From Leptogorgia sarmentosa (Eukaryota): a stretch of DNA of 64,000 nt. Position 1 is the stretch's first letter; every line of letters begins with the position of its first letter. Made by a program: the position numbers and the translations under genes. Shown here one piece after another: positions 1 through 64,000 of this stretch. The notes beneath the pieces were generated by a model. It saw only the letters and a list, made by a program, of their open reading frames with translations. It did not search any database and was not told where the DNA came from. Location: positions 12,276,001 to 12,340,000 of the forward strand of contig OZ210885.1 in NCBI GenBank assembly GCA_964658305.1. The letters run 5' to 3'.

Positions 1-155
1 ATTTGCCTGATTTTCTTCCATATCGTACAAGAAATATGTCATTCAACTGCTAAGACCTTGATCTTTATGACCATGCAAAAATCACGTTCGTACACCCAGT
101 AATTAACGCACAATGGCATGCCAAAGTTCGATTACCTTTTTTTTGAGACACCCTG
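1..155. mobile_element. Right end of a Tc1/mariner-type element or MITE
   Basis: TTTTTTGAGACACCCTG followed by TA (156-157); the reverse complement CAGGGTGTCTCAAAAAA resembles Tc1/mariner TIRs. The left end is outside the window. Confidence 0.5.
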
Positions 156-348
156 TATATACTACGATTCCCTTTAAATATATCCACCAATACTTTAAAA
201 CGATCGAATCTTGGTCTCGGCATCTGTGTCAAACAGCAAAAAGTATTGTATTCACCATTACGAGCATCATCACCGTTTAAGTTCTGTTTATTATTGCCGT
301 TGGATGTGCCTGGGGAAAAAAGAGATTTTTGACCAAAAATAATATCCA

Positions 349-1027
349 TTATTATATGGCTGACATAAATGCCGCACGCTGATTGGTTGATTAGCGGTCC
401 GGAAAAAGTCATCTTGCCCGCTCAGGAAAGTCATCTTGCCCGCTCGTGAAACTATTATACAAATTAAATTTTTAAGGAAACTAAATCTTATTATGCCGTA
501 CGGTGACGTTGAAGAACACTCCCCGATTGAATTTTACTGTCCCAGAAAAACACACGATCCAAAATGCTGAGTTTTAAAGTGAAAATAACGGCGAACAAAA
601 CAACAGTTCGAAAACTGTTGCGAACATTGTTTTCACAGCACTTAAATGGCTTCATTTCGCATCGAACATTTGTTGTTTATCACGACATTTACATTGTATT
701 TCTTTATTCAATTTTTTCCTTTGTTGTATTTTTATTGTTTTGTTGTTGTACAGCAGTGAACGGCCAGAAACCGCCATTCAGTATGCCAGTGTATACGGCT
801 GAACGTTTTAGCAGCGAAAGTGTTTTCTAGTTCTTTCTACAATGTCAGAACAAATTGCGATCGAACAAAGCCATATAATAAATCCCTTATTAACCTCGTT
901 TGCTCGGTCTGTACGGGAAAGTATTGCCTTCGGTTTTTAACGCACAGACCTCGCTCCTTCGTCGCTCGGTCTGTACGAAAACCCTCAGGCAATACTTTCC
1001 CGTACAGACCTCGCACTCGGTTAATAA
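349..1027 (+). mobile_element. Non-autonomous element with internal inverted repeat, CTGATTGG box and terminal hairpin (Crypton-like?)
   Basis: TTATTATATGGCT (349-361) / AGCCATATAATAA (869-881); CTGATTGG at 379-386; 141-nt hairpin 887-1027. Same layout as 23249-23976. Superfamily assignment is inference. Confidence 0.6.
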
Positions 1028-1075
1028 GTCCTTATTATTTTTATATCCCCTCTCGGAAGGTTTTCAATGGAGTCG

Positions 1076-1081
1076 GTGTCT

Positions 1082-1125
<44 letters not shown>

Positions 1126-1149
1126 TTGGTTCGAGTCCAACCAGGGACG
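1076..1149 (+). tRNA. tRNA-Asn (GTT)
   Basis: 74-nt cloverleaf; anticodon arm TTCGG CT GTT AA CCGAA; T arm GTTGG/CCAAC; one G-G mismatch in the acceptor stem. Confidence 0.9.
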
Positions 1150-1272
1150 TGTTTGGTGTGATGTTATTCAGACGTCCTGACGGTAAATGTAACCGAAATT
1201 TTTGCGCGAGGTTTTCTAAGGATTTATGGAAGCTTTCAAAAAAAGAGAACGTCTTACTTGGTTAATTAACTA

Positions 1273-1344
1273 GGGCTTGCACCGGAATCGAACCCGTGAC
1301 CTCTCGCATCCTAAGCGAGAATCATACCACTAGACCAGCAAGCC
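1273..1344 (-). tRNA. tRNA-Pro (AGG)
   Basis: Reverse complement GGCTTGCTGGTCTAGTGGTATGATTCTCGCTTAGGATGCGAGAGGTCACGGGTTCGATTCCGGTGCAAGCCC; one T-stem mismatch. Confidence 0.88.
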
Positions 1345-1655
1345 GTTGTTGATACCAAATTGTTTTCTAATGTATTTTGTAGTGACAAAGAAAAATTTGG
1401 TATTAATGTTTCCAAAACATTTTCCAATCGATCTTCGCGGAAGAAATCAGATTTTGGTGAAAAAATAGTATCAATTATTGCTGTATTTTTACGACCCAGA
1501 GGGTTAAGATGGATATACTACCATTCGTGTTAAATATATCCTCCAATGCTTGAAAACGATTAGTCCTGCTGTTAATTACTGCAATATTTTGTTGGATTTT
1601 ACTGACAGATTGAAGATATTTTCATTTCGAAGTGCAAGCCAATATTACTGCCAAC

Positions 1656-1737
1656 GTAGTCGTGGCCGAGCGGTTAAGGCGGCAGACTTGAAATCTGTTG
1701 GGAAATTCCCGCGCAGGTTCAAATCCTGCCGACTACG
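1656..1737 (+). tRNA. tRNA-Ser (TGA)
   Basis: 82 nt, GTAGTCG/CGACTAC acceptor stem, long variable arm, anticodon arm GCAGA CT TGA AA TCTGT. Confidence 0.93.
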
Positions 1738-1874
1738 GAAAAGCGATTTTTTCTAGGATGTAGCTATTTGGCAAAATTAATGGCGTAGTAGCGCTTTTAA
1801 AATGGTTTGATTTCAGAGAACGAGTTTGAAAATGTGAACACAAGCTGATTCAAATTGAAATTTTCAGAAAAAAA

Positions 1875-1946
1875 CTACCACGCCAGGATTCGAACCCGGG
1901 CCATGGCGGTGAAAACGCCATAACCGAACTATTAGACCACATGGGA
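1875..1946 (-). tRNA. tRNA-Glu (TTC), degenerate, likely pseudogene
   Basis: Inverted copy of 2954-3025 with altered D arm (TAATAGTTCGGTT) and acceptor 3' strand; anticodon TTC. Confidence 0.8.
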
Positions 1947-2010
1947 GTGATATTTCCCATCAGCCCGCTTTGAGGAATTTGAAAGGTTTCCAGTTTATAG
2001 GTGTGATAAG

Positions 2011-2082
2011 AAGGAACGGGCGTGTTTGAACCACCGACCTCTCGATCTGCAGTCGAATGCCCTACCACTGAGCTACACTCCC
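2011..2082 (-). tRNA. tRNA-Cys (GCA), degenerate
   Basis: Reverse complement GGGAGTGTAGCTCAGTGGTAGGGCATTCGACTGCAGATCGAGAGGTCGGTGGTTCAAACACGCCCGTTCCTT; mismatches in the T and acceptor stems. Confidence 0.8.
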
Positions 2083-2387
2083 TGTGTAGTCTACTAGGTT
2101 AATTACGTACATATACTTTCAAACGCAGCAATAATCAATTCACGGACCTGTGTTCTTTCAATTTTACATTCAAATACAAAATCCTTCTTGGCATGTTTCA
2201 TAACCTTAATGCAATAAAAAACGCGACTTCTTTCCTTCGATTTTTATAGATGGAAAACTTGGGCATTGAATCTGTCACTTTGAACACTCAGCCGCCACCA
2301 CCGAGAACACAACTTCCTGTCATCGAGTTTTTCCCCAAAACAATTCATGTTTATCTTCGAGGCCAAAATTTTAAAGACTTTGCATAA

Positions 2388-2475
2388 CGTAGTCGGCAGG
2401 ATTTGAACCTGCGCGGGAAACTCCCAACAGATTTCTAGTCTGTCGCCTTAACCGCTCCCGCTCGGCCACGACTAC
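2388..2475 (-). tRNA. tRNA-Ser (AGA) with 6-nt D-loop duplication
   Basis: Body nearly identical to 1656-1737, anticodon AGA, GAGCGG duplicated (88 nt instead of 82). Confidence 0.88.
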
Positions 2476-2799
2476 GATGCTGCAACCAACCGGCTTCACG
2501 TTGTTCACTAATGAACATTCACATCCATCTTCAACTGACCTACACACTCTCAGCGTTACACTCTGAACAATAGAAACTTTCTATTTTGAGGTCTTACTCA
2601 AAACTCACTTGTGCAAGTTAATTCCAAATTCAACTCGAAACCATTCTATTAGCAATACTTATTTTTTTCCCAAACGTAGTGAAATGGTGGAAAGATATGA
2701 AACTTGAACTTAAATATATAGAATGCTACCTACCTGTGAAGGAACATGCCTGAATTTGCCTGAAGCCACATTTTACCTCCAGACAAGGGCGTCAACTTT

Positions 2800-2870
2800 G
2801 CGTTGTTGATTCAGTGGTAGAATTCTCGCCTGCCACCCTTGAGACCGGGGCTTGATTCACAGCAAACGCA
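2800..2870 (+). pseudogene. tRNA-Gly (GCC) pseudogene
   Basis: TCAGTGGTAGAATTCTCGCCTGCCAC matches Gly-GCC, but the anticodon 3' stem and B box (GGCTTGATTC) are broken. Confidence 0.8.
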
Positions 2871-2953
2871 GATGTTTTCATTTTGTTGCATTTCAATTGC
2901 AACTCGAGAAAAAATGTGGGTTTGTAACACAGACATGATCTCGAAATTGTAAC

Positions 2954-3025
2954 TCCCATGTGGTCTAGTGGTTAGGATCTGGCGTTTTCACCGCCATGGC
3001 CCGGGTTCGATTCCCGGCGTGCGAA
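2954..3025 (+). tRNA. tRNA-Glu (TTC)
   Basis: TCCCATGTGGTCTAGTGGTTAGGATCTGGCGTTTTCACCGCCATGGCCCGGGTTCGATTCCCGGCGTGCGAA followed by a T7 Pol III terminator. Confidence 0.9.
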
Positions 3026-3918
3026 TTTTTTCTGACAATTTCTATTTGGAACAAGTTTGTCGTCACATATTCAAACTGGCCCGAGACTGGGATTAGATTC
3101 CCTGCTAACGCAGAATATTATCATTGTGACGAGTTTAAATTTCAATTGCAACACAAGAAAAACGTAGATTGGTAACACAGACATAATCTAATAATTTTAT
3201 CCCGGAAAGTAAAATTAATATTTTCTGATATCACCGTCACTAATCAAAATTATTTAATAGCCGCAAACTATTTGATTGTGGACAGAGTTTTTGCATTGGT
3301 TTATAAATTCTTGATTTTTACTCTTTATAATTTTATTGGGAAAATGAGCTCTTAACAAAATATCCCTTTAGGAATTAATTAATTTTTTTTTGACACAACA
3401 AACCGAAGCGCAGTCCGAGTCTCCTTCTGATCTCTATGTGTGTCTGCTGTCTACCATTTCCGTACTCACGCACCGGTCGTGAAAGAGCGCTACCGGGCAA
3501 CTAGGTGAGCGAGCGCATGAAAAAATCAGTGAAAAAAAAGTTCGCCGGCAACGTCGTCTGCCTGGAGATAAAACAACCACGTTGGTTTCAACCAGTGATG
3601 TTTGTTCAGAGCCCGCGCGCTAAATTCTTCGCGTTAAGATTACCACTAAAAAACGTTTTAAAAAATAAAGACAATAAGATTGTTATAATAAAACTACTCT
3701 TTTGTTGTATCATCTGTGAAGCGATGTATAGTTTTAGTTGATTGAGCCATTCCATCAAAGAACAAAGCTAGTGATAAAAACTTTGACGATGTAAAATCAC
3801 GCATGCGCTATAAACTGAAAATTGAATATTACCTTCCGGGTGGCCGCGTCCCGTAATCTTAAGCTCGCTTTTCAGAGTTAAAATATGGCTCGGAGTAGGA
3901 AGTGAATCGCCTCCGGGC

Positions 3919-4027
3919 GAAGAGTTGAAGACGAAGAATCGAAGAATCGAAGAGTTGAAGAGTTGAAAAGTTGAAAAATCGGAAAATCGAAGAGTTGAAG
4001 AATCGAAGAGTTGAAGAATCGAAGAGT
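3919..4027 (+). repeat. 8-bp minisatellite GAAGA(A/G)T(C/T)
   Basis: About 13 imperfect tandem units such as GAAGAATC and GAAGAGTT. Confidence 0.85.
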
Positions 4028-4304
4028 GCTGTCAATCCGTGTGTTCGTGCATCGTTTGGCCTTGATTTTGGAAGCAGTACTCTTCGTGTTCGTGCCTGTT
4101 TGCGGGGCCCTCTAGGGGGTAACGCTAAGGCGGTGGTCTTTACTTCCAACCTTGCTGCGTGCTTCTGTTGTTAGGTTGATGTGCTTGACTGAAACCTGAC
4201 GTCTCAGTTCCTCTTATCTTTTGTCCGTGTTTTGAGAATTTAAATCCTCGTTTGCCACGCATAGTGTGGGCCATAGCGTACTCAGTTAACAGTTAATAAG
4301 TTTT

Positions 4305-4440
4305 TTCGAGATTGGGATCTCGTTTAAGCTTACATTAGGTGCAAGACATTGGACAGTCGGTGATATGCACACAGTTATTTCAGTATTAAAAATCAGTAGT
4401 GTTTTTTTGCGATACTGGGATCTCGTTTACATTAGGACAC
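4305..4440 (+). repeat. Dispersed unit of about 105 bp (also 5460-5544, 5705-5780, 6993-7030)
   Basis: Shared CGAGA..GGG.TCTCGTTTAAGCTTACATTAG...GATATGCACACAGTT...AGTATTAAA. Confidence 0.75.
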
Positions 4441-5544
4441 TTTTACGATGATAGGATGATGCGAAGTGAGAATGACGTTGTATAATAGTAAATCCGAGCA
4501 ATCTCAAAGTTCCTGGGAAAGATATATTTTTTCGTGATACCATGATACGAAGTGAGAATACGTTTTACCTCATATAGATTAGGCAAAACGATGGGAATTT
4601 TTGACCGTTTTGTTGGTATTTCCGTACTGCAGGTTAGCGACCGCTCAGGAACCAATCAGAAAGCTGTATTTTGGCAGAGGGACCGCTCAGAACACTTGTT
4701 ATATAATAAATTTAGTTATGTACATCGAAGCAACAAAACGGTGTGGCACGGCTGATTGGATGTACCTCAGCCTATGCAATTTACTCCAAAAATACCTACC
4801 CTTAAAACATTCTTTCACACCTGGCAATTCTTTCAAATAACCACATGGTCTTGCAAATTTTGTACACTCTGAGAACAAGATCGGGAAACTAATTAAGGAA
4901 ATATTCTTGAGGATTACCAACTTTTATTGCTTCGGGTTCAGTTCTTGGCAGTTCATTCCAATGTTGGTTGACATCACGAAATAGCCGTAAACAGTCCGTC
5001 CACGATGAGCTGTAGGTGAATGATATCTTCATCAAGTGATTATAAGTTAAATCGCTGTCAATCCGAGTTCTCCAATCTGAACTGTGCAGATTCAAATGTT
5101 TTACAGACCGGGTGGCCATCATCTTCCGGAACCTATTCGGCGCGAGAAGGTTCCTGAACTGGTGGTACACGTGTTGGGTGTTGCACCGATGGCTTTTTCT
5201 TTTTTTTGCGCCTTTTTTCCCCGAGTTGGAGCGACCATGTCGATACCACTGAACAACTCCAAGTCGATGTCCATTTCCTGCTCGTCCTCTCTCTCCGCGA
5301 CTGAAGTTTTATTATCAAACAGGTAATTTAAATTAGGATAACTTTATCAATACGTAACTGTTTGAAATACTAATTACAATTTCAAATGTTCTCTGATCAA
5401 ATAATTTATTAATTCGAGCTTTGGCTGCAAGAGATATTTCCTGGTCCAGAGTCAAACCGATTGGGCTGTCATTGATATGCAATTATGCACACAGTTTTTT
5501 CTAGTATTAAAATTTAGTTTTGTTCGAGACGGGGTCTCGTTTAA

Positions 5545-5704
5545 CCCCTTAACTTTTTAGTGGTCGATTTTGGGCACTTTTTCAACTTTTTTAAAATCGT
5601 TTTAAAATGATTTAAAAAACAGTCCTAAATGCGATAAAAATAGTTTAAAATGGTTTGGGTTCATACCTGAGACGTTTTTCGAAAGTCGTGAAAAAAGTTA
5701 AAAG
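5545..5704. mobile_element. piggyBac-like MITE in a TTAA site
   Basis: TTAA at 5541-5544 and 5705-5708; imperfect TIR CCCCTTAACTTTTT / AAAAAGTTAAAAG; it splits the repeat whose empty site is seen at about 4321-4340. Confidence 0.65.
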
Positions 5705-6599
5705 TTAAGCTTACATTAGAGGCAAGAAATTGGGCTGTCAGTGATATGCACACAGTTTTTTCAGTATTAAATATTAGTATCTTTATCTGCAGCATTTTAG
5801 ATGTGTCAGTTGCATTCTCACAAATCCTTGTGTAGTATACCGAATATTCTGTGATGCTGTCTTTAGTTTCCACATGTGAACCACATGATTCAGGTAGTTG
5901 CACTATACTACTGCTAGTACCTTTACAAAGAAAAATATGGATGAATTCAGGAATATGGTTTAGCTCAGTGCACACATAAGTATCGCTGCAAAAGAGTTGA
6001 ATTATGAAATTCATTCTCATGAACTTCAGTAACCTTTCCAATAACGGGTCTTTTGTTGTAATTGCTGATGTTGACTGCAACAAGTACACCAGAACAACGG
6101 GCATCCAGAAAGTTATCGTCGTGATAAATTCCTCGAGTACCATGCAGGAGGCATGATATGCACCAGCATATATCTGGGGAAGATAAAATTTATGTTCTTG
6201 CTTGAGAAAAACTAAATCTACAGTACCTATTGGTTACCTGGTTCACCTTGCTTACTCTAATTGATTTCAGCTCTGCCATATATCAATTATGTGCACATAA
6301 AAAGATGTCTTTGCTGTTACATCAAAATGGGCATTTACATTCATCTAAACAAACACGGTAAGTTTGCGTCTGATTTGAGTCGCATCGTGTGTGAATTAAG
6401 GTCGCGAGTTATTTTGTTTTGTAGCTATAAATGCCCCTATTATTGTGAACTGTGAATGTCGCGAAATATCAACGCATTTCTTTGCAATGTTGCGTGCGGT
6501 TTATCGACAACCACTGATGATTACAGCGTGCGCCAAATATCAAATATCAACATATAGCAGTAGCTATAAGATTTTTGTAATGTTGACAGTTCCCGAAAT

Positions 6600-7000
6600 C
6601 GAAGAAAAATCAGCCGCTTTGGTATCAAAGGATTCAATGTTATAAACACCGAAGCTTCTGAAGCATACAGTCATCAGTATGGTTGGCGTCTTTCTAACTC
6701 TGCAAATCATGTTGTAGTTAAAAGTTTCTCTGGTGCTACTGTTAATGACACGGAAGATTATTTAAAGGCGGTGAAGGTATTAAAAACCTAGGCACCTAAA
6801 TTAAAGAAGAATCCCCAGCAACCAGCATTGTGATCTCAAATATATTGCCAAGATCAGATAATGCAGATTTATCAACAAAAGCATTAGAAGTAAATAGACT
6901 TACTAAATCAATTTGCTCCAAAAACAAATTATTTTTATTGAACATAAAACGGTGAACAAATCATGCCTTAATTCACGTAGCTTGCATTTAAATTCGAGAC
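6600..7000 (+). pseudogene. SGNH/GDSL esterase remnant (CR1/L2 ORF1- or Helentron-type)
   Basis: Across frames: KDSML, HVVVKSFSGATVNDTEDYLK, IVISNILPRSD, CLNSRSLHLN; stops and frameshifts present. Confidence 0.7.
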
Positions 7001-8556
7001 TGGGATCTCTGTTAAGCTTACTTTAGGATACTTACGCGGGTATGAAAGTGAGGAAGGCTCTAATCCATCTTACTATAGCTGAGCGTACGTTCAATTTTTG
7101 CAACTACTAGGCGATTATATAGTGATGATCCACTAAGTCGAATTTACTATAATACGGAAAGTCGGAAAGAATTCTCCGACTCAAACCCACGTGTAAAAAA
7201 TACTCAAAATTTCCAACCTTATTTATAAATGTTATTACAGAAGAAGGTATCTTTCCCAAATCTGAAATGTTGAACAGTCATTTCCGCATGTGAATAAATA
7301 AGTTGCCTAACGTCCCACAAACGAAGAGAACGGGAAAGGACGATAAACCATCCCTAATGATGATCTCTGCATGTTCACCTTTCTATAAACAGGCATATAA
7401 AGAAAAATATATAAGTAATATAATGCACTGAACTAATATTAATTGCGAGTTACATACCTAGAGTTTGCTATTAAATTTTAATTAACATAAGAGCCAATCA
7501 ATAAGGCCTGGAATATCTACTTTAGATTATTGTACTTGGACAAAGCAAAGGTGAAATAATGATTTATACACAACTCAATGTTTGAACATTTCTAAAGATT
7601 ATTCAGTTTTTAAAATGAACATGTCCAAACCTTAGCAAAATACGTTAACAAAACAAATATATTTAACTAGAATCATGAAAAAGTGTATGGACAACAACAT
7701 GCATTGATTTTTGTAACGCCTGCGTACATGTTTTCCCCACAAAACGTATAAACATTTGACGTTCTGAAGATGACGTGAAAACCACCTGAATGACCTTATT
7801 AGTTCAACTGCTAATGTACTGGGGAAAGAGATAGTGAAATAAGTAAATTGTGATTTTCAATAGCATGAGCAAAAAAACTTGTACTTACGCTTTCACCAAT
7901 AATGACTGAAGTCACTGAACATAAATTCTCCACTCCGAGCACTTTTTCATCCCAAATTGCTTTGCAAGCAAGTTTCTGCATAATGTTATCTGTAATGTAA
8001 CAATTTGTTTTCATGAATGGTTTTTTAAAACCACATAGAATTTCATGAACATAGTTAGAAAAAAATATCAAACAGCCTTAAGCAGTTCTTACACAAATTT
8101 AAAGTATGGTTAATGTGTGAAATACTGTATTATCTAAGAAAGTTAATAGTACATAAGGTACATGCTAAAGCTTCTTTTTGATACACTGGATCTGTTTGTG
8201 GACTTAGAATTACTATTATTTGTAATGATTCTTAATTTTACCTGATAATAGTTGAACTTTAACCGATGTTTCTGTCTTCGTTCGTCAGTTGAGAAAACGC
8301 TTCTCGTCTATGATTTCCTCCAATGACTTCGCATACGTATTCACCATTATGCACCTTTCTTTTATCGAAGGCATCTCTTGTTGCGACATCTCTCACAATA
8401 GCAATTAAACGTTCACAAATGTGCTACAACGGTCTGTAATTTCAATCTTGAGCATCTCTCACTGTAAAAACACATTGGTTGAAATGACCAAAAAAAACAC
8501 CTGGATGCATCTGGGAGAACCAATAAAAATTGGTCGTTTTTACCAATACAAGACAC

Positions 8557-9393
8557 CTACTCAGGTGTTAACTCCGCCATGTTTTGCGCTGACCACTGAG
8601 CTATAATGCTAACTAAATCACTTGATTCAAGTATTGAACCATTACAATACAAAGAAATCAGACAACATAAACTCATAGGCACACATTGGCGTCCTGCATT
8701 TTCACCAAAGACCTCAATATTACCTTGGCAATAAGGTACATGAATAGTTTGACTAGGAATATTGTAAGTAGGTCCTGGGTTAACTTCAATGTCTCCACAA
8801 AAGGTTAATTTGCAATAATTTATTTTGTGACAATGTCTTGAATTCTTGTAGGTACTTTTTTCTCTTCTATCCACATCTATTACATTGTGGTAAAATTCCT
8901 TTTGTTTTTGCTTGTTTTTATAATTAAACTTTATACGTGCTGAGCTTCTAACTGAAGCTGAGGTGTTACAATTTAGTTTCACTCTAATAAATTGATTAAA
9001 ACAATTGTTACTTATAACTCTCTGATGTTCATGATTAAAAACTTGTACATAGTGAATAACATGAGTTGTTGGTATATTTCTCTTCATTTTTTGCCAAAAG
9101 GTTCTTCGTAACTTTCTACTCTTCCTTACTGGACGACAGAGTTGCTTGGTTGGAGTTCTGCTTGAGTCTTGATCACAAGTATAGTGCTGATTTAAATGAG
9201 GATTGTATTCAGATTCCTTGCATATCAACTGACTTTGATTAAATGTGAATTTTACATAACAAGATCGTCTAGATCTGCTTTTCATATTGGATTTCATACT
9301 TTTGGAATTCATAGCATTCAAATTTAAGTTGTCATTTATAGTTAGGTCATGTATAGTTGAGTCATTTATGGTCATGGTTGGTGAAGTTGGCAT
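8557..9393 (-). pseudogene. Truncated ORF with 2A-like motif and herpes tegument (C76)-like cysteine protease start; probable Helitron/Helentron 5' fragment
   Basis: GDIEVNPGP (8770-8796) followed by CQGNIEVFGENAGRQCVPMSL; similarity is lost near 8605. Confidence 0.6.
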
Positions 9394-9599
9394 TCATATT
9401 AGCTAAGTTGGCATTCATAGTTATGTTGGCATTCAATGGTGAAGAAACATTGGCACATGTCAACAACTTGGTTTAAAGAACCAATTCAATTTCAATTGAT
9501 TCCTCAAGAATCTGCAGATGACCAGTATTACACCTGCGCTATAAAACAATACACATCAGTGAGCATATGTATACATATGGTATTATTTATTAAAAGATA

Positions 9600-10095
9600 T
9601 ACAATATTTAATTAAATACAATAAAATGTATAATTTATATAATAGAAAACATGCAATACATACTTTACAATAAAACTATACTGTATTATTAAGCACACAG
9701 TATATATATCAACTATAGAAAGTTCTATTTCATTAATGACAAAAAATGTTCAACATTTAGTTGGCACAGCAAGTTTTTGCTCTTCAATTAAAATGTGCTC
9801 TAGGAAAACAAGTATGTTGTTGCTATGCCGAATCGCACCTCGTGGATATTGTGCATTGAAAATATAGTATGACGCCATTAGAAAAATTACCGAATTTAAG
9901 ATGCTTATCTTTTTAAATTTGGCAACAACCATTCCTTATCCAACCAGCGGCGATGTATGCAGCTCACTAATTGATCCACTGGACAGCAGTCTCTGTGATG
10001 TACATGTTGCCACCATTTTATTCATTGAATTGTAAACAAAATCAGAAATTTAAATATCAGTCGGGCATTTGCCTATAGATAACAAGTGATGAAAC
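9600..10095 (-). repeat. Copy 1 of a segment repeated at 12885-13410; 3' end of a CACTA-accessory (SAMD3-like) ORF
   Basis: Near-identical DNA in both copies; encodes LMASYY(I/V)FNAQYP...FLEHIL. Confidence 0.7.
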
Positions 10096-12225
10096 ACAGC
10101 AGTGTTTTTTCTCAATCCCAGAAATAATGCCGTTCGTTTCTTCCATGTTCATTTGTTTTCTCATCCCAGGGTCGGTCATAGCATAGACCTGTTTGACAAA
10201 TAAGTTTGAATCGTTACAGATTTTACTACAAAACAAATAGGATGTATTGCTTGGTATAGTTACAGCATACGTGGATTTGGTAAAAACATTCGATGACCAG
10301 CAGAAATATACCACAAAAGACTGTACCTTGCAGTCTACTTTCTTTTCTTTAATCCATCATCATCATTCCCTACATTTTCTCTCTTTTTTCCTCGTGGCTT
10401 GCTGACCGGCTTTATGTTGCTAAGCCTTCGTTTAAGTTGTTTTAGCACAGCACCCTATACAAAGAAACATAATTCAAGCTCACTGAAAAACCATGAATGC
10501 TGCAGTTGATGATCAAGTACAATAGGCATTTGGCCATGAAAACCATGAGACATTTTTATTACAGTGGTTTAGCATATACCATTATAATTAATAGACACAA
10601 TCCCATTGCACCTAACAGTCTAGAACATAATATTCAGTATGTAGCTTAAAGGTTATTACTTAAGTGCCTCAGTCTATGCAATTTACTCCAAAAATACCTA
10701 CCCTTTCTTTCACACCTGGCAGTTCTTTCAAATAACCACATGGTCTTGCAATTTTGTACACGGAATCCTTGGAAAATGGCCTCACTGGTATGTTTAGGAT
10801 AACTTACAAGTGAAAAAAGAATGGAACATTGGATGGATGGACATTCTAATTAACTATACATTACTTTGGATATCTGCTGAAGTCAGCTTTTTAAGAGTTG
10901 CAGAATGCAATAGTTCATAGTTACAGTTTGAAAGTATTGTACAATGTACATGTATTATATTTACCTCTGCTTGGCTTCATTCCATGAAGTACAATCAGTG
11001 TACTTCACAAAATAGTTTTCTAAAGCCCTCATTTCCTTCAAGCGACATAGCTCCTTTTCCGTCTCCTGAAGACTCGTGTCACTGTCTCGTTCGTCACTCG
11101 GAATACTCGAAATATAGAGAAGGTTCTCTTGCGCTGTGTTATACTAGTCTTCGACGATAACGAGAACGAAAGCGTACAGGTTCTTTCGATAGAATCACAG
11201 ACGATCTACACCATAGTTTTGAACATGTATTATTTACACAACAACGTTAACATACACTAAACTCGAAGGCCAGTGCATTAATATTATATACAAACAAAAT
11301 TATCCATTAATATCCTAAATGTCCCAGTGCAAGTGTAATTTTATCCTCTCAGGTTCTATATAGTTATCAGTGCAAAATTAATTATACTAGTGTCAATTCT
11401 CGACAGTCACCAGCAAGAACACACTGTAAGTTCTTTAACAGTTCTTCCTTCTTCAGCTTACCACATAAATATTTCAGCCTTGCGTAAGGGAATGAGATAT
11501 GTGATGATTTGTATTTTGCATCCTCTTTCAAATCTTTTTTTTGTCAATTTCTGTCCTTGTAACTTGAATGCTCTGTACATTGTCATGCACTCTATCACAG
11601 CATGATAAACTTCATCATCCAGTTCATTGGCAACAAAAAGCACATTTGAAAGCACAGTTTCCTGTAAAGACAAAAGAATTACAGACTTATTTTATATGAC
11701 TTATAATTAAAAAATTATATGGCCACAAAAAAACACTTTTAACAAACACTTTCCTTTCAAGATTTAAACTTTAGTATGGAAATTTTGAAAACATTCGTAA
11801 GAAAAGTCCTAAATTATATGTGGCTATAGGAGGTGACTAACTGGATTACATTCTTCTGAAAATTCTCGAAGAAAATTCTGTATCCCTGGCGTCTGGATAA
11901 GCTCTGGCAGTGGTGTCGGCGCAATTTTATTGACGGTGCGGTTTTCGAATATTGACGGTGGAGTTTGGCTGCTAATCTGAAGTTGTGATAAAATCAGAAC
12001 TTGCTGTTCGAAAATTTTATCGAGTTTCTCCATAATGTTTTGTATCTGGGGTGGGGTGGTGGGGTGGGTCTGGGTCGACTTGGCATGAACAGACGCAGGA
12101 ATATGGAATGGGTCTAACTTTTTCTTATCAGGCGTTTCTATTAATGTGGAGCAAGTAACCTTTTCTAATGGGCCAGGAATTTCGAAAAGTATTCATTCCT
12201 TCATACCGCCCAACTCCTCTCGGGA

Positions 12226-12885
12226 TAGGATCGTTGTCTTGTTGGAAACAATGGCCGTTCGGGAAATGCGTTGAAATAAGTGGAAGCAATGTATTTCCCA
12301 AAATAGTCTCTACGTAAAATTCTGCATCCATGCATCCAGTGAATATGGCTATCCCCGTGGCTCCACGCTTTGAAATGCCAGCCCAAACGTGGACTTTATA
12401 AGGATGCTTTGGTACTCACTTTTGTCTCGGTGGTTCCAACGAACGATGAAAAGTAATTTTTCCATGCCATTCCATTTGGATCGAACTTTCTCTGTAAAAA
12501 GCACGTCATTGAAGTCATGTTTGCTATCCAAACATATTCGAGCAAATTCTAGATGCTTGGGTTTATTAACCTCTTTCACGAGTTGCCAATATTTTTACCA
12601 CGTGGCCAACCAGCTTAATTAACTTTCTTCTCAATTTCTTAATTTTCGAGGACGAAAATTTGAAACCAAAGTTGGCTTCGATCAGTTGTTGCAGTCTTGG
12701 GGAAGTTAACTCGTCGTTGCTTTCCATCCGCCTGTCAATGAAATTTAAAACGTCCATAGGAACGCTCCGCTTTCGCTGTGGTGGTGCCGTTGACAGCGTC
12801 TGGTTTTGCTTGAACCGCTCAAAAAACTTCCACAAACCCACTCGCGAAATTTCTATCCCTTCACTTTCTAAAATTCGCAATATTT
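12226..12885 (-). pseudogene. Tc1/IS630-family DDE transposase, frameshifted and truncated
   Basis: HTH region, FNDVLFTE, HPYKVHVWAGIS, MDAEFYVETIL, FQQDNDP spread over several frames. Confidence 0.85.
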
Positions 12886-13021
12886 AAATACAATAAAATA
12901 TATACAATATTCAAATACAATAAAATATATCATTTATATATAGAAAACATGCAATACATAGTTTACAATACAACTATACTGTATATTAGGCACATAGTAT
13001 ATATATCAACTATAGAAAGTT

Positions 13022-14800
13022 CTATTTCATCAATGACAAAAAATGTTCAACATTTACTGGCACAGCAGTTTTTTGCTCTGCAATTAAAATGTGCTCTAAA
13101 AAAACAAATATGTTCTTGCTATGCCCAATCGCACCTCGTCGATATTGTGCATTGAACACATAGTATGACGCCATTAGACAAATTACTGAATTTAAGATGC
13201 TTATCTTTTTAAATTTGGCGACAACCATTCCTTCTGGAAACAGCAGCGATGTATGTAGCTCAGCAATTGATCGAGTGGACAGCAGTCTCGGTGATGTACA
13301 TTCGGCCACCCTTTTATTCATCACGTCACCCACTGTGTCATCCTGTGAATTGTAAACAAGATTAGAAATTCAAATATCAGTCAGGCATTTGCCTATAGAT
13401 AACAAGTGGTATTTTACATCGCTCGCATTCTATTTAGAAACATTAAACTTACATCAAGAATCTCCCAGAAAAGCTCGCCTGTTTTATTTTGGTGGGTGTG
13501 TCTGTCTCCAAGCGCAAAGGAAAGGATGCCATAATGCATCTGTTTTCCATCTCTAAAATTGCAAAATATAATATATTTCATTTTGCTGAACCAAAATAAT
13601 AATATCACATACCCCTTTCATCTTCTGCTGTTTTGGCACTTTTTCAGAGCTGACAGGATCTTTTGTTTATTGAGGTTCAATCTTCCTCTCGTGTCCTTTA
13701 CAATTTCTGGTTTCTCCAAAATTCTTCCCAATTCTGCTTTCAACTAAAAGTGTGACAATTTTTTTAATTATATTGTTTACCTGAGTGGCTTTAAGACATA
13801 ACAGAAATCATATTCACTGTACTGTTGATACTGAGACACAAATTACTGAAGAGCCTACCTCAATTCCTTTAGCATTCTTTAAGAAAGGGTAATCGTGGAG
13901 AATCTTTCAAACTCGTGTGTTATTTCCAACCACATCTCGTCTTCGTTTTGGAAAAGTGTTATCCATTAAGACTTTAACTTTTTGGAGGTCTTGGAAATCC
14001 CACACGCCAAACCCTAAAGTGACTCTAATAGTCTTAAACAGAAAGGTGTGTACCATTTGAGCTGTTAGATAAAAAATGTTATTGATTTTATCCCCTGATT
14101 TACTCCTCTTTCTGACTTTTTTTCACCAATTGACTAGACAAATGTGGTGCCTGGCAAAATTGCTTCCCTTGGTAATTGGTGGTGCAATCCCAAATGAGGA
14201 TGAGAAATGGTAACATTTTTTGCCTCTGCTCAAAATCATGGCTATTGTGTTTGCACCTGTTACAAGTGTAGATGAACTGGCAATTCTGGAAGGTTACGTT
14301 GAGGACTTTCTGTGGCAATAGACCTTACCGATTATTCTCGTTTACCCAATGGCCTCGTTTTCATGTTTGCTTCTTTTCGTTTGATAAGCTCATATAAAGG
14401 TTATTTTCCGACTTTTTCCAAATTAATTTGTTTGTTGAGCTTAAACTCAATCAAAAGCGTACTAAATTTTAACCATACTGTGCGCGAAATACGAGTATAT
14501 ATACAGCATGGAAACGAGGCCATTGGGTAAAATGTGAATAATCGGTAAGGTCTATTTATCTACATCTAAAAACCCAGACAACAATAATCGAAAAATACTC
14601 ATATCTCCATTGGATCATCCTCATTGTGATTAAGTTCTTGAATGCTTTCTGGATTTTTACTTTTTGCTTTTTAGCTGATTCTCCTCTGATTTCAATTTCT
14701 CAAGTGCTTTCAGAAACTTCGTTCTTGGGCAGATTGGTGGAATAAGAAGCTCAACTCCTCTCTCTGTCAATAGTGCTTCAAATCCGCACTCCCCTTTCCT
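13022..14800 (-). pseudogene. Degraded intron-containing CACTA/EnSpm-accessory (SAMD3-like) ORF
   Basis: LMDNTFPKRRRDVV...KILHDYPFLK (about 13860-14000) and C-terminal YYVFNAQY...FLEHIL; related pieces at 10300-10800 and 4760-4870. Confidence 0.5.
14317..14556. mobile_element. MITE with 21-bp perfect TIR
   Basis: AATAGACCTTACCGATTATTC / GAATAATCGGTAAGGTCTATT plus inner TTTACCCAATG / CATTGGGTAAA. Confidence 0.8.
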
Positions 14801-14870
14801 TCACGTTTCAAAACTGGAAACTAGCTCGCGTTGGCAGAGTTCCTGAGACACACTAAACAGTATTAGTAAG

Positions 14871-16337
14871 CAGGGGGGGGCGGTCCGGGCGGATCCAGCA
14901 TTTTGTTTGACCGGTGCTCGGATAAAGACCCACAGCAATTTAGTGGGGTCTGGGGGCATGCCCCCCCCCGGAAAATTTTTGAAATTCGGACCTCGCAAAT
15001 GGCTTTTCCAGCATTCTGAGCGAACCTTTCAAGAACAAATACACCTTTCAAATTGAGCAAAATAGAGGCGCAATTGCAGAAAAAATGTAAATAAAACATC
15101 ACCAATACACAAGACGATTAGACGATGACGCCATTAGATTGAAAATAAACTAGACCTATACAAAACAAATATGCTTACCATGCGCATCCGAATTCCACTC
15201 ACCTTTCGTCTCTTATATACGTAGGAAAAGAAAAGAAATAAAGTACGTACTTCAAAGCACCAAATACATGCTTACACTGCTTCGGAATTAACAATTCAGC
15301 ATACATATCTCGCGTGTAGTATATAGATATAGACCTTTGACCTTTTGTAATTGTTGGCAAGCTATAGTGACACTATACGGTAACACGATACCTTAGTAAC
15401 AGAAGGGTAGCTAGTGTCTTGTCTGGTATAGAAAACGTGTGTGTTAAAAATAGTTGAAGACTATATAATAAAACTACGGAAACGTGTTTGGTATTTTCAC
15501 TGATACTACACGCGCATGCTTTCCACCACCAAAAGTATCCCATGTTTTCGCTTGAGATATACCCAAGACAACTTTTGGCTGCAAATCCTTTCTCATTCTA
15601 TCGATCGCGACAGTTTTTCCCTCTCTCAACAATGAACAATCGTACTCTATTTGCATACGTTCCGCCATAATGATCCGAGAGCGTGGGCAATGATGAATAC
15701 CGCGGATACCGCGGATGTGATAATTTATTTTTTATTGCCAGTGCGATTCGCCCGCAATCTGCACGAGAGCACCGGTCAGTCATCTTTTTTAAAGCATGTA
15801 AACAATACATTTCACGGCCAGTTGGTGCCAGGAGACTGGAGACCGGTGCGAAACACGGCCGAAAGGACTCGGGATCAGAGCGAAACACGGCCAAAAGGAC
15901 TCGGGACCGGTGCGAAACACGGCCAAAAGGACTCGGGATCGGTGCGCAAATAGTGCAAATTATTCAAATTATTCCTGGTAATTATTACGACTGAAACATT
16001 AATCCATAATTTCATTTCAACTGATTTCAGTTAAATTATTCCGGTTTAAGGTTCAGAACATTCACGCGACATATTTGGCGATATTAATGCGAGTTATTTT
16101 GGGTCGATTTGACGATTCTGCGTGAAAAGCGTTACAGCTTCAAACTTTCAAGGGTGATCAAGGAAGAAATATAAGTTGTTTTGTAAAAAGGCAATGTAAA
16201 TTATGTAATAAAGTGAATAAAAGATATTAGAGCCGCTTTATGTCTAGTGTGACTGATATGAAAGAGAATTGCGCAATCATTTTGGAACGTTTGACAGGTG
16301 CATTAGCACCAGTCGCACCGGTATGGATCCGCCCCTG
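14871..16337. mobile_element. Non-autonomous hAT-like element
   Basis: Ends CAGGGG...GGCGGATCCA and TGGATCCGCCCCTG; flanks TTAGTAAG and T(A)TAGTAAG resemble an 8-bp TSD. Confidence 0.55.
15841..15946 (+). repeat. 32-bp tandem repeat, 3.3 copies
   Basis: GACCGGTGCGAAACACGGCCAAAAGGACTCGG at 15841, 15873, 15905 and a partial copy at 15937; no spacers. Confidence 0.9.
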
Positions 16338-16799
16338 TATAGTAAGAAGCATTATAATGTGGCGATCTAGCTATTGGGATGTTTCAAGTATAATTACTTC
16401 ACCTACAAACTTATTCGTTGTTTCCTTAATCTTGTTGACGATGTTTATTCAATTTTACAGTGTGTGAAAAAAAAATTGACATGTTGATTGCAATTCTCAT
16501 CTAAATACACGTGGTAGTGGCCGAGTGGTTAAGGCGACGCAATTTTCCCTTTCGTAAACGTCAACAATCCTCCAGCCGTTCACCTGAACAAGCGTACCAA
16601 GAAAGTGGAGTTAGGACTCTGAAATCGCCGTTTCCGGCAATCCAGAGGTTGTAAAAGCTCGCTCGGCGCCAACCATGGTGGCGCCTCGTGACATTCCCTA
16701 CCCTCAAATTCGGGCAAAGATCTTTCTGCCCCCCCTGAAAAAATGTACCCCGTACGCTTATGTCCCCCCCCCACTTTTTGGGACGGATTGACGCCCTTG

Positions 16800-17088
16800 A
16801 TTGAAACACAGGATAAGTTTGTCAATATATTGTCGGCCGTGAACTTTTGTTTTGCGTACATTTACTATTTTCATGAAAGGTCGCCGGTCGTAGCCGCGTT
16901 TAATCAATTCACGGCTCAATTCCTGAGTATAAGTTTATGTTTTTAAATGCAAGACTTCACAAAATATTTACAAACTTTAATCAAAAGAACACGAGCGAAC
17001 ACTTGAGTCTGGCTGGAAATTGTTTCATATCAAAGACTGACTTGAATATTTAAAACGTTTTATGCAAATAAATGTAGTATTTCGCACC
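16800..17088 (+). repeat. Third partial copy of the palindrome-arm sequence (24988-25272)
   Basis: GAACTTTTGTTTTGCGTA...CAAGACTTCACAAAATATTTACAAACTTTA...ATGTAGTATTTCGCACC shared. Confidence 0.8.
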
Positions 17089-17389
17089 TAATATCATTGT
17101 TGTCAATTTCCTGGACACTGATTGGCTAAAAAGCTTCAACAACTGTGCAAATTAAACTGAATTGCACGGTTTCAAGCCCGCGATACATTATAAAAACAAA
17201 TAAATAAACGCTTAAATCAACGCTAAAATTCTTGTTTTTTTGTCATTTATTGTCAACTTTGGACAAAAAAGGTTAGTGAACGTGTACTACAATGATATTA
17301 ATACGAAATTACACTTGTTCTCAAATTCCTTGACTATTCTTGCCTTTTAACACTTTCACAATGTCTGGGATGTTGAAAAACACTAAGAA

Positions 17390-18116
17390 AACAAATTTTG
17401 ACGTACGCGCATGCGCAATGCGCTTGACGAAATTATATTCAGTTTTCTTCGCTCAAAAAATTTTTTTTCGTTTTTTCCTTGGCTATCCTTGCTTTTTAAC
17501 ACATTCAAAACTAGTCCCACAACAACCACTCCTCAAGAGTGTAACGTATATATAAATAATATAACGTATAAATAAATATATAAATACGAGGCCGTAACAT
17601 AGCTTATTGGTTCAAATGTTACGACATTGATTTTCGCTAAAGGACAAGGTGCTTATCACATATGAATGTCAAAGTCATATATTTGTACCGGTCAAGTGAT
17701 AGCGGGCACCCCCGATGCGTTCCGGTTGCCTTAGTAAGTCCCTACTGGCGATCTACAAGACTCGTTCTGTGCGGATTGTAGGACAAATTTTGACGTACGC
17801 GCATGCGCAATGAAATTCACAAAACGAGTCCCACAACAACCACTCCTCAAGAGTGTAACGTATATAAATAATATAATAAATACGAGGCCGTAACATAGCT
17901 TATTGGTTCAAATGCTACGACATTGCTTTTCGCTAAAGGACAAGGTGCTTATCACGCTAAAGGACAAGGTGCTTATCACATATGGTCTAGGGGCCGATCT
18001 GGATCTCCATGCTCTTTGAGTGTCGTGAATGTCAAAGTCCTACATTTGTACCGGTCAAGTGATAGCGGGCATCCCCGATGCGTTCCGGTTGCCTTAGTAA
18101 GTCCCTACTGGCGATC
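17390..18116 (+). repeat. Tandem duplication of a unit of about 350-390 bp ending in a GC-rich hairpin core
   Basis: CAAATTTTGACGTACGCGCATGCGCAATG at about 17392 and 17784; core 17681-17753 matches 18044-18116 (1 mismatch). Confidence 0.85.
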
Positions 18117-18819
18117 CTTCAGTGTACTAACTTTTATAGCATGATATTGAGATTGCATGTTTTATCTATATTGGGACATTCGGTCCATATTGCTCTATAT
18201 TAGACAAAAAATACGCATATAGTACACTGGAGGGCATAATAAACAATCGCAAAAACGTCCGCTGTAATACAATTTTGTTGCATGCTATCAGATTTAATCT
18301 CAGTCTTGTATTAAGAGGGTTATTTTTTTCCACGTCGCGTATTTTCGACGAAATGTGTTCAAAGTCCGAAATCTTTTTCGCGTCCCTCTCAAAATCAAAT
18401 TATTCTATGATTATTGTCTCGACAAAACTATTTTCTATCTTCGAAACTCTGTCTGGGTATTGAGAAACTAAAAGGAACATAAAATTATGAACATCAATGT
18501 TTGTATAACCAACGTAATATAAATGAAGCCGCTTGATTTCAACAATAAATGCAAGATTTCAAACGTTATTTTCTCTTTGGCGTACCCTCCAAAATCTTTC
18601 TGTTTTCGTTTTATACATATCATTAATTAAGAATCCATCAAGCTTTTTAAGTGAGTCTGCCAACGGAGAAAGCTAAAAATTTGAAATTTATACGGACGAA
18701 TTTGAGTTTTGGGCGCGAGATACGTGACATCCCGAAAATTCTCGTCTTAATTAATTAACAGTGAATGTTTTATGCTAGAAAGAATGTATCAACTTTTACG
18801 GTCTGAAATGTTGGCAATC

Positions 18820-19455
18820 ATATACTATAGTTTTCAAATGAAACTTGTAAACAAACTTGCGTGAGGTATACACTGCTAGTATTGAAGTTTGCTTTCGTAT
18901 GAATTTGAAGACTTCGTCACAACCTAATTAGTCAAGAACAGCAATTTTGCTAACAGCGCTACAGACTGAGCTTTGCTAAGTTACAGTTATATCGCTAAAA
19001 ACCTGAAAGCAATAAAGGTCCACCTGTTGTTTGGTCTCTGGTTATCGCATGCTCAAGTCTGTATTGAATAAGCCCGAAGTGAGGATGGAGGCTGCTTTGT
19101 TTGGCAATGCTCAATTCAATTTAGGATTTCAACAAATCGTGCCAAGTAGCGCTGTATGCATGACATGTCAGCGATTGAACACGCACCAGTCATATGTATG
19201 TTCACAATGATATAACCACCCAATTGCAAGTATCAGTACAGATAGTAATGAAAAGCTTTAAGCATTTAATAAATAATGATTTATGGCCTCAGCTTTTATA
19301 AAGGGATCCAAATCTTGTCTAGTTTTATCAGTATCTTGTCTGAATAAATTAAGGTTAATTTACAAACAAGCCCTCTTGTATGACAAAAAATCTTAGATAA
19401 ACTAAGTGGTGATATGAGGAGTTTGTGCAATACAAGGCTCACGAGATCACAGATA
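18820..19455 (+). repeat. Dispersed repeat, second copy at about 62850-63450
   Basis: TGTAAACAAACTTGCGTGAGGTA.ACACT...GCTCACGA.ATCACAGATA collinear in both copies. Confidence 0.8.
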
Positions 19456-19464
19456 GTTCGAGAA

Positions 19465-20234
19465 GTATTAATGAAAAATTGCACGCGTGTTTGGCTAAAT
19501 ACCGCGAGTGCACAAGTGCAATTTTTCATTAATACTGGACGAATAATACGAGGACGAAGTCCGAGTTGACTATTAGAGACCTTAAGATTGGCGTATTTTT
19601 TTCACCGCAAACGTCAAGAAGCCACGTGACGAGTGCTTGCGGTAAATTTTGCCGTTTGCGGTTCACGTTTCAACGTGAGGAGGTGCTTCCAGAGGTAAGT
19701 CACTTACTGCAAGTTTTTTTTGCTATTATCACTGTCAAAATTCAGATAAAATGCTTAAAACGTATTTCCTAAATATATTAACAAATCAAATATTTGATTT
19801 ATATCCTTTAAGCGTTTATTTTAAGTCATTTGTGAAGCAAAAACATACATATTGGGCCGCCGCCATCTTGAATTTTTCACACTGCAGTAAACCCACAGAT
19901 CTTAATCTTCTAAAAATCGTATACCGCTGACGGCAACGCCAACGTACGACTGCGGTTCGCGGTTTGCCGTAAACGCCAATCTTAAGGTCTCTAAATTCGC
20001 TCATTGATAACGAGGACGAGTTGTTTAATTGTTTTAGTATACACTCTATGCCCCGAATTGTTTATATCAAGAAAATTCTTCAGAAACCTCAGCAAAACGC
20101 CAGTTATTCTGCAGTAACCATATTGCTTTCCGTTACTTTTTCGCGAAACGTGGTCTATCACGGAATAGACAACGGCTGAGTAGCCAATCAGAATGTAGCA
20201 TTTGTAATAGACGATGGTTGGGTGTATGCTAAAA
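19465..20234 (-). mobile_element. GA-hairpin/CCAATCAG element (reverse orientation), interrupted by a MITE
   Basis: AC-GA-GGAC-GAA-GTCC-GA-GT at 19548-19566; inverted repeat TTTTAGTATACAC (20032-20044) / GTGTATGCTAAAA (20222-20234); CCAATCAGA at 20184. Confidence 0.55.
19574..19993. mobile_element. MITE with 21-bp perfect TIR
   Basis: TAGAGACCTTAAGATTGGCGT / ACGCCAATCTTAAGGTCTCTA. Confidence 0.85.
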
Positions 20235-20374
20235 CTCTATAGAAACACGGGAAATGTTTTCTATTTCTTAAAAATCATTTATAATTTCGTATTCTACTAA
20301 AAAAACTATTTTTGATTTCAAATATTACATGCATGTGTTTAAAAGTGTCTGTGCAAATTTACATTCCTATGGGC

Positions 20375-21743
20375 TTATCTCCTTCCAGCACATTCTTGAA
20401 AACATCCTGCATCCGACAGCTGCAAACTATTCAAAGCGGTATTTAGTCTTAAACAAATTGCAAATGGCCCCTTTACTTTTCTTTCTTCGCCGAATATGAT
20501 TGAACAGTCATCGTCATTGTCTTCATCAACATCATCATCACCAGAATCATCACCATCATCACTACCATCATCACCATCACCATCACCATCACCATCATCA
20601 TCATCATCATCACCATCCTCATCACCATCATCACTACCATCACCATAATCATCACTATCATCTCCACCATAACCATCATCATCACCATCATTATCATCAT
20701 CACCATCATCACCATCACCATCCAGATGACCGTCACCCACATCGTCCCTTACATCCCAGTCCAGTTGTTCTGTGTGGAGATCAGGTGTGTAGCATACACC
20801 ATAGGCAAACACTTGCTTAATATTATTCTCATCGGTAAAGCAAATCAGAGAGCCAGAATCACCGTCCTTCAGAAATTCCTCCGCATTTCCTTTGATTACC
20901 ACTGCATTCTTGAACACAAGTTTACCCTCGCTAGACTTCTCATTGTAGCTGGCCCGAAAAATTTTGCCGGTATGTTCAGGTTCACAAGGAAAACCGTACT
21001 TATTGACTTCAACAGGATTATTACTCTCTCCACCGAAGGTTGTTCTGTTGAACAATTCTGACCATATACTTTGCCAATCAGGCGCATTTACTTCTGATAC
21101 ACTACAATTGATATTAGCATCTTCACGAACCTGTATGGACATGATATCAGTGTCGCCATTGAAGCAAGATTCAAAAAATGCACCCAGAGGAACATAGTTG
21201 GCAGTTGCGTTCGCGTTATCATTCTCGTCAAACCGTTCTAACTTTTCTTTATAAAAGTATTCTTGGTTTTTTGCAAAGTTCTTATAGTCGTCGATTGAAC
21301 TCCGAATATCAAGAAAAGCTTGCTGCTGAGTAGCTTGACGAAAACATTGTTCATCAGTGTTGCAGCCAACATGAAAACAGGTTAGGGCATAATGTCTTCC
21401 ATTTTGGAAACAGAACATTGTTAAGGTTCCCGATACTTTACGACTGTCGGATTCCTCGGACATAATTTCATCATCTACGTTTAGTGGATTTGCTTCAGTA
21501 GCTTTGTTGACAGCCACAACACCACCCCCCGATGCCAAACTTGATAGGTACTTATATTCCTGTTTTTGTTTCGGTTCACGAAAAAGCTCAAAGAATTTTT
21601 TGGGATCACATTTGAATTCTTCTTTAATTTCATTGTAAACCTCTGATGTTTTCTTTCCACTTTTAACTGTTACATAAATGTGAGGACGTGGTAATCTTTT
21701 GTTTGGGCCAGTAACTCCATATGCTCCACGTAGCCACGAGAAA
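20375..21743 (-). CDS. Terminal exon: trypsin-fold (NAL1/S64-like) serine protease with poly-Asp insertion
   Basis: GTLTMF...ALTCFHV (His 21371-21373), DTDIM (Asp 21146-21148), GDSGS (Ser 20855-20857); acceptor CTGACAG before 21743; stop TAA at 20375-20377. Confidence 0.8.
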
Positions 21744-24700
21744 CTGTCAGAATGAAATTGAAAAGAATTAGAAAATATGCATGTCACGAAATTTAAGTAG
21801 TGATTACAGCTTGGGAGAGGAGTGGCGTAGCTAGCGGTCCTGCTGGTCCTGCTGAGCATGACTAAAAATTTCCATAAAATGGACAAATCATTTTCCAACT
21901 GAACTTAAATTATTCCTTTTTTTATTTTTCCTTTCTCTCGTCCAAATTCTGGCCATTCTTCATTATTTTTTAAAAAAATTTAAGCAAAAAATCCCGCTTA
22001 CTAAAAGATTTACGCAATTTTTCCATTTTGTTAGTCTGTTACTTAGCAAGTAGCAACTGTGAATCTAGAAGGTTTCACTTCTGCTATTTTTTGAATGCAG
22101 GAGTTGCAATACTATTTAATACAAAAAATTCTGGTTTCTGATTGGGTAATTTGCCCTGCGCATTCTTAGGACGGGTGTTTACAACGACGAGGTCCTGTTC
22201 TCTCGCGAAGGCAGGACTGCCAAAAATGTATTATTTATAAAGCAAGCTTTCTGCGTGATTTCACGCGTTTTACTGTGGCTGTTGTGGCGCGACTAAATTA
22301 CAACTATGCAAGCAGCTTTCAGCGTGACTACAGACACGTGTAGTTTTTGTCCGTTTAAAGACACGTATAGGCTGTATATTTTATGTGATATTCATAATGT
22401 CTCGGGCAGATGATATAGAGCATTTTACTGATATAGAGCAAGACTCGTTGCTTCACGGAGAGATGTCAAATTGTCAATAGACGTAACAATAATAGCTAGC
22501 AAAATTAGCATGATATTATGATAAGCACCAGGTTTTAATGCACAGCCAACATCAACTACAGTATACATATTATTTTGAAATAAACATTTAATATGACGAC
22601 TGCAGTGCACAGGGCTCAGTTATTACAGTGTTTATGTCTGTACGTGGTAATAAAGTCACAAAGACCTATATGAGCTAATATTCAACGCAATTAACAAACG
22701 GATTTCATGTCTATATTTTGTGTTCAATTTGCCAAAATTATAACCCTTAATTATTTCAGTTAAACTGGTTGTGATCAGTCATCAGTCAGTCCCCAGATCG
22801 CAGCAAATAGCATTTCCGAGATTCTAGTTTTCAAACTTTTCCGGGGGAGAATACCTGAGCCCCCCCCTCCTACAGTTCTCGCGCCTTTGGTGCTCGAAGC
22901 AGGACCAAACATTTTTCGCTGGCTACGCCACTGTGGGAGAGAATCTTAACTTGGATCAATTCGCATCACACAAAAATATGACGAATCGAATGATCCCGGG
23001 GACATCCATCTGGAAATAAAGTTTCTCGGCCATGCTTCGTAAACTTTTGTAGTATACTCTTCGACAACGAACAATTTTCGAATAATACTAGAAATACATA
23101 TATGCAGCAACCCTCTCGCCTTACTAGCCAATTAATACAACTATATTTTTGGAACATGAAGTACTTCAAAGGCTCCTGAGGTTGTTGTCATGGCAACACG
23201 ATCGGAAATTCCTATTTCTGTATTTTTTTGAAAACAGTCAAAATATCAGCTGTTATTTTTTTCCGGTCCGTAACCTAAATACAGCTTTCTGATTGGTTGC
23301 CGAGCGGTCCGTAACCTACTTTACGGACCGCTCGCATGCATTCTCGTAGATTTAATACAAATATAGTCAATGTTTTTGTTTTTTAAAATTGAATGGCCGC
23401 TTATTAAAATATTCAAAACGAATTTAGGCGATAAAGAACACATGAAAGTTCATTTTATTATGCTAAGGGTATTTTAGGGGGTATTTACAGCGACAAAAAC
23501 AAGTTTCGTCAGTATCAACAAAACAAAACATTCTCGGCGAAATATTTCGGTGTCTAAAGCGTATTTTAACCATGTTTCTATCGTGAAACGACCGGGAAAA
23601 TAAATAATTTTAACAAGTTTACCTTTTTCATTGTAATGTTGAGTGGAAATGCGTGAATATGGAAGAAAATGCGTCAAAATTGAAGGTTTTTTCTCACTTC
23701 GTCTTGGCTGTTTAGCAGCCATACTTGCGATAGAGCAGCAAAGTAAACAAACAAATGATCTCAAAATCTAGTTCGCAACACTGGAATTTTTGACAAATTT
23801 TATCATAACATCGAGGGGAAAAAAATAAATAAGTTATTTACCATTTAGGTCGGTCCGTACTGGAAAATATTTTGTCTCGGTCTCAAAAACGTCCCTACGC
23901 CTTCGGCCTCGGGCCGTTTTTGAGACCTCGACAAAATATTTCCAGTACGGACCTCCCAGCTGGTAAATAAGATATATTTATCTTTGTTTTATTGGCATTT
24001 TTTTAATTTGGAGAACCATTTGTTATCCGTACGTTATTAAGACTAATATAAACTTGAATTTGGTGCGAAATACTACATTTATTTGTATAAAACGTTTTAA
24101 ATATAAAATATTCAAGCCGGTCTTTGATATGAAACAATTTCCAGCCAATGTTCGCTCGTGTTCTTTTGGGGTAAGTTTGTAAATATTTTGTGAAGTCTTG
24201 CCTTTAAAACGATAGATTTATACAATAACTCTGGAATTGAACCGTGAATAGATTAAATGCGGCTATGGCGACCTCTCATACAAATGGTAGACTGTAGATA
24301 GTAAATACGCAAAACAAAAGTTCACTGCCGGCAACATATTGACCAGCTTATCTTGTGTTTCAATCCGTAGTTGTTTGTTTCCCTTTCTCAGCCTTTTATA
24401 TCTTCTGAGAAGGCTTTTCAAGTCTTACAGCGTAGATCTTGTCTTTGTTTTCGCCTTTCCAAAGGACCAAAAGCTTAAAAAGCTTCGGCTCGTCATGATA
24501 GTCCACCATAATTTGGAGATCATTGATGACCACCCATAAACAGTAACCCAAAATGGCTGCCAAATCGAGCAACTTTGGACTCCGCTATGCTGCCCATTAC
24601 CCGGGTGCAAATAGCCGTGCGGAATTGTTACCCTCGCCCGGGCTAACGCCCGGACGGCGCTTCGCGCCGTGGCTCGAGGATTACTGTTTTTGTAAATTTT

Positions 24701-27700
24701 ATTTTCCCCGAGCCACGGCGCGAAGCGCCGTCCGGGCGTTACCCCGGGGCACGGGCAATAATTCCGCACGGCTATTTACACCCGGGTAATGGGCAGCACA
24801 GCGGAGTTATGTGTATGGGTGGTCATCACTTATCCCAAATTATTGTGGACTATCATGAAGAGCCGAAGCTTTTTAAAGCTTTTGGTCCTTTGGAAAGGTG
24901 AAAACAAGGACAAGATCTACGCTGTAAGACTTGAAAAGCCTTCTCAGAAGATATAAAACGCTGAGAAAGGGGACAAACGACTACGAATTGGAACACAAGA
25001 TAAGTTCGTCAATATGTTGTCGGCAGTGAACTTTTGTTTTGCGTATTTACTATCTACAGTCTACTATTTGGATGAAAGGTCGCCGTAGGCGCATTTAATC
25101 TATCCACGGCTCAATTCCAGAGTATAAGTTTATCATTTTGAAGGCAAGACTTCACAAAATATTTACAAACTTTACCCCAAAGAACAAGAGCGAACATTGG
25201 CTGGAAATTGTTTCATATCAAAGACTGACTTAATTAAACCGTTTTATGCAAATAAATGTAGTATTTCGCACCAAATTCAAGTTTATATTAGTCCTAATAA
25301 CGTACGGATAACAAATGATTCACGAAATTTAAAAAAAATGTCAATAAAACAAAGATAAAGGATGATATTTTGAATGTTTGCAAAAAATTACAGAAATATG
25401 AATTTCCGATCTTATTGCCATGACAACAACCTCAGGCAGCCTTTGAAGTACTTCATGTTTCAAAAATATAGTTGCATTAAATTGGTTAGTAAGGCGAGGG
25501 GTTGCTGCATATATGTATTTCTAGTTTAATTTGGCATAGATGCACGAATTGCAGTTGGTTTTACTAGCACATGTATGTTTTTAATCGACACTTTTTTATC
25601 TTAATTGTAAAAGCATCGATGTGGCAACGTCCTGAAAACTTGTATCGATGCATTACGTTTTTTTTTAAGTAAATATCTAAAGTTTGAAAACACAGTGGTT
25701 TGCACGAAATTGAACTAACCATGCAAGTACATTTTGTCATGACTCAAAATTTTCATTAAATAGTTTAGGCATTGGGGGTGTCACACCCCTCCCCCCCCCC
25801 CCAGAAGTTACGCCCCTTACGATTATATTGCTCATACTTGTTTAATCGTATTTACTGGGCCTTTCGAATGTTTTACATGCTTTAAGTAATTATTTTTAAA
25901 TTAAAATTGAACTTTTCGTACGCTTTGGAGTTTCTCGCAACACTCACAACAGTTTCTGAACTTTTCGACTTAATTTTTTAAATTCTGTTTGTATATCCCA
26001 GTTTGTACTTTTTTATGGCAGTTTATATCAATGTTTTATACTGAAACAATTAGACAACTCTGCCTCGTTGTCTAATTGTTAAATAGTTTTGGCTGCAGGG
26101 GTGCTATACTGTGGGATTGGGGTCTGCAGAGCATGGACAGGCTAGTAGCACTTTAGATAAATCTGAATTTTCTGGCCTTGGTACTGAAAAGCAAAAATCA
26201 AAAGTAAGCGCAAGACTCTGATTTCGCATGCTCATCAACGCGATAAAGTTCTTAAATGCAAACGTTTCCTGGCGCCACTGAAATTTTCGCTGGAAAAATG
26301 TTTTTAAACAAACAACTGTGCTGCAAGTTTAATGGACGGTCTTTCGCTGTATTACACCATCAATGCACTTGAAAAAAACTTGCACCTACTAGCACCTCCC
26401 CTTGATCGACCACTGGCTATTAATTATGTAGTGAACTTGGTTCTGAGCCGCAAGTTATACACTAGCATTTTGTTTACAATTAACACCAATTATTTCAATA
26501 CGCTTCCTATTGCTATAGACAAAAATGACAATAATTTATACCTTTTGAATTTTTCATGCACATCTTCCCTAATGTTGTATTCAGAGTCAAGAAATGTTTC
26601 TTTCAAAAAGATCACTTCATCTGCTTTAATATCCACTTCCTTTTGAACATCGACTTTATTTGTTTTATCCAAACCATGTGTTATCCTGTGTTTCGAATCA
26701 TCAGAGGTCCTAAAAACATGGCCAGGAAAAGAGTTTACATGTTACAACACTCGAATAAATGCATTGCCCTCCCTTTTTACCTTGCGCAGCCTGCTTGCCG
26801 GTTAAATGCTTGATAAGCGATAATTAAATTGCACAACAAAATCACATAGAGATGAGAAAGGTGAAACGAACATAGAGTGGGCGTACAAGTTAAAACTGCG
26901 GGACAAATTGAAGTTTGCTAATAAGAACTTCGGAATTTAGGCCCTGGACATGCCCTTTTAAAACTGTTTCTTTTTCAAGGTGCTCTTACTAAAAACTAAA
27001 GGCGTATTTTTTTTCAAACATCTGCAAATGTATAAGATTTTTTTGGACAATAGTAAGGCAGCAAATGAGTGTTTCGTGTGAGATTGTTAAATTCAGCGTA
27101 CAGTATTTGTCTGCTCGTCCAGACACGATCGCAAAAATAGCTCATCGGCCTGTCGCTCATGCATTTCACAACAAAACAATTATTTGTTAGGATACGTTGC
27201 CATATGCTGTAGGTGGAAAACCACCGTATGCCGAGAGCACATGATCAGTTTGCAAGCATTAAATTTGTCCTAGAATATGCGGTACCAGTTTCAGGCTATT
27301 AGACTATATGGTATATAATTATAGGCATTGAAATGCTCTATAAATAGTCTTGAAAAAAATATATAGTCTTAATCTTGAAAAAATAGTCTGCAAAACGAGC
27401 CATGTTTGGCTAATCCAGGAATCGGACGCAAACAAATGAAGTGAAATGCGCATGAGCAAACCATAATTAGCAGCGAACGAGTTTTGATTAAATGCGCATG
27501 CTTGAACTAAATGCGCATGCTCAGTAAAATGTTTGCACCAATTATTTGCAGTTGAAGTGATATTTGCAGGCAGTTATTTCCAGGTAAATTTTTTAACCAA
27601 TCAAAATTGAGTAAATAATAAACTGAATAATGATTCACTTTGGTGGGTGCATTTAAGACCGCATACTTTAATGCAGCTGCATATAAAATGCCAAAATCAT

Positions 27701-30700
27701 ACCGTTCAATCTTCCCAGGTACTTTTCTTTTTCCAGAATCTTCTTTTCCTTTTTCTTCTCCAGAGTTGCCTATATTTTAGTATAAAAATATTATTTTTCA
27801 CTACGATATTCTTGTTATTTAACTTTTTTTAATTAATGCGGATTTATATAGAGAGGGTCTGCAGGATTAGCGCAAAATACAATAAACTGATTGATTAGAC
27901 TATTTATATATTAATTTGTTGAATGTTTCATAAGAAATTCCAGTGTTGCGAACTAGATTTGAGATCAGTTGTGTTTATTTACTTTGTTACTCTATCGCAA
28001 GTATGGCTGCCAAACAGTCAAGGCGAAGTGGAAAAAACACTTCCGATTTGGTATTACTACAGCTTTCTCACTCAACATGACAATTAAAAAATGTTAATTT
28101 ATTGAAATTATTCATCTTCCTTTTCATTTCACGATAGAAAAATGTTTTCGCCAAAAATGTTTTCTTAGTACTAGAAATTATTTCTGAAAATATAGAACAG
28201 AAATTAACTTTAAACTTACGTAAATCAACGGGGTATAGTATTTTTTTAAAACGATGAATTTAAGTTAAGATAAACTGCAGGTTTTCGATATAAATTTATA
28301 TTGCAATTTTTTGCCATAAAATAAACATGCAAAAGATTTTTTATTTGTTTCGGCCATTACGTATTTAGGATTCCGGACTGTGGTCAAATATCGTAAATTC
28401 CGCGCGCTGCTGCAGCCAATCAGATTGCAGAAAACGCTAGGCTTCCGCGCGCTGCTGATTTACAAAAAAATACACTGTGGTTATGTGGCTGTGGATTGGG
28501 CGAGGGAGTACATAGAATTAATAACGACATAGTTTGTACCTGATTGAGACGCAAATTTATTGAAACGCAGAAAGCAGACCCGCCCACGTTTCAGACCAAC
28601 ACAAACCATTCCATTTGAACCACATGCTATGGCTAAAACATCCGAGTCGAAATGAAACTCTTCAACACACTCTTCATTTGGTAGGTTCCACAGTTTCAGC
28701 GTCTTATCTCGTTCCGAGCACGACAAAAGAAATTCAGCACCAGGCACCAATGCTAACGCTATGATATCCTTGGCATTTGGAATTGGAAATCTGTAGAGAA
28801 CCTTTCCAGTTATGAAGTTCTCGATCACCAAATAATCATGACCTAAAAGTGTAATTTACAGTTATAGTACCTGCAAAGACTATGTTATTGGTGGCACGTT
28901 TTGCTTGTTACAAGCGATTATATTATGTACACAAGGCATAATCAATTGCAACGTAATTTTAAGCTTTATAGGCATTTTATCCACGGCATGCTGAAAGATT
29001 TCAATCACGATACGCTTGGAATTCCTAAATATTGCACAAACACAACGCCGACTTTATCGGACATTGAGCCAGAGACGCAAAAGCGGACGCCCCCATTAGA
29101 CCAACAAAATTTTAATAAAAGGCAATACAAACTGGCAAATGTAAAGAAATTAAACTTGTGTTTTGTATTTGCTCAAATGGAATATTGAATATCTATTCAT
29201 TGTGTACATGTAAGACCTCTCTTGTTCATACGCTTTGTGCAAGCTCCTGCATAAATATGTCGCAGGGACCGCGCACCTGGTTTGAATGCGTGCGTGGGGG
29301 GGGGGGGGGGGGGGGGTAAAGTGACCTTTGGTATTCTCTAAAATGGTTTCACGTCCAACGGGCAGTGTGGTGTTACCTTGAGATTGCGCTTAACTGCGAT
29401 GCCAGGTCAGAATTTGGTATGTACGCATGTTTGTTTTTTTTATTGGTTGCCTGACTTCTTCGTGGATGGATGAACTCTATATTATACTGTGTTTTGAAAA
29501 GACTCGTCTGCAGGCATTTGTGCAGTAGAATCAGCAACAAGAGCGGGTGCACAGAATGTAGGAGAGTTAGGGTTATGTTTGATGCTTTTCATCTGGTATT
29601 CCTATTTTACTTTCTTGAAACCATCAGCCAATACTTGATGGATTGCGAGGTCACACCCTATGCATTTGAGATTAGGAAATAAAATAATAACAATGAAATC
29701 ATTTACCTAATATAGCCACAAGGTTGCCAGAATTGTTAATCCTTAAAACTTTCTGTGGACAGCAACTACTGCTGCTTTTTCCCTTGGTTTCGTTCAAGTT
29801 CCACTTTGTGATCATCTGTTCGGCTCGATTGGAATATTCATTCTCATGGACACAAGAAAGAGAGTTGTGGACCACGCGCATTGTTTCAATTCTCCCCATG
29901 AAGTAGTATTCGTAACTGTGCACAACTCCGGTGGCATTTATCCGATCATTCTGTCAAAATAATCAAGCCAATGCTCAAGATAACGTCCTTCCATTAAATA
30001 TTTTCCCAATAAAACGCTATTCAGTTATAAAACAAATCCTTATTATTACGAATTTCAAATTCGAGAATTCGGATTCGGAAGGTTAATTTTCAGAATAGAA
30101 ATTCTTGAATTTATTTCACATCATATAAGTATATGAAATATGGATGAAGGCAAGGGGTAAAGCTTTGTTCACACTAGTGGGTTTTTGTATGCACTTCGAA
30201 AAAATAAAAGACGCATCGATCGATTCGGGTCAACACTACCCTTTTCGTAACGTATTTGACTGTCCAGCAAAACGGCCGAAAACGCTGATTCGATCGCAGT
30301 GTGACGTAAATCAGCAATGTACACATGTTCAGCTTGTTTTATCAGCGAATTTTTGGTCCACAAAACCGATTTCTTACGAATTGGGCCCGTCGACGGCCAA
30401 GATAAAACGGGTAATCTTAGAACGGGTAATCTTACAACAGCTATTTGCCTTCAGTATCAAGTCATGCTGGTGTTGTACAAAACGAAATGTAATTGCAAAC
30501 AAACAATTATGTTTGCCAGAAACATAGGAAATTCCATATCAGGCTCACTCGCCAAGTTTGGTGGTAATTTTTCCGCAACCAGTACACTTAAGATCTGGTT
30601 AAGAGCGGCATAATCAGTTCTAAAAGTATCCGTTTTCGAGTATCCACACTATACGATATGAATACGCTTTCAATAGTATTAACTTTCAACAGTGTTTTCA

Positions 30701-33700
30701 AATCGATGCGTTTTTGGTCATTACACGGAGCCAAATTGAGCGTGTTAGTATGGACACAAGGTTTTACTGTGGACTTCACACCTAAGTTTACACTTTCATC
30801 CTAAGTTTAACACCTTCGGCACATCTTAAAGGAAATTCATTTTAAAAAATCGTTTTAAGTTTTCAATCGTTTTAAAAATCAATGTCACAGTGTAAAAATT
30901 GTCACAATCATGTCCTTGACACGAAAATATAAAAAATGGGACGTCTGGAAATCTAGGTTAAAGTTTGTGCAAATGAAGTTGAAAGAAATGGATTACGAAC
31001 TTCAATATTACGTAAGCATGCACGCGAGTTGAGAAGAAAAGAAAAAAACATACGTCTTGAACAAAATTTCTTCACTTGTTCTGATAGGATTCTAATGGAT
31101 TAATTTTCTGTGACCATACGAACAGATCTAATCTAAATGCGATTCTCGGTAACAATGATATGAACACACCGTGTATTTTTATTTTTTTAAATACTTTTCA
31201 TAGTGCACGGAACAAAGCGAGACAGCACTTTGTCCGACCGATTCCAATACCGCTACAAGCAAAACACTATTAATTTGGTTCGGTTCTTCCAGATAAGGTT
31301 GAACTATGAGACATTCTTCCAAATTTTAACTCCAAATTTCCAAAATGAAGCTTGGGACGAAGTTGATATGCAATATTTCTACAAGCGTGTCATAATGTGT
31401 ATGTGCATGTACCATTTAACATCATGAAATTTCAATTGCAGCTCAACCTACAACAAGTGACACGCCCAAAAATAACATTTGAAAATCTCGTTTGGAAAAT
31501 GACATACATACCTTTTTGCCAGAAGCAATTATAATATCATCGGAGAAGGGCACGAATTCTAACGCGGAAATGGAATCAGAACAAATGTTGTCATGTGACC
31601 ATATTAACGTCGGCAAGTTTTCTTCAACATTCCAAAGCTTCACAGACCCACCAATAGACCCCGATGCAAAGCGACGTGAACGATCATGACCTCCTAGCTC
31701 GCCTTTAACTTGAGAAATGGCATCCTCGTGTGCTGGGAATTTCAACTGCGATTTATTGTTAAGATGAAACCATAACAGTTCTCCGTCATCACAACCAAGC
31801 AATGCATAGCTTGAACCAAGAGCAGTAATGCAGGTGACTTTAACATCTGGTTGACCCAATTTCATACTGGCCTCGATATCATTAAAAGTTCTTAGTTCGA
31901 TTCTGTTTACCTCGTTAACAATAACAAATCGGACATCATCACTTAATACGCAGACAAAACGTATGGCGACTCCAGATTCGGTCTTTGCGAATTGAACTAT
32001 TTTAGAACACTCTATGTCGACCAGCGACAATGTTCCTGAACTGCTTCCAGACAGAGCAAATTTCCCATTTGATGTGATGTCAATTGCTGTAACTATCGAG
32101 TCGTCAGGGTGACCTGCATGAAGGAAGTAAAATGTTTAATTAAAGTCATTTGAAGTATTCAAGTATATGCGACGCTTAAGCGGTGTAGCCTGCCAATCAT
32201 TCAACAATATCATTTAGACAACAAATAATCTTTATAGGTGCAGGAATAGAATTTTATTCAAATCCAGGTAGGAAAAGACATCGCTGATAACGGAAACGCA
32301 AAAATCAGCTGTCGTTCACTGTTGTGAATAAAAGACTAGTATACTCGAATAAAGGCCGTTTTCCATTACAGTCGTTTTGCCCGCGCGGGCGGAGCGAACG
32401 ATTTTAACTTCGTCAAAAATCAGTCGCGCGGACACGACGAATAGCAGAGATTCATGCTGCCATATTTGCAGGTCAATTGTTACCCGGAGTGTTTTGCATT
32501 CATTTTGCATTCCGTCAAACCCATAACTGACGGGCGAAATAGACCATTGATTTGCAACTGGATCCTGCATTCTTATAAGTATATAGGATGACCCAGAAAA
32601 CACAATATAAGCGGCAACGATAAGTAACGTAGTCAGCATAGTTAGTGATTATGCACTAAAAACGACATATTTCATGTAAATTTCGTGAGCTTCAAGCGTA
32701 TAGAAGAAAACAGGAATTGTCAGTGTTCGATTCGACTATTATTGCGCATTGGATTGGATTGACTAATTTTCGAAATCTCGTAGTTTTGGTATTCTTTCGC
32801 TACATGCATCACGACCTAAATAGCGGATACAGGTTTGTAGATACTCGTGACGAAACCGTTTTAATTGTATTCTCCGTAATCCTTTAACGAACATAATTTT
32901 ATATATATGTATACATAATCAGAACGGAAAATAGCCTGTAAAGCTAGCCAAGACAATTTCAGAGCTAACACGTAAATCGAATTCAATATTTGACTCATTC
33001 GCGAGTGAATGCAGTGGTTTTTCGGGAAAAATATATGCTCATTTAAAACGGATATTTCACACATATAAATTATTGTGTGTATGATTATAGTAAAAAATCC
33101 TGTAGTCGCATCAAAGACTTAAAAGTATTTAGAATTTTAAAATAGTCCTTGATTTACCCACCTGCATTATGGTCGACCCAACTCTTACTTGAAAGTTTCC
33201 GGTGGAGAAACACATTTTTCTGAAGCGAGCTAAACAAAAGATCTTTGCCGTCGGGTGATATTACAGGTGCGACCCTCGGCCGCTGACGTACAGTCGATAC
33301 TTGCAAAGAGTCGAGATTGATTTCACAAATATGCATATCAGGGCTGCATGTGTAAATCATGTTGCGATCGCATGCTATTTCCACTGTATGGGACGCGGGT
33401 AAAATGACTTCTTTCAAAGACGCATCAGGCTTTTGCCAGTCCCAGATGAACACATGGTTATCTTTGCATCCAATTACAACTTGCAACCCATCAGAACTAA
33501 AGCGAACAATTTCAGGTGTGCCATCGCTATCAATTCCATTGATCACACTGCCATCAGACAAATTCCACACCTTAAAAAATAAAGGGAAAATTAATATTCT
33601 GTATGAAGCTAAAAACTTGTGACTATATAATGATTTATCAAAACTAATTGTGAATATAATAACTAACAAGCAGAATAGGTTTCGTTACTTATATTATGCG

Positions 33701-36700
33701 TGCTACTCAAAGCGAATAGTGGATGTCACAGTTTTTAAATACGCAGATAGAGCATAAAAAGTTAGTTAATACGTTGCAAATTAGTTTTTACGATTTAGTT
33801 TCCAAAATATACGTACACTGAGCAATATATGACTGGACAAAGCTTCTGTAATGCATAAATAAACCAATGGCGGCCATATTGGTGTGAATAAATTTCCTCC
33901 AAAAATGGCGTCTTTTTCCTTTTAAATTTTGCCGTGAATAACTAATGAGGTCACACCAAGATGGACGCCGTGTGATTCATGATAAAGCTTTTAAAACGTT
34001 CTAGAAACCACTAGGAAAGTTATGACAAGCTGTCCATGTCTTGAACTGTAAAAGACATTTTCTTTCTAATACGACCATGCATGTTGCGATACCATTTACG
34101 GAAACTGCGATCAATTTCACTCATTTTAGTATTTCATCTCATTACAAATTTTCTAACTTCAAAATTATTACCGAATTGAAAGGGATGATAAATTCAGTAC
34201 TTCGAGATCAGTGAGTTAAAGGGCTCGAACAGCAAGTTTTGCCATTTCATGAAAATAAGTCACGCGAAAGTCCCAGAAAGCCATCTTAATGAACAGCATT
34301 AACAGTTGTACTGCTTTGTATTACGAGCGACGATTATTGAGATAGTTTACACCCTTTAGTTAAAAACTTGTTTTGTTTCACCGAATAACTCGAACTCCAG
34401 TCCCTTCTTGCGCGAAGTAGATAACCAACTTTGAAACGAGTTCAGTACGTTTAGTAACTTGTGTTCCTTGGTTAATTCGATTAAATTAGTTGCTCTGAAT
34501 ATATTCCCTATACGGGTGCTAAAAATTGCTTTACAGCAATGTGAACAGAAATTGTGTGAAATTTTAACCTAATCCTTTGCTAACCAACTAGGCAACCAAC
34601 CAATACCAATAGAGGGTTAGGGTTAATGTCAAGTCGGTTCGACGTACCGTTCTGGCGTGCGACATGCATTTTGCTACCTATATAGGGACGACCGTAACTG
34701 TTGAGTTATTGCGCATGTGACAATTTCATTTACGAAATCTGTTTACCTGTGTGTGTGGGGGGGGGGGGGGGGGCGAAGGGGGGTTTATATAAAATAAGGC
34801 GCTCAATAACATGTTTTCGGGCATTTTCAGGGCGGATTCTCATCTTAGAATGGCAGAGATCTCATCTTACTGCGGGTCAGCTTTCTAAGATACTGTACCA
34901 ACTGCGACGTTAGGAATTAGGCTTATGAGTTTGGAATAAGAAATATAATTTCCATCACTCTAACACTTTTCTAGTAAAATAATCTTGGTAATGACTTTGT
35001 TCAATTTATGTCTTCATATTTTATGTATGCATTTAACAGTTTAACTGCATGTATACAACCTCGTGAATAAAGGTACTGCAGAAAGTTTGACTGGTTTGCT
35101 TGAGTTCAGGAGTCTATTGCAATTTTCGTTATACGAATAATGAAACGGCCAGGCAAATTGTGGAAAGTTCAGAAAGGGCTATTTACTTGTTAGCAAATAT
35201 TTCAAGTTTCAACCGTTGTTAAAATGCTCAAAAAGCTATAAAATCGCATATACGGAGCAGGCAATTGATAAAAAGTATGTTCAACTTCAAAATATTTAAG
35301 TTTTATTCGCCTCGGAGTTTTAACGGGTTGTTTCAGGAAATTCAAGAAAAAGCCACAGTCTTGCTCACTACCTAAACGATAGAAACAGACTTCAACGTTT
35401 CGATGAAACGTCCTTTCTCTGGAATTGCTGTGTTCACTAATGTAGTTATTCAGTGGATAACGCAATCTTACATGTGAACAACCATCCCGTTACAGGAACG
35501 TTATAAATTGTTACTGCATGAGACCTCCTCCACGCATTACACGAGCGCGGGGAGTTGAATTTTGATTTCTTTCACCAGTTGACAGGTATTACTATTTACG
35601 CATGCGTTGCCCACAATGAATTTTTCCACGATTCTTGCCCCATCTAGTCATCGATTATAATACAGGATTAACTCGATGGTCATATTAATTGGACTATATC
35701 AAATGTCAATTATACATAACTATAGATACCGATCTTGAACAATATATATTTTGTGCCCCACCAGAAATAAATAAACTCGTACATTCAATAAGTTGTTGCT
35801 GGGTTTTCCAGCAAGACAAAACAGATAGTAAGTATTTTTCCCGTATAGATGACAAATTTGGTGGAGATTTTAGTAATGAGGATATTTTACGATCGGGTTA
35901 ATCTGGTTCCAGATTATCTAACTACATTAAAAATAAAAGTTGTATTTATAGTACTCAGTTGTGTTGGTAGTGGCTTTATTAACAGGCAGCAAAGTGTCTA
36001 CTCACTATCTAAATAATTTAAACAGATTTCACGTTTCGAGCAAAGGCCCTTCGCTGGGATCGAATATTGTGTTAAACTAATTCCGGACGAGGGCCCTTTT
36101 GCTGGAAACGTCAAATCCGTTTGTATCCCTTATACGTATTGAGTAGACCTTTATTTGTTGTCGATGTTGCCATCTGCTACCTACACTGGTCACATATTCA
36201 TACTTCAATTATTATCCATCATGGGTTATGTGTACGTTGACCTGAAACGGTCATCATATAGGTCTGAATGAAGTTGATGTATAGTTTGTCTTAAATCTTG
36301 CATGAGAATCCATTCCATAACACATGATAAATTAGTAACTTACTGAATCTGTCGAAATTTGAAGCTGTTTATGAAAGTCAATGCTTCAACGCGTATCCAT
36401 ATACTGATATACAACTTTCCTAGACTATTTTTAATATTAAAATATAAACTACTTCAAACGGTCATTCTTATGTTTTCTTATATGTATTATATATAAATGT
36501 ATATTTCTTTCTGTTCCGGTTTAAAATATGTCAGTACGAAGTCCTGGAATGGATTAAATGTGAAGTTACAGGTTTCAAAACAAAGCGCAAAAACGCGGAT
36601 GTCTGGCAGTTTAAGGCAGAGTTTCCAGTCCATGCCTTGGATTTTCAGGATCTGATACAAACCTTCTTTAATTTTAAGAACACATCTGATATAGCATCGA

Positions 36701-39700
36701 AAAATCAAAGTTATAGTTTATGCCAATCAACCGAAATCTGCGTATTACATATACTGACACCTGCACGCTGATGATTTCGTCTGTGTTTTCTTCATGAATT
36801 TTTAATGCGTTTCACAAGTACAGTATATGTACCCATGTTTTGTAAAAATTGTATACATTCCTAATAATGAATACGCCGAGTCGGAACAAACAATTGGAAC
36901 AAACAATTCAAAAAATTTCTTGTGTTTGGATGTTTCTATTGTTTTGTATTTCTATATGCACAGTATGGCTAGTAGCCTTGTGTACTACACCTTTATCGAG
37001 GACTTCGTTGAGACCTCGAAGATATCCCCATCCCCATCCTTTGACAGCGACACGACATAGCGATCATCAGCAGATACTGCAACATGTTTTGCCCATTTAA
37101 GGTCACCTATTAATCAGGAAGGAAAAAATAATCAATTCAGAAATTAAAGTAAACATCAAAAGGATATTTTCTGTAACAGTCACAAATGATCAGGTTGGAC
37201 GCGTTATTAAAATTAATGCAGAAATCTTTGCAATTTAAGGATTTATATACAATGAAAAGAAAAATCTTAAGTAGTGGATTAAATACTGTATCTAATATAA
37301 CTGGATACTTTAACAAGCAGCAAAAGTTCTACTCACCAACCAAACGATAGGCAGTGAATTTGTTTTCTAACGTTTAGGTAGTAAGTAGAACTTTTGCTGC
37401 TTGTTGATGTTCTTATATCCGGGACCTAGACGGGTCGCTTAATGAACCTTATTCTAGCGGACTAGACCATAAACTATCAAAAGAATGGACTGGAAACGCA
37501 CGCTGAAACTGCACAACAACAGTGATACGCTTGATGTGGAACCCTGTAACTTCACATTAAATAAATTGTATAATAATAATAATAATAAAAAATCCATTCC
37601 AAGACTTCCTATTGACATATTTCAAACCAAAAGAGAAATGAGTGTGCAACTATCCACTGTTCAAGGCATAAAAGCACCGTTGCAATAAGTGGTGAGAAAT
37701 TTTATATCTTGATATTTTGCTTGCGTTGTGTTTGTCATTGTTGTTAGTCTAGGACCTGTATATGAGTTTGTATGCACTTCATTTAGGACAGATAATCTCA
37801 ACTGTTTTAGGGTAAATTGACCATGCCGGTCAACATGGCATATGTGCCAAAACCTGAATCCGGGACGAAAGTGCTCAAAATGACCCCGCCCTGAAACGGC
37901 AGTGTCGACACACCTCTAACTTCCAAAAAATAGAATCAAAAGCTTTTCTGAAGTGCTTATTGTGTTCAGAAGGGTTGCTTTTAGGGGTGGTCATTGGAGG
38001 GGAAAATTTGCATAAGTATCATATTTTACTAGAAAATACCCATACCACCTCAGCAGAATTGCTGATTATGCATAAAATCACAAATATGCCTGGCAGAGTT
38101 TTAATTCTTTCATTTTCCAAAAAATATTTTTATAGGATGAAAAACTATGCTTAATTCAACATAATTATTGTAGATTTCATCAAGGTTGTTATTGTTTTGT
38201 TCACATATAATACATTTGACTTCACTTACCCCCCACCAAAATACGATTTTAGCCATATTTTGCCATCTTGTTCGCTTTTTACCGCCGAATCTCGCAAGTG
38301 TAGTCCAATCGTTTTACTTTATCATAATAACAGACAATTAAAGAGTATTTTTACCAAGTTTCGCCAAGTTTTGAAGCAGTGCAGTGTATTTTATCTTCGA
38401 TATTGTCTCCCATGACATATCGTCAAATATGCCGCCATTGTAATGCGTGGCCGTTTCATCGCCCGATAAATGCCAATTCTTCGCCTTTATCCGCTTTTAC
38501 TTTGCACTATTTAAAAGTACTTTGTTGTAGAATAATTCCAATCAAAAATTGAAAACGTTAGTTGCACATGAACGAAAAAAACCACCCTCAAACTTTCAGC
38601 ATCAACATTACAAATACAAAATTTAAAAGTTACGCGCAGCATTCGCGAAAACTCCTCTGGGCTACATGCCAGGGGGGGTAATATTTTTACAAAGTGCCAC
38701 AACAGCAGCCCAACATGGTATCTTATTGCATTTTTTCTCAATAACGATAAAAAAAATAATTAAGAAGTACTTCTACATTTCTTAATAGCAGAATCCACGA
38801 ATTCTGTGCCATCATTTTCCCCTTGATTCTTTTTATAGACAGCAGAAAGCGCTTCGTGGAAATATTCAAACCCCCCTGTCAGGTAGCCCACGAGGATTTT
38901 TCCCGAAGTTGCGCGTGAATTTAAAATTTTGTATTTGTAATGTTGAACCTGAAAGTTTGAGGGTGGTTTTTTTCGTTCATGTGCAACTAACATTTTCAAT
39001 TTTTGATTGGAATTATTCGACAACAAAGTACTTTTAAATAGTGCAAAGTAAAAGCGGATAAAGGCGAATAATTGGCATTTATCGGGCGAAGAAACGGCCA
39101 CGCATTACAATGGCGGCATATTTGACGATATGTCATGGGAGACAATATCGAAGATAAAATACACTGCACTGCTTCAAAACTTGGCGAAACTTGGTAAAAA
39201 TACTCTTTAATTGTCTGTTATTATGATAAAGTAAAACGATTGGACTACACTTGCGAGATTCGGCGGTAAAAAGCGAACAAGATGGCAAAATATGGCTAAA
39301 ATCGTATTTTGGTGGGGGGTAAGTGAAGTCAAATGTATTATATGTGAACAAAACAATAACAACCTTGATGAAATCTACAATAATTATGTTGAATTAAGCA
39401 TAGTTTTTCATCCTATGAAAATATTTTTTGGAAAATGAAAGAATTAAAACTCTGCCAGGCATATTTGTGATTTTATGCATAATCAGCAATTCTGCTGAGG
39501 TGGTGTATGGGTATTTTCTAGTAAAATATGATACTTATGCAAATTTTCCCCTCCAATGACCACCCCTAAAAGCAACCCTTCTGAACACAATAAGCACTTC
39601 AGAAAAGCTTTTGATTCTATTTTTTGGAAGTTAGAGGCGTGTCGACACTGCCGTTTCAGGGCGGGGTCATTTTGAGCACTTTCGTCCCGGATTCAGGTTT

Positions 39701-42700
39701 TGGCACATATGCCATGTTGACCGGCATGGTCAATTTACCCAAAAACAGTTGAGATTATCTGTCCTAAATGAAGTGCATACAAACTCATATACAGGTCCTA
39801 GACTAGTGGAAAAAAAAGAAATTCAGAATCCTTGTCTGCAAATATACCACGTGGTCTAATTCCTTCTCCTGGTGCAAAACTTATTATTCTGTCACCATCT
39901 TGGATAATGTTGGTTTCTTGTAATTGTGTATCCATAAGACCTGATGAACGTTCAGTCACTTCACACCACTCATCATCTGTATCGTTATCAACCAAGTAAT
40001 TACTTGCATTTGCCTCAACTACTTCTTGACTGTGAGCGTTCAGATTTTCTGAAGTATCCATTCCATCAATGGAAATAAACTCTGACCACTTTTCTTCAAT
40101 ATTATCCACTTGATTTGATACATAATTGCCCATTAATTGTATATTCCTTCGTCTTTAAAGATTTCACTGGTACGAACTAAGTAGCTATTGAGCTGCTTCT
40201 GCAGCTTTACTAATAGCATTCTGAAATTGATAAAGGTGTTTGTACCAAGAGGTCGTTTTTATTTAATTGAAATTGTTTGTGATTCATCAATTGGTCTTTG
40301 TAAAACGCTTATAGTGGAATTTACATCATCAGGTACATTACCTATACATTCCCATGAATACTTAATTGGCCTCCTCGAACTTAATTGGGAAGTTCTCGTA
40401 CTTGCATAAAAGGTATTCTTGGCGAGATTAGTCTTTCTTCAAGAGGTGTCAAATCCTTTAAGACATCAGGCTTTTCTTGGTAACTTATTTTATTCGCCTT
40501 ATCACAAGTAAGACGTTTGACAGCTTTTAGGTTCGGGAGGTATTACATATCAATTCAGTATTGTCAATGCTTTTGAGAAAAGTAATACATAAATTGAAAA
40601 GTTCTTTTGAACACGACTTATACAAAGAAACATTATATTTGTCTGATGCTGGTATTATATACTGGTCAGAACATGTACAAATGTATTCTGGTCCAACACT
40701 AACGTTCTAATGAAATAATTCAATGGCTGTTGATATGTTTGTTGACAACCTCGCATCAGAAGGAGTTACATTAATTTTAAAGTTTCAATTGAATTGCCTT
40801 GGAAGTTAGATTTTAATCTCGTTTGTTTCCGTACAAGACAGTTTCCTTTCAATATAACCCCCTTGTTAGAATATTTTGAACTCTTTATACCGGACAGTTT
40901 TTATTATAATTTCTATTTTAGTTTTTAGATGATTCCACAAACTTCTCAGGATTTAAATTTCTGTAAAATGCAGTAGCTCTTTTTCTAGATTCTTCAACCT
41001 TTTCAGGATTGTTATGAATGCATCATGCAGTGGTTTTCTTCGAGGAATGTTTAACCTTCTCAGAATTTATATTTCTGTAAAATGTAGTAGCTCGTATTCT
41101 AGATTCTTCAACGTTTTCAGGATTGTTATGAATGCATCATTCAGTGGTTTTCTTAGAGGACTGTTTAACCTTCTCGGGATTTCATTCTTTGTATGTTGCA
41201 GGAGCTTTTTGCCAAGTTAGATTCCTTAATTTTTTCAGTGTTCAAATTTTTATAGTTTTTATTATAAGACTTTTCATTCAACTTCTTTGTTTTTAATTTT
41301 ATCATCTTTACTTCGCTCTTTTATATATTTCTTCCTCTCATCTATTTTTTCAATAAGGTAAACCAGTTTTACTTTGATAAATTTTCTGATTTGGATTGAG
41401 AATCTCGCGAGTTTGATAAGTTTCAGAATCTGTCATTTGATTTGTTTGTGCAGAAAAAGATTGTGTGGTAGACGTGGTTGACACGCAATGCAGTTCATCA
41501 AGATGGCCTATATAAATATCTCTCGCATTTCCTCCTTCAAGCTCAGTATAAATAGTTCACAATTGTTGACTCGGAACAATTGAGTGCACTTTTCGTGATG
41601 AATTATTCGTAAATGATTTGTATTAGCAACTGCCTGTATAATAATATTGTCTGCCCATGTACTAAGTGTCGACATATTTCGTAAACATTGCAACTATGAC
41701 GGCTCAGTGTTATGTTCCATGAAATCTTCTGGACAGTTTATTAAATTTTGCATTGCGAGAGCTCTTATTTGGAGATGACGATCTTCAGTTCCGTAAAGTT
41801 GCTGGCTAACACTACGAAAGAAGTAGTTAGCATCACCGACAATATTTACTTGCTTTCGCCCTTTGCGAGCTCATCTTGTCGTCAACACTGACAGATGAGT
41901 AGCATTCACGGGACCCGGATTTAACTCAATATCACCACGCACACAAATAAGAAACAGATTATCACATGTAAAAATTCTTTGTACATTACATTTATTTGCA
42001 CGAACAATTTTAGCATTGTTTAATTCAAAACATTTGTGTTTTGTTGTTCTGATAGTATGCATGTTAGTAATTGTCAAACTCCTTTTGAGACAATCATTCT
42101 TTGCATGAAAATTTGTATAGGCTTCAGAAATTCCCACATGTTTGTATTTGCAGGTTTTTGAATCACATATTTACGGTATCTTGTAGAGAGAAAATTGTGC
42201 CAGCATGATGATTTTTGAATGAAATTAAGCTATTTGTTCTACGCGTCTTGTCTTAATTGTGCTCATTAAATAAACCAACTTTTTCATGGGAATGTCTAGA
42301 CGGTTCACGATCACGTTTTCTAGCATGTCCCAAATGTTTTATACATCATGATCTACTTTTGTAGATAAACGTTCACCTTTTATATTCGTATTAAAATCAT
42401 TGTTACTTAGCTGTAAACTAGCATCGGATGTTGCTTTTGAATACTTGTGATTGACCTTTGATGCATTTTCAAGGTCATCTGCACTTTGATTCATACAAGT
42501 AAGCGTCTCATAAGCGTAATTGTTTCATATATAAATTTTTCATAATTTCAGATAAGTTAGCATAGTTTCTCGATTACATAAGGCTCGCTGGCAAGTGAAG
42601 CGAGTGGCGATAACACGTTGGCTATCTCCTCGCCTTTTACTTTTAAAATCAGCTCACTGACGAGTCAAGAGGTTTTCAGAAATGTCGTAAAGTTTGCACT

Positions 42701-45700
42701 TCATTTTCTTCGATCGTATACGAACAACTCCTTGTGTGTTGGCACGGACTCATATGACGTTGTGCGACAGCCACATTGATTCGTATCGATCAGCCAGCTA
42801 ATTATTTTCAATACACGCAGCGTGTTGTGCACGTGTTATGGTTTTATAATGATCTTTGGCAACTTACTCAACTGAGTGTACTTCCATATTTAGTGAGCCA
42901 TGCAATCACTTTGAATTACCCAAAGCATGCTTTACACGTGCTATACGAGGTTCTGCGTCATGCGTAGACGCACATAATGTGACGATTTTACATTTGCTGT
43001 AATTACAGCGTTTACATTTTGTGGCCTTGTGGTAGTCAAACATTGTTAACCACTTCACTGATTGACGGCCCCACTCTAAGCGTTCGCCATATGTTGTGTA
43101 GAAATTTTAATGCCCGAATGAATGCTGAGTTTGAAATTTTTGCAAAAATTGAAATTCCGGAGGGGCTTTCCGGCATTGTGTACTCTAACTTGTGGGCTTC
43201 TTCACCCATAGCTTACTTTTCTATTCATTAGAGTAACTGCAAACCATGATGATCAACGATTTATAGCTACAATTGCATAATTTTTGTAAGGATATCAGTC
43301 AATTGTGGAGTTTGTACATGGGAAGATTTTGGAAAGCACCCCCCATGCCCCCTCCCCCATCAAGTTTACACTATGAATGAATGACTGATGTGAATTTTCC
43401 CCACTCATCAAAATAATGCCAAATTTCTTCGAAACTTTGCACTAAATAGTGAGGCAACTTAAACAAATCATAGAAGAATGAGACAAATTAAAGTTCATTA
43501 TTTGAATTACCTAGGAGTTGAGGACAGATAGAATCTGGGTTTTCGTTGATGACATCGGCAGAGAACATTAACGAGGATTTGAGAAGTTGGATTTCCTCCG
43601 ATTCTGTGTCCACAAAACGAAAATCTGATATTGCAGAGAATACGCTGACGTGTTTCGCTTTTTGTTTGAGCCAGTGTAGATCAAACAGCAACTGGAGTAG
43701 TTCACCATGTCGTCCCGAAGAATAAATGTGATAGGGTAGGTACTTGAAATAATAGTCTTTTTGGCAGGTAGTTGAATTATCATTCCAGTCACCATCCACG
43801 CACAGGCCACAAAGTGTCTTTACGAACTTATCCTGAACATCATATAGTGTACCCATGTCTTGAAGTTTTGTCTGGGCAAAATCCAAAAGCAAGTCATGGA
43901 CACGATAGCTTTTCTTTCCGTGGAGTTCAGGCCCTGAAATTGATCGAAATGTTAGAAAATTTGTACTAGAGGCGGACAATTTTTGAAATCTCAAAATCGC
44001 CGTTGAGTAGTATAGAAGGAGTTGTGCTATCAGGTTTTCGTAAATACGAAATGGCTTAGTCACAATAAGAATAATTATTGGCTATAGCGAGCCAAGAATA
44101 ATGCAATATCTGTAAAAAGACACACAGACTTAAGGTAGTCTTGGTAAAACTCCTAATTCCTAAAAAGCAAACAATATTTTTTAATTTACACGATTCGCCT
44201 TATTATTACAAAACATCAAAAAATCCACTTGATCCACTTTGCAACCTGTATTACTGGTTCACTGACTGTTGTAAATTTTCGTTACTAATGACAATACTGC
44301 AAAGTGAACTTGGCACTGAAGATAAAAATTTTTCGGAGGATGTGCAGATCAAAACCGTTAAAAGATAAAACTGTACCTTTTAAGATCAGCGACTTTCTCT
44401 CGAGCACAGCAAGTATATCTTTGTGTTTCTGAGGTTTGCGCGAAGTGTTTCCATTCTGGTTCTGTATCGAACACCACAGCAGCTCGAGTACATCTGACGG
44501 TATATCTGTATCCTCTGGAAATATAGCCAAATAAAGAAACATCTCGCGTACACTTTCGTCTAGGCGTTGGTAGCTCACATCAATGACTGCTAAGAGGTTA
44601 TCATAAGGATAATCGACTTTGGGAAATAATGAACGAATTCTCTCCAGGTCAGCATTTTTAAGATCATCTAAAACATCCTCCCAGTCTTGTTCCGCACGAG
44701 TGTCCGTTAAATTTGAACCCACCAGTGACAGAGCCAGGGGTAAACCTCGACACTGCTCTAACAGGTCTGCAATAATTCGCCGTAAGTTTGGCGTTAACTG
44801 TTCGTCTGGACTTATCCCAGCGCTCTGATACAACAGCCCTCGGGATTTATCTTGTGGCATAATAACAAGTTCGTACTTGGTAATTCCCGAACCGCAGAGA
44901 ACAGTAGCATCTCTAGTTGTTATTAGTAATTGGCATTTGCCAGATAAGCAATTGAATACAGCAGCGTCGTCCACCTTCCAAACATCATCAACAACAACCA
45001 AACAATCTTTATCCATCTAAAAATGAGTTGAAAACTAGCTCAGAAACCGTATGTTAACTACATTCAAAGGTCGGAAAATTTACAACTCTTACTGGCCAAG
45101 GCCTTCAAAGGCTCGCTTGCATTTTTTTAGTGGCATTTTCTGGCCTTTCTGATATATGAGGCACATGTTCATAGGTGGATTTATGACGAGTGTTCTGATT
45201 TTATTAATTCTGACTTCCGCAACTGGTTTAGTCTTTCACCTCAATCAAAGCGGAAATAATAAAACTCGCACTAGAAATAGCTGCAAAAATTGCAGTGTAA
45301 AAGAGTCCCAACTGCCAATGCATGATATGAATGAAGTTTTTTAAAGAACTGAGAAAGTAGAGGTAATATTTATCATTTATAGACCCGGAGGCAATATGAA
45401 GCAAATATTTCGACCATCAGTCAAGCCACATCAGTCGTATGCAAGTATATATTGTTTTCGTTTCACAAGAATGTACAAGTTAAGAATTGTGCTTTGTTTA
45501 CAAATACTTACACGAGCTGGCTGTAAAACGCACGAGAAATTTTCAATACTGAGCCGAGTTAAAATGTTAAATTTATTTTAAAAATTAAAGACAAGTAATA
45601 AAGCTTACAGCCTGTACATGTGGTCGTGTGAAAGAAAAGACTTGGAAGAATTGCCACTATTCTAGCTATAACGTCCATCTAACAACATCAGTGTTGTGGC

Positions 45701-48700
45701 TATTTCCACAACAATAGCATGACGATGTTAATTAATGAATGCATATGCATGCAAATCAAGTGCATGATATCAATTAACGTGTGTGATATTTTAAGTCATA
45801 AGCAAGTAAGTCATAAGCAAGTAAGTCATAAGCAAGTAATCATCTCGAAGTAAGTGAGTTATTCAAGTATATATTAACTCAAGTAAGCAGTCGTCAACAA
45901 GTTATTTAAGCATTCCTGCACAAATTGGTAAGAGACTGTATTTGTATGTATTATGTAGATTCCTGTATATATTTTCATGCTTGTACAAATTCTGTTATAT
46001 AATAGTAAATATTCGCCTCTTCTAGGAGTTTTACCGGCGAATCTACCGTGTTAAAACGTGTGCAGAAATAGAAGTGTTTATCAGATATCGTTTTCAATTT
46101 TGTACGAGCTGTACAACTGTAAAACTCCAATTTTCTTCGGGGTTTGAAGCATATTCAGTAGGACGAAGTTAATGATGTATAACTAAGTACAATGGCAGAA
46201 AGGATTAGTAACGCTTCAGGAGATGACATTTCGCGGCTGGACAATTCCCGTCGGGGATATTTGTCTTCGCTCACCAGAATATTCAATCAAATTGATCCAC
46301 TATTAAACGATTATTCGCACGTTGTACTTGTGAAAGAACTCCAGTCTAAATTACGAACAGCTTGGGCAAATTATCAGTCCTGTTGCTCGCGATATACTGA
46401 CGAAAATGTAACGGCATATCAAGTAACACAGAATCAACTTGCTGAACAATGCCATAAAAAACAAGAGTATGATGAAAAGATCGATAGTTATTTAAAAGAC
46501 TCTATTGTGTATTATAGTGACCAAGGCGTAGAAGGATTTGCGCAGTCTTTAAACAAAACACCTACAGGATCCGTAAGGTCAGCAAGTACCAGAGGTTCAA
46601 GAATTAGCAATTTTAGTGACGCTAGTCAAAGGTTAAGGGAAACCAGAGACGCTGCTGCCAAGGCAGCGATTGTTCATAAGCATGTTGAAAGTAAGAAAAG
46701 GCGCGAAGTTGAGCTCGAATTAAAGAGAATGGAATTAGAAATCAAACAGAGGGAGTTTGAATTACAACAGCGGTATGAATTAGCCCAGATTGAAATTGCT
46801 GACGAAGTTCAAAGGGCAAAAGATGATGCAGAGCTAGCAAATTTAGAAGCTGAATTGGCAAGGCAAGAGTTTGTTGAGTTGGCAAAGAGAACTGAAGATT
46901 TGGATCTGGATGAGATACCTTCTTCACCGTATATAAGGGAAGTTACATTACAAGCTCAACGCCAAGTTATTGGTAGTCAACGACGCGGTTTGAATCTATC
47001 ATCCGCTTTCAGGGGCGAGCCGAAGGTCCTAAGACAACCCACTCACCCAATGCACAATGTATCACGGACAACCCAACCAACTCAACCCCCCACCAGTTCA
47101 ACTGCAGAGTTTAGTAGTCCTACGCTCCTAAATACCCTTGTTACCACCATAGAAAAGATTGGGTTTTCACATGACTTCCCAACAATCGAAATACAAAAGT
47201 TCAACGGGTCCCCTCATCATTTTCCTGTTTTCCGGCATCGTTTTGATCAAATGATAAACTCTAAACCCATTGAGGAATCGGTGAAAATGTCTCGCTTACT
47301 CCAGCTTCTTGAAGGTCCACCATTAGATGCCGTAAGAAGATACGAGGCTGTCGATGGAGGTCTGACCAAGGCTCTTAAGCTTCTTGAGGAGCGTTATGGC
47401 CAACCTTGTCAAATTGTTCGTGCATGTGTGGATACTCTCACCAAAGGCGCAAGCATAGTTTCAAACGACAACGAGGCGTTGCAGAAGTTCGCAGACGAGG
47501 CACAAGTCATGTACGACACATTGAAATCGATGGACTGCCTTGCTGAAATGAACGTTGATAATCTGGAGAGAATGATTTCGCGTTTACCTAAATGGATGCA
47601 GTCAAAGTTTACCGAACACCTCAGAAAGATAGAACATGGTGGCCGAGTTATGCCCACATTCAAAGATGTAGTCAATTTCTTAAAGGAACGCGCGAGTGTA
47701 GCCAATCACCCTTTCTTTAGTAATTCGTTGATGGGGAATAAGGAAAGGGTTCCTAACAGTGGCGGTAGACAACGTATAAAGGGACAAACTATTCTTAATA
47801 CCAATGCCAATGAAGTTACACCATGTCCAATGGGCGCTAAACCACATCCATTGTACCGATGTCATGTATTTAAATCCAAAACGGCGGAAGAGCGAGGAGA
47901 ATTCGTGAAGAAGAGTGGAATTTGTTTCAATTGTATTAACTCGACAAGTCATACGTCACGTTTATGCAAGTCTAAATTTCGATGTCAGGTTCCAGATTGC
48001 GGCAAGACGCATCATACATTGCTACACAGATTAACTCCTCCTCCCATTAAAGCTATTCGAACAGCCGAAATTGGTACAAGTACACACGAGTCCCCACCTG
48101 CGTCTGCATCGTTGCCTCCTGCTGACCAAAAACTTCAGCACCATATGGATAGTTCAAAGGAAGTTCTATTACAAGTAATACCCATAAAGATTATTAGCCC
48201 TGATGGTAAAATGGTTACTACCTATGGGCTAATTGATTCAGGATCTGACGTTACATTAATTGACCAATCGCTCGTCGAGCAACTACAGTTTAAGGGACAA
48301 CCTGACCGGCTCCACTTTTCTACGATTGATTCCAAGGATATTCAAGAGGCAGGTGTCAAAGTTGAATTTAAGATGGGTGCAGTGGACAACAATGATGATG
48401 ATGATATGATCGATGTGCAAAATGCGTGGTCCATTAAAGATCTTAATATTCCGCTGAAACATCAAGTTATTCATCGAAATGTCGGTCAATGGCCCCATTT
48501 GCAGCATGTACCATTCCCTGAAGTTCAGCGTAACAAAATATCTGTTCTTATTGGCACGGATGTTCAAGAAGCGTTCATCCCACTGGAAGTCAGAAAGGGT
48601 ATGCGAAGTGAGCCCTTGGCCATAAGATCGTGTCTGGGTTGGAGCATTCTCGGTAACTGCAGCAAGGCTGCAAACAATTCCAGTAGACAGAGTTTCCTGA

Positions 48701-51700
48701 TCAACCACGTTGCCCAAGAGATTTCCCTTGATAATCAGCTGGAGAAGTTTTGGCGTGTTGAATCGCACGGCGTAAGTCCACGCACTAACCAGCCAGTAAT
48801 GTCCATAGAAGATCGTGATGCTGTGAAAATAATCGAGAATACAATCTCCAAGTCTGATGGACATTATCAGATGGGTTTATTGTGGAAGGAAGAGAATCGA
48901 TGCATGCCATATAACCGACCTCTAGCTGAAGCACGTCTAAGCCATATAAGGAAGCGTTTACTTCGAGATCCAATCTTGAAGGCCAAATATAGAGCAATTA
49001 TAGATGATTACGTTGTCCGTGGATATGCTAGAAAGTTAACTCAAGAAGAAGCTAATGCAAGAAGTAATGTTACGTGGTATCTCCCACATCATCCAGTGGT
49101 AAATCCAAACAAGCCTGGTAAAGTAAGGATCGTGTTCGACGCAGCTGCCAGATTTCAAGGTACTTCGTTGAATGATAATCTTCTTCACGGTCCCAACTTT
49201 ACAAATGATTTGGTCGGTGTTCTTCTGCGTTTTCGTCATCACAAGGTGGCTCTAGCGGCGGACGTTGAAGCAATGTTTCACCAGGTTAAAGTAATTGACG
49301 AGGATACAGATGCCCTGAGATTCTTATGGTGGAGTGAAGATTTCGATAAGCCTCCTGATGACTACAAAATGCTTGTGCATATTTTTGGTGCTGCTTCTTC
49401 ACCTTGTTGTGCCAACAAGGCCTTGAAAGCAACCGCAACTGACAATGCAGAAAAGTACCACCCAGAAGTTGTTCACACCACCGAACGAGATTTTTACGTT
49501 GATGATTTATTGACATCTGTTCCGACGGTTGGCAAAGCAGTGTGGTTGACAGAGCAGTCGAGAGCTATATTAGCTGAAGGAGGATTCCGATTAACAAAGT
49601 TTGCCAGTAACGAACGGGATGTACTAACAGCAGTCCCACTTGAAGACAGGGCTGACCCAACTCTTAATCTAGATTTGGATGACCTACCCATCACTCGAGC
49701 GCTTGGTCTCCATTGGAACACAAATTCTGACACCCTCCACTTCAAGATCATCCGTTGTGATAAGCCCTACACTAAACGGGGGATGCTTTCAACGGTGAGC
49801 TCTCTTTACGATCCGCTCGGGTTATTGAGTCCCTTCACCATTCGCGCTAAGGTGTTATTACAAGAACTTTGGAGAATCGGAGTTACGTGGGATGAAGAGA
49901 TTGAAGAAAGTTTACTTAAGCGTTGGCAAGATTGGCAAGATGACCTATTGAATCTCTCCAAAGTGATAATCCCAAGATGTTATCAACTATCGCTCCTCCA
50001 ACAGCCTATTGAGTTCCAGTTGCACCATTTTTCTGATGCATCCAGAGTTGCCTACGCATCCGTTTCGTTTTTGAGAATGTCTGACGAGGCTGGTAATATT
50101 CATTGTGCCTTCCTTATTGGCAAAAGTCGCAACGCTCCTCTACGAGATTGGTCCATTCCGCGCCTAGAATTGCAGGCTGCTGTTCTGTCGTGTCGATTAC
50201 ACAGATTAATCGAAGATGAACTGGACTTAACAATTTCGTCGACTTATTTTTGGTCGGATTCCATGACGACACTTCAATACATTAAGAACACGAAACGGCG
50301 TTTTCAAATATTCGTCGCGAACCGGCTGAATGAAATCCACGACGTCTCATCACCTTCTCAATGGAACCACGTACCTGGTCCTGTCAATCCGGCCGACGAT
50401 GGATCAAGAGGTATGAATATTCCAGCTATGTTATCTAGTGGTAGATGGTGGCATGGTCCTGAATTCCTGTGGAAAGATAAAGAGTATTGGCCAATCTCCC
50501 ATGTAGGTGATGTTCCTGATAATGATAAAGAGATCAGGTCAACAAAACAAGTTTCTGTTCTTGTTTCGGGGAGTCCATTGTTACGGTTCTTAGAGCGCTA
50601 TTCTTCATGGTCCAAGTTACAAATTATGATGGCGTGGCTGTTGCGTTTTCTTCAGTACGTGTCAAATCCACATCATCAAGTGAAACCATCTTCAATCAGC
50701 ATTACCGAATTACGTGAAGCTGCCGTTCATATAGTTCGCTTGGTCCAGATGCATCATTTTCATGAAGAAGTAGAAACTTTACAAAGTCCAAAGTCAAATG
50801 TCCTAGCTCGAAGTAAGTTAGCCACATTTAATCCAATTTTGATGGACGGAGTTATTCGAGTTGGAGGAAGATTAAAACATGCACCCATATCGTATGAAGC
50901 AAAACATCCCATGATTCTTCCCAATAATGACCATGTGTCCACATTAATCATCCGTCACTATCACGAGATCCTTGGTCACGCAGGACGTGAACATGTTCTC
51001 TCGTTCGTGAGACAAAGGTATTGGATTCTTGACGCACGAATTCTTACTCGTCGTATTTTGCGCAATTGTCTAACTTGTCGTAAACGAAGCGAAGCAGCAA
51101 TGCAGCAAATAATGGCAGATCTTCCGAAAGAAAGATTAGTTCCATATGAACCGCCATTTACTTATACCGGTGTTGATTTTTTCGGACCCTTTTTTGTTAA
51201 AAGAGGGCGATCTTCTGTGAAAGTTTACGCATGCATATTTGTATGTTTCAACAGTCGAGCAATTCACATTGAGGATGTCAGTTCACTGGAGACTGACACT
51301 TTTATCCAAGCGCTACGAAGATTTATTTCCAACCGTGGTAGTCCTAAAAGAATCTGGAGTGATAATGGGACAAATTTTCGTGGCGCCGAGAAGGAACTCC
51401 GACTGTCAATCCAAAATTGGAATCAAGAATCCATCAAAACAGCAATGAGATCAAAGGAAATAGAATGGGAAATGCGTCCTATTTCACAATGGCAGTTCCA
51501 AACCCCAGTAGCCAGCCATATGAGTGGTGTTTGGGAACGTTTGATTAGAAGCGTCCGGAAGTCAATGAAAGCTGTTATTGGCCACCCGAATGCGTACGTA
51601 ACTAAAGAAACATTACGCACCATTTTTGCTGAAGTTGTGACCATTTTAAATAGTCGTCCACTATGTGCCAGCAGTGATGATCCAAATGACTTTGAAGCAT

Positions 51701-54700
51701 TAACTCCAAGTCACTTCCTCCTGCAACGACAAAATGTCGCTTTACCACCTGGTCACTTCACTAATCACGATCTCAACTGTCGAAAACAATGGCGACGTGC
51801 CCAGTTTTTGGTGAATTGTTATTGGAAAAGATGGATAAAGGAGTACCTCCCGCTTCTACAGTCCAGACTGAAATGGAGACGTGAGAAGAGAAATCTCAGA
51901 AAAAACGACTTAGTATTGGTAGCTGATAAAGGTACTCCGCGAGGCAAATGGTCATTAGCTCGTGTTACAAGAGTCTTCCCGGGACGTGATGGTCGTGTTC
52001 GCACCGTTGAAGTTAAGACAAAGGACACTACGTTTACTCGACCGATTACAACATTGTGTCTCAGTGGCGGAAATTCAGTTCAGGAGGTGGGGGGGCAAAG
52101 CTTCGCGAATTTCCGACAAATTTGTTTCGATTGTTCATACTTTTTTCTTTTTTGATAAACATGGACAAGCGCAGAAATGGCAAAAATGAATTTACAAACA
52201 CAACATATCAGACAATTAGACAAATAGGTTCTTTCTTCTGCTCACTAATCCAAAGAGGTCAACGGCACGGTCAACGTTTAGCGACCTACTACGTTCAGTT
52301 GATAATACTGCCAAGTCTGACGTACGTTTCTGATTCGTGGTTGACCTTTGACAAGTCTTTATTAATTTCAATTTCGAAAACGATCTTTCTGGCCCCGCTG
52401 TCGTCACTGGGATTGTAAGAAATATCTGGTATAGTCGATAAAGGTTCGGGAAAACCTTGTATAGATTAGACGAAAACAGAAATTTAAAAATATGCTTGGG
52501 ACTGGTGCAATCACTTTCTTCTGTTTCCCATTTATACACAGTTCGCGTCTTTTTCAAAACTTGAACACGCTTCTTAGTCGCTACTTTAATACCTTTGCGC
52601 TCTTTAAATCTCGTCTGGAATAGTGTGTATACTCCGCGATGGCATCATTAGTGCTCACATCTGCCGATCCTGCAGACCCATACTCTTCCAATAAAACATT
52701 GAGTGAGCTCTCGTTGTCTTCTTTACTTCTATTGAGAAGATTGTCAGGAGAAAGACATGTAAAAGCAGATAAAATGCGCCGACTTTGGTCGAAACGTTCG
52801 TTAAGTTGGGTAATTATTACATCGATTGCTGTAAAATAAACATCCCGCTTAAACTGTTCTTTAGCATTTTCTGCAACTTCATCACTTGCCAGTTCGTCAA
52901 AGAACCTCTTCTTCTTTCTCGGCCTTTTCTCTGTGAATTCATCTGAAACACCACATTCGATGGCAACTTTTGATGCTTCGTCAATAAATTTCTCGAATTC
53001 TTGCTCTTTTCTTAATTCGTTTAAATTCGTTATGCAGGAATCTACCAACTGGAAACATTCTGCTAGATCTACGTTGTCGTTTTGTAATGTTTTGCTCAAA
53101 ATGTTTGTCAACTGTAAAACTTTATCAAAAATAGCAAGCATCGCAATGAATTCAAACTTTTCGCAGGATAGAAGTAATCCATTCGCCTTTGAGACAACAG
53201 TGGTATCCGTCTCATTTGTGATCATGTCTTCCAGCATGCGAATAATAGCAGGATATGTTGCTATGGTATCTTCTATGACTTTGTGATGTGTTTCCCACCT
53301 CGTCTCTGCATGACGCTTGAGAGACCGTGGTTTTAAATTCAGCTCTTTTTGGATGTCAAAAAAAGTGTTGTGACGCTTAGGACTTCCCTCTATAAACACG
53401 TACAACTCTCCCAGTGTGGCAAAAAACACTTTCATTGGAATGCTGCTCTGACACGCTTGCACGAGTACCAAATTTAGGGCATGGCAGGCACAGTGGACAC
53501 TCTTGACAATGGGATTGACCTCCAATATTCTGGTTTTCAATCCTTGGTATTTTCCGGTCATGTTGGCTGCTCCATCTGTACCTAATCCTCGCAGATTTTT
53601 TATTTCCAGTTCAAATTCTTTGAGTGTTATGTTGACTGTGCCGAACAGTATCTCCCCTGTTGTAGACGCGATGTTCTTAAATGTCAGAAAAGTTTCAAAA
53701 ATTTCTCCCCAGAGAGCATAACGGAACACGAAACTGAGCTGCTCATCTTTTGACATGTCAGAAGTTTCATCCAGCATCATCGAAAAGATACCAGCTTCTT
53801 TAATTTCATTGATTATATCATCTCTCGTAATCTGAGCAAGGGTGCCGATTATTTCATTCTGTATGGCAGGCGATGTGTACCGACAATACTTTTCCTTCTC
53901 TTTGAGATGCAAAGCCAAATTTCTGTCGAAAACTGAAATAAGCTGGATCAGTTCCAAATGGTTCCCCTTGTTATCCGAGTCTTCACTTTCATCGTGACCA
54001 CGAAATGCCAAATTTTGCCGAGCTAAGAAGGTTGTTATGTTGCACAACGTTGAAATTACCTTTCTGTTCTTTTCAACTTGTTCTTTTCTTTTCTTTTCGG
54101 CCAGCTTGGCACTTTCACTCAGAGAATGCTCGATGTCATTTCCTGATATAAAACACGAGTACTGGAATGCGGCGGTCTTGTGAATATCAGTGTTTTCATG
54201 GTGTCTGATCTTCTCTAATCCTTTCTTCCAGTTGTTGATACCAATCTTCGTCCAGTTAACTTCACTAAAGTGAGCTCCATCAGGAACAAACAGGGTACAC
54301 CAAAAGCAGAACATACGGTCTGATCTTGGAGAGTAAACTAACCAATCTCTTTTAAGGCTAATGTTTGACTTGTGCAAGTTACCATCAGCATCGCTCTTGC
54401 CAGAGACTTAAAATACCAGGCTTGATGAAAAGACCGCTTTGTCTCCTCTGTAATTGGAAAACCGTTTTCCAGATCATCTTCATTAGGCTGGCAAGGACCT
54501 AATCGGCACAATTCTTTTCTCAAGTCAATGTTTGAATGTATATCTTCAAGTTGAAAAAGAGCAAGATCGTTGGGAAACTTTTTCCTCACATCAATAATAT
54601 GGATAGCCTTTTCCCCAGCATCCGAAGATGTACTTGACCAATCGCTGTCTTCATCTTCAGTGCATTCAACTTTGGACGTGGGACATCTGAATGATATTGA

Positions 54701-57700
54701 ATTATTTAATTTTTTACCAAACTGAACATAATTAAAGACCGAACTCCTACATATATTGATTCCAATATTTCACAAACTATAAAACAAAAAAAACAAATAA
54801 AACAATACCTGCATTGAAACCCATCTTTGTCTATCAACTCAACTTGTGGCGTATCTTTGTCCACCATTTCTACATTACCTAAATGTATGTTACTTCTCTC
54901 GTGGTGATCAAGAGGGGTGTCAACCTCGCTAATGTCTACTTCGCCTTCACTGTGGAAATCCTCATTCTCGTCTTCTATTTCACTGCTCCCCAAACGAGGT
55001 GTCGTGGTTTGTTCATTAGCAGTCTCAGGCACAATTTTTGGCTGAGAAACCTATGTACAGAATTATCACAATATTGTGTGAAATTGTTACAATATTCAAC
55101 GTTTCACTGTGTTAATTAATTCAACAAATTTCATTGTCCATTTCGAATTTCGAGGGCTCAACATAGGCTTGGCAAGTGATGAGATTCATTAGACAAAACA
55201 AGATTTTACGCAGCTGTCACAGCTGTCATTACACGAAGTCTTAGCGCACTTGAAAATTTGAAAATATACCGCTATTGCACAAATAGAAAATACCATGAAA
55301 AATACCTATTTAAAACCAATTTAAATATTCTTTTATGTACATCTTATTATAAGCCTGCTTAGACTTGTTCAGGTTCAAAAATTATATTCACTTCAATCAC
55401 AGAAAGAGTAATCACAGAAAGAATGCTTATTAAAGTGCACATAAAAGAATATTTAAATTGGTCTCAATTATGTTTTGGTCGATTAGTTAATATCGAAAGC
55501 AGCTTAAATGCATAACGATGCATATTTATTTAGTTATGCAAATCAGTACTCAGTCATCATCACATCGAAAACTTAGATTTTTTTTGTTAAAATGGTCAAA
55601 CATGGTTACCTGAAAAGGATTTGCAAATGCCCCAACAGCTTGATACTTAATTTGTTTTCGCTGCCTAACCAAATTCTTGTGGTGAATATCGTTGTGTTTC
55701 TTTCTGTAGTCGCTGTCAAATACTCTGTGGCAGCACAAGCACTCAATCTTTGTCCTCTTAGCTTTTGACATATTTTGTTATTTCCGTTTCGAGCGGTTCA
55801 GCTCTTTACAAACAAATACTGAAAAGTATTTCCAAAATCGTTTTGTATGTGATGCAATGATTTGAGATTCAGAATTCCTTCGACGCAATGATTTGAGAAT
55901 TCCTGGACAGAGCTCCAAAATTCCTTTATTTTCCACAAAATTCCACAAATTTTGTCATTTACCGGTCTTCAAAAATCGAATAGCGAATAGGGAACATATG
56001 AGAACGACGAGCATATAACTAGAAAATAGCTTAAAGATAATCAGGTCTACGTATGAATTGCCTCACGCTCCAGTAACTCTTTCTACAAATATCTGTATAT
56101 TCAATTACTTTCAAAATTCCGACAGAACCGAAAATTTCCGACAAATTGCCGATTTTACGGAAGGTGGGGGGGCGGTCGCCCCTTCGCCCCACCTGAATTT
56201 CCGCCACTGTTGTGTCTGTTAGAGGAATCAAGTAACGATTAATAGATTCTTTATAAGATAATCCTCAATATATATCTGAACATTATTATTCAGCCGGGGG
56301 AAGATGTTGTGGCTATTTCCACAACAATAGCATGACGATGTTAATTAATGAATGCATATGCATGCAAATCAAGTGCATGATATCAATTCACGTGTGTGAT
56401 ATTTTAAGTCATAAGCAACTAAGTCATAAGCAAGTAATCATCTCGAAGTAAGTGAGTTATTCAAGTATATATTAACTCAAGTAAGCAGTCGTCAACAAGT
56501 TATTTAAGCATTCCTGCACAAATTGGTAAGAGACTGTATTTCTATGTATTATGTAGATTCCTGTATATATTTACAAATTCTGTTATATAATAGTAAATAT
56601 TCGCCTCTTCTAGGAGTTTTACCGGCGAATCTACCGTGTTAAAACGTGTGCAGAAATAGAAGTGTTTATCAGATATCGTTTTCAATTTTGTACGACCTGT
56701 ACAATCAGACTTCTATCTTTAACTTCGCATGAATTTACGTTTACCAACGCTGTACTGGATATTATTTTGCCGTATTACTGCAACTTGGCTACTCGAGCTA
56801 CATCCCATTAAAAATCGTCCCTATACCTTGAAAATAGCCCTATCACAAACATCAAATATAGCACACCATACATACCGTGTATTTTCTTAACCAAGATTCC
56901 GCTGCAACAATATCACTGAACGACACATCTCCACCAAGGACTCTGACGAGGGTGTTAATCAGTTTCAAGCGATCAGGTGTTTGACCAATGTCAAGCCAGA
57001 CAACTTGACGAGATTTTGAGACTTCCCAGGCAACAGCTTGGGCTAACACCGTCTTACCGAGGCCTCCCATTCCACGAATACCAACGTCGCCACCATGACG
57101 TCCAACAACACCCACTTTATTCCCCTGCTTGAGTAACTCCAATATCTCGGTTACTTCTGATGGCCTTTCCACCATGTGAGCAGGTAGATTGCGTAATCCA
57201 TACGGAACTAGAATATCGATTAAAAAATATAGATGATAATTTTGAAATCACTCTGCTGCACGCTTCAAATAATTGTGCATACCAGAATGCATATTTGTAT
57301 AATTTAAACTTTGAATATTAATTTCGTTCAATATTTTACGTCGCTCTGGCATTAAAATCTCTTGCTACAGTTTGCAGTGTATGGTTACTGAAGTGAGTCT
57401 AAACTTTATTTAAACTTTCCCAAGAAAAGCCATTTGTAGTATGCTTTACAATTATTGATGAGAAGTTTGTGGCCGTTCCTATTTGGTCGTTTATGCGTGC
57501 GCGCAGAAGGTGCTAATTGGTACAGTCTTTCCTCACCACCTGTACTGCAGGGTGAGAGAACTTGGAGTACGGTATGATTTTGAAGTGCTGTCCACTGGGT
57601 GCAGTGGTGATATAAAGATATGTAATATCAAACTACCATTCCTAATCATCGAGGTCACTCGTGTGCATATACTATATCGAAATTGCATTCGAAACCATGC

Positions 57701-60700
57701 CAATATGCACCTATACAAATAAGAATTAGACATTCTAGGGTATGATTCGGCTTCTGGACAGCCGACGTGTCATTGAATATATCGCGCAGCGTCCATTTCA
57801 GTTGATGCTTTCAAATTATGCTATAGAATAAAGCTATAAACATCATTTACAGCATGGATTTTTTGAAAGTAGTGCAAACGAATAGTGACATCTCGGTAAT
57901 CAGAGCTTCTAAAGTCACAGAAGTGGCAACCAGCAAGCTAGCCAGTCTCTTCATACTAATCACATAATTTTGCCGACAGAACACTTTTCCCATCGCCGGG
58001 ACCTCCATTTAGGATCATAACTCTCGATTTCGTATCGTGAAGCCATTTTTCAAAGTCGTCAAAGAACCATTGCGTGGTCCCTTCTTGAAATTTTCGAATA
58101 AGCTGGTCAATCTTTCCATTAAATACAAATTTAGCTAATTTTCAGAAGATTTTACATTTTCTACCACAGTTCGCAAAAGAAGAAGCATTTAACTACTATG
58201 AGCAACATTTAAGCATTCTTGTAGCAATTGAGCTGCGTCAACTTTTCACGAGCGTTTTTTATTTGGTTGTGACCTACGCAGTTAACCCGCCCAACATTAA
58301 AATTCATTTTTAGTGATGATGAGTGCGACAGCGCGTACTGCACTGCCAATGCTTTCGGATTCCCACTAAATCTGGGAAGTGTTAGAAGAGATATTGCATT
58401 CCTGTTGCCGTTTATACTAACGAGATATTTTCCTACAAGAAATTCTTAGAAACAGAACGTTGAAGTCCGGGAAGGTTCGTGGGGGACAAATTTTGAAAAT
58501 TGAATGGCTGCCTGATACTAGAGTACTCGGTAATTTTTCCTGCATAATATATTCTGCATAAGTAGTTTCCCATCTTTCCTAGTTAATTGAAACACTACCT
58601 TTTTTCTCTGCAAAATCTGAATGCTCCGTCCTCAGCTTATTCTGACGACATTCGATTTCATCTGTTTTCTCCGCCAGACGTTTAAGCTCCATTGAATGAT
58701 GTTCAAGTTTCTCAGCTGCAGAACTTTCAACCTCTTTAATTTTGCGAAGCAGTGTGGATTGTATGTTATCGAGTTTTTCCATCACTGGATTTATCTGAAT
58801 AGATAAATTTGATTTAGTAATATTCAATTTACGGGCTGAAACAAATTTGAAATCACTCTCAACTTCACAAAGCGGTTTAAGGTGTGTGATGTGATAATAG
58901 TTATAATCTAACGTTATTAGTATAGGTAATTGTATCGTTTCGAGTGCAATTTGGAAATAACATGCACGAGTGAGTTTTTCTAGGACATTCTCGTTTTGTT
59001 CGGCCGCTAATATGCGAAGTTGTTTCGCTTGTCCACCGAGCACTTGCTTGTACGAAGAGAAATCTCTGTCTTGTATTATAAAAAGGTTGTCAACATCGAC
59101 TGCTGTTAATATCACTTTTAAGTGTCTGGTTCACATTCATCGCCGTTTCTTTTTTAATTCACAGTTTTCATTCAGCATAAAAACAATCGATCAAAATATA
59201 TACAGTACTGTGCAAAAGTTATAGGCACCTCGTGAAAAAGCATTTGACTCCACCTTATTGTAAACTTATACGATGCAAAGTTATGGGCACCTCGTGAAAA
59301 AGCATTTGACGCCATCTTATTGTAAACTTATTTTGAACTTATACGATAAGTTTACAATAAGATGGCGTCAAATGCTTTTTCAGGAGGTGCCTATAACTTT
59401 TGCACAGTACTGTAATTCTATATAACATCTCTTGCGGAATATTTTGTACTCGCGCTGTATTTCCTTTTCAACGCAACACTTTATCCGCACAATCAACCAC
59501 AAGACTAGATATCTTTGGTGGTATTTTCATTTTTCGAACTATTTGTAAGCCCCTCTATCATTTGTCTGTTGCTAAACGAATCTACCCAAAGAGGCAGCCA
59601 TTATTTCATCCTCGAATAATTTCATATTTTTTATTGTTCGCCAGAAATGGCTTAATCTTATTGGCTAGCTTTATAGCTAATCTCAGCCCATCAGAAGGCG
59701 TAAACATCTGAAGAAATTTGCACTGAATTTCTTTTTTTGGCACTGAATTTCCTTGTTTGGTACTGTATTTCCTTAAAATTGCACTTCTTTCAACCAATCA
59801 GAATCGAGAATTTTTTTTTAAGTATATTATTAGATTAGAGATTAAGATGAGTATGTAAATTAATGAGACAATATATGTGAGGCGAGGACAGAGTTCGTTG
59901 TGCTGTGGACGACCAGACAAGTAAAGAGGGCAGGGTCACAAGGATTCGAGAAGAATTAGTTGGAATTGAAAGCGTGTATCGAGGTAACTGAAAACAATCT
60001 TAGGCGAGATGAGTAAAGTAAAATTGTTAGTTCCTGAATGAAAAAAAGGTGACGAAGCGCAACTAGCGTGGGGTGAACTAAGCTCCAACACTGAAAAGAA
60101 GCAACTACGGTCTGATGTCCTGAAGTTTAAAGACAGTCGTTCTATACTTGGAGTGCTCTAGTCGATAAACGATGGAGTTATATCCAACTCTCGCCCAGCA
60201 AAGGTTAGAAACCGAAGCCAGTCGCTTAAACAGTTAATTCCGAAATTAAATAGAATTACTGAAGGAGAACTTGAAGACAATTACTGAGCAAGTCAAGAAT
60301 CCTCGGGACAGAAACTACGCATTGTGGCTAGCTGAAGAGAGAAGACGGAAACTCTGTGGACTTGGTTTGTTTGAACAGCGACGCACGCCCGTGTGCTTAA
60401 CCGTCTGAGCTTTATCAATATTTTCCTGACTTTAATGGTTGGGATTTTAGAGAGAGGGAAATTGCTTGGCCGATCTTTTACGGGCTACCCACATGTGAGT
60501 TGTGCGTACCTATATTCTCCTCTCTTATGGATTGGCCCTTTTTTCTCAAAATTTTCGAATTGCCATCGAATAATTTTCACCTCACTGTGAGGACGAAATA
60601 TTTCAATGCTTGGTCGACACAGATGTAAAGTCGAATACGAGCTATAGTTTTTGTGACGACATTATACATAAGGTCTATTGAAATTTGATATGCAAGTTTC

Positions 60701-62070
60701 CTAGTTTGTAAACTTTTCAGAAATTTGTAGTTCAACGTTGGAACCTCAATAGCAATTTTGCAAGGAAAAATAATTGTTATCTATCAAAATTTAGGTTTAA
60801 TGGAATGTCCCAGCTCCTTGGGCTAGTTTTTCCCCCCTAAAAGAGTATTTATATTAGTATTTATCAGTAATTGATATGTAGTGTGTTTTATTTATAAGTA
60901 CACGCTTCGTCCTAAGTATTCTATTGCAAACGTGTCCCCAAAAAAGTATGCACATGTTTGACTTGCAACGTTTAACGGGTAAAGCAAAACTCATAAAAAC
61001 AGCATTATCGAAAAAAAGCACAGATTGCGTTCCCACGCTGAAAATTTGCGCTCGCTCCCAGTTGAAACATGTCTTATATTAATTTGAACAGCGTCGTCCT
61101 ACTTATTCAACGACTGTTAAATGAAACATCAAAAGTTCCTCAAACCTTTGTGGCGTCCAAATCGTAGTTTTTGATACAACGGCAAAGTTCAGCTACACTT
61201 TCTGCAATTAGTTTTGCGTGACGACCATCAACAAGAATGTCTGGAAATAATGAAGAAAATTTATCTTGAGTATCACAAACACTATAAATCTATATGCGTT
61301 CATTGAGAATCGCATTGAATTGTATATATGGTAATAAATGAATAAAATTGGATAATAATAATAATAAATGAATAATAAGAGAAGTTCTTTCAACACATGG
61401 GGTTTTTCTTACTAGAGATAATAAATGATCTGCGCAAAACATATTTAAAGGCATGATGAGATTTCGGCAATAATGCTAATAATACAGTACCTGTTTTATT
61501 CCAGAAATCTAGTTGATCACAAATTATTTTTTCGTCAGCTGTTGGTAAATTTAACATTTTCACCAAAGATTCCATTCCTTGAAACGAGTCATTGAACAAG
61601 TGTAGTGTCCATTCAGAGATGTTACAATGAGCCCATGGGTTTCTGATGTCCGACCGTACTTTCTTTGCTTCAGCTGCAGCGCCAGAAGATACGAAAGGAG
61701 CTGCCTCACCCATAAGAGTCAAAAGTGCTGACATATCCATGGTCTCGTCAAATCCAGTGCAATGTGCCATAAACTCCTTGAGGAATAGTCTCGCCAGCGA
61801 CAGAGGATCTTTAACAGCATAATCATAGGCGGAATCTAGCTTGTGGATTTTGTTGTTGTTGATGTTCTTATACTGTAGCTTCTGTTTAGAAGGGGATAAC
61901 TTATTCTTGTGTTTTGCAAAATCTTGCTTTTGAATTTCATCAGGTGGTTGGCATAAAGAATGATACCATTTCCCAAGTTCAGTGGCGACAACGTTCCTCA
62001 ATGCAGGTGCAAGAACTTTGGTAAAGGCAATGCCAACTAAAACCCAATGTTGTTCTTCCTCTGATATCAT
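20375..62070 (-). CDS. Multi-exon STAND gene: HEPN - coiled coil - NB-ARC - WD40 - trypsin-like serine protease (APAF-1-like core)
   Basis: Proposed exons 62070-61491, 58835-58599, 57207-56876, 45016-44377, 43933-43511, 37106-36991, 33570-33162, 32113-31512, 29950-29707, 28842-28540, 27769-27703, 26709-26542, 21743-20375; all GT-AG and phase-compatible, total 5490 nt, no internal stops. Small exons may be missing. Confidence 0.7.
21820..22933. mobile_element. hAT-family MITE
   Basis: TIR (G/C)AGTGGCGTAGC(T/C)AGC; perfect 8-bp TSD TGGGAGAG (21812-21819, 22934-22941). Confidence 0.88.
23087..25525. repeat. Large imperfect palindrome (head-to-head Helentron/HINE-like units)
   Basis: ACTAGAAATACATATATGCAGCAACCC... 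mirrored at 25525; GC-rich centre 24579-24807 with a GGCGC-GAA-GCGCC hairpin in each arm. Confidence 0.85.
23249..23976 (+). mobile_element. GA-hairpin/CTGATTGG element inserted in the left palindrome arm
   Basis: Absent from the right arm; inverted repeat TTATTTTTTTCC / GGAAAAAAATAA; CTGATTGG at 23289; hairpin 23834-23970. Confidence 0.8.
26542..27769 (-). CDS. Two linker/pro-domain exons (27769-27703, 26709-26542)
   Basis: GNSGEEKGKEDSGKRKVPGKIE R TSDDSKHRITHGLDK...EDVHEKFK; phases 1-2-2 link the last WD40 exon to the protease exon. Confidence 0.55.
27935..28474 (-). mobile_element. Relative of the 23249-23976 element in reverse orientation
   Basis: 27935-28140 is the reverse complement of about 23580-23790; CCAATCAGA at 28416. 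Confidence 0.6.
28540..37106 (-). CDS. WD40-repeat exons (37106-36991, 33570-33162, 32113-31512, 29950-29707, 28842-28540)
   Basis: IK|VWNLSDG, VFIWDWQ, GHPDDSIVTAIDITSNGKFALSGS, AHEDAISQV, SVKLWNV, DKTLKLWNL; canonical splice sites. Confidence 0.8.
35981..36150. repeat. Palindromic element with degenerate minimal hammerhead-like motifs (Penelope-associated type); derivative at 37312-37405
   Basis: Plus strand CCGGACGAGGGCCCTTTTGCTGGAAACGTC (36083-36112); minus strand CCCAGCGAAGGGCCTTTGCTCGAAACGTG. Confidence 0.5.
37745..39805. mobile_element. 2.06-kb foldback element with arms of about 950 bp
   Basis: TAGTCTAGGACCTGTATATGAG... mirrored at 39805; outer ~850 bp almost identical; spacer about 38700-38850; no coding content. 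Confidence 0.9.
39806..42200 (-). pseudogene. Helitron/Helentron 5' coding remnant (2A motif, OTU protease, DUF6570-like region)
   Basis: GDIELNPGP (41910-41936); IVGDANYFFRSVSQQLYG...TWADNIIIQAVAN...ELHCVST (OTU); GPEYICTC; LTPLEERLISPRIPFMQV; ISFAPGEG...DKDSEFLFFP; many stops; ~114-bp tandem repeats at 40940-41200. Confidence 0.75.
43511..45016 (-). CDS. NB-ARC exons: Walker B through winged helix/HD2 (45016-44377, 43933-43511)
   Basis: CLVVVDDVW (Walker B), LLITTR (sensor I), CRGLPLAL (GLPL), LAIFPED, VHDLL (MHD variant), APAF-1-like helical region ending CPQLL. Confidence 0.9.
45692..46115 (+). repeat. 5' LTR (424 bp)
   Basis: Differs from the 3' LTR by 15-bp and 10-bp indels and about 4 substitutions; TATATAA at 45996-46002. 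Confidence 0.95.
46192..52155 (+). CDS. BEL/Pao gag-pol polyprotein
   Basis: DUF1759-type gag, three Cys/His knuckles (first degenerate, CPMG), protease LIDSGSD, RT YLPHH/RIVFDA/FYVDD, RNase H HHFSDAS, integrase H-H-C-C plus VDFFGP/SDNGTNF/WERL. The native C terminus LLEESSND* lies after the hAT insertion (stop 56240-56242). Confidence 0.95.
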   Translation: MAERISNASGDDISRLDNSRRGYLSSLTRIFNQIDPLLNDYSHVVLVKELQSKLRTAWANYQSCCSRYTDENVTAYQVTQNQLAEQCHKKQEYDEKIDSYLKDSIVYYSDQGVEGFAQSLNKTPTGSVRSASTRGSRISNFSDASQRLRETRDAAAKAAIVHKHVESKKRREVELELKRMELEIKQREFELQQRYELAQIEIADEVQRAKDDAELANLEAELARQEFVELAKRTEDLDLDEIPSSPYIREVTLQAQRQVIGSQRRGLNLSSAFRGEPKVLRQPTHPMHNVSRTTQPTQPPTSSTAEFSSPTLLNTLVTTIEKIGFSHDFPTIEIQKFNGSPHHFPVFRHRFDQMINSKPIEESVKMSRLLQLLEGPPLDAVRRYEAVDGGLTKALKLLEERYGQPCQIVRACVDTLTKGASIVSNDNEALQKFADEAQVMYDTLKSMDCLAEMNVDNLERMISRLPKWMQSKFTEHLRKIEHGGRVMPTFKDVVNFLKERASVANHPFFSNSLMGNKERVPNSGGRQRIKGQTILNTNANEVTPCPMGAKPHPLYRCHVFKSKTAEERGEFVKKSGICFNCINSTSHTSRLCKSKFRCQVPDCGKTHHTLLHRLTPPPIKAIRTAEIGTSTHESPPASASLPPADQKLQHHMDSSKEVLLQVIPIKIISPDGKMVTTYGLIDSGSDVTLIDQSLVEQLQFKGQPDRLHFSTIDSKDIQEAGVKVEFKMGAVDNNDDDDMIDVQNAWSIKDLNIPLKHQVIHRNVGQWPHLQHVPFPEVQRNKISVLIGTDVQEAFIPLEVRKGMRSEPLAIRSCLGWSILGNCSKAANNSSRQSFLINHVAQEISLDNQLEKFWRVESHGVSPRTNQPVMSIEDRDAVKIIENTISKSDGHYQMGLLWKEENRCMPYNRPLAEARLSHIRKRLLRDPILKAKYRAIIDDYVVRGYARKLTQEEANARSNVTWYLPHHPVVNPNKPGKVRIVFDAAARFQGTSLNDNLLHGPNFTNDLVGVLLRFRHHKVALAADVEAMFHQVKVIDEDTDALRFLWWSEDFDKPPDDYKMLVHIFGAASSPCCANKALKATATDNAEKYHPEVVHTTERDFYVDDLLTSVPTVGKAVWLTEQSRAILAEGGFRLTKFASNERDVLTAVPLEDRADPTLNLDLDDLPITRALGLHWNTNSDTLHFKIIRCDKPYTKRGMLSTVSSLYDPLGLLSPFTIRAKVLLQELWRIGVTWDEEIEESLLKRWQDWQDDLLNLSKVIIPRCYQLSLLQQPIEFQLHHFSDASRVAYASVSFLRMSDEAGNIHCAFLIGKSRNAPLRDWSIPRLELQAAVLSCRLHRLIEDELDLTISSTYFWSDSMTTLQYIKNTKRRFQIFVANRLNEIHDVSSPSQWNHVPGPVNPADDGSRGMNIPAMLSSGRWWHGPEFLWKDKEYWPISHVGDVPDNDKEIRSTKQVSVLVSGSPLLRFLERYSSWSKLQIMMAWLLRFLQYVSNPHHQVKPSSISITELREAAVHIVRLVQMHHFHEEVETLQSPKSNVLARSKLATFNPILMDGVIRVGGRLKHAPISYEAKHPMILPNNDHVSTLIIRHYHEILGHAGREHVLSFVRQRYWILDARILTRRILRNCLTCRKRSEAAMQQIMADLPKERLVPYEPPFTYTGVDFFGPFFVKRGRSSVKVYACIFVCFNSRAIHIEDVSSLETDTFIQALRRFISNRGSPKRIWSDNGTNFRGAEKELRLSIQNWNQESIKTAMRSKEIEWEMRPISQWQFQTPVASHMSGVWERLIRSVRKSMKAVIGHPNAYVTKETLRTIFAEVVTILNSRPLCASSDDPNDFEALTPSHFLLQRQNVALPPGHFTNHDLNCRKQWRRAQFLVNCYWKRWIKEYLPLLQSRLKWRREKRNLRKNDLVLVADKGTPRGKWSLARVTRVFPGRDGRVRTVEVKTKDTTFTRPITTLCLSGGNSVQEVGGQSFANFRQICFDCSYFFLF
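52062..56209 (-). mobile_element. hAT DNA transposon nested in the BEL element
   Basis: 17-bp TIR CAGTGGCGGAAATTCAG; perfect 8-bp TSD TTGTGTCT (52054-52061, 56210-56217). Confidence 0.97.
52216..55771 (-). pseudogene. hAT transposase (ZMYM1/TTF zinc finger, DUF4371, dimerisation domain), 3 exons, 2 frameshifts
   Basis: Exons 55771-55610, 55050-54809, 54686-52216; motifs WLVYS..FCFWC, LAFRGHDE, MLDETSD, DGAANM, HCACHALNL, TRW, ERSFSKLKLIK; frameshifts near 54400 and 52620. Confidence 0.9.
56305..56703 (+). repeat. 3' LTR (399 bp)
   Basis: TGTTGTGGCT...CCTGTACA, preceded by the PPT and followed by TSD ATCAG. Confidence 0.95.
56876..57207 (-). CDS. NB-ARC Walker A exon
   Basis: PYGLRNLPAHMVERP...VGIRGMGGLGKTVLA...VVWLDIG; AG acceptor and GTATG donor. 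Confidence 0.9.
57890..58145 (-). pseudogene. NACHT (NPHP3-N-type) pseudo-exon
   Basis: KLAKFVFNGKIDQLIRKFQEGTTQWFFDDFEKWLHDTKSRVMILNGGPGDGKSVLSAKLCD*YEETG*LAGCHFCDFRSSDYRD in one frame with stops; Walker A at 57983-58006. Confidence 0.8.
58599..58835 (-). CDS. Coiled-coil exon
   Basis: ARKLNITK...MEKLDNIQSTLLRKIKEVE...LKRLAEKTDEIECRQNKLRTE; phase 1-1 splice sites. Confidence 0.7.
59203..59412. mobile_element. Tc1-family MITE with internally duplicated left arm
   Basis: TIR CAGTACTGTGCAAAAGTTATAGGCACCTC; TA on both sides; left-arm segment repeated at about 59273-59330. Confidence 0.88.
61491..62070 (-). CDS. First coding exon: HEPN domain (DZIP3/hRUL138-like)
   Basis: EEQHWVLVGIAFTKVLAPALRNVV, DMSALLTLM, VRSDIRNPWAH (R-x4-H); GTACTG donor. 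Confidence 0.75.
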
Positions 62071-62849
62071 TATCGTTCTATGAAGTTAATATAAAATAAT
62101 GGTGTTACAATTTTAGCTATCAAAACACAAAGCTTTTGTAAACAGTACAGTTTCTTTGAAATACTGGTCTGTACTTTGAAAATACTGTATGAGTAACCCA
62201 GTTTTGAACAAACAGACAAGCAAGATTTATACAATTTGTAAGGCGAGTGGAAAGTATTGACCACTCAACGCTGTCTCCAAATATTTGGCTTCGTGGCCTC
62301 GCAGTTTGTTCAGTATTGCGAGAGCATATTATGGATAGTTGTAAACTGACGACGATTAAATATCTTTCTTTCGTTATTTGTCATTCAAACCGTGTCATTT
62401 TAATGTAACAATCGCTTAAAAGTCACTTAGATCATAGACAATCGTCTATGGTTCTATGCTTAGATTTAAGTAAAACATTGTTCTTTTTACACATAATTGT
62501 CCATCCGGAAATATGCATATTCATAGCCTACTGATATAGGGAATAATGAATTGAATAAGCGTCGCACTTTTGCAACTACAGTGCGGCGGTTAATCGAGGA
62601 TAATAGAGAGCTCAAGCAGGGGGCGTTTTTAAGAACACGGTTGTCAAGGTGACGATGATGTGAAGGAAATTGATATTCTATTCTGAACAGGTTTTGTTCA
62701 TTCGTTACGTTTTTGGGAAATAAAAATTACCAGCATTTACGGTACTTGCATGCTATCGGTCAAATATTCTTAATCTTGCAATAATTAAAAATGAAAGTTT
62801 TATGTTCTGAGATGACCATGACCTTTTACTGATAGAAATGTTGCTGAAG

Positions 62850-63450
62850 ATATAATATAGTTTTTAATGAAATTTGTAAACAAACTTGCGTGAGGTACAC
62901 ACTACCAGTATTGAAGTTTGCTTTCCTATGAATTTAAAGGCCTTGTCGAAATCTAATCAACTAAGAACATGAAATTTGCGATACAGACTGTAAGTTGTCA
63001 AATTGCAATTCAATTAAGGTCCGTCTGCGTGTTGTTTGGCTCTCTGGTCATTGCATGTTCAAGTCTGAATAAGCTTAGTTCAATTTAGGATTTTCAGTAA
63101 ATCGTGCCACGTAGCGCTGTATGTCTAATGCATGACATGCCAATGACTGAACATTCGCTGGAGTCATACGTCTCCATGATATAATAACCCCAAGAATACA
63201 CTGCAGATATAGCAATGAAAAGCTTTTTATAGCATTCAATGAATATATTTAATGATTCATGATCCCGACCTTTTCAGATCAAAACGTTTGAAATGATATC
63301 TAGTTTTAGGAGTATCTTGTCTGAACTGAAAATGGAAGTCTACAACACTACAACTTACAAACAAATGCTTTTGCATGACGAATTGCTTAGATAAACTAAG
63401 TGGTGTCAGGTGTGTGAGGAGTTTATTATGTGCTCACGAAATCACAGATA
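62850..63450 (+). repeat. Second copy of the 18820-19455 dispersed repeat
   Basis: Collinear diverged direct repeat. Confidence 0.8.
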
Positions 63451-64000
63451 AAGTAAGAGAGACATAATCCAAGTGCACGTACGTTTATTTGGCATTTTGT
63501 TGCAGACGCATGATATCGTGCTTTGAAAGGAATTTGCAATGTGACATTTTATAACGTTACTCTGCAAACTGGAAATAATTTCGAAACATTTTCGTAGAGT
63601 CACCGAGTGTTAAAATGATTATTGAAAGAAAAAGCGATTCTGTATTCATTTTGTGTCACATAACTCAACGCCGTCATATCTCGCGAACGTTCGAGCAATT
63701 CTGTTTGCGGGTTTCACTTGAATGGTGCTGCGTCGAAGAACAATATAACTGACATAACTCAGCAAGACACTCATATGTGACATTTTACGTGGGAACAGAA
63801 AGCCGCAATGATTAGATTAGCGTCAGCAATAAAGATAATAAATATAACTGATAGCACAATTTACATGGTTTTTTTCGGCGCTCATTTCAGGCTAAAGTTT
63901 ATGCAAATTTGGGTAAATCTTTTAAAATACAATATGAAACTGCACTACGGTCGTTGTGAAACATTCAAGATCGTTAAGGTCACAAAGACATTGTCAACAT

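What the first reader, a model, noticed from the sequence alone, without database searches (positions are those of the whole stretch)
20375..62070. Double-effector STAND receptor: HEPN RNase - NB-ARC - WD40 - trypsin-like protease
Seen: 13 minus-strand segments with GT-AG ends join in matching phases into a 5490-nt stop-free frame. It carries RNPWAH, Walker A GMGGLGKT, Walker B VVVDDVW, GLPL, VHD, WD40 repeats, and H/D/GDSGS protease motifs. Established: R-x4-H is the HEPN ribonuclease signature; NB-ARC plus WD40 is the APAF-1 architecture; HEPN-fused STANDs occur in cnidarians; bacterial defence STANDs couple to nuclease or trypsin-like effectors. Inference: this may be an animal immune or cell-death receptor that oligomerises to activate an N-terminal RNase and a C-terminal protease in place of a CARD/caspase relay. 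I do not know this full architecture from described proteins.
Basis: partly seen in the sequence, partly recalled or inferred. Interest (0 to 1): 0.9.

Follow-up and report, generated by a model that had tools for sequence, protein, structure and literature searches.

The report
Coral immune receptor with captured protease
A gene that is likely from a soft coral encodes an APAF-1-like immune sensor with a likely RNA-cutting domain at its front, and its exons can be read in frame into an intact trypsin-fold protease that related corals attach to many other immune proteins; if the two are really spliced together, one protein would likely carry two killing enzymes, but the join is untested and a large part of the sensor is missing.

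Summary
Homologues correct this to 14 exons, 1847 aa. The best hits are octocoral proteins. NB-ARC, APAF-1 helical and WD40 parts are confirmed. The C-terminal domain is a NAL1-like trypsin-fold protease with a conserved triad and dN/dS about 0.3. The N-terminal domain is probably HEPN (R-x4-H in 11 of 11 rows; fold search inconclusive). The last junction is seen spliced in relatives. The WD40-to-protease link rests only on splice signals: none of 239 fetched proteins has both parts, and 18 of 27 STAND relatives inspected end at the last WD40 repeat (the other 9 end earlier). HEPN-STAND-WD40 is common in corals; the protease tail is the new part. A functional fusion has about 55% odds.

The parts
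61491..62070 (-). Exon 1: ATG and N-terminal all-helical HEPN-like domain; R-x4-H motif RNPWAH at about 61644-61627
   Evidence: 73% identical to P0014, 60% to P0006; motif in 11 of 11 rows; Atlas neighbours carry HEPN_DZIP3/DUF4559. A further upstream exon is not excluded.
61146..61240 (-).
   Evidence: 79% identical over 24 aa to P0014; AG/GT ends and phase 1 to 0
58599..58794 (-).
   Evidence: matches P0011, P0014, P0006
56876..57207 (-). Exon 4: NB-ARC start, Walker A GMGGLGKT at about 57073-57050
   Evidence: Pfam NB-ARC 27.4 bits; 74% identical to P0006
44377..45016 (-). Exon 5: Walker B, RNBS-B, GLPL, winged helix
   Evidence: Pfam NB-ARC 66.3 bits; best solved relative APAF-1, E 7.7e-17
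43511..43933 (-). Exon 6: VHD motif and APAF-1 helical domain, cut before its tail
   Evidence: APAF1_C 39.5 bits; 64-68% identical to P0006 and P0014
37107..43510 (-). Intron where about 385 residues of the family (helical tail and WD40 repeats 1-8) are absent; holds repeat elements
   Evidence: no specific match in six frames; inverted repeat and a decayed mobile-element remnant
36991..37106 (-). Exon 7: ninth WD40 repeat of the family
   Evidence: 67% identical over 24 aa to P0009 928-951; own WD40 HMM
33162..33570 (-). Exon 8: WD40
31512..32113 (-). Exon 9: WD40
   Evidence: 67% identical to P0006
29707..29950 (-). Exon 10: divergent WD40 blades
   Evidence: 30-35% identical to five homologues
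28540..28842 (-). Exon 11: last WD40 repeats; donor CAG|GTACAA at 28540; read-through stop ending at 28481
   Evidence: relatives end here
27703..27769 (-). Exon 12 (67 nt): predicted charged linker, phase 1 to 2; no homologue
   Evidence: 76% purine, reached by 41 of 35281 intronic 67-mers; best of 7 candidate mini-exons in the interval
26542..26709 (-). Exon 13: start of the protease module
   Evidence: 77-78% nucleotide identity over 26675-26540 to L002 and L003
20375..21743 (-). Exon 14: NAL1-like trypsin-fold serine protease; His codon 21373-21371, Asp 21148-21146, Ser 20857-20855; stop at 20375
   Evidence: Foldseek NAL1 E 2.4e-5; VIA Z 11.7, rmsd 4.2 over 205 residues; triad in 45, 46 and 44 of 48 rows; dN/dS 0.30-0.31
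20500..20750 (-). Asp/Gly-rich insert inside the protease, ahead of the conserved C-terminal segment
   Evidence: an insert of 7-186 residues lies at the same place in 16 of 16 homologues measured (alignment)

Best explanation
This is likely an octocoral APAF-1-like STAND immune receptor with a probable N-terminal HEPN RNase that likely captured a mobile NAL1-like protease module at its 3' end by exon shuffling, and it is predicted to be spliced into one protein with two lethal outputs. Shown: the exons, the open frame, intact NB-ARC motifs, the protease fold and triad, and the absence of the helical tail and WD40 repeats 1-8. Inferred: a ligand binds the remaining WD40 blades, the NB-ARC swaps ADP for ATP and forms a ring, and the HEPN domains pair at the hub and cut RNA. 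The tethered proteases would be concentrated, assemble as NAL1 does, and cleave a downstream death or defence substrate. A shorter form ending at 28481 may also be made.
For: (a) A consensus phase-1 donor lies within 26 codons of the last WD40 blade; such a site occurs 34 times in 41,696 nt, so the chance is about 0.02, a post hoc figure. (b) Exon 12 is purine-rich (41 of 35281 intronic windows reach this; one comparable mini-exon in 36 kb of introns) and supplies exactly the phases needed. (c) Exons 12 and 13 hold no in-frame ATG (translation), and no ATG-started exon with a G|GTR donor feeds them from 28480-27770 or 27702-26710 (0 and 0). (d) Of 100 protease-module proteins, none has its other domains matched in 21.8-64 kb of the window, and the Death exons of the nearest relative L003 are absent too. 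So the STAND is the only visible upstream partner. (e) The protease is under purifying selection (dN/dS 0.31 over 326 codons, 0.30 over 301; this averages both lineages). (f) The module is normally a fusion partner: helicase, PARP, TPR, SH2, SH3, Death, kinase-KEN, with partners scattered over its tree. In L002/L003 it is also entered in phase 1. (g) Both halves of the STAND group with the same HEPN-bearing relative P0006 (support 99 and 100) on end branches no longer than P0006's. (h) Precedent: STAND oligomerisation activates a fused trypsin that switches on a nuclease in bacterial Avs2 (10.64898/2026.08.25.746987), and NAL1 needs its hexamer for a correct triad (PMC12012508).
Against: None of 239 fetched proteins matches both the STAND part and the protease part; some searches were capped at 2000 aa, which would hide a complete form of about 2230 aa, but one search had no cap. 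18 of 27 STAND relatives inspected end at the last WD40 repeat and none goes further. Read-through at 28540 gives a normal-looking end with three AATAAA within 700 nt. The exon-12 acceptor is only average in pyrimidines (9 of 17), and exon 12 has no homologue. The missing helical tail and eight WD40 repeats leave about 13 of 21 blades (total counted by eye on P0009), which may misfold or remove autoinhibition. Contig depths hint at several near-identical NB-ARC copies but about one protease copy, so the tail is not a family trait. HEPN is below Pfam cut-off (E 0.17).
Confidence: 0.4

Rival explanations
1. The locus is a damaged copy or an assembly mosaic. The first WD40 exons were deleted, or two paralogues of a recently expanded family were joined, and the frame stays open only because both flanking introns are phase 1. 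No working four-domain receptor exists, although the parts were functional until recently or elsewhere.
For: About 385 conserved residues are absent, and the loss is not a whole number of seven-bladed propellers. The gap holds a large inverted repeat and mobile-element remains. Single contigs over exons 5-6 have depths of 912-3301 against 192-364 over the protease exon in the same three runs, a hint of several near-identical 5' copies. 8 of 13 introns are phase 1, so frame retention is cheap.
Against: All 14 retained exons are open with intact motifs; both halves have the same nearest relative and no long branch; the protease shows purifying selection.
Confidence: 0.25
2. Two units lie side by side. 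The STAND ends at 28481 as in all its relatives, and exons 12-14 are a separate protease gene (first exon unseen) or a recently orphaned tail of a Death-protease gene.
For: 18 of 27 relatives inspected end at exon 11 and none extends; the nearest protease relative (65% identical) is a Death-domain fusion; short stand-alone versions exist (L006/P0146); poly(A)-type signals follow the read-through stop.
Against: No start exon was found in either interval; no other partner domain is in the window; the donor at 28540 and exon 12 are unlikely by chance; an orphan would be expected to decay, yet 1369 nt are open with the triad intact.
Confidence: 0.2
3. The fusion is real but the protease is an input, not a second output. 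It acts as an integrated bait or self-cutting trigger on the sensor side, in place of the lost propeller, and only the HEPN kills.
For: The protease sits C-terminal to the sensor, where plant NLRs carry integrated baits and NLRP1 carries its self-cleaving unit (both recalled, not from a call). The characterised STAND-trypsin has the protease at the N-terminus. The same gene has lost part of its normal sensor. The variable acidic insert could be a fast-changing contact surface.
Against: The triad is kept, whereas baits often lose activity (recalled). Death-protease relatives point to an effector role like the CARD-protease of bacterial gasdermin systems (PMC10312443, passages).
Confidence: 0.15

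Closest known systems
APAF-1 (AP-ATPase/NB-ARC STAND with WD40 sensor)
   Same: NB-ARC with intact Walker A/B, GLPL and MHD-type motif, APAF-1 helical domain, WD40 repeats; best solved relative of exon 5
   Different: No CARD; HEPN-like N-terminus; family has about 21 WD40 repeats, of which this copy lacks eight; possible C-terminal protease
Coral DZIP3-like HEPN-NACHT/NB-ARC receptors (PMC8260672, PMC10236652)
   Same: N-terminal HEPN on a STAND; HEPN-NACHT-WD40 rows are common in the coral table, and HEPN-peptidase-NACHT-LRR rows exist
   Different: Here the NTPase is APAF-1-type NB-ARC. In the 29 'peptidase' places of that table none reads HEPN, NB-ARC, WD40, peptidase, and the word trypsin does not occur in that file
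Unnamed octocoral HEPN-NB-ARC-WD40 proteins P0006 and P0014
   Same: Nearest relatives, about 57-79% identical over the conserved exons, 32-46% over the linker and divergent ones; same N-terminal domain
   Different: P0006 has the full WD40 set and ends at the exon-11 equivalent; P0014 stops inside the WD40 region; neither has the protease
Rice NAL1 / peptidase S64-like trypsin-fold proteases
   Same: Top fold match by two methods; His-Asp-Ser triad; a small domain ahead of the protease
   Different: 14-20% identity; below Pfam cut-off (16.7 vs 26.1 bits); long acidic insert; fused to immune domains in octocorals
Bacterial Avs2-trypsin-MBL (10.64898/2026.08.25.746987)
   Same: STAND receptor coupling a trypsin-fold protease and a nuclease
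   Different: There the trypsin is N-terminal, the sensor is TPR and the nuclease is a separate protein cut by the trypsin; no PADLOC match to five exons tested

Membership tests
APAF-1-type AP-ATPase STAND | NB-ARC domain with Walker A, Walker B, RNBS-B, GLPL and MHD-type motifs | tested here: met
   Pfam above cut-off on exons 4 and 5; motifs located; APAF-1 best PDB hit
APAF-1-type AP-ATPase STAND | APAF-1 helical domain followed by a complete WD40 sensor | tested here: not met
   APAF1_C is present but its tail and eight WD40 repeats of the family are absent from the window
APAF-1 proper | N-terminal CARD | tested here: not met
   exon 1 has no Death-fold match in Pfam up to E 10; its relatives share an R-x4-H domain
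HEPN RNases (DZIP3/CXorf38/Swt1-like) | Conserved R-x4-6-H motif | tested here: met
   RNxWAH in 11 of 11 aligned rows, including two Mytilus proteins; weak HEPN_Swt1 match centred on it (E 0.17; E 0.01 in P0226)
HEPN RNases (DZIP3/CXorf38/Swt1-like) | All-helical HEPN fold | tested here: inconclusive
   model pLDDT 74, helical; Foldseek nothing at E<=0.001; VIA best Z 7.0 is an unrelated adhesin, Swt1 C-terminal domain Z 6.7 (rmsd 3.6, 119 aligned), HEPN toxins Z 5.3-5.7; Atlas first hit 0.98 with HEPN_DZIP3 on 11% of members, recognition 2063, under the 2300 mark
HEPN RNases (DZIP3/CXorf38/Swt1-like) | Dimer with a composite active site; RNase activity | not tested
Trypsin-fold (PA clan) serine proteases, NAL1/S64-like | His-Asp-Ser triad with GDSG nucleophile motif | tested here: met
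   His 45, Asp 46, Ser 44 of 48 rows, fragments counted as misses
Trypsin-fold (PA clan) serine proteases, NAL1/S64-like | Double beta-barrel fold | tested here: met
   Foldseek NAL1 E 2.4e-5, probability 1.0; VIA Z 11.7, and the 50 rows shown are trypsin-fold entries; the model lacked the acidic insert and the C-terminal segment
Pfam Nal1_C family | Curated score cut-off 26.1 bits | tested here: not met
   16.7 bits; relatives scanned reach at most 24.9
NAL1 | Hexameric cage needed for activity | not tested
   from PMC12012508 passages; no oligomer prediction run
Avs2-trypsin systems | N-terminal trypsin, TPR sensor, separate MBL nuclease | tested here: not met
   protease is C-terminal and the sensor WD40; 0 PADLOC families for 5 exons
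Single four-domain polypeptide | Spliced transcript joining exons 11, 12 and 13 | not testable with these tools
   needs RNA reads of this organism; only the exon 13-14 junction is seen spliced, in relatives

The most novel reading that the evidence does not exclude
Octocorals run a caspase-independent death and defence arm on an undescribed, expanded family of NAL1-like trypsin proteases that is shuffled onto Death, TPR, PARP, kinase-RNase, SH2/SH3 and helicase proteins. This gene is the first animal STAND to carry it: a one-protein inflammasome with an RNase at the hub and a protease on the rim, a eukaryotic parallel to bacterial Avs2-trypsin-nuclease defence.
Probability: 0.33. Interest if true: 0.85.

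Novelty: new variant of a known kind. Interest (0 to 1): 0.6.

Why it matters
Animal STAND receptors usually signal through Death-fold domains to caspases; receptors wired directly to enzymes are best known from bacteria and fungi (recalled). A coral receptor with both an RNase and a trypsin-fold protease would be a testable case of the bacterial design in an animal, and a snapshot of exon shuffling building a new receptor. The firmer result holds even if the fusion fails: octocorals carry many catalytically intact NAL1-like proteases fused to immune domains, including Death-protease proteins that look like caspase stand-ins. My nine literature searches listed no paper whose title or abstract start describes this module; the library lacks most subscription papers.

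Tried and rejected
No whole genome is held for this window, so paralogues could not be read. Sequencing runs: no RNA holder listed; the three runs listed are contigs of one sample and show no splicing. No contig listed bridges the exon 6-7 interval, which settles nothing. Complex prediction of an exon-1 homodimer was not available, so there is no result. A candidate exon at 35897-35709 had no homologue match. The idea that longer RefSeq isoforms extend past the WD40 end failed: the X1 isoforms differ elsewhere and end at the same place. P0006 and P0007 end in GN and GK at about the position of the 28540 donor; this could mean an old donor there, but their DNA could not be read, so it is not counted. 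Fold searches did not single out HEPN. A weak Pfam ToxA match on exon 10 (E 0.019, below cut-off) was treated as noise. P0171 and P0217 look like repeat-driven spurious hits. The careful protease tree did not finish; the quick tree is quoted (37 rows). Four look-ups of earlier findings returned nothing. In PMC10236652 five supplementary files were not searched and only 45 of 200 WD40 places in file 6 were read; the supplements of the Avs2 preprint were not read.

Full report
Setting. No genome is held. The best hits of all three queried exons are octocoral proteins (Dendronephthya, Paramuricea, Xenia) or unnamed records close to them, so the window is likely from a soft coral.

Observation. 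Homologues show an extra exon at 61240-61146 and the next acceptor at 58794. The corrected model has 14 exons, 5544 nt, 1847 aa, all introns GT-AG, and is open. Pfam passes its cut-offs for NB-ARC (exons 4, 5), APAF1_C (exon 6) and WD40 (exon 9), and APAF-1 is the best solved relative of exon 5.

Homologues carry about 385 residues between the exon 6 and exon 7 equivalents (P0009 539-927). tblastn and an HMM of 11 such stretches find only cross-matches to the known WD40 exons in the six frames of the window. A WD40 HMM places eight repeats of P0009 (585-918) ahead of the one that matches exon 7. By eye P0009 has 21 repeats, so about 13 remain. The interval holds a 950-nt-arm inverted repeat and mobile-element remains. 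Both halves of the STAND group with P0006 (support 99 and 100; 15 and 11 rows), with end branches of 0.20 and 0.29 against 0.34 and 0.47 for P0006, so this is not an old pseudogene. Contigs of three runs of one sample have depths of 912-3301 over exons 5-6 and 192-364 over the protease exon. The tool warns that depth is no copy number; I take it as a hint of several recent 5' paralogues, which keeps an assembly mosaic possible.

N-terminal domain. Ten relatives were found among 2487 candidates, all STANDs or STAND fragments, with WD40, TPR/beta-helix or ankyrin sensors, two from Mytilus. RNxWAH is kept in 11 of 11 rows. The Atlas neighbours carry HEPN_DZIP3, DUF4559 and HEPN_Swt1 on 11-39% of members (first score 0.98, recognition under the mark). 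Pfam gives only HEPN_Swt1 at E 0.17 on the motif. The helical model (pLDDT 74) has no Foldseek match, and VIA ranks Swt1 and HEPN toxins at Z 5.3-6.7 among unrelated bundles. HEPN is probable, not shown.

C-terminal domain. The model (pLDDT 77, 48 rows; acidic insert and last segment left out) matches rice NAL1 best in Foldseek (E 2.4e-5) and VIA (Z 11.7, rmsd 4.2, 205 aligned). His, Asp and Ser are kept in 45, 46 and 44 of 48 rows. dN/dS against L001 and L003 is 0.31 and 0.30. An acidic insert of 7-186 residues lies at one place in 16 of 16 homologues measured. A search without a length cap found 94 relatives. I scanned 36 proteins (5, 31 of the 93 others): partners include a helicase, PARP, TPR, SH2, SH3, Death and kinase-KEN domains, and none lists NB-ARC or WD40 (best five families shown per protein). 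The 7 of 10 looked-up clusters that have names are Xenia. Seven loci came from metagenome contigs. L002 and L003 run from the exon 13 to the exon 14 equivalent without the intron, L001 keeps an acceptor there, and L003 is a Death-protease at 65% identity. In the quick tree the window groups with L001 and L003 (support 99), and partners are scattered. The module is thus a mobile two-exon unit.

Is it one protein? For: a consensus phase-1 donor directly after the last blade (chance about 0.02, post hoc); a purine-rich 67-nt exon with the needed phases (41 of 35281 intronic windows are as rich; 7 candidates in the interval); no ATG exon in either interval; no other partner domain in 21.8-64 kb for 100 module proteins (three match a KEN fragment near 5 kb, downstream) or for L003; phase-1 entry also in L002/L003. 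Against: none of 239 fetched proteins matches both parts, and 18 of 27 STAND relatives inspected end at the last WD40 repeat while 9 end earlier; read-through gives a stop at 28481 followed by three AATAAA; exon 12 has an average acceptor and no homologue. Three searches were capped at 2000 aa, below the roughly 2230 aa of an undeleted fusion. I put a functional fusion at about 0.55.

Mechanism. Most likely (0.4): ligand on the WD40 blades, nucleotide exchange, ring formation, HEPN pairing and RNA cleavage, with the tethered proteases concentrated into an active oligomer that cuts a downstream substrate. All these steps are inferred from APAF-1 and HEPN biology (recalled), from NAL1, whose triad is set by hexamer assembly (PMC12012508, passages), and from Avs2-trypsin (10.64898/2026.08.25.746987, abstract and passages). 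Rivals: damaged copy or mosaic (0.25), two separate units (0.2), protease as bait or trigger (0.15).

Comparison with print. DZIP3-like HEPN is the commonest non-LRR partner of NACHT in nine cnidarians including Xenia and Dendronephthya (PMC8260672, passages). A stony-coral table lists many HEPN-NACHT-WD40 rows, HEPN-NB-ARC-TPR rows and three HEPN-peptidase-NACHT-LRR rows; none of its 29 peptidase places is HEPN, NB-ARC, WD40, peptidase (PMC10236652, passages and supplement file 6 in part). HEPN fusions to NACHT are in PMC3710099 (passages); trypsin effectors with Death-like domains in bacteria are in PMC8195603 (passages); CARD-proteases beside STANDs are in PMC10312443 (passages). Nine searches listed nothing on an animal NAL1-like module or a STAND with this tail; I saw listings only for the papers not named here.

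Verdict. The parts are real, the join is plausible and untested, and the sensor is incomplete. New variant of a known kind; interest 0.6. The shuffled octocoral NAL1-like protease family is the firmer lead.

Noticed in passing
window 45692-56704: Bel/Pao LTR retrotransposon in the intron between exons 4 and 5: an open frame of 1990 codons at 46183-52152 (+) with Peptidase_A17, DUF1759, integrase zinc-finger and DUF5641 matches; terminal repeats 45692-46116 and 56305-56704 are 93% alike.
   Followed up: partly
window 52219-55050 (-): hAT transposase pieces (DUF4371, Dimer_Tnp_hAT) nested between the two LTRs.
   Followed up: partly
window 37745-39805 and 39800-42200 (-): Inverted repeat with arms of about 950 nt at 96-99%, beside a stop-ridden remnant with a DUF6570 match and a 2A-like GDIELNPGP motif; Helitron-like by recall. 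It lies where the WD40 exons are missing.
   Followed up: partly
window 8560-9393 (-): 278-codon frame with a second 2A-like motif (GDIEVNPGP; label recalled), no Pfam match.
   Followed up: no
window 4847-5110 (-): KEN/RNase L-type RNase fragment (Ribonuc_2-5A 25.7 bits, cut-off 23.3), similar to the KEN domains of three kinase-KEN-protease proteins; it is interrupted by a stop. A second HEPN-superfamily domain 15 kb downstream on the same strand.
   Followed up: partly
window 1076-3025: Cluster of 7 tRNA gene calls: Asn, Pro, Ser, Glu twice, Cys twice.
   Followed up: no
L003:262-2379: Intron-less contig with two tandem Death-domain repeats, an in-frame stop between them, the second fused to the NAL1-like protease: a caspase-like layout on a trypsin fold.
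   Followed up: partly
proteins P0181, P0184, P0188, P0004: Other double-effector proteins exist in this module's family: kinase-KEN RNase plus protease (two named Xenia), and a Paramuricea TPR protein with two different trypsin-like domains.
   Followed up: partly
proteins P0219-P0226: The same N-terminal R-x4-H domain heads STANDs with TPR, beta-helix and MYND sensors in Dendronephthya and Mytilus and an ankyrin nSTAND3 in Mytilus, mostly without a Pfam name for the domain.
   Followed up: partly

Follow-up and report, generated by a model that had tools for sequence, protein, structure and literature searches.

A BEL/Pao retrotransposon of Leptogorgia sarmentosa whose predicted primer-binding site complements the splice junction of an LTR intron of the same element

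A BEL/Pao retrotransposon in the genome of Leptogorgia sarmentosa was analysed with respect to the initiation of its reverse transcription. The element lies in a stretch of 64,000 nucleotides of contig OZ210885.1, analysed as a whole and called the window here. The analysis indicated that the element probably primes with its own spliced RNA and without any tRNA, the binding site being a 15-base complement of the junction that is formed when an intron in the LTR is removed. This reading builds on what is found in the sequences themselves: the intron has splice signals, the site is complementary to the junction and co-varies with it from family to family, and some copies are without exactly the intron.

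The features of the element are summarized in Table 1. The TG..CA LTR pair, the target duplication, the PR-RT-RH-IN order, the polyprotein homology and the placement in the tree described below assign it to BEL/Pao (Belpaoviridae). The 18-nt host-tRNA site of that family was not found, and the assignment rests on structure and protein. Pfam called DUF1759, Peptidase_A17, Integrase_H2C2 and DUF5641 in the gag-pol frame; the reverse transcriptase was not called by Pfam, and its YVDD motif was located by a script. Motifs taken to be DSGS, YVDD, RNase H-like and integrase were located along the frame. Among named homologs, residues 1-700 matched best those from Montipora, with 47-48% identity, which suggests a cnidarian host. 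The insertion is young, because the two LTRs differ by only 4 substitutions in 399 aligned bases together with two indels. The 5' part of the LTR contains short tandem repeats (45792-45839), of which the 5' LTR has one extra 15-nt unit compared to the 3' LTR. The retroelement is inserted antisense between two stretches coding for NB-ARC on the reverse strand (44285-45016 and 56852-57247), which cover profile positions 20-76 and 99-247 and look like one APAF1-like host gene; WD40-like frames were seen by eye at 31443-33684.

Table 1. Features of the retroelement, with positions counted from the first base of the window
Feature	Position	Strand	Basis or remark
Target-site duplication ATCAG, 5 bp	45687..45691 and 56704..56708	n/a	flanks both LTRs
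5' LTR, 424 nt, TG..CA ends	45692..46115	+	LTR pair and target duplication
TATA-like box, 60 nt before the donor	45868..45874	+	putative start about 45898
End of LTR exon 1, 5' part of the predicted primer, 6 nt	45922..45927	+	complement to the primer-binding site
GT-AG intron in the LTR, 98 nt, with donor GTAAGA, pyrimidine tract and TAG	45928..46025	+	splice signals; contig of run X12
TATATAA of the original prediction, inside the intron, presumably at the place expected for a branch point	45996..46002	+	
Start of LTR exon 2, 3' part of the predicted primer, 9 nt	46026..46034	+	predicted cleavage after 46034
Predicted primer-binding site GTAAAACTCCAATTT, 3 nt past the LTR	46119..46133	+	complements the spliced junction in full
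Putative pairing segment for 46122-46128, which would mask the primer-binding site in unspliced RNA	46139..46145	+	folding model only
Single gag-pol frame, 1987 aa	46192..52155	+	last ~30 codons from the nested hAT element
Nested hAT-like DNA transposon	52062..56209	-	DUF4371; terminal inverted repeats; 8-bp target duplication; inside the last pol codons
Polypurine tract	56296..56304	+	
3' LTR	56305..56703	+	LTR pair; intron kept at 56526-56613, 10 nt shorter

The original prediction had stated that GTAAAACTCC (46119-46128), which follows three spacer bases, is the exact reverse complement of 46025-46034, and both the positions and the letters were confirmed. Dinucleotide shuffling of the LTR produced a 10-nt match starting 0-5 nt past the LTR in 63 of 20000 cases, and a comparable match was present at 115 of 10567 sampled window positions. 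The prediction was equally right that the 5' LTR is not followed by a tRNA site starting with TGG, which is absent from the first 12 bases, and that TATATAA is present upstream of the match. The ten bases are real but incomplete as a match: five more bases (46129-46133) pair with 45922-45926 across the intron. Joining of 45927 to 46026 gave a perfect 15-nt complement of 46119-46133, made up of 6 nt from exon 1 and 9 nt from exon 2. When the post-LTR 34-mer was shuffled 20000 times, with all 436 GT..AG pairs of the LTR and offsets of 0-9 allowed, this length was reached twice. Position 46025 is the G of the acceptor AG and the final base of the intron, while TATATAA sits 30 nt before exon 2, within the intron. 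The paired stretch has its 3' end (46034) towards the LTR, separated from it by the 3-nt spacer, a polarity that suits priming. A PDB search by sequence brought no useful result.

The stretch between the two blocks has the properties of a U2-type spliceosomal intron, namely GT-AG ends, a consensus donor, a pyrimidine tract and exact removal, the last of these observed in contigs. In one contig of run X12, exactly the predicted 98 nt, bounded by GT and AG, are missing; its depth is 94.5 compared with 283-300 for the contigs that hold the intron. The size of the run and its cover of the intron suggest that X12 is a DNA run. If so, intron-less LTR copies exist in the family; they would have to stem from a spliced RNA that was reverse transcribed, or from a deletion of the same precision. 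A pairwise alignment revealed that the related locus L042 is without exactly the 99 nt which form the intron of L005. In locus L041, exon 2 of the 5' LTR is preceded by an acceptor-like stretch, the donor lying off the contig, and the 3' LTR contains a ready-made junction. L080 appears to be related to L026 but to have no intron. An intron-like stretch was also found in the 3' LTR of L014 and L055, whose primer site is not on the contig. The X12 contigs stop matching at two positions, 45898, which is 30 nt past the TATA-like box upstream of the intron, and 45933, a few bases into the intron; these break points suggest LTR variants within the family.

The pairing of the junction with the site was studied in 20 folding models with RNA starts at 45880-45920. 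The duplex energy was -17.5 kcal/mol for 15 bp and -12.1 kcal/mol for 10 bp. The probability of the middle pair of the duplex was 0.55-1.0 in 20 of the 20 spliced models and at most 0.12 in 19 of the 20 unspliced ones, in which the site is predicted to fold with 46139-46145.

According to the proposed mechanism, transcription would begin upstream of the intron, perhaps at about 45898, and the host spliceosome would excise 45928-46025 from the 5' LTR part of the RNA. The fresh junction would then fold back on 46119-46133, and the RNA would be cut after 46034, probably by the RNase H of the element by analogy with Tf1, leaving a 3' OH that faces U5. Minus-strand DNA would extend over U5 and the remainder of exon 2 before jumping to the 3' LTR part. 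The intron in the 3' part would stay mostly unspliced, so that daughters inherit it; where it was spliced, an intron-less daughter with a ready-made junction would result. The persistence of the intron speaks for this last step, as the intron would survive only with a 3' copy that usually escapes splicing. Cap-proximal introns are spliced better.

The junction primer could also act in trans, supplied as a short spliced RNA from the same or another LTR copy, or by the partner genome RNA in the particle. Complementarity cannot separate cis from trans, with a primer in trans it would matter less that one LTR copy has to be spliced and the other left intact, and intron-less LTRs probably occur in the family. 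A primer of this kind is nevertheless unlikely, as the cis pairing is predicted by the models to form readily and no Rfam family matches 45600-46300.

Related loci were collected from metagenome, genome and viral contigs. The metagenome-contig scan gave at least 77 loci (the best 80 of at least 552 matches confirmed) and the genome-contig scan gave 15 loci (L078-L092), while no relative was present among 168 pattern matches in viral contigs. The 15 loci are BEL/Pao loci in bacterial genome records, three of them in a Wolbachia record and several in MAGs, and are most likely host contamination. The LTR-primer region was absent from most of the loci found. Scoring was carried out on 32 rows (31 loci plus the window); 23 of the rows were non-TGG and 9 TGG-type. 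An LTR pair set the LTR ends of 15 rows and a sister locus those of 3, and the ends of the other 14 were placed by eye; for 14 of the 23 non-TGG rows the end was placed after the sequence had been viewed. Two loci that first looked TGG-like (L012 and L013) hold too little LTR to score, and L010, L018 and L054 were left unclassified. For locus L035, which had also looked TGG-like, the site was placed further upstream, where it is self-complementary. Locus L039, at first counted with 11 nt among the split types, was removed from them: the position of its LTR end is uncertain, unbroken matches of 12-14 nt result when other ends are chosen, and it falls outside the clade. In L039:229-640 these 12-14 nt matches lie just past a TATA box and the LTR holds an intron-like stretch, and the locus may be a separate, Tf1-like self-primer that uses its 5' end. 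A leader motif with two short palindromes past the primer site was noticed in one subclade, at approximately L012:400-480, L013:30-100 and L035:5230-5300.

The co-variation across related families, which the original prediction had put forward as a check, was followed in these rows, and the post-LTR site was found to vary with the LTR of the same element. Split complements of 10-16 nt were present in ten families including the window, among the matches listed. The lengths were 15 nt for the window and L005, 14 for L002, 16 for L026, 11 for L068, L006 and L022, 12 for L070/L076, 13 for L008 and 10 for L062, where L002 was scored against the LTR of its sister L003 and has a site that starts with TGG by the letter. 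The mutated twin of L068 (L067) reached 9 nt only. A shuffle test with 1000 shuffles gave p<=0.007 for nine of the ten split families and p=0.063 for L062. The relatives showed matches of 6-9 nt without splicing compared to 10-16 nt with splicing, and the sequences of the split sites differ between families. Unbroken complements of 9-14 nt (p 0-0.053) were found in L042, L045, L041 (3' LTR), L011, L074, L035, L019, L080, L060 and L077. Because these ten loci have an unbroken complement, splicing is not required in every lineage. The nine TGG-type controls gave 4-7 nt at most, and exchange of post-LTR segments between elements gave at least 11 nt in 2 of 500 pairs.

The splice signals of the split families were also analysed. 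The donors were GTA[AG]G in all ten families, when only GT had been demanded, against a background of 22 of 421 GT sites in 11 LTRs. The acceptors of the ten families were YAG, each preceded by a 12-base stretch with 7-12 pyrimidines. When the GT/AG rule was dropped, the best two-block match included the GT..AG placement in 9 of 13 rows; the remaining four were L067, L068, L022 and L039. The spacer between LTR and site was 0-9 nt in the self-complementary rows and 0-7 nt in the TGG rows. Of 20 loci, 16 had a paired stretch ending in AC and three had one ending in AT, and the AC end may be a mark of the cleavage site.

The original prediction had assigned the priming to a Tf1-style start, in which the first 10 nt of a transcript from 46025, driven by TATATAA at 45996, would prime. 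The 10-mer and the TATA box are both present, and a 10-bp duplex was also predicted for RNA started at 46025, with a probability of 0.92-1.0. The RNA data consisted of 5 reads from three raw runs, too few for mapping of the start or the joint, and run X2 yielded no match. One read pair aligned at 46025-46116, from exactly the expected base, with up to 9 unaligned letters per mate. This pair represents one molecule and is equally compatible with transcription from 46025 and with a spliced RNA whose end was clipped, as a spliced or intron-less molecule would align from the same base. A start at 46025 leaves the five exon 1 matches, the canonical splice signals and the exact intron loss unexplained. 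Among 11 LTRs, only that of the window itself has a TATA box 15-45 nt before exon 2, which speaks against a general start at the acceptor. Priming of this type is improbable; 46025 may still be a second start. The proposed partner, an RNA 5' end at 46025 set by the TATA box, gave way to the exon-exon junction that is spanned by the 15-nt match; the wider proposal of tRNA-independent self-priming in a BEL/Pao lineage was supported, as the site tracks the element's own LTR across families.

The duplex could otherwise be a structural or regulatory stem, with a role in translation, packaging or shielding of the poly(A) signal, and priming would then be due to a tRNA fragment or take place at another site. 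Half-tRNA priming is known in copia-type elements, as described in the available portion of PMC6317226, and the tRNA comparison suggested along with the original prediction covered only the seven tRNA genes of the window, for which the best match was 7 nt. The paired site occupies and replaces the TGG position of sister clades, and it changes by family in step with the LTR and not with a conserved tRNA, which leaves a stem of this kind with a quite small probability. The seven tRNA genes are clustered at window positions 1076-3025 on both strands. Chance complementarity is largely refuted and can hardly be the explanation: many GT..AG pairs were tried per LTR and some LTR ends were set by eye, but the shuffle nulls include that freedom, the LTR end in the window follows from the LTR pair together with the target duplication, and an independent contig subsequently showed the cut that had been predicted.

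The relatives were further examined in a pol tree of 47 rows, calculated with LG+G4 in a quick search and rooted at the midpoint with no outgroup from other superfamilies. A branch separated all 22 self-complementary loci from the 13 TGG-type loci with an SH-aLRT support of 100, a quick-tree value that is less reliable with long branches. The same split was obtained in a second tree. The self-complementary side also holds proteins of Montipora, Danio and Acanthopagrus. The 13 TGG-type loci, four of which were classed by eye and unscored, correspond to one label change on the tree. The split and unbroken forms were interleaved and need 6 and 5 changes, which implies that the intron was gained or lost several times. 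That intron loss happens is read from the sequences of L042 and X12. The tree contained no named reference of Sailor/Sinbad, Suzu, Dan or Flow, and the third zinc finger of the element differs from the Suzu spacing given in the accessible text of PMC554778. On balance, we favour the view that a broad aquatic lineage of BEL/Pao dropped tRNA priming and has its primer built by the spliceosome, in which splicing of the 5' intron would license the RNA and the unspliced 3' copy would transmit the intron.

Self-priming has been described for Tf1/Tf2 and the Tf1/sushi group in the parts available of PMC7175516, PMC5341516 and 10.1101/2022.12.06.519325; PMC3601003, PMC5371799 and PMC5443660 bear on self-priming in this group or in the plant lineages named below. 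The window element resembles this group, as far as those parts describe it, in having no tRNA site, in a site that complements its own LTR RNA and, by prediction, in the need of cleavage for a 3' OH. It differs in superfamily, as BEL/Pao domains and no chromodomain match were found and the group consists of Ty3/gypsy chromoviruses. The Tf1 primer is made of the first 11 unbroken RNA bases according to the same parts, whereas the longest match of the window element is split by the intron and likely internal to the transcript. The three-duplex 'pretzel' of Tf1 was not evident in the folds of the window element, which were no dedicated test for it. Self-priming of the plant TAR elements (Houba, Osr-1) of Ty1/copia and of Tcn1 of Ty3/gypsy was predicted from complementarity, as stated in the portion of PMC6317226 at hand. 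The likeness lies in a self-priming that is predicted from the complementary sequences, and the difference in other superfamilies and hosts; no intron that splits the primer is mentioned in that portion of PMC6317226.

The ICTV 2021 profile of Belpaoviridae lists an 18-nt primer site to which host tRNA-Arg or tRNA-Gly would bind (PMC8742986). The window element shares with the family (Semotivirus) the LTRs, the single gag-pol frame, PR-RT-RH-IN, a polypurine tract of ~10 nt and the BEL/Pao Pfam domains; it differs in that the window element and 21 related loci have a self-complementary site in place of the tRNA site. The words PBS, primer and priming are absent from the main texts of three BEL/Pao surveys (PMC3118150, PMC6238403, PMC8556966). 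The accessible text of the Sinbad paper (PMC554778) contains no PBS, tRNA or priming, and the excerpts of PMC8220671 and PMC8672886 held nothing further on the question. The literature search, which covered mostly titles and the start of abstracts and stood apart from supplements, Repbase, GyDB and subscription papers, returned no BEL/Pao self-priming and no primer built by splicing.

If true, the spliced-junction primer would add to the routes by which reverse transcription is initiated in the order to which the retroviruses belong, in a family for which the ICTV profile has tRNA priming only. Retrotransposition would then be tied to host splicing, and the lasting of an intron in an element that is copied through RNA would be accounted for. 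The junction rule provides a sequence criterion for primer sites which annotation based on tRNA leaves unassigned.
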